Made by a program: the position numbers and the translations under genes. This document shows, one piece after another, positions 1-64,000 of a stretch of 64,000 nt of DNA. Each line of letters opens with the position of its first letter. The stretch's first letter is position 1. The notes below the pieces were generated by a model. It was not told the DNA's origin. It worked only from the letters and a program-made list of their open reading frames with translations, and did no database searches. This DNA comes from a virus. Its lineage: Duplodnaviria; Caudoviricetes. The stretch is taken from positions 13,287 to 77,286 of IMG/VR virus record IMGVR_UViG_3300037486_000510; one strand, 5' to 3'.

Positions 1-543
1 TTGCATTCTGTTTGTTAACCATGGCCAAACAGGAGATTCTTTTGCTTCTATTAAATTAAAATATTGTAAGAACTCCTGTCGGTCGATGGCATAATTATCT
101 ACAGATTCCATGTCTAAGAAAAGCGACATATCATACTTAGTGTCAGCATGAGTACCAAAATCTGTTATTCCTTTTGCTATATAATTTATTATTTTTAAAT
201 CAATATCAATTTTATAATCATGAAAAAATTGGTCTATTCTTTTAAATTCTCCACAATTATGGCATTTAAAAAAATTAGTGAATTTGCCTATTAAAATAAA
301 ATTGCCCCTTTTTTTATAATCATTATGCATGCTATCTCCGCAGGCGGGACACGCAAAATTTATTCTATCTTTATGAACTCTTATTTGTTGTTTTCCGTAA
401 TTTCCTGGAAATCTTTGTTCTAATATTTGTTTCAATAAAGATACAAGATGTTCTCTATATTCATTATCAGATAGAGTAGCATCAATAGATGAAAGAGAAG
501 AGTCGAAACTCAACTCTTTCATTTCATTGATGATTGGATACAT
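1..543 (-). CDS. gp61: DNA primase, T4 gp61-like (N-terminal part; runs off window start; absent from ORF track)
   Basis: Manual translation from ATG at 543: MYPIINE...RINFACPACGDSMHNDYKKRGNF...FFKCHNCGEFK; CPxCGDS and CHNCG Zn-ribbon of gp61-type primases; open to position 1; starts 1 nt after the SSB stop. Confidence 0.85.
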   Translation of the reverse strand, partial: MYPIINEMKELSFDSSLSSIDATLSDNEYREHLVSLLKQILEQRFPGNYGKQQIRVHKDRINFACPACGDSMHNDYKKRGNFILIGKFTNFFKCHNCGEFKRIDQFFHDYKIDIDLKIINYIAKGITDFGTHADTKYDMSLFLDMESVDNYAIDRQEFLQYFNLIEAKESPVWPWLTNRMQ

Positions 544-544
544 T

Positions 545-1534
545 TTAAATGCTGTTTAGTGCTTCATCTAAATCTCCATCAAGACCACCTAAATTACCTT
601 TAGTTTCTATATCTGGAAGATTCAAATCAGGAAGAGAATCAAGATCACTAGAATTTATGTTTAAATCTTCAAGGGATAAATCTGTAGAAGTTATGCCCTT
701 ATTTTTACTTGATTCAGATGTTGCTGGTTTCTGTGGAGCGTTTCTTACAGTTGCATAAGTAGATGAAACTGATTCTCCTGTTACAGATGTGATTATTTGA
801 TTTACATAATCGTGTGTTTCTTGATCCCAATCTTTAAATGCATATTTACTAAGATCTGGACTATTTTCCTTTAAATAATTGAATACAGTTTCTCTTGGTG
901 TTTTTGCATTAATTTTCATAAATTTACCATTATCGTCTAATATAAATAATGGTATTTTTGTATCAAGAAATTTTGATTGATCGTAGTTGTTAAATCCAGC
1001 AACTTTAGTTACTACTACTGAAAAAGCCTTTCCGTCAAGCAAATCAAATGGTTCGTGTGGTTCACCTATGATAGGTTTCTTTTCAGCTTCGATTTTTTCA
1101 AAAATCTTTTTTCCAAATTTCCAAACCAATAATTTGCCAACAAGTTCTTTATTCTGGTCATCTTTTATAACCTGAATAATCGCACTAAATGAATGCCTTC
1201 TACTGAAAATTTCAGCTTTCTTTTGTTCTTGAACAGATTCACTTTTACGAAGTTTGAAAAACATGTCTTGAAGAGGAGAGGGTTTACCAACAGAAGATGG
1301 ACAGTCAACGTAACGTCCTCTATTTGTTAGCGGATCTACTAACCAGCATACCCATTTTTCAGAAATTGAATGTTGTGGGTCTTCCCACCATGCGATAAAA
1401 CGTATAACAGATTGATATACGCCATTTTTTCCTTTATCTGCTACTGGAGAATATTCTACAGTATTTTTTGGAGTTTGGTCTCCAATCTCTACGTTCGGAT
1501 GAAATAGAGCATCTAAGTCATAATTGTTACTCAT
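545..1534 (-). CDS. gp32: Single-stranded DNA-binding protein, T4 gp32-like
   Basis: YQSVIRF, CPSSVG..P, IQVIKDDQNKELVGKLLVWKFGKKIFEKI, PFDLLDG, GFNNYDQSKF motifs and acidic C-tail. Confidence 0.9.
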   Translation of the reverse strand: MSNNYDLDALFHPNVEIGDQTPKNTVEYSPVADKGKNGVYQSVIRFIAWWEDPQHSISEKWVCWLVDPLTNRGRYVDCPSSVGKPSPLQDMFFKLRKSESVQEQKKAEIFSRRHSFSAIIQVIKDDQNKELVGKLLVWKFGKKIFEKIEAEKKPIIGEPHEPFDLLDGKAFSVVVTKVAGFNNYDQSKFLDTKIPLFILDDNGKFMKINAKTPRETVFNYLKENSPDLSKYAFKDWDQETHDYVNQIITSVTGESVSSTYATVRNAPQKPATSESSKNKGITSTDLSLEDLNINSSDLDSLPDLNLPDIETKGNLGGLDGDLDEALNSI

Positions 1535-1609
1535 AGTCTTTTAGAAATTTTAGTTAATTAGTAATTTAGTAATTTAGTCTTAAAGCGCTTTTAGAACCTT
1601 TTACTTGTA

Positions 1610-1664
1610 TTATATATTCATAAAAATGAATAAAGTTTTTATTCTTATGTTAAAAAAATGTTAA
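1610..1664 (-). promoter_or_regulatory. Composite promoter TTAACA-N5-TTAACA-N8-AAAACT-N16-ATATATAA upstream of SSB
   Basis: Identical spacing to the element at 51111-51165. Confidence 0.7.
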
Positions 1665-1684
1665 TTTTTTAATATTGGAAATCA

Positions 1685-1915
1685 TTATAGAGTATACTCT
1701 TCTTCAACTCTTTGAAGTTGTTTTTGACGAAGTTTATCAATTTTTTCAAATTTTGAATTCAGTTTATATCTTCTGCTTCTTTTTATTTTATTTATTGCAA
1801 ACTGTTCATCCTTTTTGTATTTAAGTATTGCATACCTAACTACTTTTACAGCTTCTATGACAATTAACGTTAAGCATAGAATGTCAATTCCGATTAATAC
1901 ATAAATAATATTCAT
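1685..1915 (-). CDS. Hypothetical single-pass membrane protein
   Basis: 76 aa; hydrophobic N-terminus then basic tail; preceded by ATATATAA. Confidence 0.6.
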   Translation of the reverse strand: MNIIYVLIGIDILCLTLIVIEAVKVVRYAILKYKKDEQFAINKIKRSRRYKLNSKFEKIDKLRQKQLQRVEEEYTL

Positions 1916-1994
1916 TTTATTTCTTTATTTATATTATATATTTATAATCTAAATTTTATATAAAGTTTTCAATATAGATGTTTAATTATAGTTT

Positions 1995-2645
1995 TTAAGA
2001 TATATTAGATAAGCATTTAAGCATTTCTATAAGTTCTGGTTGAGGATGTGGATCAGATTTTTCCGGAAATGGACGAAAAGATATATGTCCCCAAACTCCC
2101 GGTTCTCCTTCTCGTGCTTTTTGTGATATTCCCCACATATCTTCATTATATGTTAAAGGAATATCATATCTCATTTTCCAATATAATAAAAGCTCTCCGA
2201 TAGTTTGTATTTGAGGAAGAGTATATTTTTCATAATAATTGTATCCTCTAAAACCATTAGGATAATATTGTGATGGAACATATATTTCATGTCCATAATA
2301 AGTTCTAAATTTTCCATTACCAACTGGTATAAGCCAGCCCCAATTATCAATTTCTATTCCTATAGATTGTTTATCTAATTCTGCATTTCCTGCTCCTAAA
2401 TGATATGCCCAATATTTTGAAGAAAAAAGTTGCCAAGGTATTCCTGATCTATCCACAATTATGCATGTTGCTATTCTTTCGGGTGTTGCTTCCCAAGATT
2501 CTATATCTCCATTAACTCCACTTCCTGATATAGTATGATGTAAAATAATCTGTTTTTTAGGATATTCTTCTTTAATGTATTGATTATTAGGAAAAGGTAC
2601 TGTTTCTATTTTACTTAAATCTATCGGCTTTAAATTTTCCCACAT
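1995..2645 (-). CDS. N-acetylmuramoyl-L-alanine amidase (Amidase_2), probable endolysin
   Basis: IILHHT, WAYHLG, SIGIEIDNWG, YTLPQI, WGH and KSDP motifs of Zn amidases. Confidence 0.85.
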   Translation of the reverse strand: MWENLKPIDLSKIETVPFPNNQYIKEEYPKKQIILHHTISGSGVNGDIESWEATPERIATCIIVDRSGIPWQLFSSKYWAYHLGAGNAELDKQSIGIEIDNWGWLIPVGNGKFRTYYGHEIYVPSQYYPNGFRGYNYYEKYTLPQIQTIGELLLYWKMRYDIPLTYNEDMWGISQKAREGEPGVWGHISFRPFPEKSDPHPQPELIEMLKCLSNIS

Positions 2646-2679
2646 ATTTTTTAATTTATTTTGTTTAGCATAGTTTAAT

Positions 2680-3006
2680 TTACATGCTTCTTGCCAATCT
2701 CATTATTTTATATCCATCTTCTGTAAATTCATATCCAGTTTCTGTTCTGCTTATAAATCCTAATTTCAAATATGTACATATAATATATGCAGCAGTTTCT
2801 TTAGTTTCTGCAAGACAATCTTTTATTTCAGTGTCATTGAGTATTGGAGTTGTTCCGGTAGAAATCTTTTTATTTATTTTACCTCTTAGAGAACTAAATA
2901 ACAATTCTCTTGTCATGAATGGAAGTGTTAAATATGTATCAAAATCTCCATTTTTAACTCTTTGTCCAATTTTGTTTAAAAACACTTCATTATTTAAATT
3001 TTTCAT
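2680..3006 (-). CDS. Hypothetical protein, possible C-terminal winged helix
   Basis: 108 aa; ends LKLGFISRTETGYEFTEDGYK, a wing-like G-x-I...Y-x-x-T-x-x-G pattern. Confidence 0.55.
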   Translation of the reverse strand: MKNLNNEVFLNKIGQRVKNGDFDTYLTLPFMTRELLFSSLRGKINKKISTGTTPILNDTEIKDCLAETKETAAYIICTYLKLGFISRTETGYEFTEDGYKIMRLARSM

Positions 3007-3066
3007 AGTTTATAATTTTATTTATTTATTAAGTTATATATCTCAATTATAAACAAAGTAAATATT

Positions 3067-3083
3067 TTAACAAAATTTTAACA
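3067..3083. promoter_or_regulatory. TTAACA-N5-TTAACA direct repeat between divergent genes
   Basis: ttaaca aaatt ttaaca, identical 17-mer to 51111-51127. Confidence 0.6.
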
Positions 3084-3090
3084 GAAATAA

Positions 3091-3110
3091 TATTGAATAT
3101 ATAAAATAAA
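3091..3110 (+). promoter_or_regulatory. Late-type promoter TATTGAATATATAAAATAAA
   Basis: Exact 20-mer also at 38566-38585 and 39323-39342; T4 late TATAAATA-like. Confidence 0.7.
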
Positions 3111-3120
3111 TCTTTAATTA

Positions 3121-3597
3121 ATGAGAGCTCAATTGATTAATGAAAAATTTACTGATGAATCGGATCCTATATCTGATATGGGTATAGGCTTTGCAGGAAT
3201 TAATGATTTTAAAAATCGTCTTAAAGAAGTTGCAGAAATTCCTAATAAAGATCTTAAAAATATGAATTTTAGAGATAATTCTCAAAAAATTCTTGAATTA
3301 CGAGAGATAACAGCACAATTAGTTATGTTTTATTTTAGAGAAAAATATGGATTAAAATTTAAGCCAGAATCGGGAGCTAAATATGAGGGCTCTATGATAG
3401 GAGAAGCACGATTAGGAAATTTTATTTTTAAATTATGGTGGTCAACTACAATGCAAAGTATAAAATTAATGATATTATCTACAGGCCCACATGGACAATA
3501 TAAAGAATCATCAAATTGTCAATCTATGAAATCTCTTGAAGGAAATCTTATAAAGATCTGTAAAGAACTTAATATAAAATTGTTAAATCAAGAATAA
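3121..3597 (+). CDS. Hypothetical protein with NEKF-DP leader
   Basis: MRAQLINEKFTDESDPISDMGIG shared with 5236..5610, 39353..39664, 62606..63304. Confidence 0.8.
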   Translation: MRAQLINEKFTDESDPISDMGIGFAGINDFKNRLKEVAEIPNKDLKNMNFRDNSQKILELREITAQLVMFYFREKYGLKFKPESGAKYEGSMIGEARLGNFIFKLWWSTTMQSIKLMILSTGPHGQYKESSNCQSMKSLEGNLIKICKELNIKLLNQE

Positions 3598-3658
3598 TTA
3601 GAATTGATCAAAGAAGAGAAAAATCTAAAAATAATTAAAAATCATATTTAGAAAAAAA

Positions 3659-3713
3659 TTAACAAAAAATTAACATTTTTAGCGAAACTTAAATATATGC
3701 TTCCATAAAATAA
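3659..3713 (+). promoter_or_regulatory. Composite promoter copy TTAACA-N5-TTAACA-N8-GAAACT-N16-TAAAATAA with no downstream sense ORF
   Basis: Same spacing as 1610-1664 and 51111-51165; degenerate -10. Confidence 0.5.
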
Positions 3714-3757
3714 ATACTTAAGCCTCCCCGGAAAATCTCTATATCAGAATACAAAAT

Positions 3758-4384
3758 TTAAATTTTTTCTTTTTTTCTAAAAGTTTCTAAAACCCAATAA
3801 GAATCTACTAAATCATCAACATTATCTATCCAAGAAATTCCTCCTTTTTTATGAAATTCTTCTGATCTTTCAAATAATGATAAACGAAATTTACATATTG
3901 GACCTATTTTAATAAACTGATTTATCATTTCCTTTTTTCCCATAGTTTGTTTAGCACATCCTGCTATACTTTTCACCGTAATAGGAGAGTAAGTAAACAT
4001 ATTATCAAATGGCACTAGTTCAGATAATCTATCCATAAGTTTATACTTATAACCACCTAATTGTAGCACTACGTCTCCCTTTGATGCATAAGCGAGGCCC
4101 TCGAATACAAGATAGGTATCTTTATTAATATGAGGTAAAAGCGTTTCTGTGATTAGATTTACAAGATAGCGCGCATTAGAGACTTCATATCTCATTTTAG
4201 AAGAAAGAGATTCTCCTTTATTTTTATCATCGATACGATTAATTACATTAACGCCGGCTTTCTTATAAATTTCTGAATATTTATCAGAAAGTTCATACGG
4301 CCAAAGATAAAAATAATATTTATTATCTGAAAAAACACACGCGGCAGGTTTATTTATAGAAAAATCAAAACCGATAATATTCAT
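3758..4384 (-). CDS. RuvC-like Holliday junction resolvase/nuclease
   Basis: IIGFDFS, VFEG, TVKSIAG..KKEM, DDLVDS: RNase H-fold RuvC acidic motifs. Confidence 0.8.
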   Translation of the reverse strand: MNIIGFDFSINKPAACVFSDNKYYFYLWPYELSDKYSEIYKKAGVNVINRIDDKNKGESLSSKMRYEVSNARYLVNLITETLLPHINKDTYLVFEGLAYASKGDVVLQLGGYKYKLMDRLSELVPFDNMFTYSPITVKSIAGCAKQTMGKKEMINQFIKIGPICKFRLSLFERSEEFHKKGGISWIDNVDDLVDSYWVLETFRKKEKI

Positions 4385-4400
4385 TATTTATATTTTTAAA

Positions 4401-4889
4401 TTATTGATAATTATTAGATATATCATTAGTAAGCATATCAATTAAATCCTGCTTTTTTGGAGATTGTCCATATTCTTTTTTATATTTTCTAACTAAATAA
4501 TTATAAATATTGTCATCGTATATTAAACTTTCTGCAGAATCATAGATATAGCTATATGGATCTTCGATATCATCTACAGACTGTCTTAGCCCATGTATTA
4601 TGTCTTTTATTTCACGCATATATTGCTGTGTAGTTATAATATGTGTTTTTGTTTTTTCTATTTCTCTCTTTTTAGGAATTATAGTTCCATTTTCTTCCAT
4701 CCACTTAGAAGATATCATTTTTTTATTTCCATGTATATCAGTAACATGAAGAATATCAAATTTGCTACTATAATCTTCTACTTTAGCTATATGATATTTG
4801 TTGGTTTTTGTTTGAACACTCATTCCTGCACGAAATTTACTTGCGAAATTAGATTCATTAATATTATCTTTTATGAATATTGCTTTCAT
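4401..4889 (-). CDS. Hypothetical protein (N-terminal INE motif)
   Basis: 162 aa in a tightly packed operon; MKAIFIKDNINE resembles the leader family. Confidence 0.7.
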   Translation of the reverse strand: MKAIFIKDNINESNFASKFRAGMSVQTKTNKYHIAKVEDYSSKFDILHVTDIHGNKKMISSKWMEENGTIIPKKREIEKTKTHIITTQQYMREIKDIIHGLRQSVDDIEDPYSYIYDSAESLIYDDNIYNYLVRKYKKEYGQSPKKQDLIDMLTNDISNNYQ

Positions 4890-4898
4890 AATTTTTAC

Positions 4899-5225
4899 TT
4901 ACTTAGCTAAAGTGTATCCCAATGCTGCAGTAACAAGACTACTAGTTAATAATTTACCCAACGCGCCATTTTCCTGTATTCCAAGAACGCTACAAATTGC
5001 TTTTCCTATTGCTGGACCTGCTAATGCGCCTACTCCAGCACCTAATAGGCCTGTAAATAAACCTTCATCTATGTCTTCTCCTTTTTTAAGTTTATCTACA
5101 ATAAGACTATAGGTTCTTTCTGCTTCTTTAATTTGCGTAGGCGTAAAGCCCTTTATTTGTTCAGACTCAAATATGCTTGATCCATTAGAATATTTTAAAT
5201 CATAATATGTAGGAAATTTTTCCAT
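4899..5225 (-). CDS. Hypothetical protein with C-terminal glycine-zipper hydrophobic segment
   Basis: IDEGLFTGLLGAGVGALAGPAIG...LVTAALG. Confidence 0.7.
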   Translation of the reverse strand: MEKFPTYYDLKYSNGSSIFESEQIKGFTPTQIKEAERTYSLIVDKLKKGEDIDEGLFTGLLGAGVGALAGPAIGKAICSVLGIQENGALGKLLTSSLVTAALGYTLAK

Positions 5226-5235
5226 AATGATATTT

Positions 5236-5610
5236 TTATTTTATATATTCTTTTTGAAAATCTTCTAAAAAAGATAGTATCATTTCATATCCATCTATAA
5301 TTTCGTTGATTTTATTAATATGACGTTTATCGTCATAATGACTATCAATAGTAAGTTTGCGTTCTCGAATAGATCTATCAATAGATTCTATTGCAGATTT
5401 AGTATCAAATTTATGATTTATTATAATGTCTAATGCGTTACTAAATCCTACTTCTTCATATGTTGTTAAATTAGAACTAGATAATACATCATTTCTAAAT
5501 TCTATTAATTTTTCTCTTAAAAATTTTTCAAGCGCATTTTTTCCAATACCCAAGTCTTTTATAGGATCCGATATTTCTACAAATTTTTCATTTATAAATT
5601 TTGCTCTCAT
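5236..5610 (-). CDS. Hypothetical protein with NEKF-DP leader
   Basis: MRAKFINEKFVEISDPIKDLGIG; TAATG-coupled to upstream gene. Confidence 0.8.
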   Translation of the reverse strand: MRAKFINEKFVEISDPIKDLGIGKNALEKFLREKLIEFRNDVLSSSNLTTYEEVGFSNALDIIINHKFDTKSAIESIDRSIRERKLTIDSHYDDKRHINKINEIIDGYEMILSFLEDFQKEYIK

Positions 5611-6203
5611 TATAGCGTATACATTTCGTCATTTATTCCTGCAGTATAAACTTCATTAGTTAATCTTTTAGTAATTTTATATCTATTATACGCTAAATTC
5701 AATGTAAATGTATTAAACTCGGCAGCAATAGAAGCATAACTTATATTAAATTGAGATAGCGCAATAGGAACTATTTTTTGGAACTCAAACGCAAGTAATT
5801 CAAAACCATGATGATCAAGAAAACTTATATACATAGAAGGCCAAAATGGCTGAGTGTCGTGATATTTTTGGTATTCTTCTATTTGTTCAAATATCAACCA
5901 ATAAGTTATAAAGCCCTCAGTTAATTTAAATGTAACAGTGATCATTTTGTCAAGAATTGGTTCTAATTCTTTGCCGCCTCTATATCTAATTTTGAATTGA
6001 CTTTGTCCTTGAATTACTGGATCTAATCTCACTTCTGGAAACGTAACAGATTGAACTGATGCATTAAAAAAATCTTCAAGACTTTGATATTGTAGCTTTA
6101 ATCGTTTAACTACAGGCGTCCATCTTTCTCTAACTTCAGGATAAAAGAAATCTTTAGGAAACCATACTGCGTACATATTAAGTTTAGAATTCAAAAGGCT
6201 CAT
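5610..6203 (-). CDS. Tail tube-fold protein (gp19/gp3/gp54-like)
   Basis: SVQSVTFP, ITVTFKL, FEFQKIVPIALS, NTFTLNLAY pattern and size typical of tube-fold proteins. Confidence 0.55.
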   Translation of the reverse strand: MSLLNSKLNMYAVWFPKDFFYPEVRERWTPVVKRLKLQYQSLEDFFNASVQSVTFPEVRLDPVIQGQSQFKIRYRGGKELEPILDKMITVTFKLTEGFITYWLIFEQIEEYQKYHDTQPFWPSMYISFLDHHGFELLAFEFQKIVPIALSQFNISYASIAAEFNTFTLNLAYNRYKITKRLTNEVYTAGINDEMYTL

Positions 6204-6244
6204 AGATAATATTTTAAGTTATTTTATAAATATTTTTTAAAAAA

Positions 6245-7084
6245 ATGTTAATATATAATATACATTTAAATTATATATCTATGAAATCTCCGATTAAAGA
6301 TCAAAACAATAAGTTTATTTGCGAAGAATGCAACAGAACATTTGCAAAAAAAGATGGATTAAGCAAGCATATATCTATTAATCATATGTCTAAAAAAGAA
6401 TATTATGATAAATATTTCAAAAATGAAGGCGAAGAATTGTGTCCTATTTGTGGAAATAAAAATCCATATTTAAATAGATGGGATAGAGGTTATAAAAAAA
6501 CATGTTCTTATAAATGCGCTAATTTATTAAGAACACAATCACAGGAAATAACAAAATTCAAAAAATATGGAGATAAACGATATAATAATACAAAACAAAG
6601 AAACAAAACCAATATTGAAAAATATGGAAATAAATGTCCTACACAAAATTTTAATATACATCAAAAAATTAAAGAAAATAATATTGAAAAATTGGGGGTT
6701 GAATATCCCTTTCAAAGTGATAAAATTCAACAAAAAGTTATAAATAAATTTTCTCAGTATAGAAGATTTAAAGATACGAATGTATATTATAATACAAGTT
6801 ATGAATTTGATTTTTTAGAAAAATACTATTATATATTTTCTGATATACAACGAGGAAACTCTATTAAATACACATATAATAAAAAACCTACATATTATTT
6901 ACCAGATTTTTATATACCATCATTAAATTTAATTGTCGAAATAAAAAATTCATATCTGGCCAAACGTGATAAATCTAAAATAGTGGCAAAGAAAAAAGCC
7001 ACTATTTCTAATGGCTTTAATTATATTATGATAACTGATAAACGATATAATAAATTTAATAAGTTATATGCTAATTTTTTTTAA
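6245..7084 (+). mobile_element. Free-standing endonuclease: C2H2 and CxxC Zn fingers plus PD-(D/E)XK domain
   Basis: CEECNR...LSKHISINH, CPICG, TCSYKC; YLPDFYIPSLNLIVEIKN. Confidence 0.75.
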
Positions 7085-7088
7085 AATT

Positions 7089-8873
7089 TTATGTTTTTTT
7101 CAATTCTGCGTTTTCAGCGCTTAATCTATTAACTTCTGCCATTAAATCTGCGACATTTTTTTGTAAATCAGTAACAGTAAATAAACTTGAATAATTAGCC
7201 ATTACAGTTTGCTGATCTGAATAATTGTAATATGTTCCTTGATAGAAAGTATAATATGTTCCATTAGGATTTTTTATGATTATAGAATATTCATTATTTT
7301 TTTGAGATTTAATTCTAGCAAGTTGTTCTTCTGTTAATTTAAATTCTATTTCTCCAATAGTTGTATTCATATTATCTGCATTATAAGTTGGTCCAACTTC
7401 TATTTTAGTAAGATCATCTAATTGAAATAACAAACCATAATTATAAGCGCCTGATAGATCTACATTTTCAAGATCTCCTCTTGAATTTAATCTATGAAAC
7501 GTGAATTTATAATCTGAATCAAATGTTTTTAAGAATAATGGTCCAGTTCCTTGTGGAAATACTTCATTATCTACATTTAATACAACTTTTGTTACATCAT
7601 AAAATACTTTTACATATTTAATTTTTTCTATGTTATTTCCGATTTTTGTATTAACTGTTTCTGATTCTATTCTATTAAATACTTTATATGGAATTAAATT
7701 ATCAACATTCAATCTTGTAAATCTCATTCCATATTTTTTAGGATCTGTTGATGAAAATGATGCTTTTCGAATAATCTGTGTTCCATCCATTCTATTTGTT
7801 AATCTGCAAGTATATTGTATTGTGTAAGATACAGCTATATCTGAATTTTTTAATATGGGTCTAAAATAATTTGCATCCTCAAAATCACTATCTTGTGTAA
7901 AAGAATATTTTTGCGTTAGAATACTACTTCCCGGAATTTGTTCATATACAGATATTTCATGAATAACCACCCATTTTCTTGCATCTATTCCATATGTATC
8001 TGTAAATTGTTCATAATTATCATTTGGATTATTGGACGTGTATAATCTTATTCTTCCAGTTTCAATATCATTTATGTAATTTCCTATTATACTTTCATTC
8101 CATATTGCATAATATTCTATAAAATCTCCGTATGTTGATTCTGCTATATGACAATTAAAGTTATCAGCTACACTTGTTACGGGTAATTGAGCGTTTACAA
8201 TTTCTTTTAAAACAAAAGAATCATTAACAATTTCATCAATAGTACTATATGTTAAAAAGATATCTGAAAGCTGAGCTACTTCTAATGTTGTACCTAAATT
8301 AGTAACCGTGTCATCTCCTAATTCTTGTATAGAAGGAATTGAAAATTCTACATATTTATCATAAAATCTATTTCCTAAAAATAATGTATTAAAAGCAAAT
8401 TTTATTACATTACTTCCAAGAGTTTGCGTTTGCTTTGCATAAGTAAAATTGGCTAAATCAACCATACTTCCTGTTGATGTTTCTGCTCTTACTTGAAGTA
8501 AAAATCCCGCGATGTCATCGAAATTATATCCAGAAACAATATGAACTTTAATAGTATCAAGTGGATAAGTTGTAGTAGATATTACAACAGAAGAATCCCA
8601 ATAATATGGATAAGTAGTAGTGTAATTAGAAGAATCTAAGTACCAAGCAGTTCTTTGCGAATTAAGAGGAATGGAATTTAATGGAAGTATATTATTTGTT
8701 CCGCCTAAAGCGCCATCGCCTTCATAAAAATATTTAGTCCCTGAATCTGATAGGCCATTAAATTCGGCAACATGAGGAGAAGTTAAAGTAGTTACTTCAT
8801 CTGTTTTATTAAACTCATATTCAAGAAGTAAAAAATCTGTTAGTTGTATATATTTTGAGATATTTGTTGCCAT
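7089..8873 (-). CDS. Hypothetical virion/baseplate-region protein
   Basis: 594 aa, beta-rich, C-terminal coiled coil, ATATATAAATT upstream. Confidence 0.7.
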   Translation of the reverse strand: MATNISKYIQLTDFLLLEYEFNKTDEVTTLTSPHVAEFNGLSDSGTKYFYEGDGALGGTNNILPLNSIPLNSQRTAWYLDSSNYTTTYPYYWDSSVVISTTTYPLDTIKVHIVSGYNFDDIAGFLLQVRAETSTGSMVDLANFTYAKQTQTLGSNVIKFAFNTLFLGNRFYDKYVEFSIPSIQELGDDTVTNLGTTLEVAQLSDIFLTYSTIDEIVNDSFVLKEIVNAQLPVTSVADNFNCHIAESTYGDFIEYYAIWNESIIGNYINDIETGRIRLYTSNNPNDNYEQFTDTYGIDARKWVVIHEISVYEQIPGSSILTQKYSFTQDSDFEDANYFRPILKNSDIAVSYTIQYTCRLTNRMDGTQIIRKASFSSTDPKKYGMRFTRLNVDNLIPYKVFNRIESETVNTKIGNNIEKIKYVKVFYDVTKVVLNVDNEVFPQGTGPLFLKTFDSDYKFTFHRLNSRGDLENVDLSGAYNYGLLFQLDDLTKIEVGPTYNADNMNTTIGEIEFKLTEEQLARIKSQKNNEYSIIIKNPNGTYYTFYQGTYYNYSDQQTVMANYSSLFTVTDLQKNVADLMAEVNRLSAENAELKKT

Positions 8874-8962
8874 TTTATACTTTTATTTAATTTATATATT
8901 CCTTAATAAATTTTCTTTTATCTATGATATAATTTATACATATAATCTGTGTATTCATATGA

Positions 8963-9041
8963 ATATATATAAAAAGTAGTAAGGCTTTTGGGAAAAGCCA
9001 ACTAGATGGTTAAAACTAGCTGTCCTACTTTATTTATATAT
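8963..9041 (+). other. Structured leader (3-way junction) bounded by 17-bp imperfect inverted repeats containing promoter motifs
   Basis: AAAGTAG 8973-8979 / CTACTTT 9025-9031; GGCTTTT-GGG-AAAAGCC 8983-8999; CTAG..CTAG 9002-9019. Confidence 0.55.
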
Positions 9042-9064
9042 CTTAAAAATAAAATGGTTAATCT

Positions 9065-9811
9065 ATGAAGGAATTTAGAAAAAATAATGAGGGAAATTTG
9101 GTCTGTGAAGAATGTGAAAAAATATTTAGTTCGCAAATAGGATTAGGAACGCATATAGGTATGATACATAATTCTAAACTATATTATGACAAATGGATTA
9201 AAGAAAAAGACGAAGACATATGTAAAATTTGCAGTAAAAAAACAAAGTTTTCTTCTAAAATAACTCGAGGATATTATAAAACTTGTTCAAAAAAGTGTGA
9301 AAACAAAAATCGGGTAAACACAATTAAACAAACATTAATTAAAACGTTTGGAGTAGAAAATATTTCTCAACTAAAAGAAACAAAAGAAAAAAAGAGACAA
9401 ACATATTTGAAACATTTTGGCGTTGACAATAACATGAAAAATAAAAATAATTTTGAGAAACAACAAAAATCAGCAAAATTATTAAAATATTTTAAAGATA
9501 CAACTATTTATTATCGCGGGTCATTTGAACTTGATTTTCTAGAAAAATATCAAGATTTATTTCCCGACATAATAAATCCTGAATCTGTAAAATATTTATT
9601 TGAAGGAAAACAACTTATTTATCATCCAGATTTTTTCATACCATTGTTAAATCTTACAGTTGAAATTAAAAATTCATATCTCGCTAATAAAGATAAATTT
9701 AAAATTGAAGCAAAAGAAAAAGCCATTATTGCTAATGGCTTCAAATATATTATGATTGTTGATAAAGATTATACAGACTTTACCAAGTATATATCGAATA
9801 TGAAAACGTAG
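9065..9811 (+). mobile_element. Free-standing endonuclease, paralog of 6245..7084
   Basis: CEECEK...LGTHIGMIH, CKICS, TCSKKC; YHPDFFIPLLNLTVEIKNSYLA. Confidence 0.75.
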
Positions 9812-10613
9812 GGCCAATAACTACTGATGTTTTTTGCGTCATAAAATTCCATCCTCCTGTTATTCCTACACCTAAAGATACTCCCTGGAACCAATGGCGT
9901 TTAGGCTGTTTGAAAATATCGGGCCAATCTGCCGGGTCTATCATCACTCCCTGTAACTGCGCTACTGTAAATCCAGGATAATTGCTTTGTACAAATACTC
10001 GTAAAACTCCATTTTCAACTTTTTGTCCCCATATAAGATTTATTTGTGTAAGCCTATTTGTTAATTCTGTATCCATATGTGCAAGTTCAAGTGGATCTTT
10101 ATTTATAATTTTGATATACGTTCTTCCTGAAAAAGAATCAAAATTTAAAGAATCATACTGATAACGTAGAGTCCACGGCGCTGCGTATGTATTTTCATCT
10201 ATTTTTACAAGATCTTCTATTTTCTTTTCTAAATCTTTAATATGATTTTGAAACCACACTGAATCTTGTCGCAATTGAATAATAGCATCAGTTAGAGAAA
10301 TAACATCCCCTTCTTGAGCTTCAACTAAATCATAAAGTTCTTTGTTAAGTTCTTCCAATTCCTTTTTAGAGGCAATATAACTTGCAATTGAAGCCTGAAG
10401 AGATCCATTTTTTTGTTTTTCATATTTAATAGAATCATTAAGAGCAATTATATTTTGATCACTAATCGCGTCTTGTCTTTGAAGTTCTTTTATTCGTGAA
10501 CATTGTATAGCACTAAGTATAATAAATCCAATTATTATAAGTGCTATGAATAATTTGCTTTTAACAAATTTCCATACTTTTGTCCAATCTATTTTTTTAG
10601 TTTCTTCTGTCAT
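9780..10613 (-). CDS. Membrane-anchored coiled-coil protein (i-spanin-like candidate)
   Basis: TM LFIALIIIGFIILSAI, coiled coil, C-terminal amphipathic beta strands ending in W. Confidence 0.5.
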   Translation of the reverse strand: MTEETKKIDWTKVWKFVKSKLFIALIIIGFIILSAIQCSRIKELQRQDAISDQNIIALNDSIKYEKQKNGSLQASIASYIASKKELEELNKELYDLVEAQEGDVISLTDAIIQLRQDSVWFQNHIKDLEKKIEDLVKIDENTYAAPWTLRYQYDSLNFDSFSGRTYIKIINKDPLELAHMDTELTNRLTQINLIWGQKVENGVLRVFVQSNYPGFTVAQLQGVMIDPADWPDIFKQPKRHWFQGVSLGVGITGGWNFMTQKTSVVIGPTFSYSIYTW

Positions 10614-10631
10614 TTTTAATTTTTAATTAAT

Positions 10632-12566
10632 CTACACGTGATATACATAAAAAATTTCTCCACATCCCTCGGCATTTTCGTGATCATAACTAAATGCATT
10701 CATTGTTCCTACAACTCCGTTTCCGGTCCCAGACGTAATCGTTATATTACGTATTATTGCGAAACCAGAAGACCAGATATCAACATCATAATCCACTTGA
10801 TAAGCATAATCACAATCTCCCCAGAACCCTATATATACTGAATTATCTTTTGTAATTCCGGTAACTGAAATATTTGCCCATTCAGAACCGCCATCATTGT
10901 ACGGACCCGGCTGACCCGGTAACATAATATCTGCACATCCTATTTGAGAAGAATCTTTTACTGCGCAACCCCATACCTCTACTTGTCCTTGCGTTACTTC
11001 TGTTGGAACACTAATTCCAATATTAACATATATGCTAATGTCAACTGTAACTGTTTGTGTGGTTAATCCACTAAATCGTAAATATCCTGAAGAATCAAAC
11101 TGTACATAAATATCTGAACTACCGGGTCCGTAGTATCCTCTTTGCCAAATAGTTACACTAGTTTGTGGTGCTTCAGAATTTATATATAACGTGCCCGATC
11201 TAGTAGTATTTAACGAATTTATATCTAATCTTACATCAAAAGACTGAATAGCTGCAGTAGACGATTCTTCTGGACTACAATGAATCCAATCTATATCTCC
11301 AGGGAGAGGTGGACATGGATTTAAATCTGGATCATATATGCCAGTTATATACCACCCAGTAATAGAGTTAGTCGATAAATCTACAGTGTATACAGATGAA
11401 TCTACTTCATCAAATATTCCAGAAGCATCTGCCCATAATACATGCATTATTGGATCTGTAACCCATAAATATGGAGCTTCAGTCGTTGTAAAAGATCTAC
11501 AAATAGAATTTCGTATCCACCCATTTTTATTAAATGACATGTAGTATTTGTATGGAGTAAGCTGTTCTAATCCATTTACAGTTAGTTCAGCATATTCTGC
11601 ACAATTATGATACACAAAAGGTCTAAATGTAGATGAATTAACTGTGACATTTATACTAGATAAATTTGAAACATCTTTGTACAAATATAAATCTGCAATA
11701 ACATCTGCGTCAGGAGTAAATTCTAATTTATCCCAAGTTATTGACGCAGAAGTATGTCCTGCAATAGAAGTAAACGATGATGGGTTTCTTTCAAAAACTC
11801 CATTAAATAATGAATTAGCATTTATTTCATAATTAGTTAATATTGTTCCATCTGCTGTGTTTGTAGTAAATCTTCCGCCAGGATCATCTCTATTAACTTT
11901 TAACGAAGAAACATCAAATATTAAGTGTGTATCTCTTAAGTTTCCATTATCATCTAAATTACCTATTCTAAATATATTTGCTGAAGCTTCTCTAACAATT
12001 GCGATTGATTGTTTGTCATCTTCGCCAGAAGAATATACTGTAAAAGGATTATAAACGCCAATTAACACATTTGAAAATTCTATTCTAGCATAGTTTTTAG
12101 GTTCAGTACCATATATTTTAGATGGTGTACTATAATAATTTATTTCTCCTGTTGAATATACATTATCTATAAGATATTTAGCAACATCATTGTTATTAAA
12201 ATATCGATTATATTTAAAAGTGTCTGACATAACTTCAGCAGAAGTAAAATAGCCTGCTGTACTTAGACTTGCGTATTTGTATACAAATTCTCCTGTGCAT
12301 GGATCTAATATTTCATATACACCTCCATTAAGATCAATGAATAAATCTCCTGTGTTATATGATCTACCCTCTGGCAATACTTCTGATGAACCAACAGTAG
12401 AAGCACATAATATTATATTACCCATAATGGCTGTATTTATTGTAGCTGTTTGAGTTCTTGCATCAAAATCTGTAAAATATATGCCTAAACCTGCTAATCC
12501 AGCAGACCCATCGTCTCCTCGTGTTCCGAATCCTGGTCTTCCTGGTGCATATTGAAATTTATCCAT
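10632..12566 (-). CDS. Virion fibre protein with collagen-like N-terminus, FN3-like and BACON-like domains
   Basis: PGRPGFGTRGDDGSAGLAGLG; GLEQLTPYKYY; WIHCSP...RSGTLYINSEAPQTSVTIWQ; late-type promoter 12579-12589. Confidence 0.65.
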   Translation of the reverse strand: MDKFQYAPGRPGFGTRGDDGSAGLAGLGIYFTDFDARTQTATINTAIMGNIILCASTVGSSEVLPEGRSYNTGDLFIDLNGGVYEILDPCTGEFVYKYASLSTAGYFTSAEVMSDTFKYNRYFNNNDVAKYLIDNVYSTGEINYYSTPSKIYGTEPKNYARIEFSNVLIGVYNPFTVYSSGEDDKQSIAIVREASANIFRIGNLDDNGNLRDTHLIFDVSSLKVNRDDPGGRFTTNTADGTILTNYEINANSLFNGVFERNPSSFTSIAGHTSASITWDKLEFTPDADVIADLYLYKDVSNLSSINVTVNSSTFRPFVYHNCAEYAELTVNGLEQLTPYKYYMSFNKNGWIRNSICRSFTTTEAPYLWVTDPIMHVLWADASGIFDEVDSSVYTVDLSTNSITGWYITGIYDPDLNPCPPLPGDIDWIHCSPEESSTAAIQSFDVRLDINSLNTTRSGTLYINSEAPQTSVTIWQRGYYGPGSSDIYVQFDSSGYLRFSGLTTQTVTVDISIYVNIGISVPTEVTQGQVEVWGCAVKDSSQIGCADIMLPGQPGPYNDGGSEWANISVTGITKDNSVYIGFWGDCDYAYQVDYDVDIWSSGFAIIRNITITSGTGNGVVGTMNAFSYDHENAEGCGEIFYVYHV

Positions 12567-12602
12567 GTTAATATCTTTTATTTATATATTTTAATCATTA
12601 TA

Positions 12603-14285
12603 TTATTCTGCTAAATAAAAACAATCGTCACAATCATTTACTTGATTAACCCCTACGAGTTTAGATCTTGCTCCGTCTAAAGATTTAACTTCGCATGATC
12701 CTAATCTATCAGATGTCCATGTTCTTTTATCGCAATTAACTGTAAAGCTTCCAGTACCTGTTCTTGGACTCGAAATAGATCCACCATTAGAAATTAAAAC
12801 CCATGAATCTGAAGGTATTACATACCATCTGTGTCCGGTTGGAGCAGTTACAGTAATTGTTCGGTATGGATATGCAGGCGAACAAAGTGTATTTAACGGA
12901 TTTGTGCATACTTGTGTATGATCAATAGTTATAGTTGGTGCTACATATGCTTGCTGATTAACTGTGACAGTTACTGGCTGAGCTTGTGAAGTTATAGTAA
13001 TGGTTCCTGATCGTGCGCCACCTGTATTTGCAGCAACACCTACACTAAATTGTGTAGCAGATATTACAGTAACAGGCGTAATCCATCCGCTATTTACAGT
13101 AAGATTCCATCCAGTGGCAGAGTCAGTCGTTACAGTTACTAAATTAGAACCGTAAATCGTTCCATCCGCTGAAGCGTCCAATGTTAAAGGACTGGCAGAT
13201 GTTGTAGGCAATGATCCAACAGTAGTCGAATTTATTGCAGAAGTTCTCTGCCAGCCATCGGCTACTATATTCATATGATAATAATAAATATCATTTTCTA
13301 ATAAACCCCTAATTGTAGCAGTGCCAGTTGTACTAACATCATAAAATATTAATGGATCAAAAGATTCTAGAGTGTCTTTGTAAACATACAAATTTCCTAC
13401 TGCGGCCGTTGATGCAGGCGTAAAATCATTTAAATTCCATGAAATTTCAAATGAAGATACATCACCATCAGATACATAAAATGATATGGGGGTTTGCGTA
13501 AATATTTCGAAGCCGTTATATAAAGAATTATTTCCAATTTCTGTATTAGTAAGTATTTCTCCTTCTGTAGTATCTATGCGTATTGGTGTAGAATTCTTTT
13601 TTAAAGTTGAAATATCAAATGTTAATGATGTATTTCGTATTGAAGTATCATTTCCAATTCTAAAAGTATTGCTATTTATATTTCTAACTATTGAAAACGC
13701 TTTATGATCATCAATATATCTATATTGTCCCGAAGAATAAACAGTAAATGGATTATAGATCGTATTCATCGGTATATTAGAATATTCTACTCTTGCAAAA
13801 TTTTTGGGTTTAATTCCATAAATTTTTGAGGGATAATCTAAATGTCCAGATCTTTGTAAATTATATACATTATCAATAATGTAGTTAGTTGCGCTTGGAT
13901 CAGATATATCAAAAATATTACGATATCTATCAAATACGCCATCGCCTGCATCAGCAGATGTATCTTGAAAATATGTTACAGTAGTAAATCTTGGAAATGG
14001 AGGATCAGTATACGATCCTTCTGATGCATCAGTAATTATAGTTATATGTCCTTCATTATCAACAATACTTTCATAATTAATATATCTTCTTCTACCCGGA
14101 AGAGGAGTTCCAATTAGATCAGTAGAAAATAAAGATTCGTTAGATTGAATTTTATTTGTGATAATAGCTATATCTGCTTCTAAATCATAATCAGTATAGT
14201 GCAATCCCATTGCGTGTATGCCAATAGATCCATCTGCTCCTTTTGCGCCATATCCAATTAAACCCGGAAAATATTGAAAATTCAT
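12603..14285 (-). CDS. Virion fibre protein, paralog of 10632..12566, with BACON domains
   Basis: Shared FQYxPG..G.G..G.DGS.G start and PSKIYG..PKN.AR.E.SN..YNPFTVYSSG core; GWNLTVNSGWIT...RSGTITITSQ..VTVNQ. Confidence 0.7.
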   Translation of the reverse strand: MNFQYFPGLIGYGAKGADGSIGIHAMGLHYTDYDLEADIAIITNKIQSNESLFSTDLIGTPLPGRRRYINYESIVDNEGHITIITDASEGSYTDPPFPRFTTVTYFQDTSADAGDGVFDRYRNIFDISDPSATNYIIDNVYNLQRSGHLDYPSKIYGIKPKNFARVEYSNIPMNTIYNPFTVYSSGQYRYIDDHKAFSIVRNINSNTFRIGNDTSIRNTSLTFDISTLKKNSTPIRIDTTEGEILTNTEIGNNSLYNGFEIFTQTPISFYVSDGDVSSFEISWNLNDFTPASTAAVGNLYVYKDTLESFDPLIFYDVSTTGTATIRGLLENDIYYYHMNIVADGWQRTSAINSTTVGSLPTTSASPLTLDASADGTIYGSNLVTVTTDSATGWNLTVNSGWITPVTVISATQFSVGVAANTGGARSGTITITSQAQPVTVTVNQQAYVAPTITIDHTQVCTNPLNTLCSPAYPYRTITVTAPTGHRWYVIPSDSWVLISNGGSISSPRTGTGSFTVNCDKRTWTSDRLGSCEVKSLDGARSKLVGVNQVNDCDDCFYLAE

Positions 14286-14308
14286 GTAACTACTTTATTT
14301 ATATATTT

Positions 14309-17300
14309 TTATTTTTCATATAGAGTAATTTTTATAAAATATGAATAATTTCCTGTTTTAGGAATTATTATTTTATAATAATATTCTCCGTTTATTTGTA
14401 CAGGTTGTCCATTAAAATTCTGTTTTTCATCAAGTATAAAATCAGAATTATGTGTATAAGCTATCTTGTTCAATGGCACTGATCTTCTTCCTGAAGATGA
14501 TGTCGTATAGTAAAAATCTAATTTTATTTTAGGCGCATTAATACCATAATAAGGCAAGACCGTATTTTTAATGTAGTCATTAATTATATTGTCAGCACTA
14601 GTTAATCCTGACCAGTTGCTTAAAAAAGTTAAACTAGAAGTAAATGTGTTTAAAATAGCTTTAGTTAAATTATAATATGCAGTTATTTCTGATGTAGTTT
14701 CACTATATCTCAATGTAGTTGTATCCCATTTATCAAATACTAGAAAATCAGGAAATTTAGGTAATTTTGATCCAAAAAAAGAAGGTAATTCTACCGGACA
14801 TTCATATCCATCTGTTGGCACACCATCTTTAATATAATAATCCCCATCCCATTGTGATTTAAATACGTTAAAATCTTTAATATAAGAAATCGCATTATCT
14901 GCGTCAAGATCTGCTTGAGAAATGTTTGACACTAATTTATTATACCATAATTGACTAATACTGTTATAATTTATTAAATTTGTATTACTCAAGATAAAAT
15001 CTTGATCAACTATGTCTATGAATTCTTTTTCTTCATCCGCTTTAAATTCAAATATATTATTAAACTTAGGTTGATACCAACCATTATATGTAGATATATT
15101 ATTGAACGATTTTGGAGAATTAACTGTGATAGTCATTAAATTTGCACTTCCAAAATCATAACTAGAATAAATATCATCGTCACGTATAATATAAAACATT
15201 ACGTTATTATACATAACATTATCATAATTGGGAGTTAATAAGTATTTTAAAGTTTCTATGTTGGTTGTGTTACTTATATATAAATTTTCATTAGAATTGT
15301 ATTTATATCCATAATTTATTGAATATTTACTAAATGTATTGCTATTAGGAAAATAACTATATAATGGAGCTTGTGTAAACGTATTATATGTTAACGGCGA
15401 ATAGAAAAAGTTATCAACAATTATATTTGCTCCAAATGCATTATAAATAGAACTAATTCCATTTATGTTTTTATTATATTGCGCGTAAGGTCGTGCAACA
15501 CTTGAATCGTAGCCATAATCTTTTCCGTATATATTTATTAAAAGTTTTGCAAGAGTAGAATTATTAACTATAAATGGTGTTTTTACAAATGAATAATAAG
15601 ATTGTGAAGGATCTGCAGATGTTACAAATGCAGAATTTGTAGAATCTAATAAAGATTTGCCAGGTAGATATGAAGAATATCTTGCAGTGTAATTTAATTC
15701 ATCGTTTCCTTGGTACCAAATCATCAAGATTGTTCTTGTATTTTCATTTATAATTACTTCAATTGGATGTTTAGATGTTTTGTTTTTAGAAGGAGTAGAA
15801 ATAAATGAAAATCTAAATCGATTATAGTTTTTTAGGTCTATTAGTTGTTTCGCTATGTACTCAAGAGATAATGATAATTTTAATCCCGTAATAGTAACAT
15901 CTAGAGAATCTTTATAATTATTGTAATAAGATATTGAAGAACGCGTTATTGCAGCATCAACATTATAATTTGAATAAATTAATTTTGAAAAATAATCAAC
16001 ATAAGGATACGCAAACATAGCATCTTTAAATGATAAATTATTAGATGAATCTACTATATCGTTTATATCATAAAAAATATAATTTTCCCATGCTCTTGTT
16101 CCAGGAGTTAAATATTTAAATACTGGATAACTAATTTCTTGAGAAAATTGTGATGCGTCAGGTATAAAATTCGATGTCATTCCCGTCTGAAATGATGATC
16201 CATTTAATTTAAGCAATAATGGATTATTTCTACAATCTGTACCTAATCCAACCCACTTTGAAACAGTTGGAACTGTTAATCCATATTTTAATAAGGCGCT
16301 TGAATCATAATACGAACCAATATTTTCTACGTTTGCGTCTGAATATCCAGTGTATGCAAATGATGTGTCTAATACTGCATAAGTTATTATAGTATCTGTG
16401 TTAGTCTCAAAATCTATACTTGAATCAAATGTATTAAAAAGTGTAGAAACATCGTATGTATTAGGAGTTCCATCTTTAGTAAAAATTCCTGTCCCTGATT
16501 TAATAATATAAGAACCTTGAATATCTAATGTATAATTTGAACATGCATCTAGTGAAATTTGATATGTATCAACATCATCTTCTCTATTATATGAATATTC
16601 GCTTTGATAATTTAAATGTGTTGAATCATAAACTGCATTATCTATATCTTTTACGGGATTTATTCCTAATAATGAAATATTAAGAGGAGATATGCTATAA
16701 GCGTTAAATTTATTTACTACAGTGTTAATATCTTCTGCAGTCATTATTAACATTTTATCACCATTTTGAATAGGTTCTTTAACATATAAATAACTATTAT
16801 TAGACACATCTAAATATAATATTTTTTTGTACCAAAGATCTTTTCCTTGATATAGAGTTGGTGTTTCAAATTTATCAAGTATATTTTGCAATGAATCAAA
16901 ATAATAAAAATTATTATTTCCTCGATTGATAAAATTTAACATTATACTTTGACGATTTCCAAAAAATTCAAAATCTATTGGTCCAAATGATGCATCATAA
17001 GCAATAGTTTCAAAATCAGTTAAAGACGGAGTAAATCTTCCAAAAAAGGCTATATCTGACGCTCTTGCACTATTATTAAAATTAGAAGATGAATCGTTAA
17101 TATTATTTAATGTAGTAGCCATTATTCTTTGAAACATCCATTCTTCTGTTGGATCAGCATCGTCAGTAAGAATAATAGATGCCCAATTGCTTCCGCTATT
17201 TCCTGATTTAAAACATGTTCCATCATATTCTAAAAATCTATTAAACGCCTTTTCTATTTCTTGAACTTGATATGTTATATCGCCGTTTATATCAAAATAT

Positions 17301-19036
17301 GTATGGTATATTGTAGGATAAATTCCGCTAGCATCTTCAGAAATTGAACAATAAACATTGCAATCATAGTCAGACGCATTTGTGGAATATGCTTCCCAAA
17401 TTTTATTTTGAGTTTTGTTTACAACTCTTAAATGTTCTCCTTGTTCAAGTACATTGTTAAGAGTCAATGTAATAAATGAATTTATGCTATTATCTTTTAC
17501 AACATCTACACTAAAAATATTTTTGTATGGTTTACTTACATATGAGTTAAATGTGGCGCCATTAATTTGATTTACGTTAATAATTCTTTGAAGTTGAATT
17601 TGGTCATTCAATACAAATATTCTATTTTTATATGAAGACATAATAGTTCCCCAACTTGAGTCAAATACTGAAGAATGCATAAATACACTACTATCTTTTC
17701 CATCAAGCGATATAATTTCAATATTTCCGCCCGATGTATCTGAGTAATATGCTATATTGTATAAAATATTTTCAGTTAAATACAAACCAAAATATCTACT
17801 CATTGTGTAAAGACTTGCGTCACTATCACTAAATACATATTCTATGTTTATTAAATTGGGACATAATAAATTTTGTCTAGAAAATCCATCTGATATAAAC
17901 GCGTTTATATCAGTAAAGTTATCTGTTTTTTGATTAAAGAAATATGGATCTTCTGATCTTCCTGTTAAAATTCCTCTATCTACGGCAATACCATACCATG
18001 TATTTGGGTCTGTTTCGGATAAATTGATGCTAGGATCAATTGGATTTGTTAAAGATAAAAATACAGGTGCTTGAATTTTAACAACATCTGCTAAATGTGT
18101 TGTTAAATATTTTCCAAGATTTGATTCTGGTTTTAAACTCCAACTTTTAATTATATTACTATTTTGTAAATATTGAGATGCTAAAGTATTAAGAGATGGA
18201 TTGTAAAGATATGTATCTGCATTATATACTCCGTTTAATTTAAATATCGCAAAATAATCAGGTAATTTAGAATTTATCCATAACGGCGCTAATAATCCAT
18301 TATCTTGATCATATAATTCATCAAATAATATTCTTGCGCCATAATTATATGTGGTAATATACTGATCTTTATAATCTAATTTAGGAAGATCTATTACAAG
18401 AGTTTTATCATTATCAATAGAATATAATGCTCCAGTATTTATTAATGTTGAAAAATTATTTCTTATATCGCTAGATAATACGCTATTCGCAGATATTACT
18501 TTTTTACGATAAGTTTTATTTGATAAGAGTTCTGATACTTTAAAGGTATCTAAAAATAAATTATTGCTAGTATCTACAACTAATTTAACATTTCCTGTAA
18601 ATTTGGGATTAGTTCTTAATAACAAATAAGATGCTTCGCCATCAACCAAAACATTTTCACTATTATATGTACTAACAATTCCTTCTCTGAGTGTATATAC
18701 TTTATTAAATATTGAAACATCTACTGTATCTGCTACATTGCCAGCAGACACATCATCTTCTGAACTATAAAAATTAAAGGTGAGATTTGTACTAAAATTG
18801 TAATTAATATCTGTAAAAATATGAAAAGATGCTATATTATTAGTTGCATCTAAATATATTGCGTAATACGCACTATTTTGTACGTAATTGTTTATGTCTA
18901 ATCCATTAACATACAATATATTATCTCCTATACTAGCATCAGGTATTACCAGATAATCTGTCGCGTCATAGGTGAAGTTTAAAAATGCTTCAGGATTTTT
19001 TGTAGTTAATATAGCTGTATCGTTGAATTGTTTCAT
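14309..19036 (-). CDS. Large virion (baseplate-region) protein
   Basis: 1575 aa, N/S/Y-rich, inside structural operon; about 22 D-x-S motifs. Confidence 0.7.
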   Translation of the reverse strand: MKQFNDTAILTTKNPEAFLNFTYDATDYLVIPDASIGDNILYVNGLDINNYVQNSAYYAIYLDATNNIASFHIFTDINYNFSTNLTFNFYSSEDDVSAGNVADTVDVSIFNKVYTLREGIVSTYNSENVLVDGEASYLLLRTNPKFTGNVKLVVDTSNNLFLDTFKVSELLSNKTYRKKVISANSVLSSDIRNNFSTLINTGALYSIDNDKTLVIDLPKLDYKDQYITTYNYGARILFDELYDQDNGLLAPLWINSKLPDYFAIFKLNGVYNADTYLYNPSLNTLASQYLQNSNIIKSWSLKPESNLGKYLTTHLADVVKIQAPVFLSLTNPIDPSINLSETDPNTWYGIAVDRGILTGRSEDPYFFNQKTDNFTDINAFISDGFSRQNLLCPNLINIEYVFSDSDASLYTMSRYFGLYLTENILYNIAYYSDTSGGNIEIISLDGKDSSVFMHSSVFDSSWGTIMSSYKNRIFVLNDQIQLQRIINVNQINGATFNSYVSKPYKNIFSVDVVKDNSINSFITLTLNNVLEQGEHLRVVNKTQNKIWEAYSTNASDYDCNVYCSISEDASGIYPTIYHTYFDINGDITYQVQEIEKAFNRFLEYDGTCFKSGNSGSNWASIILTDDADPTEEWMFQRIMATTLNNINDSSSNFNNSARASDIAFFGRFTPSLTDFETIAYDASFGPIDFEFFGNRQSIMLNFINRGNNNFYYFDSLQNILDKFETPTLYQGKDLWYKKILYLDVSNNSYLYVKEPIQNGDKMLIMTAEDINTVVNKFNAYSISPLNISLLGINPVKDIDNAVYDSTHLNYQSEYSYNREDDVDTYQISLDACSNYTLDIQGSYIIKSGTGIFTKDGTPNTYDVSTLFNTFDSSIDFETNTDTIITYAVLDTSFAYTGYSDANVENIGSYYDSSALLKYGLTVPTVSKWVGLGTDCRNNPLLLKLNGSSFQTGMTSNFIPDASQFSQEISYPVFKYLTPGTRAWENYIFYDINDIVDSSNNLSFKDAMFAYPYVDYFSKLIYSNYNVDAAITRSSISYYNNYKDSLDVTITGLKLSLSLEYIAKQLIDLKNYNRFRFSFISTPSKNKTSKHPIEVIINENTRTILMIWYQGNDELNYTARYSSYLPGKSLLDSTNSAFVTSADPSQSYYSFVKTPFIVNNSTLAKLLINIYGKDYGYDSSVARPYAQYNKNINGISSIYNAFGANIIVDNFFYSPLTYNTFTQAPLYSYFPNSNTFSKYSINYGYKYNSNENLYISNTTNIETLKYLLTPNYDNVMYNNVMFYIIRDDDIYSSYDFGSANLMTITVNSPKSFNNISTYNGWYQPKFNNIFEFKADEEKEFIDIVDQDFILSNTNLINYNSISQLWYNKLVSNISQADLDADNAISYIKDFNVFKSQWDGDYYIKDGVPTDGYECPVELPSFFGSKLPKFPDFLVFDKWDTTTLRYSETTSEITAYYNLTKAILNTFTSSLTFLSNWSGLTSADNIINDYIKNTVLPYYGINAPKIKLDFYYTTSSSGRRSVPLNKIAYTHNSDFILDEKQNFNGQPVQINGEYYYKIIIPKTGNYSYFIKITLYEK

Positions 19037-19045
19037 ATTTTATTT

Positions 19046-21343
19046 TTAATATGGAAGTAAATTTTCTAAATTAGTATAAATTGATGGCTCACGATTAACA
19101 ATTGCCTGAAAAAATTGTTGCATAGAGCAAGTTAAATTTTCAAGTTCTGCATTTGATCCACCGGGTCTCGATAATGTAACATAAACTTTATTCGGGATAT
19201 CTACTATTGTACTTTGTAAATCGGCGGTACTTTCTGAAATAGTTAATCCTCTTGGTGATCTAATTGGCAAATCAACAGCCAAATATCCTGCTTGATGTTT
19301 GTAATATGTTCCAGTTCCAGAAGTTGGATTAGGAACACTATCATCCACATGTACATTTACTCCTGCAGCATCTAAGGTTTCATTTAATTTAACGCTCTGT
19401 TCTTCAATTTGAGCATCTTCTAAGATATTTACAATTTGATTAGTATTTTCAAGATTGGCTGGAAAATCAATAATAACGGGTTGAGACCAATCTGATTTCA
19501 ACGGATTGGTTGGCCAACCAGCTTCTGATATAGATCGTACTTTAAGTTGAACTTTTTCTCCTTTTTGTATTGGGATGTCAACCTGATTTATATTTACAAC
19601 TTCACCATCTGCTATATTTTCTATAGCCCATGTATAATTACCCGTTGTTTCATTAAATATCTTTTGTTTTACTGCTGAAGCAACTATTATCCAATCAGTA
19701 AAAACTCCTTTTGTAGTTTGTCCTGTACTAGGATCTATAAATTCAAATGTATTTAATGCGTTTCCAGTATTATCTAATTTTAAATAACGATAAGCTTGTT
19801 CAAACTGAATAATTTCTTGAGGCGGATTTCCTTTAAGATTAGGAATTGGAAAAAACCCTCTTGCGCGATATTTGGGATCAGTAGTAACAGCTGAATTTTC
19901 GTATGCAATTGTAGTAAGATTTTTAACTAAAGTCTGATATTGACTTGTTTTAATTCTAAGACTTATTGTATCTGTTTTTATTTTGCTAGATAAATATGAT
20001 CTATCAGCCGGATCAGTTAATTCTACTAATTCAGCCTTTCTTTGTGCAATTGTATTATTTAAACTATCAATTTCAGATTTAAGTTTTTCAATTTCTATTC
20101 TTTGATTTTTAATAGCATCTGTGTCTAGTGTAGCATTTAATTGAGTATTTATCTGTACAACATTAAAATTTGCACTTGATAAAGTTGGCGCGTTTGGAAC
20201 TAATCCATAATACGCTGGAATAAATTTTTCTCTTACTTGTCCTTCTAATTGTTTTCCAAAATCAGATACATACGCGTTATAGTAGTCAGTTAAAGTTTGC
20301 GAGCCTCCATCTAATATTAAATTATTAGTATAAAATGTAATTCCATAACTCCAATCATCTGCGATAATATTAAAATCATCGTTTACTCCCTTTAAGAAAA
20401 TAATATTGCATTCGTCATTCCCTATAGGAATATTTAATATTTTTGTTGAAAATGGTTCAGAATATATTTCAAATCTATTGTTAATTGTGGGTGATTCCAT
20501 CCCCACATAAGGAATTAATTGTACTCTATTTTCTGTTATGTGTATATCATTTATTTTCCATATAGAATTACCATAACGTAATAAATCTCCAATTGATAAT
20601 TGATGATTTTTAACAACAGGTTCATCTGAAGTAACGCCATAATTAATAGTATCTAATAAAAACCATTTTTTTCCAGAAACATTTTGTATATCTTGTATAA
20701 CAAAGTAACCCGTGTATGGTTCTGCTGAAAGAGGAAGATTTACAGTTTCTTCATCTTCCCAATAATTTTTTTCTTGTTCAGAAAGATATGTTATAGTTTC
20801 ATAATAGGTCCTTTCAGTTCCAACGATATTGGTTAAAAACCATTGAGTTTCAGTATCTGATTCATTGTCAAAGATAATTCTTTTAACTACAGCTCTATCT
20901 GATCTATCATCAATTTTGTTTTTAAGTTCAAATGATACTATAAGTTGAGGAAACATCATTGATTCAAAAAACCAGTTACTTCTAGTTTTAAATTTAGATG
21001 GCGCTGGTACATTCATTATTTTATCAGGCGAAATGGGAACAGGTATTGTACTCACTTTTCTATATGTTCCATCTTTTAATAATACAACGCCGTCTCCATT
21101 TACAAAGGCATCCATTGTTTGTGTCAACCTATCGACTTTATTTATTACATAATTATATGATGGAATCGAATATGTTACAGTTGAAGCGTCACCTGTGATA
21201 AGATTAGTTTCTTCAACTGAAAAGCTAACAGTATCTTGTTGCGTAGTTACACTTTCATTAAGTTTAACCATTGCGTCTGTTGCAATGTTAACTTGATTTA
21301 CAAGTAAATTTACTGTTTCTGTGAATGAATTTATGTTTGCCAT
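19046..21343 (-). CDS. Virion protein with coiled coil and C-terminal FN3-like domain
   Basis: IKNQRIEIEKLKSEIDSLNNTIAQRKAEL; VQLKVRSISEAGWP..KSDWSQPV. Confidence 0.7.
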   Translation of the reverse strand: MANINSFTETVNLLVNQVNIATDAMVKLNESVTTQQDTVSFSVEETNLITGDASTVTYSIPSYNYVINKVDRLTQTMDAFVNGDGVVLLKDGTYRKVSTIPVPISPDKIMNVPAPSKFKTRSNWFFESMMFPQLIVSFELKNKIDDRSDRAVVKRIIFDNESDTETQWFLTNIVGTERTYYETITYLSEQEKNYWEDEETVNLPLSAEPYTGYFVIQDIQNVSGKKWFLLDTINYGVTSDEPVVKNHQLSIGDLLRYGNSIWKINDIHITENRVQLIPYVGMESPTINNRFEIYSEPFSTKILNIPIGNDECNIIFLKGVNDDFNIIADDWSYGITFYTNNLILDGGSQTLTDYYNAYVSDFGKQLEGQVREKFIPAYYGLVPNAPTLSSANFNVVQINTQLNATLDTDAIKNQRIEIEKLKSEIDSLNNTIAQRKAELVELTDPADRSYLSSKIKTDTISLRIKTSQYQTLVKNLTTIAYENSAVTTDPKYRARGFFPIPNLKGNPPQEIIQFEQAYRYLKLDNTGNALNTFEFIDPSTGQTTKGVFTDWIIVASAVKQKIFNETTGNYTWAIENIADGEVVNINQVDIPIQKGEKVQLKVRSISEAGWPTNPLKSDWSQPVIIDFPANLENTNQIVNILEDAQIEEQSVKLNETLDAAGVNVHVDDSVPNPTSGTGTYYKHQAGYLAVDLPIRSPRGLTISESTADLQSTIVDIPNKVYVTLSRPGGSNAELENLTCSMQQFFQAIVNREPSIYTNLENLLPY

Positions 21344-21363
21344 TATATTATTATTTTTTTATA

Positions 21364-23082
21364 TTATAGTATACTTCCATTGGATGTAAAAGTGAACATT
21401 ACGCTAGTATCATATAATAATCTTAACATTGTTCCACTTGTATCAAATGTCCAATTTCCTAATTTTAATTTAGGCGCATTGTAACTTAAAATTATATTAT
21501 TGCTAGTATCTACTATTGAATTTTCAAGTATAAGATCTTTAACTTTTACGCTGACATCCATTTGAACAAGATACGTGGGTCTGCTATTAAAGAAACCTAT
21601 TTTTCCGTTATACATATAAATAGATGAATCTACGATAGGATCTGCGCCATCTGCAAACATAGGAATTGCATTTTCTGTACCAGTAATATCTCGAGTTATG
21701 TCATTTATTTGATATTGAAGTTCATCAACATGATTTAACATGTCAGTATAATTTGATGTTAAATCTAAATATTGCTGCGTAATATAATTAATTGTTCCTG
21801 TATGTCTATTTAAAATAGCAAGGTTTTTAGATAATCCATCAAATACTTCTGTAAAATCTCCAAGTTGTTCTTGCACTGATGTTGATTCGTCCATTATTGT
21901 AGCTTCTGTATCATCTAACATATAATCAGACTTAATATTCAGCCTAAATGAATATGATGTGCCAAATCCGTCAGTAGTACTTTGTAATTTACTAATTGAT
22001 GGTATTATAATTTGATTAAGAGGAAAATCTTGAGTATTTCCTGCTGCATAATCTAAGAATAATATACCTAATAAATTAGTTGCTAAAATTTCGTCTAATG
22101 CTTTATTATAAACTGAATAATAAAGAAGTATTGCATTAAAATCATAATTATCATTTAATACATATTTTGGCTCAACTGCTAAACTATCAAATGTTAATGC
22201 AGCGTCTCCTAAAATAGTTTTTAAATTGTCAAGATCAAATTCAATAGACATACAGTCTACTCTTGAACGTCTAAGAGGATATGTAATAGATATATCTTCA
22301 TAATAGGGACCAGATGGAATATATGCAGAATCATCTGTAATATAGTAATTTGGAGAAACATAATCATAAAAGGCTCTAATATCTAAACCATCTGGATGAG
22401 CCTGTGTATAGCTTTCTCTTCCTAAAATATTTGTATTTCCATTCATAAGAAGAGGAATTGCCATTAAATGATGATAATTATCATCTTCTACTTGTTTAAA
22501 ATAAACTGGAGTTTGTCCAAAGGATGTAGGAACTAATACATATGTTTCATTATATGTTCCAAATGTATCTGTACGTACAGAACCTGCGCTAATTTGTCCA
22601 ATGCCTTTAACAACTGAACTATATCCTACTGAATTATCCAGAAGATGCTCTTCTCTCCAGTATCCTCCTGCAGAAATATCGGGCGCCCAACGAATAGCTC
22701 CAGTTTCTTTTAACCATTTCCAAAATACTCTTTCAGAAACAGTAGTATTTAAAGCAGGATTATAACTATCTAAAGCCAATAAATTAGTTTCAAGGTTAAG
22801 TGCATAATTTTGAAAACTTTCTGCAACAACACGTCTTCCATCTATAATATTAGCGCCTAAATATTGATATGCACCAGGAATTGCATAAACGTTAAATTTA
22901 TTTATTTCTGCTGCAGAGGGTACGTCTATGGCTGGAATATTTAACAATGCGTAATGAGACATTTTAACAATATTGTTTCTCTCGTTTATGTTTAGCCCAA
23001 TATCTTCTAGCGCAGAAGTAAACGTATATATCGTCCCACCTTGGGCTCGCATTCTTTTTACAAATGGTGTTATAGTTGCCAT
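21364..23082 (-). CDS. Virion structural protein
   Basis: 572 aa; ATATATAAAATA at 23096-23107; helical coil near C-terminus; D-x-S cluster at C-terminus. Confidence 0.7.
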   Translation of the reverse strand: MATITPFVKRMRAQGGTIYTFTSALEDIGLNINERNNIVKMSHYALLNIPAIDVPSAAEINKFNVYAIPGAYQYLGANIIDGRRVVAESFQNYALNLETNLLALDSYNPALNTTVSERVFWKWLKETGAIRWAPDISAGGYWREEHLLDNSVGYSSVVKGIGQISAGSVRTDTFGTYNETYVLVPTSFGQTPVYFKQVEDDNYHHLMAIPLLMNGNTNILGRESYTQAHPDGLDIRAFYDYVSPNYYITDDSAYIPSGPYYEDISITYPLRRSRVDCMSIEFDLDNLKTILGDAALTFDSLAVEPKYVLNDNYDFNAILLYYSVYNKALDEILATNLLGILFLDYAAGNTQDFPLNQIIIPSISKLQSTTDGFGTSYSFRLNIKSDYMLDDTEATIMDESTSVQEQLGDFTEVFDGLSKNLAILNRHTGTINYITQQYLDLTSNYTDMLNHVDELQYQINDITRDITGTENAIPMFADGADPIVDSSIYMYNGKIGFFNSRPTYLVQMDVSVKVKDLILENSIVDTSNNIILSYNAPKLKLGNWTFDTSGTMLRLLYDTSVMFTFTSNGSIL

Positions 23083-23126
23083 ATTATATTATTTTTATTT
23101 TATATATTTAAATTAATTATTAAAGC

Positions 23127-26100
23127 TTACTGACTCACATAAATTATATATTTTCCTAGCCAGATAGCGTATTTTCCTAAAGAACTTACAGCATAAAGTC
23201 CGCCTGGATTCCATACGCCACCGCCAAAGGGGTACGCTAATCCATTGCCATTATTATATAATTCTGCTACTTCAGCAGTTGTTAATGCTTTATTCCATAC
23301 TCCTATTTCATCTAACTGACCATTATACATATATTGATTATTTCCATTTTGTCCAAAACTTGTAATACATCCAGAAAAATAAGAAACATCATAAGTAGTA
23401 CTATAAGAATAATAAGACGTATCTACATATACGCCTATAGTGTTTGCGCTAGAATCTGCAACAGCAACAACATGATGCCAATTATTATCTACAACTGAAT
23501 GTGCGGTACCTGTTACTTCTGGTATATGACTTGCTCCATCACATGTTATGAAACTAACCATTCCTCCGGATCCTATATAAATTCGATAGCCATACCAATT
23601 GCTGCTATAATCGGTATTGTCTATTAAAAACATATCATTTGTAGATGCACTTGCAGTTTTTAGCCAAAAAGAATAAGAAAAGGTTGTTGGTTGAATATTT
23701 CCAACAGTTACTCTACTAGTACTTCCACCATTTTTAAATTTATAGCATCCTGCTAATTTTCCTGAAGTTGAATTGTATGATATATCTACACAGGATCCTG
23801 TGTGAATTGAAAGAGAATCTGCCGCGCTTCCATCAGTTTCATTTAAAGGCCAGTATGATATTATATTTTGTAATAATGTAGATGTGCCTCCGCCGCTGAA
23901 TGGATAGGCTAATCCATTGCCATTATTATATAACGATGCTACTTCACCATTAGTTAATGCTCTACTCCACCATCCAACTTCATCCATTATTCCTCTACAA
24001 GCTTCATTGGCTCCATCATAAGAACTGCCTACGCCAAAAAAACTATTGGCAGTTAGTAATCTTTGATATTGAAGCGTCGATCCCGCTGTAGATACATTAT
24101 TTACATATATTACTGGATATGTTCCTACTCCTCCTGCTATAGCAACTATGTGGTACCACGTTTCAGTAGAAAGTGCTGATGAATGTGCAACGCTAAACGA
24201 AGATGTATCTTTATCACGAAATGCAGCAACTATGCCATCAGTATAGCTTCGTGCAAAAACTTCGCAATTATACCACGGCGTAGTACTATATCCACATCTA
24301 AACATATATTGATCTCCTGTTGGCGCAACGTTAGCTATTTTATGTTCTTTTATCCAAAAGGAAACCGACATTTTATCGCTTACATCTGCATATAAAGTAG
24401 CAAAATCACCGCTCATTATTCCTGAGCCAGACGAGGATGGATCAAAATCTACTGCTTGCAAAATTTTTCCTGTTGTATTTAGAGAAGGGTTATGCCAAGT
24501 AGTTATATCATTATTGCCGTGGGAATCGTATAATGTAGTTCCTGTGGTTTCTTCCATTTTCCAATAAGATATTAAATCACTTAATAGAGCGCTAGGAGTG
24601 TCTCCACCACCAGTAAAAGGAAATGATAGTCCTGACCCTGAATTATACAATTGTGATATTTCAGATGTTGCTAATTCTCTATCCCATATTCCTACTTCAT
24701 CTATATAACCATTGAATCTATAAGAATCCCCCCTTCCTATATAAAATTGGCCACCTGCCACATATAAAATGCTTGTATCCCATGTAGCAGACGAAGCTTC
24801 TGCACCATTTATATATAGTCTTTGATTTGGTTGTTTAAATGAAAATGCCAAATGAGTCCAAGTAGATAATCCTATACTTGCATTTGCTGTAAGCGTACTA
24901 TCTCCTCCAGCGTATCCAGTATGCCCAAGATATATGGTGGGTTTTCCTGTAGTTTCTGCTATATAAAACCACCATCCATCATTATCAGTTCCTGACCAAT
25001 CTGCTGCTATACTAAGTCTTGCGCTGCCGCCTACGCTTGCTGATTTTACCCAGCAAGAAAATGTTACTTCAGGATATGCAAAATATGCTGTTGATGGTTT
25101 AGATAAACCAGTGTTTCCTGCTGTAAATGCATAACTATTTACTATTTTTCCGGATTGATTTTGAGTTATTCCAGTTCCTTTAATTAAATCATAAGTATTA
25201 AGAGAATCGTGTGCTGAAACATCAGAAGTTTCGTCTAATTTCCAATATGCTTTTAAATTAGTAGATAAATCTGTAGATGCTTCTGCTGTAACAAACGGAA
25301 ACGCAAATCCTGCGCCGTTATTATATAACGTAGCTACTTCAGTAGGTGTAAGTAATCTAGACCAATATCCTACTTCATCTATTCTTCCGTCAATTGCTCT
25401 AGTTGCTCCTCCGTAACTATTGCCTATGCATATATAATAGTTTGGTCTATCCGCAGGATAAAAAGAAATTTTATTATTTGATGTTTGTTTAGCGTCGGCA
25501 GCGTTTACATATAATGCTCTTAAAGATACATCATAAGAATACATATACACTATATGATACCACTGCGCTGTAGCAAAAGTTATTTTGGAGGTACCCGAAT
25601 AAATTTCATAATAACTTCCATCTGTAGTATAAGTATTTGTTTGTATAGCGTTATATCCCCCTGCATCAACCATAGAAATAACTCCTGTAGGTGAATTACT
25701 TCCAGGCCCATCAGTGCTTTGAAAACGTGCAAGAATCATAGGATGGCCTGCAGCAACTGCTAACGTATCAAATTTTGCCCAAAAAGATATAGAAAACTGA
25801 CTATTGCTTGTGTCTAGTCCAGAAAGAGTAAGGTCTTGTAAATAATCTGTACTTGTGTCAAAATCTATTGATTTTATAGATATGGCGTCGGTTGATCCTA
25901 CTACAGCTCCCGAAAGTGTAAGATGATTAACTCCTACTGCATCATATATTGTGGTGCCAGTGTCTTCATCTAACTTCCAGTACGACTGTAAGCCTGTAGA
26001 TAAATCTTCAAGAGTAAATGGATATGATAATGCATATCTACCATTATATATAGTAGATACATCATCTGCTGTTAATGCTCTATTCCATGCTCCTACTTCA

Positions 26101-26696
26101 TCTATATAACCATCAAAGAAATAACCTCCGAGTTCAGTTCCAATATTTCCAATGTTTAATCTATTAGTAGCGCTATACATTGAATACCCTGAAGATGCGT
26201 TAATGTTTTTCCAGCTGGTTTGGCGAACGTTGTTAACGTACATATACATCGAAGTATCGCGATCAGCAATAAAAACTAAATGATTCCATCTATTAGGCAG
26301 TATATTTGCATCACCGTATATTTCGGTATAAGATGTTTCAGTCCACCCTAATTTAAAATAAGGCTTATCGGTGCCATCATGTCCTAAATCTGTATAAACA
26401 TAAGGTTCTGTACCCCAGTTACCCATTATACCTCTAGACGATGTAGATGCATTATCAATATAAACCCACGCTGAAAAAGTAAAATCATTTGTACTTAAAT
26501 CTGTATTAAACGCGGTATTAGTAGCGCTAGATAATCGAGCGTATTGACTTGATGCTTTGTTGAATTTCATGGATTGACGCTTAATGCCGTTAGTAGCAAA
26601 AGTGCCATTATATTCAGTAAAACTATGATTTCCTGTAGCGTCTCCTATCGAATTATCTAATTTCCAATATGCTATTAAATTTGTTGATACTGCCAT
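23127..26696 (-). CDS. Five tandem LamG (concanavalin A-like) domains
   Basis: 5x [AS]YW[KP][LM][DNE] ... [IM/L]DEVGxWxRxLTxxEVxxLYNxGxGxxYPF. Confidence 0.9.
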   Translation of the reverse strand: MAVSTNLIAYWKLDNSIGDATGNHSFTEYNGTFATNGIKRQSMKFNKASSQYARLSSATNTAFNTDLSTNDFTFSAWVYIDNASTSSRGIMGNWGTEPYVYTDLGHDGTDKPYFKLGWTETSYTEIYGDANILPNRWNHLVFIADRDTSMYMYVNNVRQTSWKNINASSGYSMYSATNRLNIGNIGTELGGYFFDGYIDEVGAWNRALTADDVSTIYNGRYALSYPFTLEDLSTGLQSYWKLDEDTGTTIYDAVGVNHLTLSGAVVGSTDAISIKSIDFDTSTDYLQDLTLSGLDTSNSQFSISFWAKFDTLAVAAGHPMILARFQSTDGPGSNSPTGVISMVDAGGYNAIQTNTYTTDGSYYEIYSGTSKITFATAQWYHIVYMYSYDVSLRALYVNAADAKQTSNNKISFYPADRPNYYICIGNSYGGATRAIDGRIDEVGYWSRLLTPTEVATLYNNGAGFAFPFVTAEASTDLSTNLKAYWKLDETSDVSAHDSLNTYDLIKGTGITQNQSGKIVNSYAFTAGNTGLSKPSTAYFAYPEVTFSCWVKSASVGGSARLSIAADWSGTDNDGWWFYIAETTGKPTIYLGHTGYAGGDSTLTANASIGLSTWTHLAFSFKQPNQRLYINGAEASSATWDTSILYVAGGQFYIGRGDSYRFNGYIDEVGIWDRELATSEISQLYNSGSGLSFPFTGGGDTPSALLSDLISYWKMEETTGTTLYDSHGNNDITTWHNPSLNTTGKILQAVDFDPSSSGSGIMSGDFATLYADVSDKMSVSFWIKEHKIANVAPTGDQYMFRCGYSTTPWYNCEVFARSYTDGIVAAFRDKDTSSFSVAHSSALSTETWYHIVAIAGGVGTYPVIYVNNVSTAGSTLQYQRLLTANSFFGVGSSYDGANEACRGIMDEVGWWSRALTNGEVASLYNNGNGLAYPFSGGGTSTLLQNIISYWPLNETDGSAADSLSIHTGSCVDISYNSTSGKLAGCYKFKNGGSTSRVTVGNIQPTTFSYSFWLKTASASTNDMFLIDNTDYSSNWYGYRIYIGSGGMVSFITCDGASHIPEVTGTAHSVVDNNWHHVVAVADSSANTIGVYVDTSYYSYSTTYDVSYFSGCITSFGQNGNNQYMYNGQLDEIGVWNKALTTAEVAELYNNGNGLAYPFGGGVWNPGGLYAVSSLGKYAIWLGKYIIYVSQ

Positions 26697-26709
26697 GATT
26701 TATTATCTT

Positions 26710-29700
26710 TTAAACAGGGGTTCCATATAATATAACTGTAAGCTCGTCTGATGCAATTGCGTTTCTACCTAAATTAGCGTCTGTAATTACATAATTAGTT
26801 GCATCTGCATCTTGTGCATGTAATTCTAATAGAGTTTCAGATATTAAAACAATACTACTGGCATCAATAATTATAAAATTACACGCATTTCCAGATCCAT
26901 ATAATGTATTCCAGCCATCAAAATCAGTTACAGAAAATGAAATATATGGGCTGTTAACATATGCATGTATACTATTTGTAGTGCATGTAAATCCTGAAGA
27001 ATCAATAGTAGCTGACACTGGTTGTGGTGCCGGGCCCTGCCAAACTGTTATAGTTTTGCTAGATAATCCACTTCCACTACTTATATCAAATGTAGTTGTT
27101 CTTGCTGTATAACCTGCATTGGTTGAAGGATTTGCTCTAAGTATAAATCCACTTTGATAATTATCAGAAGCTTCAAGAGAAGCGCCATCATAAACTCCCC
27201 ATGTTAACCAATCAGGTAAACTTTCAGCGTTTGTTATAATCCAATGCGGTGTTGTAGAACTATAACTTGTAGTAACTGTAGAATATTGTTCTTCTACTGT
27301 GTTATAATACCATAAGAACGTATATGCCTGCATTTCAACAAATTCAGTAAAGCTTAGATATTCTTGATCAACATTTAGTATTGCAGTAGATGCTTCTGAA
27401 TAACCACCCACAGTTGTATCTCTGTATGCTGCGCCGGCTGTTGGTTGCGGGTCAGCCCATAAAGTAAGATTTCCACTTCCAGTTCCTGAAGGAGATCCAG
27501 CAAAACTTAGCCAAGTAGCTGCAGTTGAAGCTTCCCACGGATTTAATACATTAGTAACAACTGAAACATCATGCTGTCCACCTGCATCTCCGAATGTGTA
27601 TGTAGAAGGAACAAAAGTTAAATATACGCTAGGATCTTGAGAAATAGTTACAGTTCTTGTAGGCACTAATGAATTAATATAAACTGTTGCGTTTCTTCTT
27701 AATCCACCATCTGGCTGTTGTTCAGCTGTAATTATGAATTGGCCGTCACCTGAACTTGATTCATTCGTAAGAGATAACCAGTCATACGACTCTGACGCAT
27801 TCCACGTATTAATTATATCTGTTGTAACATTGATTGAAACATCACCACCACTTTTTAAGAAATTTTTAGATGTAGGTGTACGGTATAAAGTTATTCTAGG
27901 ATCGGTTAATAAGTAAACAACGAATTCTTCATTATTATGAGCGCTATCACTAAATGTAAGACCACCACTAAAACTAACATCATTGTGCTCAAAGTTAAAT
28001 GATCCAACTCCATAATCTGCTGTAGAAGGCACAGTTCTTTCTCCTCTCCAGCTAACATCTAAATCTCCTGCGTTCCATCCCGGAACAGTTATATATAATC
28101 CTTGAACGATGGCAACTGCCATTCCTGCTTCTAAAGTAGCAGAATCATAAGTTGATATGTCCATTCCGCTTTCATCGCTAGGATCTATTGCCAATGTTAC
28201 TATAGGAGGCACGGGTTCTTTATATTGTAGTAGATAATAAGTAACACTACCTCCAAAGTCATTAGTTATATAAAGACTTCCGTCTCTATCATATCCTGTA
28301 TTGTTTTCTGTAATAGGATGAATTTTAATTACACGTCCAGGAGTATCAGAAACATGGTCTCCTACACTAAGATCTTGCTCTATAAGTGTATCGTATGCGC
28401 AAATCCAATTAGGTATTTCTGATACAACTGTAAAATGTCCACCCGGATTTGTAGTTATAATTCCGATACTTATATCATATGCACAAGGATTTCCAAATAT
28501 AGGACAATATTCATCGAAGGCCCATGTACCATCTACACTATATCCTGCTCCAGTTTCTTTTTCTATAGTAACAGTAGAAGGCTCAGGAGTAGGTGGAGTA
28601 TAACCTGTAGGAGCAACTTTTAAGAAAAATCCACCATAAGATATTAACGTATTTTGAAATAATATAAAAGATGTATTGGCGCCTGCTGAAGGCTCACTTG
28701 GAGTAGAAGAACCAAGTGTATTGAATTCGACGTTACTTCCATAAGATAATCCTACAGTATTATATGCAAAAGCTCTAACATAATAGTGTGTAGATGCATT
28801 TAATTCTGTTAAATAACTAACATAACTTCCTTCGCCGGTTGTTCCAGCTAATGTCGATGGATTGGCGATAGTTGGACTTGTAGCTGTATTCCAACATATA
28901 CCCCTATACGTTAATGCTATGCTTCCATCATGAGTTACATTGCCACCACCTGTTGCAGTATATGTAGAAATATCTGTTATAGACGTTGTAGATACAAACG
29001 GGAGTCCTGTCGAAGGTTCTTCACCGTATTCATAAGCGCCTAATGATGGTGGGCTATTCCATAATTTTCCTTCAGCATCGTATATTAAACCGCTTACATC
29101 TACTCCGCCATAAATTAAGTCAGAATATGCCGCTAAATGTAAAAAAGTTATGGTAGGTAAACTCCCATCTTCATTTCTTGATGCATCTAAACCAGTTAAT
29201 GATAAATTTGTAAAATCTCCATCAGAAACACTATATACAGGATTATTTGTATTATTATATAAAAATGTATTATGATTTAATGAAGAATTTACGCTAAAGG
29301 TTCCAGATCCTAATGAATTATCGTATGCAATGCAATTTTGTATATTATTTGAACAATTACCGTAATCCATCATTTGAAAACCATACGTATTATTGTTGTA
29401 TGAAGTAACATTATTAATGTGCATTATACATAAAGCTGCATTTTGAGTAAGTCCTGCAGTTCTATTGTTAAACGCTAAACAATTTTCTATTGTTCTAAGA
29501 TGTTCTGTTTCATGACCAGTATAAGGATTAGGTACTAAAGGACCTAATTTATATCCATTACCATCTCCGCCTTCTGTTACACCATCTTCTCTATATCCAT
29601 TATTCCATGACCAGCAATTTTCAATAATAACCATTTTTTGTGAGTACCATAAATCTATTCCGTCATCGGAGTTATTCCAAAATCTACAACCACGAACAGT

Positions 29701-32700
29701 ATTAACAGTTCCAACACCATCATCTTGAACGCCTAATCCGTCTGCATCGCCATACGCGTCATTTAAAGGATCTGGTAATGGATGTGCGGTATCATAAGGA
29801 TCATAATTATGGTGAAAATCGCTATTTAATACTAAACAATCTCCAGAAGAAAGTAATTGTCCTCCCCCGCCGCAATGGTGAATATTAAGTAACTCAAATG
29901 TGGAATTTAAACATTGATATGCAGTAAAACCACCAAGATTATCTGAAGGTGTTTGATAGCAATATGCTATTTCAAGCCCTTTAAGATAAATATAATTGCC
30001 AGAAATTCTAACTAAAGTTTGCGGCCAATCAGGAAAAGTAAATGTTGAAGCTTCGATAAAAACCGGAGTCTCACCAGGATATGCCCATATATTAATAGAC
30101 GCATCGGCCGTTCCATTTTTTCCAGTGAGTATTTGTGAGCTATGATATTCATATGTGCCGCCTCTCATATAAATAATATCTCCTGCAGATACATCTTGCC
30201 ATGCTCTATTTAAAGTAAACCAGGGACTAGAAATAGTTCCATCTCCAGTTCCATCACTTCCATCAGAAGAAATATAATAAACATTTACGCTGCTGTTTGG
30301 CATTAATACGATGCTAGTCCAAGGAGCTAATGTAAGATTTCCAACGGGATATATATTTCCAGATACATCTACCATAGGAATAATTAAAGATGCAACTATT
30401 TTATTGGCATTTGTTTCGTTATAATAAAATAATAGTTCGTTAGTGCTTGAAACTATAGTATAAGAATTTTGAGAATTTGCATCTTGGCTTGAATAAGTTT
30501 GCCATTCAGCCAATGTTTTATAATCTGTACCTTCTCCTGGTTTATAAGTGCGAATTGTAATATTATCATCTATAGGTCTTGCATAAATATTATAATTAGA
30601 AGTACCATAATTTGTAATATTATCAGAAGCAGTAAGTGATACTCCTAACGTATATTGAGTAGCTGATTTTGCAATAAATTGATTATATCTTATTATATTG
30701 CCATATAAAGATGCGTAATCCCAGCTTCCAGACGCATATAGTTGTCCTTCTCCGTCATCTCCATTATTATAGCATAAATTATGTTCTACTGTATTATTGT
30801 GTGCAGAACCTAACATAATACCAGTGCCTCTATTGTTTGCGCATGTATTATATCTTACGCTTGCATCTGTAGTAAAGCTATCTAAATATATTCCGCGAGC
30901 TATATAAGCAGTTGGATTACTTGTTCCGTTTGTATTTCCGTATCCGTTTAAGATGATATTAGATTCTATATCCCAATGGTGTGGACTTGAAATAAGAGTA
31001 CGATAAATTCCTCCACCGTCATTAACTGTTAAACAGTGATTATTAATAAAATTATATCTTATCGCAGCCCCAGATCCGCTTCCTCCAGATATACCACAAT
31101 AACCCATATTTTCTATTCTATTGTAATATACTGTAGTATTAGTAGAACCAATTCTTATGCCCGTTGCATATTCTCCGTGATAGCCTTGACCAGCTATTAA
31201 ACCTATATTAGTAATTTTATTATAGTTTATTGTACAATCAGCGCCAGAAATACGTATTCCCGATTCATTACATCTATCAATGGTATTATTTGTAATATTT
31301 GTGTTCGCGCCTGGATCTGATATTCCACTAAGTCCTGCATATTTAATACTACAATCCGTTATTGTAATATTTGAACAATTATATTCTGTAAAGTTGACCG
31401 CAGTTGATGTACATCCAATAAACGATAAATTGTTAAGCGTTAAATAATCATAAGTGTTTCCCTGAAACAAATTGCCTTTTGTTGCAACTTTAACTTCTGT
31501 TGATCCAGGATCTGAACCAAAATATACATATAGTTTTTGAGAAATTGTGTCATGATACCATTCGCCATAAGTAGGGCTCATATATAAAGTGCTGAGATCA
31601 TTTTGGAAGAAATATCCCATATTATCATAAATATAATCATATGCGTCAGGTCTTGACCCATCGTTATATACAATAGTACTTCCGTCGTGTTCAATTATCT
31701 TATATCTTCCTTGAAGCCAATATGTTTGTCTTATTACAACATCGGCTCCTGTCCAATTAGGTTCATTTGCTAATTGATTATCTGTTATAGATAAAGAACC
31801 ATCATGAGATTCATATGTTAAATAAGTTGTTCCTTTGGGATATCTTCCCATTCCATATTGAGATCCATCTATAACAACCATATTAGTTTGCTGATCAGCA
31901 GATATATCTCTTGAATATACACCGCTTCCTTCATTTGTCCAGCCTGATGTGATAGTAGTAAAACCTGTAATTTTAGGATCTTCGCCTGTACTATAAGCTC
32001 CAAATGTAATAGGATTTCCGGCAGTTCCTGATTTAGTAATATTTAATGTTCCATAAAATGTATCGCCTTTTCTAAATAAAATAGTTTCACCTGCCTCGAT
32101 ATTTCCCATCGATGCGTTAACCTTATCAATTGTTTTCCACGCGGTATTTATCGTTTTGCCATCACTTGCATCATTTCCTGAACTACTAACATAATAAGTT
32201 GAAGATTCTATAGGAGCGTCTGCTTCATATAACATTGCTCCAACTTGCCATACACCATTTTGAGCTGTTGTTGAAGGATATCCTGTTCCCCATGATGCAT
32301 TAATAGAAAGACCCGTAGAATAATCACTAGATAATGTAGTACCATAATCGAGTCTTACACGTGGAACAAAAGTGCTTACATCTATAAAACTAGGATCCAT
32401 TACAACTGAATTTACATCATATCCCAATGCTTGCCAACCTTCGAATGTTAATTCGGAACCTAAATAATTAAATCTTATTGAGCCATCTCCTTCTTTCCAG
32501 AAAACGTTGTAGTCAGATTCAAACCCGACTGCGCAAGATGCATCAGCAATATTTATCATATGCTGATCATGCTCAGTATAAAAAATATTATTTTTAATTT
32601 TTGTATCAGATGCAGGAGAACCGCCCGTTCCCGACGCGCATGTATCTGTATTAGTATAAATATAAATTAATGGTCTCCAAGTTTCACCACTAGCTACACT

Positions 32701-33195
32701 TCGATTTCCATATAATGTATTATTATAAACTCGTACTCCGCTTAAGCCTTTTATATTTACTGCAACTCCACCACCATTAACGATATTATAAAAAACTCCT
32801 CCTGAAGTATCTGTTATAAGATTACACGATTTACGTATAATAGCCATCGGAACTTGATCCAAATAATTATATTTTATGTAGGCATTTCTTTCATGACCTG
32901 TAAACAAACCATGCGTAATACTCCACCAACTATTGCCCGGATCTGGATCATTCCATTTAAACACGTTTCCAGATATAATTTCTCCATCAAGAGTATTGTT
33001 GTAACCTGTTGGAGGAAATGGATCAATACCTGCTTGAAGCATATATCCTGCTGTATTATCAGATTCAATTAAATTGTTTCTAAAAATAAATTCAGTTTGC
33101 TCAGATTTAGGCGGGCTTACGCCATTCCATACACTATCATCTGGAATTGTCCAGTTGTATGTCCAAGATGATGATTCGTATACGAGTAATGCCAT
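26710..33195 (-). CDS. Multi-domain depolymerase-like fibre: three right-handed beta-helices, FN3, BACON repeats
   Basis: YYVSSSGND...WKTI, YYISSDGSD...PWFTL..GDIIYMRGGTY, NSDDGIDL, GDGNGYKLG; start placed at MALLVY (33195), ORF track extends to 33240. Confidence 0.8.
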   Translation of the reverse strand: MALLVYESSSWTYNWTIPDDSVWNGVSPPKSEQTEFIFRNNLIESDNTAGYMLQAGIDPFPPTGYNNTLDGEIISGNVFKWNDPDPGNSWWSITHGLFTGHERNAYIKYNYLDQVPMAIIRKSCNLITDTSGGVFYNIVNGGGVAVNIKGLSGVRVYNNTLYGNRSVASGETWRPLIYIYTNTDTCASGTGGSPASDTKIKNNIFYTEHDQHMINIADASCAVGFESDYNVFWKEGDGSIRFNYLGSELTFEGWQALGYDVNSVVMDPSFIDVSTFVPRVRLDYGTTLSSDYSTGLSINASWGTGYPSTTAQNGVWQVGAMLYEADAPIESSTYYVSSSGNDASDGKTINTAWKTIDKVNASMGNIEAGETILFRKGDTFYGTLNITKSGTAGNPITFGAYSTGEDPKITGFTTITSGWTNEGSGVYSRDISADQQTNMVVIDGSQYGMGRYPKGTTYLTYESHDGSLSITDNQLANEPNWTGADVVIRQTYWLQGRYKIIEHDGSTIVYNDGSRPDAYDYIYDNMGYFFQNDLSTLYMSPTYGEWYHDTISQKLYVYFGSDPGSTEVKVATKGNLFQGNTYDYLTLNNLSFIGCTSTAVNFTEYNCSNITITDCSIKYAGLSGISDPGANTNITNNTIDRCNESGIRISGADCTINYNKITNIGLIAGQGYHGEYATGIRIGSTNTTVYYNRIENMGYCGISGGSGSGAAIRYNFINNHCLTVNDGGGIYRTLISSPHHWDIESNIILNGYGNTNGTSNPTAYIARGIYLDSFTTDASVRYNTCANNRGTGIMLGSAHNNTVEHNLCYNNGDDGEGQLYASGSWDYASLYGNIIRYNQFIAKSATQYTLGVSLTASDNITNYGTSNYNIYARPIDDNITIRTYKPGEGTDYKTLAEWQTYSSQDANSQNSYTIVSSTNELLFYYNETNANKIVASLIIPMVDVSGNIYPVGNLTLAPWTSIVLMPNSSVNVYYISSDGSDGTGDGTISSPWFTLNRAWQDVSAGDIIYMRGGTYEYHSSQILTGKNGTADASINIWAYPGETPVFIEASTFTFPDWPQTLVRISGNYIYLKGLEIAYCYQTPSDNLGGFTAYQCLNSTFELLNIHHCGGGGQLLSSGDCLVLNSDFHHNYDPYDTAHPLPDPLNDAYGDADGLGVQDDGVGTVNTVRGCRFWNNSDDGIDLWYSQKMVIIENCWSWNNGYREDGVTEGGDGNGYKLGPLVPNPYTGHETEHLRTIENCLAFNNRTAGLTQNAALCIMHINNVTSYNNNTYGFQMMDYGNCSNNIQNCIAYDNSLGSGTFSVNSSLNHNTFLYNNTNNPVYSVSDGDFTNLSLTGLDASRNEDGSLPTITFLHLAAYSDLIYGGVDVSGLIYDAEGKLWNSPPSLGAYEYGEEPSTGLPFVSTTSITDISTYTATGGGNVTHDGSIALTYRGICWNTATSPTIANPSTLAGTTGEGSYVSYLTELNASTHYYVRAFAYNTVGLSYGSNVEFNTLGSSTPSEPSAGANTSFILFQNTLISYGGFFLKVAPTGYTPPTPEPSTVTIEKETGAGYSVDGTWAFDEYCPIFGNPCAYDISIGIITTNPGGHFTVVSEIPNWICAYDTLIEQDLSVGDHVSDTPGRVIKIHPITENNTGYDRDGSLYITNDFGGSVTYYLLQYKEPVPPIVTLAIDPSDESGMDISTYDSATLEAGMAVAIVQGLYITVPGWNAGDLDVSWRGERTVPSTADYGVGSFNFEHNDVSFSGGLTFSDSAHNNEEFVVYLLTDPRITLYRTPTSKNFLKSGGDVSINVTTDIINTWNASESYDWLSLTNESSSGDGQFIITAEQQPDGGLRRNATVYINSLVPTRTVTISQDPSVYLTFVPSTYTFGDAGGQHDVSVVTNVLNPWEASTAATWLSFAGSPSGTGSGNLTLWADPQPTAGAAYRDTTVGGYSEASTAILNVDQEYLSFTEFVEMQAYTFLWYYNTVEEQYSTVTTSYSSTTPHWIITNAESLPDWLTWGVYDGASLEASDNYQSGFILRANPSTNAGYTARTTTFDISSGSGLSSKTITVWQGPAPQPVSATIDSSGFTCTTNSIHAYVNSPYISFSVTDFDGWNTLYGSGNACNFIIIDASSIVLISETLLELHAQDADATNYVITDANLGRNAIASDELTVILYGTPV

Positions 33196-33247
33196 AGTTA
33201 GGAGTAGGAAAATTTTTAGGTTAAGTAATAATTTGTGCATTCATATT

Positions 33248-35938
33248 TTACGTTATATTATATTTATTCGCTAAATAATTATAGATGGCAGTTTCATCTG
33301 CGAGAGAATCTGCTTTACCACGAAGTATTAATTCTTTAACGTCTATTTGCGCGCCATATCCGGAATATCCTCCGCCTATGGCGATTTCATTCATAGATAC
33401 AGAATCTATTGAAACATCTACACTACTGTTAGCATTATACGTATATTTTGAATTAGCGCCATTAAATAAAACTCTATAAATAGCCCACGAATTTTTGCCA
33501 TTAGCTAATTCTTCAGAAAAAGCAGATCCTCCGCGCATTTTTAAACTATCAGGATTACCTGCTACTTGTAAATATACATTTCCATCAAATTGCGCAGGAT
33601 ATGTGTATTCTACCATCGTAGGCATTTTCATAACCATATAAGCATATATAGTTATTCCAAGTGATATACTTTCGTTAGATAATATATCATTTCCATCAAA
33701 AGACAATCCTTCTACAGTATATATAGGTTGATAAGTTTGTGTAGATTCTGTTAAGTGATTGCCAGCGCCAGATAAATCGCTCCACTGCGAAACATAATTA
33801 CTTGCATCTTTTGTTATTGTACTTAAATTATCTGTTTTATACCAGCCAAAGGTACTACCATCAAATAAAACTGAAGGCGGAGGACTAACAATATTATACT
33901 TCGTTGCTAAATAATTATAAATTGCAGTTTCTTGCGCTGGTGTATCTCCTTTACGAAGTATTATTTCTTTATAACTAACATTAGCAGCGACTGTTGCAGA
34001 TCCAATATAAAAACTATTTAATGATCCGCCAGTAGCATTATTTATAGCAGGATCTCCGTTATTACATATAATTTTACTATTTGCACCATTTAATTGCCAT
34101 CTTAATATCTTCCATTCACCTAAAGTAAATTCATTATTATTTAATCCCCATACGCCTTGATAAGCCCAAACACTAGGAGTTGGAGTAGTCTGTTTTAATC
34201 GTGGTCCAGCTGGCGAATTAAAGATTGTATTGCCATCTGTCCATGAATTTTGACGTATAACAGCATATACAAAACAGGGTGTTGTATAAGAAAACAAATC
34301 TTGCAATTCATTGTCTACATCAAGAAAACTAATTCCGCTAGCATCAATTTTTGGCCATGTAGATGCATTAGTCGAAGCTTCAAGATTACGTCCCGAACCA
34401 AGAACATCCATCCATTTAGATACTGATGAATCTGTTAAAGTAATTGTAGACGGTTGATCATATAAATACCAACCCATTGTACTACCATCAAGTAAAATTG
34501 AAGGCGCAGAAACAGATGTAAATGGATATGTGTTTCCAATTCCATTGTTATATAATCGAGAAATTTCATTAGGTGTTAATGCTTTGTTCCAGATTCCGAC
34601 TTCATCAATTAACCCATCAAAAGTATATACGCTATCCCATCCGTCATTTCTCGCTCCTATCCATTTAGAAGCCGCTCCGCTATTTACACTAATATCTTTA
34701 CTTTCAATTTCTGAAGATCCATTAACATAATAAACTATATTATTTATAGATGTATCATGATTGTATGTCGCAACAACATGATACCAAGTTCCGCTGTTTA
34801 TTGATATATCACAAGTTCCTCCGAATGTTTCGCCTTCTACTCTCAGTTTAAGATAATCTCCCTCATATGATATTACATTCAAATGAGCGCTATAACCATC
34901 ACCCCCGATAATGCCGTGTATCGATCCGCTTGTAGGTATAACATTTGGATATATCCATGCTGAAAATGAAAAATTCTTATTATAAAATTCAAGATCAGAA
35001 TCGCTTGTAGCTATAAGATAATCATTATTAGCATGCTCAAATAATCCCGCTTTTCCTATTTTGCCAGTTGAATTAAGAATTACTCCATTATTAGTAACAA
35101 TATGATGACCTCCTATACTATCTTGAGGTAATCCAGAAGTTTCATCTAATTTCCAATATGAAACTATATTTTTAAGTAATGAATCTGCAATTGCAAATGG
35201 ATATGCATTTCCATTTCCTCCATTGTATAATTCAGCAACTTCTGTGGATGTTAATGCTCTATTCCAAATTCCGACTTCGTCTATGTAGCCACCAAATTGA
35301 ATATCATCTGCGCCCGTTCTGTTACCTATAACAAATTGATCTTCGACACAATAAATAATTTTGTGTTTCCACAGATTACTTGTATTATTTAAATTTCCAT
35401 CTACATATATCTTTGCATAATTGCCATCAAAAGTGCATACGATTAAATGCCAATTATCATCATCCATTTCATTAGTAGTCCAAGTATTGCAAGTACCATC
35501 TTCATAATTTCCTTCTCTTACAATCCATACTAATAATCCAGTATCGGTTATACATAAATCGTATCCATATACATTAAGATCTTCTACATGCGTATTAAAA
35601 TTGGTTACTACTCCTCCGTACGCAGATACATTATTGCATTTTATCCAACAAGATATAGAAATATTTTCGTATTCGTGCATATTTGAGGAATATGCCTTTT
35701 GATAATTTGTGTTATTAAATAAATAACTTGTTTCTATTTTTCCAGAATATCCTTGTGATACGTCTAGCACTGCTAACTGATTTGTTCCAAACGAATCTAG
35801 CGCAGAAGAATCCTGAACATCATCTAATTTATAATACCCCTTTAAACCATAGAACAAAGTAGATCTTCGGATTGCTATTTTTGATCCTCCTGGCATTGCT
35901 ATCATTTTGCCATCACTTCTATTTAATACGTAACTCAC
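33248..35938 (-). CDS. Two LamG domains plus two related lectin-like repeats
   Basis: LKGYYKLDD, IVSYWKLDE; 2x L[LF]DGST[MF]GWY...V[S]xWxD[VL]xGxGxxL. Confidence 0.85.
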   Translation of the reverse strand: MSYVLNRSDGKMIAMPGGSKIAIRRSTLFYGLKGYYKLDDVQDSSALDSFGTNQLAVLDVSQGYSGKIETSYLFNNTNYQKAYSSNMHEYENISISCWIKCNNVSAYGGVVTNFNTHVEDLNVYGYDLCITDTGLLVWIVREGNYEDGTCNTWTTNEMDDDNWHLIVCTFDGNYAKIYVDGNLNNTSNLWKHKIIYCVEDQFVIGNRTGADDIQFGGYIDEVGIWNRALTSTEVAELYNGGNGNAYPFAIADSLLKNIVSYWKLDETSGLPQDSIGGHHIVTNNGVILNSTGKIGKAGLFEHANNDYLIATSDSDLEFYNKNFSFSAWIYPNVIPTSGSIHGIIGGDGYSAHLNVISYEGDYLKLRVEGETFGGTCDISINSGTWYHVVATYNHDTSINNIVYYVNGSSEIESKDISVNSGAASKWIGARNDGWDSVYTFDGLIDEVGIWNKALTPNEISRLYNNGIGNTYPFTSVSAPSILLDGSTMGWYLYDQPSTITLTDSSVSKWMDVLGSGRNLEASTNASTWPKIDASGISFLDVDNELQDLFSYTTPCFVYAVIRQNSWTDGNTIFNSPAGPRLKQTTPTPSVWAYQGVWGLNNNEFTLGEWKILRWQLNGANSKIICNNGDPAINNATGGSLNSFYIGSATVAANVSYKEIILRKGDTPAQETAIYNYLATKYNIVSPPPSVLFDGSTFGWYKTDNLSTITKDASNYVSQWSDLSGAGNHLTESTQTYQPIYTVEGLSFDGNDILSNESISLGITIYAYMVMKMPTMVEYTYPAQFDGNVYLQVAGNPDSLKMRGGSAFSEELANGKNSWAIYRVLFNGANSKYTYNANSSVDVSIDSVSMNEIAIGGGYSGYGAQIDVKELILRGKADSLADETAIYNYLANKYNIT

Positions 35939-35952
35939 TTTCTATTTTTATT

Positions 35953-36708
35953 TTATGTAATAAATGGATATGATAACCCAATTCCATTATTATATAATGT
36001 AGATACTTCTGTAGGAGATAAAGCTCTATTCCAAATAGCTGCCTCATCTAAATATCCAGTATAATCGTATCCCGGAGTAGAACTAAAACTTAATTTTATA
36101 GCATTCGTGGTTGATAAATTAATACCTGTTGTTACTCCTTGTGGATCATAAGATACATTATCTACATAAAATTTTGCCGAAGAATCCCTATCAACAACAG
36201 CAATCGCTAAATGCCAATTACCATCTTGCCATCCAGTTCCTGAATGTAAAAATAATGTGTCACTTGAATCAGCATCATTTAGATAAAGTGCCAGATTTTT
36301 AGTTTCATCAAACCAAATACCCCACCCTTTCCAAGTTCCCTCATATTTTGAGAACAAATTTTGATTTGCAAGATCAGCAGATGTCTTAAACCAAATAGAA
36401 AAACTAAAATCTTGATAATGACCAAAGTTAAATTCTGTTAAATTGCCAAAAGTTATATAATCGTGTACGGCACGATCAAAATAAATGGATTTGCCTATTT
36501 TACCATTTTGATTCAAGTCAGCACCACTTACTGTTCCTTCGTAATCTGATATTTCATCAAATACATTACCACTTGTTTCATCTAATTTCCAATAAGCTGT
36601 TAATCCGCTAAGCAAAGATAATTCAGAAGGCTGTGAAAATATTATATTACCTCCAGTACTTCCTAATATTATATGTTTTCCATCGCTTCCGCGAATTACA
36701 TAGCTCAT
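35953..36708 (-). CDS. Single LamG domain protein
   Basis: LTAYWKLDETSG...LDEAAIWNRALSPTEVSTLYNNGIGLSYPF; promoter 36721-36731. Confidence 0.85.
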   Translation of the reverse strand: MSYVIRGSDGKHIILGSTGGNIIFSQPSELSLLSGLTAYWKLDETSGNVFDEISDYEGTVSGADLNQNGKIGKSIYFDRAVHDYITFGNLTEFNFGHYQDFSFSIWFKTSADLANQNLFSKYEGTWKGWGIWFDETKNLALYLNDADSSDTLFLHSGTGWQDGNWHLAIAVVDRDSSAKFYVDNVSYDPQGVTTGINLSTTNAIKLSFSSTPGYDYTGYLDEAAIWNRALSPTEVSTLYNNGIGLSYPFIT

Positions 36709-36790
36709 TACACACCATTTTATTTATATATTTCAGTTAAAAATATACAAGAGCAGATTACTATAAAATGTTATTAAATTTTAGAATTTA

Positions 36791-37120
36791 TTAATATACT
36801 GATACATCAGTTATTAATCCATTTAAAACTGTTATGTGTGTTGAACCATCCACGATAAATGTTCCTGAATAAGTAGAAGTATCCTCATTTAATTGAGTAA
36901 TATTTCTTTTTACTATAACATCATCAGCTATAAGAGTAACAAATTCTCCTGTAGCGCCCTTTACTCTACCAGTAGTGTTTACTGGCTTTATGAGAATTCC
37001 CCCTGAAGTACTAGCATCATAAAATAAATTCAAATAATTTTGAAACACTCTATTATTATAATCATAAATAGAAGGAAAGTCTGGTATCATTGAAGTTAAG
37101 AATACATTTTTCAAGTCCAT
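36791..37120 (-). CDS. Small virion protein
   Basis: 109 aa; promoter ATATATAAAATA at 37138-37149; 4 D-x-S motifs. Confidence 0.65.
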   Translation of the reverse strand: MDLKNVFLTSMIPDFPSIYDYNNRVFQNYLNLFYDASTSGGILIKPVNTTGRVKGATGEFVTLIADDVIVKRNITQLNEDTSTYSGTFIVDGSTHITVLNGLITDVSVY

Positions 37121-37258
37121 GATAAATAAGTTTTATTTATTTTATATATCTTTTAATTTTGGATTACTATCTTAATATAAATATGAAAATGGTCTTTTTT
37201 TAATAAAATATATAAGATATAATAATTATATATTTTTAACCCTTTAAACTAAAATAAT

Positions 37259-38503
37259 ATGACACCAGAAATCCTTAATGAATTCAGTTGGGAAATGTAT
37301 GACGACGGATATAATGGGAGCACTAAATTAACTCCTAATAAATCTATTAATGGTAATTCCGTACAAAATAAATGTTTTTCTAGAGAGCCATACGCTCAAA
37401 AACTTTTTGATATTTATACTCATCAAGATTCTAATTTAATTAAAAAAGATCTTAAAAAGGGAGACGTCGTGTTAATTACTGACATTTTTAACGTCAAAGA
37501 TAATTTTATAGATGTTGAATTAGCCGGAGGATTGACAGTTACGGTTGATTTACTTCGAGAGAAAAAATTCATACAAGTATTTGGATACACAGCAATAAAA
37601 GAATTTGTAGATTATTTACGAGATAAAAACAATGTAAAAGAATTTATAGCAAAGGGATTAAATGCTTATATTCTTGAAGCTGTTCCTTCAGTCAAAATTT
37701 CATTATGGCAAGGTCATCTTAAATCTGTAAGAGATGAATTTATGGAACAAATTTCGAATCCCACAACAGCATATAAAGCAAAAGTGTTTGAAGCAAATAA
37801 GGGCGGATTCTTTGTAGAAGTTCAAGGAATAGAAGCATTTATGCCAGGTTCTTTAGCCGCTCCAAATAAAATTATAGATTTTCAATCATATATTGGAAAA
37901 GAAATCATTGTAATGATAGAAGATTTCTTAAAAGAAATGAATTCATTTATAGTATCTCATAAAAAATATTTGAATCATATTCTTCCTATTAAAACACAAG
38001 AATTAAGTTTATCTAAAAAGTATACGGGGCTTGTAACGGGGTGTTCAAAATATGGAATATTTGTCGAATTTGACGAATTATTTACTGGATTGCTTCATAC
38101 ATCAAAAATGGATGAAGAAACTAAGATTAAATTTAATGCAAGAAATATTAAGTCTGGCGATGAAATAGAATTTTATATATCAGAAATAACTAAAGATAAT
38201 AGAATTATTTTAACTAAAGAAAGCCCCGAAGATAAATTGAATAAACTTCAAACATTTATATTAAATTCAAAGGATAAAATATTAGAATCTAGTGTTGCTG
38301 CTGTAATGAATTTTGGTGTAATTATAAATACAGGTGAAGTTAACGGCTTAGTAGTTATTAAAGAATTTAAGAAGAATAAAATAATGGCGAATAATTTCGT
38401 GTCAGGAGATAAAATAAATGTTGTCTTTGATGAAATACGGGATGACAAACTTTTATTTCGATTGCCCACTAAAGAAGATTATGATAAAAATAAATTACTA
38501 TAA
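37259..38503 (+). CDS. rpsA: Ribosomal protein S1 homologue (about four S1 domains)
   Basis: YKAKVFEANKGGFFVEVQGIEAFMPGS, IVSHKK, YTGLVTGCSKYGIFVEF..FTGLLHTS, VMNFGVII: S1 OB repeats. Confidence 0.85.
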   Translation: MTPEILNEFSWEMYDDGYNGSTKLTPNKSINGNSVQNKCFSREPYAQKLFDIYTHQDSNLIKKDLKKGDVVLITDIFNVKDNFIDVELAGGLTVTVDLLREKKFIQVFGYTAIKEFVDYLRDKNNVKEFIAKGLNAYILEAVPSVKISLWQGHLKSVRDEFMEQISNPTTAYKAKVFEANKGGFFVEVQGIEAFMPGSLAAPNKIIDFQSYIGKEIIVMIEDFLKEMNSFIVSHKKYLNHILPIKTQELSLSKKYTGLVTGCSKYGIFVEFDELFTGLLHTSKMDEETKIKFNARNIKSGDEIEFYISEITKDNRIILTKESPEDKLNKLQTFILNSKDKILESSVAAVMNFGVIINTGEVNGLVVIKEFKKNKIMANNFVSGDKINVVFDEIRDDKLLFRLPTKEDYDKNKLL

Positions 38504-38536
38504 TTATCTTAATATTACATAATGAAATATTATTTA

Positions 38537-38566
38537 AAGGAGTTTTTATCGTAAAGCTCCTTTTTT
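38537..38566 (+). terminator. Intrinsic terminator after S1 gene
   Basis: AAGGAG...CTCCTT stem followed by T run. Confidence 0.7.
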
Positions 38567-39342
38567 ATTGAATATATAAAATAAAAATGAAAAAGAATAT
38601 TCAATTCTTTTATGTTTATTTAATTACTAATGTTATTTTAAATAAACAGTATATTGGAAGTAGATTGTGTTACAAAAATAAAATAGAAGACGATATTTAT
38701 TGGAGTTCAAGTAAATATGTTAAAATGGATATAAAAACATATGGAATAAAAACTTTTACTAAAAAAATTATAAAAGATGATTATAAAAATGCTGTTGATA
38801 TGTTAGAGGGAGAAACTGAAAATATTTTAAAATATAATACACTGGAACCTAATGGATATAATAGAAGTTTACCCGGGGAAAATATAAAATTTTACACTGG
38901 AGGTAATCACCTTAGTAAAAAAACTAAAGAAAAAATAAGTATAAAATTAAAAGGGAAAAAGCGAAGTACGGGAATGTTTGGTAAAAAACATACAGAGGAA
39001 TCAAAAAGAAAAATGTCCGAGTCATTAAAAAAACAAATAAAAACTAAAGAACATAAAATAAAATTAAGCAAATCTTTAACTGGAATTAAAAGATCAGAGG
39101 AAACTCGAAAAAAAATGAGTAGTTCTAAACAGGGAATATCTTTATCAGAAGAACATAAAATTCATCTCAGAGAATCAATAAAAAAATCGAAAAGACGCAA
39201 TTATTGTAAACGGGGTTCATATATAAGACATAAAAAAGATTTAATATGTCCGCATTGCGGAAAACTAATTGCTCCGAATATGTATATGAGATGGCACGGT
39301 GATAATTGCAAAAATAATATTTTATTGAATATATAAAATAAA
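38566..39342 (+). repeat. Exact 20-bp direct repeats bracketing the GIY-YIG gene
   Basis: TATTGAATATATAAAATAAA at 38566-38585 and 39323-39342. Confidence 0.85.
38587..39336 (+). mobile_element. GIY-YIG homing endonuclease with NUMOD3 repeats (Seg-like)
   Basis: YVYLITN..NKQYIGS, NGYN, GKKHTEESKRKMSES, C-terminal CPHCGK..RWHGDNCK. Confidence 0.9.
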
Positions 39343-39352
39343 TGCTTAATTA

Positions 39353-39664
39353 ATGAGAGCCAAACTTATAGATGAGAAGTTTACAAAAGATTCCGATCCA
39401 ATAAAAGATCTGAAAATAGGATATAAAAATTATTATGATTATGCTGAAAAAGTGTTAAAAAAATATAATTTAAATCCGGAAGATTTTACACTATTTCTTT
39501 ATGATGTTTATCGCAATTTTCCCGTAGATGGAGTACTTGATCAAATGTTTGAAATTCTTGAGCATACTCCATTGGAATATCAAGTAGACTACATAAGTAG
39601 TAATCTATATCATTTTATGGTAGAAGAAGGCGTCGATGAAAATGAAGCTATAAAAGAAGTATAA
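39353..39664 (+). CDS. Hypothetical protein with EKF-DP leader
   Basis: MRAKLIDEKFTKDSDPIKDLKIG. Confidence 0.8.
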   Translation: MRAKLIDEKFTKDSDPIKDLKIGYKNYYDYAEKVLKKYNLNPEDFTLFLYDVYRNFPVDGVLDQMFEILEHTPLEYQVDYISSNLYHFMVEEGVDENEAIKEV

Positions 39665-39682
39665 AAATAAAAAATAAAAGAA

Positions 39683-41110
39683 ATGAAAAAGGCAAAGAGT
39701 TATTCAATTTTGGAAGTGTGTAATTGGGCAGATATAGGTATCATATGGGAATTTTATTCAACAAAAGAATCTGCGTTTATCGTATCTGATCTTTCAAAAT
39801 GCACATCTAAAAATATTATACTTACAAATGAAACTATTTATCATCCTTCATATTCAAATGCTATTTTAATAAGAGAATATGAAGCAACAAAATCTCGTTA
39901 TCAATTTCACATAGCGCCCCAAAATTATCATTCAATATTGCCTTTAATTGATAGTGTAACTACATGGATAGCAGAAAGCGCAGAAACATCTCATGATACT
40001 CAGTTAAAGATATCCTTATCTTTTAATCATCGTCATTTAGATACACTCTCAAGCATATCTAACATGAATCCCAGTAGATTGATATTAAAATTTGATGAAA
40101 ATTTCGTATATTCAAGATTTCCTGAACAACAAAAATCTCCATATGCGTTATCAATTAAAAAATTAGCTACTCCAGTATCTAATTATATAAATGAAACTGA
40201 AATAGAAAAAAATATTAATTATATTCTTACAACACCTCAATCTGAATACTATGGAATTAATTTTTCTAATTATACAAGAGGAATATTGGAGTGTAATTAT
40301 ATAGGTGGTCGAGATTATGCATCAAAAGCAAAAGAAATTAAAGAAATTTTGGAATATTTTATAATAAAATCATATCAAAGTTTAAATGAAGAAGATCATG
40401 ATGAATTTGAGAAATATGAAATAAAAAAGATGGGAGCAAGATTTAGTAAAATTCAAATGGCATATTATGATCCTGAAATATTTATAAATGAATATAAAGA
40501 TTTAAAAATATATGTAGATTTAAAAACTTCTGACCAAATTATTAAAACTTTTTGGAATACATTAAGAAAACCTTTATTTGAAATGATATTAAATGGTAAT
40601 TTGCAAAAAGGCATAATTAACTATGATGCAGATTTAGGCATATTTCAATTAAAGAAAACTAAAATTCAGGGAACTTATTTAAAAAACGTTGATTTTGTTA
40701 ATTGCGAAGTATCTGGAATATTTGAAAGTTGTACGTTTATAAGTACTGAAATAACAAATTCACGAATTTATAATTCAAAATTTATAAAAGGAAATAAGAT
40801 AATTAATTCTTATCTTGAAGGAGCCAGTGTTAATAAAGAAAATGAAATTACAAAATGTTATGTGATAAATGAAGAAGAAATAATCAATTGTCCTATAAAA
40901 GAAAGCGTTATTAAATTTGCTACTCCAGGAAAAAATATTACATTAGATGAACACAGCACAATAGTGGTTACACAAATGCCGCTATCTAAAAAAACTGATG
41001 CTATTCAAGTTGAAGAACTAAGAGATTACGCATGGATTAAAGAAATGAATAAATCAGAAGACAAGGGATATCAAAATGCTTATGATAGAAATAAATATTT
41101 AAAAAAATGA
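39683..41110 (+). CDS. Amidoligase-like (COOH-NH2 ligase fold) protein with C-terminal beta-solenoid, apparently degenerate
   Basis: DIGIIWEFY, QLKISLS, YYGINF, LECNYIGG follow amidoligase motif order; ATGA overlap with neck gene. Confidence 0.5.
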   Translation: MKKAKSYSILEVCNWADIGIIWEFYSTKESAFIVSDLSKCTSKNIILTNETIYHPSYSNAILIREYEATKSRYQFHIAPQNYHSILPLIDSVTTWIAESAETSHDTQLKISLSFNHRHLDTLSSISNMNPSRLILKFDENFVYSRFPEQQKSPYALSIKKLATPVSNYINETEIEKNINYILTTPQSEYYGINFSNYTRGILECNYIGGRDYASKAKEIKEILEYFIIKSYQSLNEEDHDEFEKYEIKKMGARFSKIQMAYYDPEIFINEYKDLKIYVDLKTSDQIIKTFWNTLRKPLFEMILNGNLQKGIINYDADLGIFQLKKTKIQGTYLKNVDFVNCEVSGIFESCTFISTEITNSRIYNSKFIKGNKIINSYLEGASVNKENEITKCYVINEEEIINCPIKESVIKFATPGKNITLDEHSTIVVTQMPLSKKTDAIQVEELRDYAWIKEMNKSEDKGYQNAYDRNKYLKK

Positions 41111-41841
41111 CTAAACAAGAATTAATAGATTATGTCAATAGAGAAATAACTGCATCTGCAGCGATTCCATTTTCTGTTCCTCCTATAGAAATCGAAAGAA
41201 TAATTGATTTGGAACAAAGATGGATGTATAGAGAGTATAGAGACGCTGTTCAAGATGCATGGTATGTATTAGATAAACATTATTATCTTACTGATGAGTG
41301 GAAACATACAAGAACCTTTCAATTACCTCCTTGCGTTTTAGCAATTAGATATGTGTATGAAATGACGTCGGGCCAAAGAGTTTTTGGTATACATGATCCA
41401 GATTTAACGTTTGATAGATTAATGGCTGCGGATCTTTATTTAACTCCATTATCTTCAGATCAAATAACTTATAGAACAATTCAATGGAGTTTTTGGGATT
41501 TAGCAAAACAATTCAACTTAAAAGATATTCAGCATCATTTTAATATTAATACGCATAGATTAATTATTACTGGTAGAGATCCTGCTGAATCTCTTTGGGT
41601 AACAACATTAAATGAAATACCAAAGGAAGATTTATATGAAGATCCAGTTTTTATAAAATGGATAATCGCAAAAGCTAAAATACAATTAGCAAGAATTATA
41701 GGAACATTTAATTATACACTTATCGGTGGCGTACAAATTAATTATGCAGATATACGAGCTGAAGGAAAAGAAGAATTAACAGAACTTAAAGAAAAAATTA
41801 GAACCGATAGTCCTGCCGACTGGTTTATGATGATCTCGTAA
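41107..41841 (+). CDS. gp13: Neck / head-tail adaptor, T4 gp13-like
   Basis: FQLPPCV, RLIITG, LYED..FIKWIIAKAKIQLARIIG.FNYTLIGGVQINY..I..EGKEE. Confidence 0.75.
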   Translation: MTKQELIDYVNREITASAAIPFSVPPIEIERIIDLEQRWMYREYRDAVQDAWYVLDKHYYLTDEWKHTRTFQLPPCVLAIRYVYEMTSGQRVFGIHDPDLTFDRLMAADLYLTPLSSDQITYRTIQWSFWDLAKQFNLKDIQHHFNINTHRLIITGRDPAESLWVTTLNEIPKEDLYEDPVFIKWIIAKAKIQLARIIGTFNYTLIGGVQINYADIRAEGKEELTELKEKIRTDSPADWFMMIS

Positions 41842-41889
41842 AATTATTTTTAAAAAATAGCTACTTCTGTATATAACAGATTAAAAAAT

Positions 41890-41915
41890 AAGGGAGAATG
41901 TCTCCCTTTCGTTTT
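41890..41915 (+). terminator. Intrinsic terminator
   Basis: AAGGGAGA-ATG-TCTCCCTT then TCGTTTT. Confidence 0.7.
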
Positions 41916-41922
41916 ATAGAAG

Positions 41923-41934
41923 ATATATAAAATA
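41923..41934 (+). promoter_or_regulatory. Late-type promoter ATATATAAAATA for baseplate genes
   Basis: Same motif precedes starts at 12566, 14285, 23082, 36708, 37120, 61084. Confidence 0.7.
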
Positions 41935-41942
41935 AAAAGTAA

Positions 41943-42305
41943 ATGATTAAAGAAATCTACACTAGAAATCCCGAAGATCCCAATTTTCAATATGGTATTT
42001 TGGAGCATTCAGATACAGTAGAGTCTATTATTACTAAAGCAAAAATGATATTAGGCACTAGACAAGGTCAAACAATAGGTGATTTAAATTTTGGTGTAGG
42101 CTTAGAAGATTTAATCTTTGAAACGAGAGTAAACAAAAATCAATTAGAAGAAAAAATTATATCGCAATTTAATCAATATATATCTGAAACTAAAGATTAT
42201 AAAGTTGTACCTCAAGTTTCTTTTGGAAAAGCGGAGGGGTACGATTATGCTATAATAGACATTTATATAAATGATCAACGTACTATAGGAATTTTAGTAA
42301 AATAA
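41943..42305 (+). CDS. gp25: Baseplate wedge subunit, gp25-like
   Basis: MILGTRQG..IGDLNFGVGLEDLIFE; size 120 aa; upstream of gp6-like gene. Confidence 0.8.
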   Translation: MIKEIYTRNPEDPNFQYGILEHSDTVESIITKAKMILGTRQGQTIGDLNFGVGLEDLIFETRVNKNQLEEKIISQFNQYISETKDYKVVPQVSFGKAEGYDYAIIDIYINDQRTIGILVK

Positions 42306-42315
42306 TAAAAAATAA

Positions 42316-44211
42316 ATGAAAATATTTGATACAACTCGCATTAGATTCTCTGAATTATATTATGATGCAATAGAATTTATAAAAACCAGTTATAGTGAAT
42401 TGGGCCAATATTTTACAATGGCATCTCCTATGGGGCAATTACTTCAGGTGATGTTGCAATATGGAAGAATGATTCTATATTATGTAGAAGATTCTATAAC
42501 TGAATTAAATATAAAAACTGCATCTAGACCACAAAGTATAAAAGGTTTAGCTACTTTAACTGGTCATAGTCCATCTAGAGCTATTGCAGCAAGAGGAACA
42601 ATATCTATATCTCATAATGGCACAAAATTACCAACATATTCAAATATTTTAACTATTCCAAATTATACTAAGATTTCAAGTAATGAAAATGGCTTAACTT
42701 ATACAGTTGTATTACCGGGTGAAGAAGCTCATTTAGATTTGACGAGTCCAGTCAATTCTTTAGATTTAAATATAATTCAGGGAACAGTTGAATTTCAACA
42801 AGCAACTGGTACCGGTGATCCACTTCAATCGTTTAATTTTCAAAACAAAAAAGGTTCAACAATAGATAATTATTTTGTAAGTGTATATGTTGATGGAAAA
42901 AAATGGCAAACAGTAGATTCTATTTTAGATATGCCATTTAATCAAGAAGCAGTAATGATAAAAACCGGCCAAACAGGCGGAATAGATATTTTCTTTGGAA
43001 ACGGTTATAATGGAGCTGTTCCTCGACTAGGTTCAATAATATTATTAGAATATCTTATTACTGACGGAGCTGCAGGAAATTTAAATACAATGGCAAGTAA
43101 TACGGCAAATTCTTGGAATTTTACCACAAAAGGAATAGCTCTTAATGGAGAGGAAGTAGATATTAACAAATACGTTAATGTATACGTTAAAAATTCAATA
43201 ATGTTTGGAGCAATGGAAGAACCGTTATATTTAACTAGATTATTGACTCCAAGAGTATCAAGGAGTTTTGTTCTAGCAAATGAAAATAATTATATTTATT
43301 TTCTTAAAAAATTAAACATGTTTACTCTTATAGATGCTATACCAGGATTTGAAACATTTGAAGATCAATATATGCTAGATAAATACAATCAAGCAAAAAC
43401 AACTTATGAAAATATAAATGAAGAATATAGAAATTTAATTTCTACGTATGGTGTAAATTCTGGTTTAGCAACTTCTAAAAAGGCTGAATTAGATCGTGCT
43501 CAACAACAATTATATTATTATCAAGAAAGACTTGCTGAGCAAAAATTAGATGATAATACAGTATATTTATATTTAGTTCCTGATATTTCTAAAAGATTAC
43601 CTTCATCTGAAAATTATTATACGTGTAGTACTGCTGTATTTGCTTTATCTTTAGGAGAAAAAACAGCAATTTTGGATTTAATTGAACAAAGTGGACAAAG
43701 AATTTTAACAGTTGATAATGTAATATTGGATTTAAAACATCCAAGATTTACTTTAAATATGTCATTAATATTATGGGAAGGAACTACTTATGATACAGTT
43801 AGACAAAGTATTATAAATAAAACATCTTCATATTTTACACAAACTACTAGAAGAGATAGAATTCCTGTATCTGATTTAATTAAAATAATTGAAAGTATTG
43901 ATGGTGTAGATTCTGTAAATGTTTGGTTTGACGCAGACGCTGAAAATTTAAAAATTTATAGAACTCATTATGGAATAGATGATTACGGAGATATAATTCT
44001 TGAAAGATATATAAAAGATGCATTCGGTAAAGAAGTTCCTATTAGAGACATTTATCCTTTAATTCGTGGAGGATTTGAAAATGAATTAGGAGTTTATTAT
44101 GAAGATAGTTTAACAAAAAATAAATTATCAACTTTAAATATTCAAGTAAGAGGGTACACTTCTAAAAACTTAAATTCAGAAACAAACATAACAATTATGA
44201 ATAATTTATAA
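42316..44211 (+). CDS. gp6: Baseplate wedge subunit, gp6-like (baseplate J family)
   Basis: SIKGLATLTGHSPSRAIAARG, IDIFFGNG.NG..P..GSII..EYLITDGAAGN. Confidence 0.8.
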   Translation: MKIFDTTRIRFSELYYDAIEFIKTSYSELGQYFTMASPMGQLLQVMLQYGRMILYYVEDSITELNIKTASRPQSIKGLATLTGHSPSRAIAARGTISISHNGTKLPTYSNILTIPNYTKISSNENGLTYTVVLPGEEAHLDLTSPVNSLDLNIIQGTVEFQQATGTGDPLQSFNFQNKKGSTIDNYFVSVYVDGKKWQTVDSILDMPFNQEAVMIKTGQTGGIDIFFGNGYNGAVPRLGSIILLEYLITDGAAGNLNTMASNTANSWNFTTKGIALNGEEVDINKYVNVYVKNSIMFGAMEEPLYLTRLLTPRVSRSFVLANENNYIYFLKKLNMFTLIDAIPGFETFEDQYMLDKYNQAKTTYENINEEYRNLISTYGVNSGLATSKKAELDRAQQQLYYYQERLAEQKLDDNTVYLYLVPDISKRLPSSENYYTCSTAVFALSLGEKTAILDLIEQSGQRILTVDNVILDLKHPRFTLNMSLILWEGTTYDTVRQSIINKTSSYFTQTTRRDRIPVSDLIKIIESIDGVDSVNVWFDADAENLKIYRTHYGIDDYGDIILERYIKDAFGKEVPIRDIYPLIRGGFENELGVYYEDSLTKNKLSTLNIQVRGYTSKNLNSETNITIMNNL

Positions 44212-44215
44212 TAAT

Positions 44216-44479
44216 ATGGCAAGAAGAAGCTTATATACTGTAAGAGAATCATATTTAAATCAAGCAAAACATATAAATGATGTATTTTTGAATTTAGGAT
44301 ATGATTATAGAGGAAACATACTTAAGAAGGGAACTTCTCCAGAATTGTGGGCAAATCCTTTGCAAGATTCTAATTATTTAACTTTAGAAGGTATGATAAC
44401 ATTTATTTTAGAACAAGCCAAATATGTTAAAAAGTGGTTTTCTATAGCACATGACAAAAATACTACTCTTATAAATTAA
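44216..44479 (+). CDS. Small baseplate-region protein
   Basis: 87 aa between gp6-like and gp7-like genes with 2-4 nt gaps. Confidence 0.7.
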   Translation: MARRSLYTVRESYLNQAKHINDVFLNLGYDYRGNILKKGTSPELWANPLQDSNYLTLEGMITFILEQAKYVKKWFSIAHDKNTTLIN

Positions 44480-44481
44480 CC

Positions 44482-47400
44482 ATGAATATAGCTAACTGGA
44501 TAATATTTGACAAAAAAGGGAGTCCATTAAATTGGCAGTCAGATCCTTATATTTTACTGCAATTTACAGATGCATCTGGCGTAGGCGCTGAAGGATTTTT
44601 AATCTCAGATCCAAGTGGTTATATTTCAGGCGCCGAAATTACTAACAGTGGATATTCATATACTATAACTGATACTAGTATATCGTATACATATTTATTA
44701 GGTAGTGGCACAGCAATATCTCCTGCAGATGTTACAATTACAGCCAAAGATATTTCAATTTTTAATCCTGAAGGTTCTACTGTACAAGGTATAGACAGCT
44801 TAGCAATTTCTTTAGATACGAGTGGATTTATTTATCCATCGGTTACGTATGCTGGCGCTATATTTCTTGAACCTGTTTCACAGGGGCTGGTAGAAACAGA
44901 ACATCTTTTTATACTTGAACAAATAGATTCATCAGTTTATATTAGACCACAAGATACAACTCATTCTATACTTATATTTAGAATGATGGGAGATGATAAT
45001 GAAATTTCATTTTTTGAAGTAGATGATGATCAAGTAGAAATTACATGGGTTGATGAATTAATATTTGATACAGCTACGTATGTTTCTAATACGCCTATAA
45101 CGCTTAACATAGGATTTAGATCAGAATATGAAGGTATCTTTGAGAGAACTATACGAGTTTATCATCAAATTGGAGATGTTCTTTATACATTAGCTGACAT
45201 TGTAGTAAATGCTGAAGCTATTGGAGAAGATGAAAGATTTAGAACTTTAATTAATAATTTTGGAGCGCCAGATCCAGTAGATTTTCCTTCTCTTTTTAAA
45301 GAAGTAGATATTAATGAAGATCTCCCTGATTGGAAAGTTATTAATCCAAAATCAAAACATATGATTTTGGAATATGATCAAATTGTACCATATATTGGTA
45401 CATATAAAGCACTTATAAATGCAATAAAATGGTTAGGCTACGATGATGTATATATACGTGAATGGTTTAGAGATGTAAAAGAACATAGAAAATTATCGTT
45501 TATCGTTCCTTATGATGCGCATGATAGATTACAAACTATTTTACAATTTAGTGCTGAAGCTCGAACACATCTTAAAAAACTAAACCAATTATCTTTATTC
45601 TATTGTTTAACAAGAGAAACTGGGCAAATAGATGATTGGGGTACGCCGTTGACAGAAAATTGCTATACTTATAATATTAAAGAAATATTTATTAAATTAT
45701 GTGCTTTAAAAAAATGGTTAGAAAGAAATATTATAGGCGTAAATTGTCGAATAATTGACATTACAGGAGAAGGAATATATTTTGAAAGAATTCAGAATTT
45801 AATTTATGCTACAGATAATATAGGTTTCAATTATAATGTTTCTCAAACTTTAACGCCTTATGCGTTAGAAGAAAATTCTGAATTAATACATGGTGATGCA
45901 AGTTTAAATCTTACATTTTTAGAATTATCAAGAACACGCATTTTAGATTTACCATATCGTTTTATTGATATGGCAGAATATGCATGGAATCCATCAACTC
46001 CAACAGTTTATTATTCTCTTGCTGATCCTGCTTATTTAGCTGATCCTAGTAGTTTTCTATTAGTGGGAGCAACTTTTCAATATCCATTTATCAACATTAA
46101 TGAAATAATGTGGAAATTATCTGTTGAAAAAGATTTTGCAGGAGTTATTGGAAACACATTAGTTACAAAACCGTTATTTGTTCTTGAAAATGATATTAGA
46201 TATTATAATATACTTGATGTGTCTTCAATATTTTTTGATACATCTACTCATTTAACAATATATCTTGAAAAAGCATATCTAAGAGATCCAAGTATTGATG
46301 TATGGACAGATTCGATAGCATATTCAATTTATCCAAATCCATATATGTATTTAGATGCATCATATTCAAAAACAATAGTCTTATCAGGAGAATATACAAT
46401 AACATCAGGAAAAGGAACAATTTATCAGTTAGATGCATCAGAAACATACAATTTATTAGGCGTTGATACTTATTCGTTTACTGTTGATACAAGCGTAGTT
46501 ATATTAACTGATACTTCTACGATAATATTGACCCCCGATGTATATGATTATGTAATGGAAACATCTACGGGAACCATTATATCATTTGACGACTATGTAT
46601 CGTTTAATCCCGCTATTTCTAGTTTACTTCAATATGCATATAATGATAATTATCATATTCCGCTTCTTAGTTTTAAATATTATGATACTATAGATAAAAA
46701 TGCAACAAGAATATCTTTAGGAGATAAATTATATCATCTAGATATTCTTGATGGTAAAATAGAGATGAATGCTGGAATGCTAACTCCTGCTACTTCTTCT
46801 GATAATCTTATAATGTATATAAATTGGAATTATGATACGAGTTTAGAAGAACAAATGATTACTGTAAATGCTGTTTATAATTCTCCTCGTATGAAATTAT
46901 ATCAAGTAGATCCTGCTGCTTATTATGCGGGAGATCCATCTGGATTAACGGGGGGAAATGCTGCAAATATAATGACTATAGATAACAGTATTTATCGAAT
47001 GCACGTAAATCATATAGGAAAATATAATGTAGAATTATTTGCTTGGGACTCATATAACACTATGTTTTATAATCCGACAAAAGAAGATTATTTAGTATGG
47101 ATTAAATATCCAACAATTTATGCGTTAACTGAAAGTGCTACTTTATTGAATAAAGATGCTAGTATTTTTATGTCAATGAATGATGTCAGTATTTTAATAT
47201 CAAATAATAAATATCCTATTTTTGATAAAATCATACCGTTACAGGGATTAACTATACAATATAATGAAGGTGGAAAACCGTATGTTAATGTTCCTTCAAT
47301 TACATATTTTCAAGATGTTCCAGAATCTGGCTCTCTTAATAGATTCTATAATTTAACTGAAAGAGTTTTGACAATTTCTGGAGTTACTGTTACAATTGAT

Positions 47401-48297
47401 CCAGATTTTCAAAAATTTATTTCAGGTGATGATGTTAAATTAGTAAAATTCGACAAGCAAAGAAATACCATAACACAAGAAGTTGCAGCTCATATAAATA
47501 CTGCTGTTGGAAATACCCTTACGTTATCTTCGGGTACTACAGTAACAGTAGATGCTTCAAGCGAAGTTTATATTTTAAATGATACTTATAGAGCTGTAAC
47601 AAATGCATCAAATAACAGTATATCAACTTCTATCATAGATATTGTAGATGCTTCATTTGCAACTACTCAGATGATTGGAATAATTGTTAATGATGGATGC
47701 ACTGGATATACTTGGGGCGCTTCTTATAGAATTCAAAGTGTTATTGGAAATACTCATACACTAGATGCCAATATTCCTGAATATTTTATAAATAATCTTG
47801 GAAGATTTACAATTCAAGCGAAATATGCATTTTCAACATATTCAAATATGTTATTTGAAACTGATAGCGCAACTGAAGTTGATAATAACTTCAAAATATA
47901 TTTAAAAAATTCGTATTGTCAAGAAAAATATTTAGATAATACATTTATATATGCTAATATTTTATTTGATCATGATAGAGTTAATTTAGATTGGTATGAT
48001 ACTTCATGTGGATTAGATATATCAACCTTTTATTATTATAGCAGCCCTATATCAATTGATACTAGTACTATAGTAATATTAAGAGCATTATATGATCCAA
48101 GTACCTATCTTTTAAATCAAAAAAATATATGGACTGTAAGATACCATGATACTAATAAAGTTTTATTTAAAGTATTTAATAGTGATGTAGCCTATGTATT
48201 TTCAGAAGCTGGAACATATAACGTAGAATGTATTTCTTATGATAGTTATGGAAATGCAATTACTAAATTATATGAAGGCTTTGTAAAAGTCGAGTAA
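44482..48297 (+). CDS. Large baseplate wedge protein (gp7-like)
   Basis: YIGTYKALINAIKWLGY..VYIREW core; position after gp6; about 26 D-x-S motifs outside the core. Confidence 0.6.
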   Translation: MNIANWIIFDKKGSPLNWQSDPYILLQFTDASGVGAEGFLISDPSGYISGAEITNSGYSYTITDTSISYTYLLGSGTAISPADVTITAKDISIFNPEGSTVQGIDSLAISLDTSGFIYPSVTYAGAIFLEPVSQGLVETEHLFILEQIDSSVYIRPQDTTHSILIFRMMGDDNEISFFEVDDDQVEITWVDELIFDTATYVSNTPITLNIGFRSEYEGIFERTIRVYHQIGDVLYTLADIVVNAEAIGEDERFRTLINNFGAPDPVDFPSLFKEVDINEDLPDWKVINPKSKHMILEYDQIVPYIGTYKALINAIKWLGYDDVYIREWFRDVKEHRKLSFIVPYDAHDRLQTILQFSAEARTHLKKLNQLSLFYCLTRETGQIDDWGTPLTENCYTYNIKEIFIKLCALKKWLERNIIGVNCRIIDITGEGIYFERIQNLIYATDNIGFNYNVSQTLTPYALEENSELIHGDASLNLTFLELSRTRILDLPYRFIDMAEYAWNPSTPTVYYSLADPAYLADPSSFLLVGATFQYPFININEIMWKLSVEKDFAGVIGNTLVTKPLFVLENDIRYYNILDVSSIFFDTSTHLTIYLEKAYLRDPSIDVWTDSIAYSIYPNPYMYLDASYSKTIVLSGEYTITSGKGTIYQLDASETYNLLGVDTYSFTVDTSVVILTDTSTIILTPDVYDYVMETSTGTIISFDDYVSFNPAISSLLQYAYNDNYHIPLLSFKYYDTIDKNATRISLGDKLYHLDILDGKIEMNAGMLTPATSSDNLIMYINWNYDTSLEEQMITVNAVYNSPRMKLYQVDPAAYYAGDPSGLTGGNAANIMTIDNSIYRMHVNHIGKYNVELFAWDSYNTMFYNPTKEDYLVWIKYPTIYALTESATLLNKDASIFMSMNDVSILISNNKYPIFDKIIPLQGLTIQYNEGGKPYVNVPSITYFQDVPESGSLNRFYNLTERVLTISGVTVTIDPDFQKFISGDDVKLVKFDKQRNTITQEVAAHINTAVGNTLTLSSGTTVTVDASSEVYILNDTYRAVTNASNNSISTSIIDIVDASFATTQMIGIIVNDGCTGYTWGASYRIQSVIGNTHTLDANIPEYFINNLGRFTIQAKYAFSTYSNMLFETDSATEVDNNFKIYLKNSYCQEKYLDNTFIYANILFDHDRVNLDWYDTSCGLDISTFYYYSSPISIDTSTIVILRALYDPSTYLLNQKNIWTVRYHDTNKVLFKVFNSDVAYVFSEAGTYNVECISYDSYGNAITKLYEGFVKVE

Positions 48298-48299
48298 TC

Positions 48300-51107
48300 A
48301 TGGATAATAAATTAATATTAAGACCTTCTTCTGGCAGTACAAGAAAATTACAATTAAAAAATTTATGGACTGTTTCTCGTAAATTAATATTGCGAGCTGT
48401 AAATTATTTGTTCGGTTCGCCTCCAACCGTTATAACAACAGATCCGGTTACAAATATTTCTTCGTATAGTGCTACAGGGGGTGGTAATGTAACTGATGAT
48501 GGTGGATGGCCTTATACTGAAAGAGGCATATGCTGGGATACATCTATAAATCCTACTATATTATATTATGTACAAATGGATACTTCGTTTGGCGAAGGAA
48601 CATATACGTGTGTAATGAATAATTTAGAGCCTTCAACCCTTTATTATATTAGAGCATTAGCAGCTAATACTCGTGGTTTAACTTATGGACAAGATGTTTC
48701 ATTTTACACGTTACCAGTAACGGGTGGAGATTCAGCACTATATGTTGGAATAGGAACTATTTATGGTACTACAGATACTACATCAATTGTTGTCGCTTAT
48801 GTTACTTATACAGGCAGTATTACGCCAGTTTATAGAGGAGCGTGTTGGTCTTCTTCTACTACAATGCCTACCGTAACTGATAGTTCTATACGAGATACAA
48901 GTACCGGCGCTGGAACGTATTATAATTATTTATCTGGATTAACGCCAGATACAACTTATTATGTAAGAGCCTTTGCATATAATAACGCGCAATTAGTTTA
49001 TAGTTATAATCAACCTTTTACTACAGCTGCAGCGTATCCGCAGACAACTGCTCCAGGCGTATCTACATTGTCTCCGTATAATGTTTCTACCGGCAGCGCA
49101 ACTTTGGGTGGCTATGTTTATTCAGAAGGCAACGCTCCGCCTGTTTATCGTGGAGTTTGTTATGGTCTTTATAGTTCTCCTACTATTAATGATGCTTCGG
49201 CTCTGGATTACGCAACTGGATTATCTAATTATTTCATTACCGTATCAGGATTAAATCCTTCTACATATTATTATACTCGAGCATTTGCTTGGAATTCTAT
49301 AGGATTATCTTATGGAAGTAACTATACATTTACAACATCAACTTCAACTGGTTCTATATCTTTACCAAGTGTAGTCGTGGTAGATGTAACTGATATTTCT
49401 ACATCTTCTGCTAAATTTACTGGAAACGTAACTAGTACTGGCGGTGCAACTACATATAGAGGAGCGTGTTGGTCTGCCGAACACGGCTATCCTACTATAG
49501 CCGATTCTTCTATACAATCTGGTAGTACTGGATCGGGATATTACGATGTTTCTATAACAGGATTAGACTGTTCAACAACATATGCTGTTAGAGCATTTGC
49601 TTGGAATTCAGCAGGAATAATATACGGATCTAAACCCCCGGCCTCTATTTATTCATTCAACACTCCAGCATGTTCTCTTATTACGTCTGCGCCAGTTGTT
49701 GAAACTGTTAGTGTTGTAAATATAGGATATACTGAAGCATCAGTAAATGGAAATGTAACACACGATGGAAGTATTGCTACAGTGTATAAAGGCATTTGTT
49801 GGGCAACACATGTAGATCCTAATAGATCAACAGACAATCATACCGTTACATCTGGGGGAGAAGGCGCTTTTACTCATAAGGCAATTTATTTAAGTCCAGG
49901 CACACTTTATCATACTAGAGCTTACGCATATAATACAGTTGGAACTAGTTACGGAATAGATATTTCATTTAATACATTAACATCTTCATACACTGCGCCA
50001 ACTGTAATAACTTCTCCGGCTACAAATGTACTTGCAACATCTGCTACTACAGGAGGAAATGTAACACACGATGGTTACGTTACACTTACATATAGAGGAA
50101 TTTGTATAAGTACAAGTGCAAATCCTACTGTATTAGATACTTCTATACGACATGCAGAAACAGGAGAAGGTGTATATGCTTGCCAATTTTCTAATTTAAC
50201 ATCCAATACGACATATTATTCTCGAGCATTTGCTTATAATTCAGAAGGCATATCCTATGGCGCAGATGCATCATTTTATACTTTGCTTACATCTCCCGAA
50301 ATAAAATCAATACACGAAGGATATTACCAAGATACTGCAACATATTATATCCCAACGAACGCATCAGCTGGTGATTTTATCATAGGAGTTTTAACAACAA
50401 AAAAAGACGCTCAATGGTTAAGTCTGCATAACAACACAACCGCTAATTTTAATATAGCGTTGAGACAAACTATGTCTAATCCAATAATATTATATGATAC
50501 GCCGATGCGTTCTATTTTATATTATGGAATATCTACCGGAATAAATGATAATTTAACTATTAAATCAACAATGTATGATGAAGACGGCACTGCATTTTCT
50601 AGCGATGCAAGAAGCTTAACATATGTTATAAAAAATCACAATGTAAATTCAGTTGACCCGACTGATCATCAATTTAATTGGAACTGCACTGCAGGTTACG
50701 GAATTTTTACTCCTGTTGGCGGAGAGCATAGTGTAACAGAGTTATATTCAGATTATCTTGCAGCTAAAACTATTAAAGGCGCTAATCAGCTTTCGCCATC
50801 ATTATATATAAGATTTTTATCACATAATACGACAGCGGTAATGATAAGTCATAATAGCTGGGTAGTACAACCTACCGCTGGATTTTCTCTTAATGCGTAT
50901 AATATGAGAACCGCGTATTGGAATGTAGGCGAGGGTCAAGCTTCTATAGCAGGATGTTCAAGAATAACTACAGATACATCTGTAAGCGCCAATTATTGGA
51001 ATGTAAAAGTAGATTTTGATAAAGACAAATGTTACGTAACTGATGATGGAAATCTTGTTAATGAAGGGTACAACATATACATCGATATATGTTTTACAAT
51101 AGGTTAA
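48300..51107 (+). CDS. Fibre protein with six FN3-like repeats
   Basis: 6x PxVxT...GxVxxxG...YRG[IAV]C...YYxRA[FY]A[YW]NxxG..YG. Confidence 0.85.
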   Translation: MDNKLILRPSSGSTRKLQLKNLWTVSRKLILRAVNYLFGSPPTVITTDPVTNISSYSATGGGNVTDDGGWPYTERGICWDTSINPTILYYVQMDTSFGEGTYTCVMNNLEPSTLYYIRALAANTRGLTYGQDVSFYTLPVTGGDSALYVGIGTIYGTTDTTSIVVAYVTYTGSITPVYRGACWSSSTTMPTVTDSSIRDTSTGAGTYYNYLSGLTPDTTYYVRAFAYNNAQLVYSYNQPFTTAAAYPQTTAPGVSTLSPYNVSTGSATLGGYVYSEGNAPPVYRGVCYGLYSSPTINDASALDYATGLSNYFITVSGLNPSTYYYTRAFAWNSIGLSYGSNYTFTTSTSTGSISLPSVVVVDVTDISTSSAKFTGNVTSTGGATTYRGACWSAEHGYPTIADSSIQSGSTGSGYYDVSITGLDCSTTYAVRAFAWNSAGIIYGSKPPASIYSFNTPACSLITSAPVVETVSVVNIGYTEASVNGNVTHDGSIATVYKGICWATHVDPNRSTDNHTVTSGGEGAFTHKAIYLSPGTLYHTRAYAYNTVGTSYGIDISFNTLTSSYTAPTVITSPATNVLATSATTGGNVTHDGYVTLTYRGICISTSANPTVLDTSIRHAETGEGVYACQFSNLTSNTTYYSRAFAYNSEGISYGADASFYTLLTSPEIKSIHEGYYQDTATYYIPTNASAGDFIIGVLTTKKDAQWLSLHNNTTANFNIALRQTMSNPIILYDTPMRSILYYGISTGINDNLTIKSTMYDEDGTAFSSDARSLTYVIKNHNVNSVDPTDHQFNWNCTAGYGIFTPVGGEHSVTELYSDYLAAKTIKGANQLSPSLYIRFLSHNTTAVMISHNSWVVQPTAGFSLNAYNMRTAYWNVGEGQASIAGCSRITTDTSVSANYWNVKVDFDKDKCYVTDDGNLVNEGYNIYIDICFTIG

Positions 51108-51110
51108 ACT

Positions 51111-51165
51111 TTAACAAAATTTTAACATTCGTATAAAAACTACACATACTCTGATGAATATATAG
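51111..51165 (+). promoter_or_regulatory. Composite promoter TTAACA-N5-TTAACA-N8-AAAACT-N16-ATATATAG upstream of Hsp20
   Basis: Spacing identical to 1610-1664. Confidence 0.7.
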
Positions 51166-51234
51166 TTTAAAATAATTGACCTGACGGCGATTATTAATTA
51201 AAGCTTAGGCTTAATAAACTAAAATTAATTCATT

Positions 51235-51242
51235 TAAGGAGG
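51235..51242 (+). promoter_or_regulatory. Strong Shine-Dalgarno TAAGGAGG
   Basis: 8 nt before Hsp20 ATG; no comparable SD seen before other genes. Confidence 0.8.
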
Positions 51243-51250
51243 ATTAAACT

Positions 51251-51736
51251 ATGACAACACAATTAGCTAGATTTTTAGATCACAACATGTCCGAACCATG
51301 GGACTTATTATTCAAAGATCTCTTTAACAGAGATTCATTATTTATGCCGGTGATAAACACCAAAGCATCTTATCCAACAGACATTTATGAAGACGAAAAA
51401 TCAGTGACTATAGAAGTTGCTGCTGCTGGTCTTGATAAAGATGATATCCAAATTGAAGAACAGGATGGTCTTCTTAGTATTTCTTACGAAAAAAGTGAAG
51501 AAACAAAGAATGAAGAACCAAACTATATTCAAAAAGGAATTGCAAAAAGATCTTTCTGCTTAAGCTGGAAGTTCTCAGATAAATTCGACCTTACTAACAT
51601 TGAGGCTACTATGGAAAAGGGAATTTTAAAAATCAATATTCCTAAAACCGAAGAAAAGCCTATTATTAAGAATACGATAAAAATCAAGGAACTTGCAGGC
51701 GCAAAAGAATCAACAAACAAAAAACTAAATAAATAA
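51251..51736 (+). CDS. hsp20: Small heat-shock protein Hsp20
   Basis: PTDIYED...IEVAAAGLDKDDIQI...LSISYEK...KGIAKRSF...IEATMEKGILKINIPK alpha-crystallin domain. Confidence 0.95.
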   Translation: MTTQLARFLDHNMSEPWDLLFKDLFNRDSLFMPVINTKASYPTDIYEDEKSVTIEVAAAGLDKDDIQIEEQDGLLSISYEKSEETKNEEPNYIQKGIAKRSFCLSWKFSDKFDLTNIEATMEKGILKINIPKTEEKPIIKNTIKIKELAGAKESTNKKLNK

Positions 51737-51759
51737 AACAATAGTTCGTCAGGTCATAA

Positions 51760-51785
51760 AAAAGAGGGAGTAATTTCCCTCTTTT
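51760..51785. terminator. Bidirectional intrinsic terminator
   Basis: AAAAGAGGGA-GTAATT-TCCCTCTTTT between convergent genes. Confidence 0.8.
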
Positions 51786-51788
51786 GCT

Positions 51789-54700
51789 TTATATTGATAT
51801 AGGCAAAGGAAGCTGCCCCGGGAATCCATAAGTTTGTGCGCCCTTTGTTACAAAATCTTTAAGTAAAAATTCATCCCATCTAAGATTTAAAGGCGTAAGT
51901 AATTCATATTTTGGAAAAGAATCTTTAGTTATAATCAATGGCATTGAAGCCAATAAAGCAGTCTTATATGCTTTAAAATTAAATATTGTTTTACTTAATT
52001 TATTTTCAATATTAGAAGACATTGTAAGAGCATTAGTTAATTTAAATTTTTCGATAATAGGATTTAATACATTATCATTAACGTTATCGTCTAATTCTTT
52101 TGCTATATTAATTATAGGCTTAGGATTTTTTAAAGTAAATCCAAAATTTGCAGATTCAGGAGAAATAGCTATTGGCAATGTTGCTAACAATTTATTTGCG
52201 TTATCTATTATAGTTGTTAAACTTGCATATTGTGCATCAATAAATTTTTGAGATGCATCTATTGAATCCGAAATTCCCTCTGCTGGCTTCCCAAAATCAT
52301 GAGCTTCTTGTAAAATTCTATATTTGGTTTGAAATTTCCATAATTTAATTTGTTCTGTTGCCACCAATTCTGCTAATTCTGTATATCTTGTAGTCCATTT
52401 AACATATTCATCTACATAATTTATATTTCTCTGTATTCCTCTTTCTATATCTCCTAATTCAAATTCTCCATTTTTATCATCAATATATTTTGAGGGTTTT
52501 TTACTTTTATTTTCTTTAATCTGTTGTTTGTAATTATTTATATTTTCAATACATCTATCAATATCTTTTTTAGTCTCAACCATTAAGGGCTTAAGACTAA
52601 TTTTTTTCAAATTTGTTATTTGTTCTGAAATTTCCTTTTTAAGTGCATCAACTTCCTGTTTAATCAATCCTATAGGATCTATAAAAGGAAGTGTATAGTT
52701 TGTAGAAAAATTTCCAAACAAAACCATCGGAAATAAATATATTCCACAGATAGTTAGGCCTAATAAAATAAAACCAGATTTAGTTTCTATGGGTTTTATA
52801 GGAACATAAACAACTGGAAATGGAATAGGAACGGGCGTTATCCATCCAGTAGACCAACCAGTTATTGGATTTATACAGCTTGCTAATGTAGCGCCAGCGC
52901 AATATTTTAACCAATATCTAATATCTCCATATCCATATTTTGATCGAGGACTTAAATGTTCATCTTCTGGCGCAGGTTCGCATTTAGCTACGTCAGCAAT
53001 TGCATAATATCTTGCTTGTTTATCTTTATATGTAATTATAGAATAAGGTGAAAATAAAGCTAAACTATCTATTATTTTTTCAATATCTTTAATTTGACTT
53101 TGTAAACCATAATATTCTTTCCATAAATCTTCAAAAAATATTGTTAGCCAATTTCCTTCTTTTATCGTTTCATCTTTAGATGTAGTTTCTTTTTTTATTG
53201 TATTGTATTTTGCTACTCTATTATTTACATTTAAATAGTATTCAAATAAATATGTTACTTTATTTACAGCCACTTTTTTTTCATTATAATCAAGTTTATT
53301 ATTTTTATCTGCTAAATTCGTTAACCAATTTTTTAGATCTTCTAGATTATTTTTTCTGTGATAAACTTCAAGAGCCTTTTTAAACCAGTTGCCTGGACTG
53401 TTACCTTTTTCTATATTTTGAATAAGATTATCAAGATGATCTTCTAATTTATTTTTATTAAAACCATCTAAAACATATCTTTTATCAATCCATTCATTTA
53501 TTTGATCTCTAAATGTGATTTCTATTTCAGTAGGATATTCTAAAGAATTTAATACCATACCCAAATCAAACATATAATAAGAAAAGAGTTCATATTCTTC
53601 TTTTTTTGCCTTTGTTTTTTTAGCTACATTATTTGCTTCTGCATTTAATAATCGTATATTTCTATAAAATAATTCTTGTTCTTTTTCTACTTCTTCCTTT
53701 ATTTCATTAAGAGTTTCATTTTTAGCATGACGTTCTACATTATCTTTCCCTGTTATATCTTTAATATTTTTTTCGTAATCTTTGATAATCTTCTTTTTAT
53801 AATTTTTTTCAATTTTTTTATATTCATCATCTACTCTCGAATTAGTATTACGTGTAGATGTATCATCAATTATTGCAATTGAAAGCATAGAAGGATATAA
53901 TGCATTTATAAGATCATCTTTTAAAAATGCTTTTACGTCATTTAATCTTGCATATTTTGTATTTAATAATTCTATTTGTTCGGTTAAATAATCATTTGTA
54001 TCAGATATATCTCTAAGAATAATTTGATTCGTACTTATATCATCAACATATCCTTCAACAGGCGCAAATACTTGAATACCTTCAAGAATAGCAATTATTG
54101 ATTTTTGAGTAACATGAGTATCTTTATCAACAACTATTCTAAAATTTTCTTTTGTACGATTATTTCTAATTATCGCTGTTGTTGCAAGATCTTCTTTAAC
54201 AACTACATCATTAACTATCATTTCTCTTTCTGCTATTTCGCAAGAAAGATCTTTCATCTTTTCAGAAAGTGGTACATATGGCACCACGACATCATCGATG
54301 TTAACAGGACAATTTAGATTGATCGTAAAAGGTACTTTATTAATTGAAATATCAAATGCTTCTGGAACACTCAAACACGCTGTTTCACCTGCAATTTCAT
54401 TAAATGTTTGCTTTGAATATTCTGCAAGTTTACGTCTATTGTATAAATAAAGAGAAGTAAACGCAACAATTGTAATTAATACAGCATCTAAATTTTTAAA
54501 AGCATTAAGAAAGTTTTGAAATAACGGCTTATATTCTTCTGTCATAGTATCATACTCACTTTTCATCATTCCATATACTGTACGCAGCAATCTTTGAATA
54601 TATTTTGTCCTATATCCAGATGGATGATCTGTTCTTGTAAATAAATCTTTTATTTTGTGTATGATATCTTGTAAAATAAGAGTATATGTTTCAATTCTTT

Positions 54701-55325
54701 CTTTGATACCCTCTTTCAATTGTTGTAAACTATCTTTTAATTGTGTTATTTCAGCATCTACACCAGATTTTATTTGTGCTTCTATATTTTCCGGTAAATT
54801 TTTAATTCCCTCTAAATGAGATTTAAATTTTTCTATTATTTCTTTTCTATTTGCAATTATTCCAGCTACTGCTAATGTTATTGATGCAATTTGTTCGTAA
54901 TCAATTTTCTGATCAATATCACTAATGCTATTTATATAATTGATAGCTTGATTTGCATCTAAATTTTCATCTAAAACGGGCATATTTTCTTCTCCTGATT
55001 CTCCATAACATGCTAAAAGCATATCTGAAAGATATTTGTTGTTCAAATCATTAGAAGCATATTTTATTATAGTACTTGCTCTTGGATTTTTTCTTATAGC
55101 CTCTTTGAGTTCGGCCTCATTCATTTGCCTTTTAATTAATTGATTTACAATTAACTGAATTGCAGCAAACGCCGCCATTTCTAATAATTCTCTTTTAGTA
55201 GGAATACTAAAATATAATCTCTCGAGTTCCATATTTAAACGGAATTTAAGAGAAGTTTTTGCTGCTTCGTATTCTTTTTTAGCTAAATCTTTTCCTTTGC
55301 TTAATATATCATCTAATATGCCCAT
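51789..55325 (-). CDS. Large hypothetical coiled-coil protein with hydrophobic segments
   Basis: 1178 aa; K/E-rich helices; barrel-sandwich-like VxxxxxVxxxxIIAxxxxxxVxAPVEGYV; Cys/Pro-rich WLKYC...PIPFPVVYVP. Confidence 0.7.
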   Translation of the reverse strand: MGILDDILSKGKDLAKKEYEAAKTSLKFRLNMELERLYFSIPTKRELLEMAAFAAIQLIVNQLIKRQMNEAELKEAIRKNPRASTIIKYASNDLNNKYLSDMLLACYGESGEENMPVLDENLDANQAINYINSISDIDQKIDYEQIASITLAVAGIIANRKEIIEKFKSHLEGIKNLPENIEAQIKSGVDAEITQLKDSLQQLKEGIKERIETYTLILQDIIHKIKDLFTRTDHPSGYRTKYIQRLLRTVYGMMKSEYDTMTEEYKPLFQNFLNAFKNLDAVLITIVAFTSLYLYNRRKLAEYSKQTFNEIAGETACLSVPEAFDISINKVPFTINLNCPVNIDDVVVPYVPLSEKMKDLSCEIAEREMIVNDVVVKEDLATTAIIRNNRTKENFRIVVDKDTHVTQKSIIAILEGIQVFAPVEGYVDDISTNQIILRDISDTNDYLTEQIELLNTKYARLNDVKAFLKDDLINALYPSMLSIAIIDDTSTRNTNSRVDDEYKKIEKNYKKKIIKDYEKNIKDITGKDNVERHAKNETLNEIKEEVEKEQELFYRNIRLLNAEANNVAKKTKAKKEEYELFSYYMFDLGMVLNSLEYPTEIEITFRDQINEWIDKRYVLDGFNKNKLEDHLDNLIQNIEKGNSPGNWFKKALEVYHRKNNLEDLKNWLTNLADKNNKLDYNEKKVAVNKVTYLFEYYLNVNNRVAKYNTIKKETTSKDETIKEGNWLTIFFEDLWKEYYGLQSQIKDIEKIIDSLALFSPYSIITYKDKQARYYAIADVAKCEPAPEDEHLSPRSKYGYGDIRYWLKYCAGATLASCINPITGWSTGWITPVPIPFPVVYVPIKPIETKSGFILLGLTICGIYLFPMVLFGNFSTNYTLPFIDPIGLIKQEVDALKKEISEQITNLKKISLKPLMVETKKDIDRCIENINNYKQQIKENKSKKPSKYIDDKNGEFELGDIERGIQRNINYVDEYVKWTTRYTELAELVATEQIKLWKFQTKYRILQEAHDFGKPAEGISDSIDASQKFIDAQYASLTTIIDNANKLLATLPIAISPESANFGFTLKNPKPIINIAKELDDNVNDNVLNPIIEKFKLTNALTMSSNIENKLSKTIFNFKAYKTALLASMPLIITKDSFPKYELLTPLNLRWDEFLLKDFVTKGAQTYGFPGQLPLPISI

Positions 55326-55333
55326 TTACTATT

Positions 55334-55462
55334 TTAAAATGCAGGAATTATTTCAGTATGATTTTTAGCACTACCAGAACCACAGGTTTTAATAGTTGTA
55401 CTGCATGAAATTGTACACATAATTATTAGTAATGCTAAAATTAAAATAATTTTTCTTTTCAT
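55334..55462 (-). CDS. 42-aa lipoprotein (not in ORF track)
   Basis: MKRKIILILALLIIMCTISCSTTIKTCGSGSAKNHTEIIPAF*; basic n-region, h-region, lipobox TISC. Confidence 0.75.
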   Translation of the reverse strand: MKRKIILILALLIIMCTISCSTTIKTCGSGSAKNHTEIIPAF

Positions 55463-55473
55463 TTTTCTACTTT

Positions 55474-55620
55474 TTATTTTGGATGATATGATGGTCTTGT
55501 ATTTGAATATACGCCATTACGCATGTTGTCGCTGACATATGCTGGACAAATTTTTCTATTACAAGAAGTAATAAGCATTAAGGCTAATACTGCTAAAATT
55601 AAAATAACTTTCTTTTTCAC
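55474..55620 (-). CDS. 48-aa lipoprotein, GTG start (not in ORF track)
   Basis: MKKKVILILAVLALMLITSCNRKICPAYVSDNMRNGVYSNTRPSYHPK*; lipobox ITSC then CPAY. Confidence 0.75.
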   Translation of the reverse strand: MKKKVILILAVLALMLITSCNRKICPAYVSDNMRNGVYSNTRPSYHPK

Positions 55621-55654
55621 GATAAATACATTTTATTGTATTTATTCATTTCTA

Positions 55655-56578
55655 TTATTTTAGTTCAATTGAATTATATGTTCTAGCCCAATCAATATAT
55701 TCATTAAGTCCATCTTCTAATTCTATTTTAGGAAAATAGCCAAGTTTTTCTTTTGCTAATGAAATATCTGCTAAACTGTGTTTAACATCTCCAGGTCTTT
55801 CATCAATATATTTAATTTCTCCGCTTATCATTTTAGCGAGGTTGTTGATCGTAACACGTTTTCCGCTTGCAATATTAAATGCGCCTTTAATTCCTTTAGT
55901 CTCTGCTGCCTTTATATTAGCTTGAACTACATCATTCACATTAACAAAATCTCTTGTTTGTTCTCCGTCTCCATAAATAAATAGCGGTTTATTTTGAAGC
56001 ATATTAAATACGAAAATAGGAATTACATTTCCATATGCGTCAAATCTTTGATTTGGCCCATATACATTAAAATATCTAAGACAAATAACTTCCATATCAT
56101 ATAATTTAGAATATGCAAGAGATAATTTTTCTTCACATAACTTTGTACATCCATAAGGAGAATCTGGTTCAATTGGATGATCTTCTTTTATGAGTATAGT
56201 TTTTAATTCACCAAATATTCCGGCAGAAGATGAAACTACTATTTTATGTATATTTTTTTTTCTAGCAGCTTCTAATACGTTTAAAGTTCCAATTACATTA
56301 GTTTCAGCATCTATAATAGGATAATCAATTGAACGTTTATTACCAACAGACGCAGCCAAGTGAAATACTGTATCAACATTATGCATAGCAATTTCTACAA
56401 TTGCTCGATCTCTGATATCTCCTTCAATAATATTAATAGATTTAAATGGAATAATGTTATCTTTATATCCTGAAGAAAAATTATCCAAGATTGTTACGGT
56501 TTTTCCTGATTCAATTAAATATTTAACAATATTTGAACCTATAAATCCTGCGCCTCCTGTAACTAAAATATTTTTCAT
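55655..56578 (-). CDS. NAD-dependent NDP-sugar epimerase/dehydratase (GalE/WbpP-like extended SDR)
   Basis: ILVTGGAGFIGS, FHLAA, SSAG, YGCTK, LRYFNVYGP, RDFVNVND. Confidence 0.95.
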   Translation of the reverse strand: MKNILVTGGAGFIGSNIVKYLIESGKTVTILDNFSSGYKDNIIPFKSINIIEGDIRDRAIVEIAMHNVDTVFHLAASVGNKRSIDYPIIDAETNVIGTLNVLEAARKKNIHKIVVSSSAGIFGELKTILIKEDHPIEPDSPYGCTKLCEEKLSLAYSKLYDMEVICLRYFNVYGPNQRFDAYGNVIPIFVFNMLQNKPLFIYGDGEQTRDFVNVNDVVQANIKAAETKGIKGAFNIASGKRVTINNLAKMISGEIKYIDERPGDVKHSLADISLAKEKLGYFPKIELEDGLNEYIDWARTYNSIELK

Positions 56579-57693
56579 TTTTTTTCACATAATAAAATTA
56601 TTCTAATATTATTATTAATATCAGGCCTATGTGATTGCACTTTTTTGGTAATATTAAATTCTTTAGATATTACATTAACTAAATCTTGATTAGTTTCAAA
56701 TATTACAGTTTTTGATTTAATGTTATGTAAGGCTTCCTTAGTATTCGAAAAATAATGAAGAACGTTTAAACACAGAGTTATATCATATTCAGCAGATATT
56801 TCTTCGCCACCTGTCCATCGTTTAAGATTTATTATATCGCCTTCAATTTCATTTATATAATTGGTAGTTTCTAATATTTTTGGATTAATATCAAATCCAG
56901 TAACATTGGCGCCTTCTTTTGCTGTCTTTAAAGAAAAATAACCATGAAAACATCCTAAATCTGCTACTTTTTTACCCTTCCAATCAACTAAATTTTTTAT
57001 ATTATCCCAAGTTTTAAATGATTCTGTATAACCAATAAAATTTATACATTCTATATCTTGATATAATTTATCATATTCTTGTTTATTAATATACTGTAAT
57101 AGATTTTCCTTTCTAATTGCATTTATATTATCTTCATTTATCCAAGAAATTCTTTTATATAATTCTTCTTCTGATATAAATTCATTAGCATATGAATCAA
57201 AATATTCAATATTTAATTTAGAAAAAATTTTTTTAATTATTAGATGATAAAAATTATAATATTCATTATACGCTTGAATTTTATATGTAAATTTTAATCT
57301 TTTTTCAAATTCTTGTCGATTTGTACAACAAACACAAATAATTTTAATGTCATCTTTATTTTTTTCATAATAATCTAAAAAATTTAAACGTCCGTATACA
57401 TGAGACCACCCCTCTAAATTTAATTCTAATGCATTTGACATGCATACGCTATTTAGTGTATTATCAATTTTATATTTATATGGAATTGCGTCTATGATAA
57501 ATTCATCCGGTAATTTTTGAATTAATTTTTCATATTGATTTTCTATTGTTTCTACATATCCTCCCCAATTTGCTTCAAAATCAAAATACAGTATGTTATA
57601 AAAAACACTAAAAAATTTAGTAAATGTAGTTTTTCCTGAACCAGATAACCCAGTTACAAATATTTTTTTTTCGTTAAATTTTTTTAAATTCAT
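56575..57693 (-). CDS. P-loop kinase-like domain fused to class I SAM methyltransferase
   Basis: GLSGSGKTT; VADLGCFHGYFSLKTAKEGANVTGFDIN; YDITLCLNVLHY. Confidence 0.8.
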   Translation of the reverse strand: MNLKKFNEKKIFVTGLSGSGKTTFTKFFSVFYNILYFDFEANWGGYVETIENQYEKLIQKLPDEFIIDAIPYKYKIDNTLNSVCMSNALELNLEGWSHVYGRLNFLDYYEKNKDDIKIICVCCTNRQEFEKRLKFTYKIQAYNEYYNFYHLIIKKIFSKLNIEYFDSYANEFISEEELYKRISWINEDNINAIRKENLLQYINKQEYDKLYQDIECINFIGYTESFKTWDNIKNLVDWKGKKVADLGCFHGYFSLKTAKEGANVTGFDINPKILETTNYINEIEGDIINLKRWTGGEEISAEYDITLCLNVLHYFSNTKEALHNIKSKTVIFETNQDLVNVISKEFNITKKVQSHRPDINNNIRIILLCEKK

Positions 57694-60600
57694 TTGCTTT
57701 AATATTTTTTTCTTTTTGTGTTTCTTTTAAAATATTTTTATTTTTACTATGCAATGGTAAAAAATCATCTCTTTTATAATATACATGTGGATGATTTTGG
57801 TGTATTACTGTAATATCATCTACAATTTTTTTATTTAAGCCTAATCTATCAATTCGTTGGATAAAATCATTATCATCAAATCCTATGCCTTCTGCGAATC
57901 TTTCATCAAATCCATTTAATTTTTCTATATTTTTTCTTGTCATTGCAGCGCAAAAATGAAAATATACTGGTCTATATTTTGAATGATTATACCAACCCAC
58001 ATATTCTTCACTCGAAACAGTAGCTATATGTGGTGGTAACGTATTAATAAATTGCATAATAGTATCATTTTCAATATATTCATCAAGTTTTTGCGTATTT
58101 TCATTATTCATTGAAAACGTTGACATAGTTAAATAATCATTATCTTGAATATTTTCATCTACATATGTAAGTACATCATGCACATGTAAACATTCTGGAT
58201 TTTGAAGAATTATTATACTTCCAACAGCTGTACGTATGCCTATATTAAAAGGAATACATGGATTTACGTACCATTTATCTTCTGGCTCTATTCTAATTAT
58301 TTTTAAAAACGGAAATTCTGAAAGATATTCTTCTAATCGATGTTCTGGCAAACTGCCATCGTCAACTGCAATCAATTCAAAATCTTTAAATTTTGATTTT
58401 TGAATTGATTTTAATGTTCTATAGAATAATTCTTTTCTATTATAATATGCTGTTACAATAGATATTTTAACATATTTTCCCCAATCCTTTCCAATGTTTC
58501 TAACTAAAATATTTTTTCTTTCTAAATATAATTTATAATTATAAACCCAATCAGGATTATCCCATTGTACTAACCCTGTAGCTCGTTTACCGTGATATAA
58601 ATGTACTATTTGAGCATCCACCATATGATATTGTGCTCCATTTAATTTTAATCTATCAATTAAATCATTATCATCGCAAGCATAACCAATAAGATCTTCA
58701 TCATATCCGCCAACATCTATTAATCTTTTTTTGACAATTGCCATTAAAAACGGCATTTTTACATGATCTGTTCTGGGCGAACATGCATCTTTTAAATATT
58801 CATCTGGTGATTTTGTTAAATGAGGATATTTTTCTGGTGAAATTTGCTTCATTAAACTTGATGTGTAATAATTATTATCATCAAAATACATCATTTCCGG
58901 TATAACTAAATAATTATCATTATTAAGTAAAGGCTCGATAATTTTGTTTATTCCTTCATTAAGATGATAAATTTCTGGACAAGTTAATATTACAATATTT
59001 CCGCGTGAATGTTTAATACCAATATTTAATGGCATAGCGGGATTTCTGCTTGTTAACTTTTCCTTAGTATTTCTATATCCTGAAAAAATGTATTTAATAT
59101 TCAATTTATCTTTATATAAATAGCACATCTCTTTAGTACCATCGTCATCTAATCCATCATTAACTATAACTACTTCAAATGGATAATAAACTTTTTGTTT
59201 GGCTATTGATGAAAGTCCCAGATTTAATAATTCTGCTCTATTGAATGATGACATTATTATAGATACTTCAGGTTTTTCTATTTTATCAGATATAGCATAC
59301 TTCGGCTTATCTATTTTCATATTAATTATTTCATCTGCAATTAATGAGAACGTTATTTTATAGTTTTTATAATTTTTTTCATTTAAAATATTATTATATT
59401 TTTGAGATTCTACTCCTCCACCATACCAGTGATATCCTATTGAATCTTTATCAAATCCATCAATTTTTATTGAATTCGTAAAACAATAATTTATTTTAGT
59501 CCAATCAAACTTATAAATTAGATTTGTGGGTAAATTATAAAAATTTAAGTATGGGTATTTTGCTAAAATATGTTTATATATGTTTGATGAATGTAGATGT
59601 CCGGTAAACATTTTATAAATTAATTGTACACCCATAGATTGATAATTATCTTCTATTTTTTTATTTTTATCTTTAATAAGTATTTCATTAATGCCAAATT
59701 CAAATAAATTTTTATAATATTTATTATTTACAGATGCACCTAAAAAACCAATTGTTAATGTTTTTTCTGAAGATTGATATTCGTGTATTATTGTATCATA
59801 TCCATTTTCAATAATTTTTTTATAAAAATCATCTATAGGTCTAAAAAATAGTACATCCATATCACAATATAATCCGCCATCTTCATATAACTTATAATAT
59901 CTAAATATATCACTTTTATGCACAGGCGATAAATTTTTTAATTTATCTTGTATTTTAATTGGAAACTCCGCTGGCTTAATTTGTATATTTAAATTTTTAA
60001 GTTTGTTAAAATAATTATCTCCTTTATAATTGTAATAATCTTGATCTTCGTCGCCATTCCATCCTTTATTTCCAATATTATTATAAGATACATATAATGT
60101 CATTTCCCAATTAGGATTCATTTTTCTAAATGAATATAATGTCATATATCTCATCCAAGATAAATCGCTTCCGCCCCAATAAAAAAATATTTTTTTAGGA
60201 ATAATTCTTGTTAAATAAAAATCAGGTTTTTTGACATTTGCTAAAAATAATTCCGATTCTTTTTGAAGTTTATAATTCTTTAAACATAGTAAATCTGTTT
60301 CCTTTTCTATTTTTGCATTTTCGTTAATATTATATTTTTTAATTTGCGCACTATATATTTTTTTTAATTTTTCATCTTCATTAAGTTTGAAATCGCTATT
60401 ACAATTTCTTTTATAAAACAAACAATTTTCTAATTCTTTTACTTTTACAAAATTATATACGCGTTCAAATAATTCAATGTCTGAACCGATAATCCAATTT
60501 TTATATCCTCCCGCTAATTCTAATACCTGCTTATTGAATAAGAAAACCCCCTCATTAAACCAGAATTTATTTTTTGCAATGTTAGTAATTTCTTCATCAA

Positions 60601-61084
60601 AATCTTCATAATTAAATTTTACAATATCATATTCATTTGCATATTGCATTATTTCTTCAATCATTTCTGGTTTCATTATATCATTCCCATTAAATCGAAG
60701 AATTGTATCAAATTTTACTAAATCTAATAAAGTATTTAACGTAACATAAGTATCATTATGTTTTGACATTTCATAGATAGCAATATTTCTATATTTAGAT
60801 TTAATTGCATATAATGTCTCTAATGTATTTTCACAATCATCTACACCAATTAATATTTCATAATTATTGTTATTAATAAAATATGTTTGTTTTTCAATTG
60901 AATCTAAGCATTCTTCAATATAATCAGCAATCTGAAAAGCATAGATAATGATACTAATAGGCTTTTTGATATTAAGATTTAAGGGTGCCTTTTTACATTT
61001 TTCTTGTATTTGACGCAATTCTTCTTTAATAGCAAGATATCGCTTCATTTGATCGTCAGCAGCTCGGGCGCTTGATGTAGACAT
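57674..61084 (-). CDS. Four-domain glycosyltransferase (GT2-like, GT32-like, GT2, GT2)
   Basis: ISIIIYAF..GVDD; PKKIFFYWGG...SDIFRY..LYEDGGLYCDMDV; VSIIMSSFNR..VNDG..GGYDEDL; ISIVTAYYNR..VDDGS..GFDERF; promoter 61105-61115. Confidence 0.9.
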   Translation of the reverse strand: MSTSSARAADDQMKRYLAIKEELRQIQEKCKKAPLNLNIKKPISIIIYAFQIADYIEECLDSIEKQTYFINNNNYEILIGVDDCENTLETLYAIKSKYRNIAIYEMSKHNDTYVTLNTLLDLVKFDTILRFNGNDIMKPEMIEEIMQYANEYDIVKFNYEDFDEEITNIAKNKFWFNEGVFLFNKQVLELAGGYKNWIIGSDIELFERVYNFVKVKELENCLFYKRNCNSDFKLNEDEKLKKIYSAQIKKYNINENAKIEKETDLLCLKNYKLQKESELFLANVKKPDFYLTRIIPKKIFFYWGGSDLSWMRYMTLYSFRKMNPNWEMTLYVSYNNIGNKGWNGDEDQDYYNYKGDNYFNKLKNLNIQIKPAEFPIKIQDKLKNLSPVHKSDIFRYYKLYEDGGLYCDMDVLFFRPIDDFYKKIIENGYDTIIHEYQSSEKTLTIGFLGASVNNKYYKNLFEFGINEILIKDKNKKIEDNYQSMGVQLIYKMFTGHLHSSNIYKHILAKYPYLNFYNLPTNLIYKFDWTKINYCFTNSIKIDGFDKDSIGYHWYGGGVESQKYNNILNEKNYKNYKITFSLIADEIINMKIDKPKYAISDKIEKPEVSIIMSSFNRAELLNLGLSSIAKQKVYYPFEVVIVNDGLDDDGTKEMCYLYKDKLNIKYIFSGYRNTKEKLTSRNPAMPLNIGIKHSRGNIVILTCPEIYHLNEGINKIIEPLLNNDNYLVIPEMMYFDDNNYYTSSLMKQISPEKYPHLTKSPDEYLKDACSPRTDHVKMPFLMAIVKKRLIDVGGYDEDLIGYACDDNDLIDRLKLNGAQYHMVDAQIVHLYHGKRATGLVQWDNPDWVYNYKLYLERKNILVRNIGKDWGKYVKISIVTAYYNRKELFYRTLKSIQKSKFKDFELIAVDDGSLPEHRLEEYLSEFPFLKIIRIEPEDKWYVNPCIPFNIGIRTAVGSIIILQNPECLHVHDVLTYVDENIQDNDYLTMSTFSMNNENTQKLDEYIENDTIMQFINTLPPHIATVSSEEYVGWYNHSKYRPVYFHFCAAMTRKNIEKLNGFDERFAEGIGFDDNDFIQRIDRLGLNKKIVDDITVIHQNHPHVYYKRDDFLPLHSKNKNILKETQKEKNIKANEFKKI

Positions 61085-61104
61085 GATTTATTTTAATCTG
61101 AGTA

Positions 61105-61115
61105 TATTTATATAT
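61105..61115 (-). promoter_or_regulatory. Late-type promoter ATATATAAATA for glycan operon
   Basis: Identical 11-mer at 12579-12589, 14296-14306, 36721-36731, 9031-9041. Confidence 0.7.
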
Positions 61116-61157
61116 TAAAGGCCAATAGTATTAATAAATTATATATTCATGCGTACA

Positions 61158-61188
61158 AAAACTATCCCATGTATTTTTCATATAAATA
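61158..61188 (+). promoter_or_regulatory. AAAACT-N16-ATATAAATA promoter of HNH gene
   Basis: Same core spacing as composite promoters but without TTAACA pair. Confidence 0.55.
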
Positions 61189-61191
61189 TAT

Positions 61192-61827
61192 ATGGATCAT
61201 CAAAAAATTTATGAGTCTTTAATTCAGAAAGCAAAATCTGAAAATAGAATTAGGTTAAAGAAAACTAATGCTAATTATATTTATTATGAAAATCATCATA
61301 TTCTTCCAAAATGTTTAAATGGAAGTGATGAAAAAATTAATTTAGTATTATTAACAGCAAGAGAGCATTTTGTATGTCATAAATTATTAACATATATCTA
61401 TAAAGGAAATAGAAAAATTGCAATGGCATTTCATAGAATGACATTTAATAAAAATAGAAATTACAATAAATCATCAAGAGATTATGAATACGCTCGACAA
61501 ATATTAAAAATCCCATTATCAAATGAAACAAAAAATAAAATGAGAAATGCGCATTTAGGGGTGCCTAAATCTGAAGAACATATAAATCATATGAAAGGAA
61601 ATAAAAATTGTTTGGGCTACAAACATACTACTATTGCAAAAGAAAAAATTACTAAAGCGTTGCAATTAAGAGTAGGAGAAAAAAATCCCAATTTTGGAAA
61701 ACCAGCTTGGAATAGAGGTATTCATGTTTCTGAGGAATCTAAACAAAAGAATAGGCAATCGCATTTAGGAAAAATTCCTTGGAATAAAGGTTTAAAATTA
61801 AATACTAATAAAAACATTTGTGGATAA
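61192..61827 (+). mobile_element. HNH homing endonuclease with NUMOD3-like repeats (Mob-like)
   Basis: YYENHHILPKCLNGSD..NLVLLTAREHFVCHKLL; ETKNKMRNAHLG; PWNKG. Confidence 0.9.
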
Positions 61828-62577
61828 AATTGAACTTTTTGCTGCCTCAACTAATCCCACATTTATCCCAGGAGTACACGGCATCTTAGAATCAAGCGCG
61901 CTAGCCATGGTAGATAATAATGCTATAAGTGCTTCTCCGGCAACACCTCTTTGATATGGGCCAGATCCAATCTTTGTAGCTTGTGCTCCATTGACTACAA
62001 CTTCATCTGCAGTTACTTCTACTTTCGCAGCAGCAGCTATTTTAACTTCATTTTTTGTAGCTACGTTTATAACATCACCATCCATTTGAATAAGAGAATC
62101 TCCGTTAGGAGTTTGTAGCGTTATTAGTGTATCTGGAGTTATTTGAATAAATGATTCTTTATGATAAATTTGAAATCCACTTTTTGGTTGATAAATTACA
62201 GTAAGTTCTTCCATTGGATCATGCAAAAGAACATGAGTTCCTGGATAATCATCTTTAATTCTTTGTATTAAATCAGTATCAATATTTTGAATTGTTGTAT
62301 ATTCAGGAGCATAAATATCTCCATTATTGAATTGAACTCTAACAAATTGTCCAAGTTTAGGAATTGATAAAGACCCTGCGCCATCTCCTGCAAATATAGT
62401 TGAATTAATGGGAACTGCCCAAGGTATATGCTCTGGCAAAGTATTGTCCATTAATCCCAAAACTCTAATTTGAGCACGTCCAGAAAATGTAGTATCTTTA
62501 TTATTAACTACTACGCCAATCCAATCATTGTCGTGTAAATCATGTTGTACAAAATCTATATCAGGTGTATAAGCCAT
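61798..62577 (-). CDS. gp5: Baseplate hub/spike, T4 gp5 N-terminal OB-fold type (no lysozyme domain)
   Basis: WIGVVVNNKD..SGRAQIRVLG..IPWAVP..IPKLGQFVRVQFNNGDIYAPEY. Confidence 0.8.
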   Translation of the reverse strand: MAYTPDIDFVQHDLHDNDWIGVVVNNKDTTFSGRAQIRVLGLMDNTLPEHIPWAVPINSTIFAGDGAGSLSIPKLGQFVRVQFNNGDIYAPEYTTIQNIDTDLIQRIKDDYPGTHVLLHDPMEELTVIYQPKSGFQIYHKESFIQITPDTLITLQTPNGDSLIQMDGDVINVATKNEVKIAAAAKVEVTADEVVVNGAQATKIGSGPYQRGVAGEALIALLSTMASALDSKMPCTPGINVGLVEAAKSSILSTNVFISI

Positions 62578-62605
62578 ATTGTAATATCTTTATTATGAAT
62601 ATATT

Positions 62606-63304
62606 TTATTCTATAAATCCTCGTTTGGTTAATAATGTTGTTACTCTAATTCTATAATAACGCTCTTTCCAATGTTTAGCTTTAAGTAATAAATGTTCTC
62701 CTGGTTTAGCGCCATTATCTAATAAAACTCTCATTGCTTTTGTTTTTCCGTTTTGAGCTGCTACATCTAACGCACTAGTACCAATTTCGCCTTTAACATC
62801 AACTCCTGCATTAATTAAAATTTTAACTATTTCTTCTTTTCCATATCTACATGCAGTTCTTAAAAAAATATTATTATTAAAACTTGGATCTATTCCCGTT
62901 TCTAAAAAGTATTTAAATATAGGTTTATTATTATAAGATATGGAATAACGTACATTATTGGCGTCATCTTTAAGTGGATCTACGTTATATTTTTCTATAA
63001 ATAATTTAACTATGTCTATTTTATCATTTCTAATAGCTCTCCATAATGCTGTACTCATAGATCTATCATCAAGATGCATTTGTGATAATAAATAATCTAC
63101 AAATTCAGTTTTTCCGTGATTTGTGCAAAATACTAATTTATCTTGCATTTTACTAAAATCTTGAGAATATCTGTTTTGTGAAGTTTCTTGTTTAATATAA
63201 TCGTCAATTACAGCAAGCATTCCAATGCCCATATCATGTACTGGATCTGAATCTTCTGTGAATTTTTCATTTAGCCAATTATCATATGATTTAAATTTAT
63301 TCAT
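62606..63304 (-). CDS. Ankyrin-repeat protein with NEKF-DP leader
   Basis: LNEKFTEDSDPVHDMGIG; ALWRAIRNDKIDIVKLFI, LRTACRYGKEEIVKILINAGVD, ALDVAAQNGKTKAMRVLLDNGA. Confidence 0.85.
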   Translation of the reverse strand: MNKFKSYDNWLNEKFTEDSDPVHDMGIGMLAVIDDYIKQETSQNRYSQDFSKMQDKLVFCTNHGKTEFVDYLLSQMHLDDRSMSTALWRAIRNDKIDIVKLFIEKYNVDPLKDDANNVRYSISYNNKPIFKYFLETGIDPSFNNNIFLRTACRYGKEEIVKILINAGVDVKGEIGTSALDVAAQNGKTKAMRVLLDNGAKPGEHLLLKAKHWKERYYRIRVTTLLTKRGFIE

Positions 63305-64000
63305 TGCTGTAATTTACTATTAGTTGCTTTACTTATTGGTGGTTGTTCTAACGGTTCTTGATCTAATTTCTTATTCATACTTGTCGTAGATTCTCCTTCT
63401 ATAATTTGAGTAACTGGTATATTTTTTATTTTAACACTTGGCTGCGCTGTTTGTAATACTTTAGGATTTTCTATCCAACTGGTTTTTTTACTTAAAGTTG
63501 CTGTTTTAAGTACAGGCTCATTTATTTCAGAAGATAATTGACTAGATGGCGCCGGCTGATTCATTGCGTCGTGTATAGTTCCTGATAAATTAATGGAAGG
63601 TATTGTTTTATTAAGGCCCGAAGTTTCTGTATTAGTTGACAATTTTTCTGAAGGCACTGCAGATTCTAATCCTGAGGTTTCAGCTCTTGAAGATAGTTTT
63701 TCTGAAGGCATTGCAGATTCTAATCCTGAGGTTTCAGCTCTTGATAATAGTTTTTCTGAAGGCATTGCAGATTCTAATCCAGAAATTTCAGTTTTAGACG
63801 ATAGTTTTTCTGAAGGCATTGCAGATTCTAATCCTGAGGTTTCAGCTCTTGATAATAGTTTTTCTGAAGGCATTGCAGATTCTAATCCTGAGGTTTCAGC
63901 TCTTGATGATAATTTTTCTGATGCTGCAGCAGATTCTAATCCAGAAGTTTCAGCTCTTGATGATAATTTTTCTGAAGGCTGAATTGTTTCTAATCCTGAA
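63301..64000 (-). CDS. C-terminal part of a Ser/Glu-rich tandem-repeat protein (start lies beyond window)
   Basis: Frame is open from 63999 through the ORF-track ATG at 63873; ATGA overlap with ankyrin gene. Confidence 0.75.
   Translation of the reverse strand, partial: SGLETIQPSEKLSSRAETSGLESAAASEKLSSRAETSGLESAMPSEKLLSRAETSGLESAMPSEKLSSKTEISGLESAMPSEKLLSRAETSGLESAMPSEKLSSRAETSGLESAVPSEKLSTNTETSGLNKTIPSINLSGTIHDAMNQPAPSSQLSSEINEPVLKTATLSKKTSWIENPKVLQTAQPSVKIKNIPVTQIIEGESTTSMNKKLDQEPLEQPPISKATNSKLQQ
63600..64000 (-). repeat. 54-bp (18-aa) tandem repeat, at least 7 copies
   Basis: TCTGA anchors at 63647, 63701, 63755, 63809, 63863, 63917, 63971; PSEKL[SL]SRAETSGLESAM. Confidence 0.95.

Follow-up and report, generated by a model that had tools for sequence, protein, structure and literature searches.

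A D-x-S motif shared by the outer virion proteins of Lak-like megaphages, possibly a site of serine modification

Among the closest described systems are the mycobacteriophages, in which phage-encoded glycosyltransferases (GTs) O-glycosylate virion proteins (Freeman et al. 2023, PMC10527164, as cited in PMC12619734). In that summary, the virion proteins glycosylated are made in the cytoplasm, and the glycans decorate capsid and tail-tube subunits at their Ser/Thr-rich C-termini, and no sequon is defined there. The phage described here is likewise a tailed phage that encodes its own GTs, but it is fibres and proteins of the outer baseplate that carry its candidate acceptor site, a four-residue motif known from sequence alone. 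Bacteroidota reportedly possess a general protein O-glycosylation system with the sequon D-(S/T)-(A/I/L/V/M/T) (Fletcher 2009; Coyne 2013). The phage motif resembles this sequon in having an Asp ahead of the putative acceptor Ser and the same aliphatic/Thr set after it, but has one inserted residue and a strong preference for Ser over Thr. Furthermore, the Bacteroidota system is periplasmic, whereas 11 of the 12 phage carrier proteins have no export signal. Chloroviruses and mimiviruses encode soluble multi-domain GTs, e.g. PBCV-1 A064R, which has two GT modules and a methyltransferase. The phage is similar in being a very large virus with a soluble multi-module GT, a methyltransferase and sugar-nucleotide enzymes, probably expressed late to judge by its promoter motif, though the likeness is one of description. 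Chlorovirus and mimivirus acceptor sites, too, are atypical and virus-specific; both groups infect eukaryotes, however, and their glycans are of the N-linked or fibril kind. Staphylococcal SdgA and SdgB glycosylate the Ser of Ser-Asp repeats, and BAHT heptosylates autotransporter beta-helices. These enzymes offer a precedent for cytoplasmic O-glycosylation of Ser beside Asp or of beta-rich adhesin surfaces; however, they belong to other GT families (PF01075, GT9, is absent here) and act on a dipeptide repeat or on beta-helix rungs, while the phage motif is a dispersed D-x-S-aliphatic. Finally, classical Asx and type I beta-turns (D/N at i, S/T/D/N/G at i+2) lie, like the phage sites, at turns after beta-strands, but the phage enriches D...S alone with the other turn pairs depleted, and does so in a lineage-specific manner that is absent from homologous domains elsewhere. 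A literature search found no description of a phage fibre O-glycosylation sequon.

The window, i.e. the whole stretch of 64,000 nucleotides of viral DNA that was analysed, encodes 12 outer virion proteins and a gp6-like comparison protein, given below with D-x-S counts against expectation (the full 4-mer is D-[VATPGSI]-S-[AILVMT]).

10632..12566, minus strand: fibre protein, 644 aa; 10 against 4.7; ATATATAAATA 13 nt upstream
12603..14285, minus strand: fibre protein with Gly-rich N-terminus, 560 aa; 10 against 3.9; ATATATAAATA 11 nt upstream
14309..19036, minus strand: fibre-module protein, 1575 aa; 22 against 12.4
19046..21343, minus strand: fibre-module protein, phrog_29329, 765 aa; 7 against 3.4
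21364..23082, minus strand: fibre-module protein with no family match, 572 aa; 10 against 3.4
23127..26696, minus strand: protein with five LamG_3 domains, 1189 aa; 22 against 8.5
26710..33240, minus strand: right-handed beta-helix and BACON protein, 2176 aa; 40 against 13.1
33248..35938, minus strand: protein with two LamG_3 domains, 896 aa; 12 against 5.5
35953..36708, minus strand: single-LamG_3 protein, 251 aa; not itself enriched, 3 against 2.2
36791..37120, minus strand: virion-module protein, 109 aa; 4 against 0.6, all full 4-mers
42316..44211, plus strand: gp6-like inner baseplate wedge protein (PHROG baseplate wedge), 631 aa; non-carrier, 1 against 2.6
44482..48297, plus strand: gp7-like outer baseplate wedge protein, 1271 aa; 26 against 7.9, with 14 full 4-mers against 1.5
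48300..51107, plus strand: tandem FN3-like repeat fibre (Pfam fn3), 935 aa; 15 against 4.9, at repeated domain positions

The N-termini of the 644-aa and 560-aa fibre proteins are paralogous. An Hsp20 gene lies directly 3′ of the FN3 fibre gene, an arrangement that recurs in relatives.

The preliminary description had reported by eye that D-x-S recurs in the fibre and outer baseplate proteins, and this recurrence survives composition correction, with 181 sites against 70.6 expected when the 12 proteins are pooled (z 13.1). When each protein was shuffled separately, 2000 shuffles averaged 70.7 (sd 7.9), the highest single count being 110. The four hand counts (1271-aa, 1575-aa, FN3 and 109-aa proteins) proved exact, as did the single site in the gp6-like protein and the lack of any in the S1 protein; the lack of sites claimed for the conserved gp7 core (residues 150-471), where 1.0 site is expected, is not significant. 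D-x-S is the sole outlier among 1,600 residue-pair/spacing combinations (runner-up z <5), and it is not in excess in the remaining genome outside the outer virion proteins. The comparison with D-x-T, E-x-S and S-x-D called for earlier left D-x-S as the only enriched pattern of the four in these proteins; NxS, DS and DxxS are not enriched either, and local loop composition as a cause is ruled out by DS, DxxS and SxD. The entire excess is confined to sites where x is V, A, T, P, G, S or I (153 against 35.1 expected; other x, 0.79x). After the Ser, an aliphatic residue or Thr is favoured (4.1x versus 1.65x), and preferences beyond this position are weak. The sharpened 4-mer is 6.8x enriched in the window's outer proteins, a value inflated by its having been fitted on the window itself.

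Three further explanations were tried and rejected. A DNA-level motif is ruled out because the Ser codons in D-x-S are drawn from both families (AGY 42%, TCN 58%), so the excess acts at the protein level. The host sequon is ruled out by D-[ST]-[AILVMT] at 46 against 52.1 expected (0.88x) in the outer proteins, which bears out the earlier statement that the phage motif is distinct from it. The MIDAS metal site is D-x-S-x-S (PMC13721041). This pattern occurs 13 times against 6.9 expected, no more than the D-x-S excess implies, with Ser at +4 not enriched and no vWA domain among the domain matches. As judged from their N-termini, the carrier proteins are cytoplasmic, since only one of the 12, the 2176-aa protein, has a hydrophobic, signal-like N-terminus.

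The 4-mer was defined on the window and then found in the giant baseplate proteins of the Prevotella phages Lak-A1 (25 against 3.5) and Lak-B3 (23 against 3.7), which makes these an independent test and their 6-7x enrichment the unbiased value. It reaches about 1-1.6x in T4 and the Bacteroidota jumbo phages PTm1 and MaF61, and 0.8-2.3x in MA9V-1, a third such jumbo phage, and three huge phages (460-735 kb); thus, a general property of baseplates and fibres is ruled out. Human-gut Lak phages share the D-x-S excess with the window phage, which is itself an uncultured Lak-like giant phage. Its likely host phylum is Bacteroidota, judging from the BACON domains and the relation to the Prevotella Lak phages. 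The D-x-S positions differ between the Lak phages and the window's environmental clade, with both enriched.

Homologues of the carrier domains outside the lineage behave differently. The nearest family representatives of the FN3-like protein (n=149) show D-x-S at 1.02x, and have D-S-K or D-x-x where the window phage has D-x-S. At the conserved Ser of xSFxT, the -2 residue is E/Q in 62% and D in 7% of FN3-like homologues, against D in three of four cases here. LamG homologues elsewhere stand at 1.35x versus 2.6x in the window phage, this baseline of 1.35x meaning that some LamG_3 sites are intrinsic to the domain family. As the closest FN3-like and LamG homologues lack the excess, the lineage has rewritten borrowed domains to create the motif. 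Within the lineage, eight homologues of the 109-aa protein carry 28 D-x-S against 9.0 expected, while 76 gp6-like orthologues carry 68 against 196.6. These comparisons support the view that the motif behaves as a lineage-specific recognition site and not as a compositional or fold-intrinsic feature.

The gp7-like protein, whose tblastn matches are gp7-region proteins of Lak, Tenacibaculum and Flavobacterium phages, allowed the sites to be followed through a family. The median D-x-S excess of 120 orthologues is 3.26x, compared to 3.27x in the window protein. At 15 of its 26 sites the D and S are kept with the middle residue free, and 45-90% of 97 orthologues share each of these sites; in 50 or more of the 98 aligned sequences, D-x-S is found at about 23 columns. 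Ser within D-x-S is more conserved than other Ser (0.61 versus 0.38), joint loss of D and S occurs 3.4 times above the independence expectation, and a lost Ser gives way to N, D, T or G, almost never to A. Recently gained sites are no commoner than for control motifs, which rules out turnover with constant density in this family. Mapping the sites onto a predicted structure, as had been proposed, placed 22 of 25 in loops at strand ends of the AF2 model (pLDDT 82), some of them three-residue connections joining strands; exposure was read off secondary structure only. Foldseek against the PDB returned only generic multi-beta-sandwich matches to this model (TM <0.1).

About 7 kb from the fibre genes lies the operon that the preliminary description had linked to the motif:

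55655..56578, minus strand: NAD-dependent NDP-sugar epimerase/4,6-dehydratase, 307 aa (domain search)
56575..57693, minus strand: protein with N-terminal P-loop and SAM-dependent methyltransferase, 372 aa (domain search)
57674..61084, minus strand: soluble glycosyltransferase with four GT-A modules, 1136 aa (Pfam)
61105..61115, minus strand: ATATATAAATA, containing the T4 late-promoter core TATAAATA, 21 nt upstream of the GT start
9031, 12579, 14296 and 36721, minus strand: further ATATATAAATA copies, all intergenic

The modules of the 1136-aa protein are GT2-like (42-154), a DXD 'Gly_transf_sug' module (~295-590), GT2 (608-827), and GT2 with Glyco_transf_7C (873-1090), every NCBIfam match being below cut-off. 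Its hydropathy peaks at 1.51 over 19-residue windows against a usual transmembrane level of 1.6, suggesting that it is soluble. The ATATATAAATA 11-mer occurs five times (1.33 expected by chance), always intergenic and in the correct orientation, and four copies precede three fibre genes and the GT operon, with 11-21 nt between motif and start codon; the remaining copy is ~160 nt upstream of a 594-aa gene at 7089-8873. From its TATAAATA core and its position shortly upstream of genes, ATATATAAATA is a T4-late-like promoter motif, and the claim that one promoter type heads both the glycan operon and virion genes holds.

The proposed tie between this operon and the motif does not. Homologues of the 1136-aa GT number 36, on freshwater or sediment megaphage contigs, and an IMG/VR search with the single GT protein gave no matches. 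None was found in the complete 405-kb relative G004, whose gp7-like protein nevertheless carries 29 D-x-S against 8.4 expected, or in 15 Lak genomes with the same motif density. Furthermore, the operon is missing from the 10-kb flanks of all 80 relatives, and proteins adjoining the GT homologues in other phages show the 4-mer at 1.02x, i.e. no excess. The earlier reading of D-x-S as the acceptor sequon of the phage's own GTs therefore stands in part: recognition-site behaviour specific to the lineage and a soluble glycan-building operon with a late-type promoter are upheld, while the link between operon and motif is lost, as density is equal where the operon is absent. From its distribution the operon looks like an accessory cassette, which could build a glycan but does not define the motif.

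A small GT25-family transferase tracks the motif better than the window operon, and it is the best candidate that we found in these genomes. PF01755 (GT25) scores above cut-off in G004, G005, G006, G008, Lak-A1 and Lak-B3, and is absent from T4, PTm1, MaF61, MA9V-1, LR756500 and LR745206. It is thus present in six of six motif-bearing lineages versus one of seven others, an association that is phylogenetically confounded and amounts to one or two evolutionary events. LR756501 has GT25, yet shows no excess at its gp7 locus. Among 50,697 phage records, the homologues of this GT25 all belong to the 15 Lak genomes or to three huge phages, and no GT25 gene was found in the 77-kb fragment that contains the window (19% complete). 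In Lak-B3, an exact ATATATAAATA precedes the operon containing GT25; TATAAATA was not found upstream of the GT25 genes in environmental relatives. GT2 (PF00535), GT1 (PF00534) and GT9 (PF01075) were rejected as lineage-wide candidates, being absent from Lak or from all records tested.

Our reading is that the motif probably marks serines for modification, perhaps by a sugar. Its existence and specificity, its distribution over the lineage, its place in loops, the rewriting of borrowed domains, and the identity and occurrence of the GT genes are shown; modification, sugar and reading enzyme are all things we infer. The explanation that we favour, while giving it somewhat less than an even chance, is that D-x-S is the recognition site of a Ser-modifying enzyme of the phage lineage, with O-glycosylation the likeliest chemistry and the window operon a strain-level cassette. 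D-[V/A/T/P/G/S/I]-S-[A/I/L/V/M/T] is on this view a lineage-wide surface motif of Lak-like megaphages, which the environmental clade and the gut Lak phages alike place in exposed loops at beta-strand ends of outer baseplate and fibre proteins of any fold. A lineage enzyme would read the motif and modify its serine, presumably by cytoplasmic O-glycosylation before or during assembly. Such an enzyme should be conserved across the lineage, small GT25-family transferases being the best candidate, and the late operon of the window may supply or extend the glycan without defining the sequon.

A serious rival, though a less probable one, is that nothing is attached and D-x-S has a purely structural role: the lineage would use it, as a cap or tight beta-arc, to end strands in the beta-sandwich arrays of its outer proteins. 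The Asp and Ser would make bonds with the backbone or with each other, and the small residue between them and the aliphatic one after Ser would be packed into the core. The GT operon would then have a different target, such as the host envelope, some other acceptor or decoy glycans. The location of the sites at strand ends or in three-residue inter-strand connections suits this idea, as do the intrinsic positions in LamG_3, the independence of motif density from the window's GT operon, and a relative's fibre (L129) that bears the motif within a 29-residue tandem repeat. Furthermore, the ~23 conserved columns without an excess of young sites are a better match for positions fixed by structure than for a glycan shield subject to diversifying selection, and replacement of Ser by N, D, T or G, hardly ever A, is the pattern expected of a structural turn position. 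However, a physical turn preference should be general, and neither the FN3-like homologues nor T4 and the Bacteroidota jumbo phages share the excess. The generic turn pairs of the outer proteins are at or below expectation (observed/expected NxS 0.85, DxN 0.72, DxG 0.60, NxD 0.57, DxD 0.94, DxT 0.8), so that ordinary turn propensity fails to explain the excess: equally good turn residues, N for D and N, D, G or T for S, are depleted. At x the motif favours V, I and T, although beta-branched residues are unfavourable at i+1 of classical type I or Asx turns. These phages avoid the motif in their beta-rich inner virion proteins, as the gp6-like orthologues show, and the canonical beta-helix domain is barely enriched, with just 5 of the 40 sites of the 2176-aa protein within its 500-aa beta-helix part.

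It is rather improbable that a lineage factor other than a GT reads the motif, be it a Ser kinase, another Ser-modifying enzyme, or a docking assembly chaperone or decoration protein. Polo-like kinases have the consensus D/E-x-S/T-hydrophobic, which the acidic -2 and hydrophobic +1 residues resemble, and the evidence on specificity and lineage applies equally to such a factor, being silent on chemistry. The recurrent Hsp20 gene could fit a docking chaperone, but with so weak a preference past Ser+1 an I-x-I motif of the small-Hsp kind is not clearly recognisable. Domain searches of the 77-kb fragment revealed neither a kinase nor any other enzyme that modifies proteins. The candidate modifiers seen are all GT genes, and among these one family follows the lineage. 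That the operon at 55655-61084 itself recognises and glycosylates D-x-S is also quite unlikely, for although it shares its late-type promoter with the fibre genes, lies close to them and joins a soluble multi-GT to sugar-nucleotide and methyl-transfer enzymes, motif density is the same without it in G004, in Lak and across the 120 orthologues, none of the 80 relatives' flanks holds it, and neighbours of its GT homologues show no excess.

Returning to the lineage-enzyme explanation, its fullest form is one that we regard as speculative: Lak-like megaphages, including the human and animal gut Lak phages, might O-glycosylate serines in the cytoplasm with a system of their own. D-(small)-S-(aliphatic/Thr) would be its private sequon, GT25-type enzymes conserved in the lineage would initiate it, and exchangeable GT cassettes like the window operon would diversify it, giving glycan-coated baseplates and fibres. 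With ~180 predicted sites, several of them on small expressible domains, the proposal is readily testable, and the motif is pronounced enough to pick out outer virion proteins in Lak-like genomes, the majority of whose genes lack annotation. A structural motif would still mark the lineage, written as it is into FN3 and LamG domains that are widely shared. Modified serines would make D-x-S the first acceptor sequon to be defined for any protein-modification system encoded by a phage, and would be the first sign of a glycan-coated receptor-binding apparatus in the largest gut phages. This would matter for host range, for the way in which the immune system recognises gut phages and for the protease resistance of fibres.

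The tripeptide D-x-S occurs 181 times in the 12 outer baseplate and fibre proteins of the window compared to 70.6 expected, and 2000 shuffles (sd 7.9) reached a maximum of 110. The preliminary description had noticed this recurrence by eye; its hand counts were all exact on recount, and the excess survives composition correction in the genome-wide comparison of observed with expected counts. Among 400 residue pairs at spacings 0–3, D-x-S is the lone outlier (z 13.1; runner-up z <5), and the remaining 51 proteins hold 37 sites versus 49 expected. The entire excess falls on x = V, A, T, P, G, S or I (153 versus 35.1 expected; 0.79x for other x), and A, I, L, V, M or T is favoured after the Ser (4.1x versus 1.65x), giving a 4-mer, D-[VATPGSI]-S-[AILVMT], found 89 times in the outer proteins versus 13.1 expected. 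Two origins are excluded: a DNA-level motif, since AGY as well as TCN codons encode these serines, and loop composition, since DxT, ExS, NxS, SxD, DS and DxxS are all flat in the outer proteins. The absence of D-x-S from the conserved core of the gp7-like protein, also remarked on earlier, is not significant and carries little weight, because only 1.0 site is expected in this Ser-poor core.

The 64-kb window comes from a single 77,286-bp viral contig (19% complete by CheckV). It contains a T4-like baseplate module with gp25-like, gp6-like (PHROG baseplate wedge) and gp7-like proteins. An extended run of genes on the minus strand encodes giant fibre-type proteins, among whose domains are LamG_3, right-handed beta-helix, BACON and FN3-like; further genes encode a gp32-like SSB, an amidase, homing endonucleases, an S1-domain protein and Hsp20. 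The 2176-aa beta-helix/BACON protein (26710-33240, minus strand) is the sole member of the fibre module with a hydrophobic, signal-peptide-like N-terminus (Kyte–Doolittle 19-residue maximum of 1.92 at residue 4). Located among the virion genes are the S1-domain protein, two GIY-YIG/NUMOD3 homing-endonuclease-like genes and an ankyrin-repeat protein (37259-38503, 38587-39336, 61192-61827 and 62606-63304), and a DUF7487 paralogue pair, one with a C2H2 zinc finger, lies at 6245-7084 and 9065-9811. The Hsp20/alpha-crystallin gene (51251-51736, plus strand), directly 3′ of the FN3 fibre gene, recurs in the flanks of relatives and may encode a fibre chaperone. The 1178-aa protein at 51789-55325 (minus strand) has no Pfam or PHROG match, carries a strongly hydrophobic segment around residue 852 and is kept in the flanks of 36 relatives; that it is tape-measure-like is only a guess.

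The D-x-S excess is a trait of the lineage and not general to fibres. The gp7-like protein is 26–33% identical to its counterpart in Prevotella Lak megaphages and >160 orthologues of it lie on contigs from the environment, the longest of which measures 405 kb. One orthologue, P0113, lies on a 160-kb contig labelled 'Candidatus Nanoarchaeia archaeon' at NCBI, most likely a mis-binned megaphage contig. In IMG/VR relatives (49–63% identity), the gp7-like protein and the fibres adjoining it are likewise enriched threefold, and 120 gp7-like orthologues total 3312 D-x-S versus 1030 expected (median 3.26x). The 4-mer, defined on the window and afterwards tested on Lak-A1 and Lak-B3, was found 25 (3.5 expected) and 23 (3.7 expected) times, respectively, in their giant baseplate proteins. 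No comparable excess was found in T4, Tenacibaculum PTm1, Flavobacterium MaF61 or Chryseobacterium MA9V-1, nor in three huge phages of 460–735 kb with recognisable gp7-like genes. The gp7-like sites conserved in the environmental clade differ from those of Lak, with both lineages enriched. In one relative (L129, 22130-23116), a 328-aa fibre protein is made of a 29-residue tandem repeat with two D-x-S and one N-x-S per unit, totalling 16 full motifs versus 1.05 expected. The Lak-A1 and Lak-B3 baseplate loci require TAG to be read as Q, which raises their coding from ~5,600 to ~12,800 aa, whereas the window phage reads well in code 11, with long ORFs and stops of TAA in 52 of 62, TGA in 6 and TAG in 4; recoding is therefore not common to the whole lineage.

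Domains borrowed from elsewhere have been remodelled towards the motif. The FN3-like repeat family of the 935-aa fibre has ~27,000 members, and its 149 nearest representatives have ratios of 1.02x for D-x-S and 0.96x for the 4-mer. Two positions before the Ser of the conserved x-S-F-x-T strand, these homologues have E/Q in 62% and D in 7%, compared to D in three of four cases in the window phage. After the conserved P-T-x-x, Asp-bearing homologues run D-S-x or D-x-x, and D-x-S follows in only 19 of 2997, versus 4 of 10 in the window phage. For LamG_3, the enrichment is partly intrinsic to the domain (mean 1.35x in LamG_3-rich homologues), with the window protein at 2.6x and its nearest homologue, probably from a phage, at 3.25x. 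At the sequence level, D-x-S overrides the consensus of the borrowed domains. Taking together the spread through the lineage, this remodelling and the non-matching sites of the two lineages, we argue for a lineage-specific factor that favours D-x-S in the outer proteins of the virion, whatever the fold.

A serious rival is that D-x-S is a purely structural idiom capping strands. An AlphaFold2 model of gp7-like residues 1–1200 (77 sequences, mean pLDDT 82) showed an array of beta-sandwich domains surrounding the conserved core; a Foldseek search with the model returned generic multi-sandwich matches only. In this model, 22 of 25 D-x-S sites fall in loops, typically at the first residues past a strand or in a three-residue link joining two strands, and would be exposed, judging from secondary structure alone. 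The family's excess is held by ~23 columns, in each of which 50 or more of the 98 sequences have D-x-S, and young sites are no more frequent than those of control motifs. Furthermore, the Ser of conserved sites gives way to N, D, T or G and very rarely to A, the pattern expected of a polar turn position, whereas A is the most frequent substitute at other serines. Against a purely physical origin, the equally turn-competent NxS, DxN, DxG, NxD and DxD are depleted in the outer proteins, the x position favours beta-branched residues, and homologous domains elsewhere manage without the motif. In these phages, the proteins of the inner virion also avoid it: 76 gp6-like orthologues, which are not independent samples, hold 68 D-x-S versus 197 expected.

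For selection by a lineage-specific reader, the enzymes proposed in the preliminary description were those of the adjoining operon:

55655-56578, NDP-sugar epimerase/4,6-dehydratase
56575-57693, protein with a P-loop and a SAM methyltransferase domain
57674-61084, 1136-aa protein with four GT-A modules

The 11-mer ATATATAAATA, which includes the T4 late-promoter core, has five copies, all intergenic and on the coding strand, preceding three fibre genes, a 594-aa gene at 7089-8873 and the GT gene (21 nt ahead), so the proposal of a promoter motif common to the operon and fibre genes holds. None of the three proteins has a convincing membrane segment, and the operon is predicted to be a late, soluble, multi-step glycan-building set, as virion glycosylation would need. 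The operon is nevertheless unlikely to define D-x-S, because its presence does not follow the motif across relatives. Homologues are absent from 15 Lak genomes, from the 10-kb flanks of all 80 relatives searched (0/80), and from the complete 405-kb genome of an environmental relative (G004), yet the gp7-like protein of the latter has 29 D-x-S versus 8.4 expected. Conversely, the 4-mer is at 1.02x in the 438 ORFs that adjoin operon homologues on further megaphage contigs. The homologues, 60–75% identical, occur on a few low-GC contigs, which suggests a cassette accessory to one subclade. At most, the operon would serve as an auxiliary module for a glycan.

GT2, GT1 and GT9 models were rejected as lineage-wide candidates because their distribution fails to follow the lineage. 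GT25 (PF01755) scores above its curated cut-off in four environmental relatives (G004, G005, G006 and G008), Lak-A1 and Lak-B3, with no match in T4, PTm1, MaF61, MA9V-1 or the huge phages LR756500 and LR745206. These proteins are ~225–270 aa, those of the environmental clade and Lak being homologous (28% identity, E 7e-17), and among 50,697 phage records homologues occur only in Lak genomes and three huge phages. In Lak-B3, GT25 is the last gene of a three-gene operon with an exact ATATATAAATA ahead. An exception is the huge phage LR756501, which has GT25 and a gp7 locus without motif excess. The 77-kb window contig, 19% complete, carries no GT25 gene; in the relatives, the GT25 cluster is found a further 40–60 kb on from the baseplate genes, outside the span of this contig. 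The association of GT25 with the motif, which goes back to one or two evolutionary events, is a lead and not proof.

In summary, the original observation is confirmed and is stronger than noted, as the motif is longer, common to gut Lak phages and imposed on borrowed domains. Of the glycosylation reading, the part that finds support is a lineage-specific reader, a candidate that best explains the data, with O-glycosylation the most plausible chemistry on the motif Ser; the adjoining operon would be at most accessory to it. A literature search found no description of such a sequon. Phage-encoded virion glycosylation is already known from mycobacteriophages, according to work cited in PMC12619734; the candidate system here would likewise be phage-encoded. 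D-x-T followed by an aliphatic residue is enriched ~2.1–2.5x in the Lak giant proteins (loci L001 and L002) compared to 0.77x in the window phage. If an enzyme reads the motif, its preference for Ser or Thr would therefore differ between the Lak and window-phage lineages.
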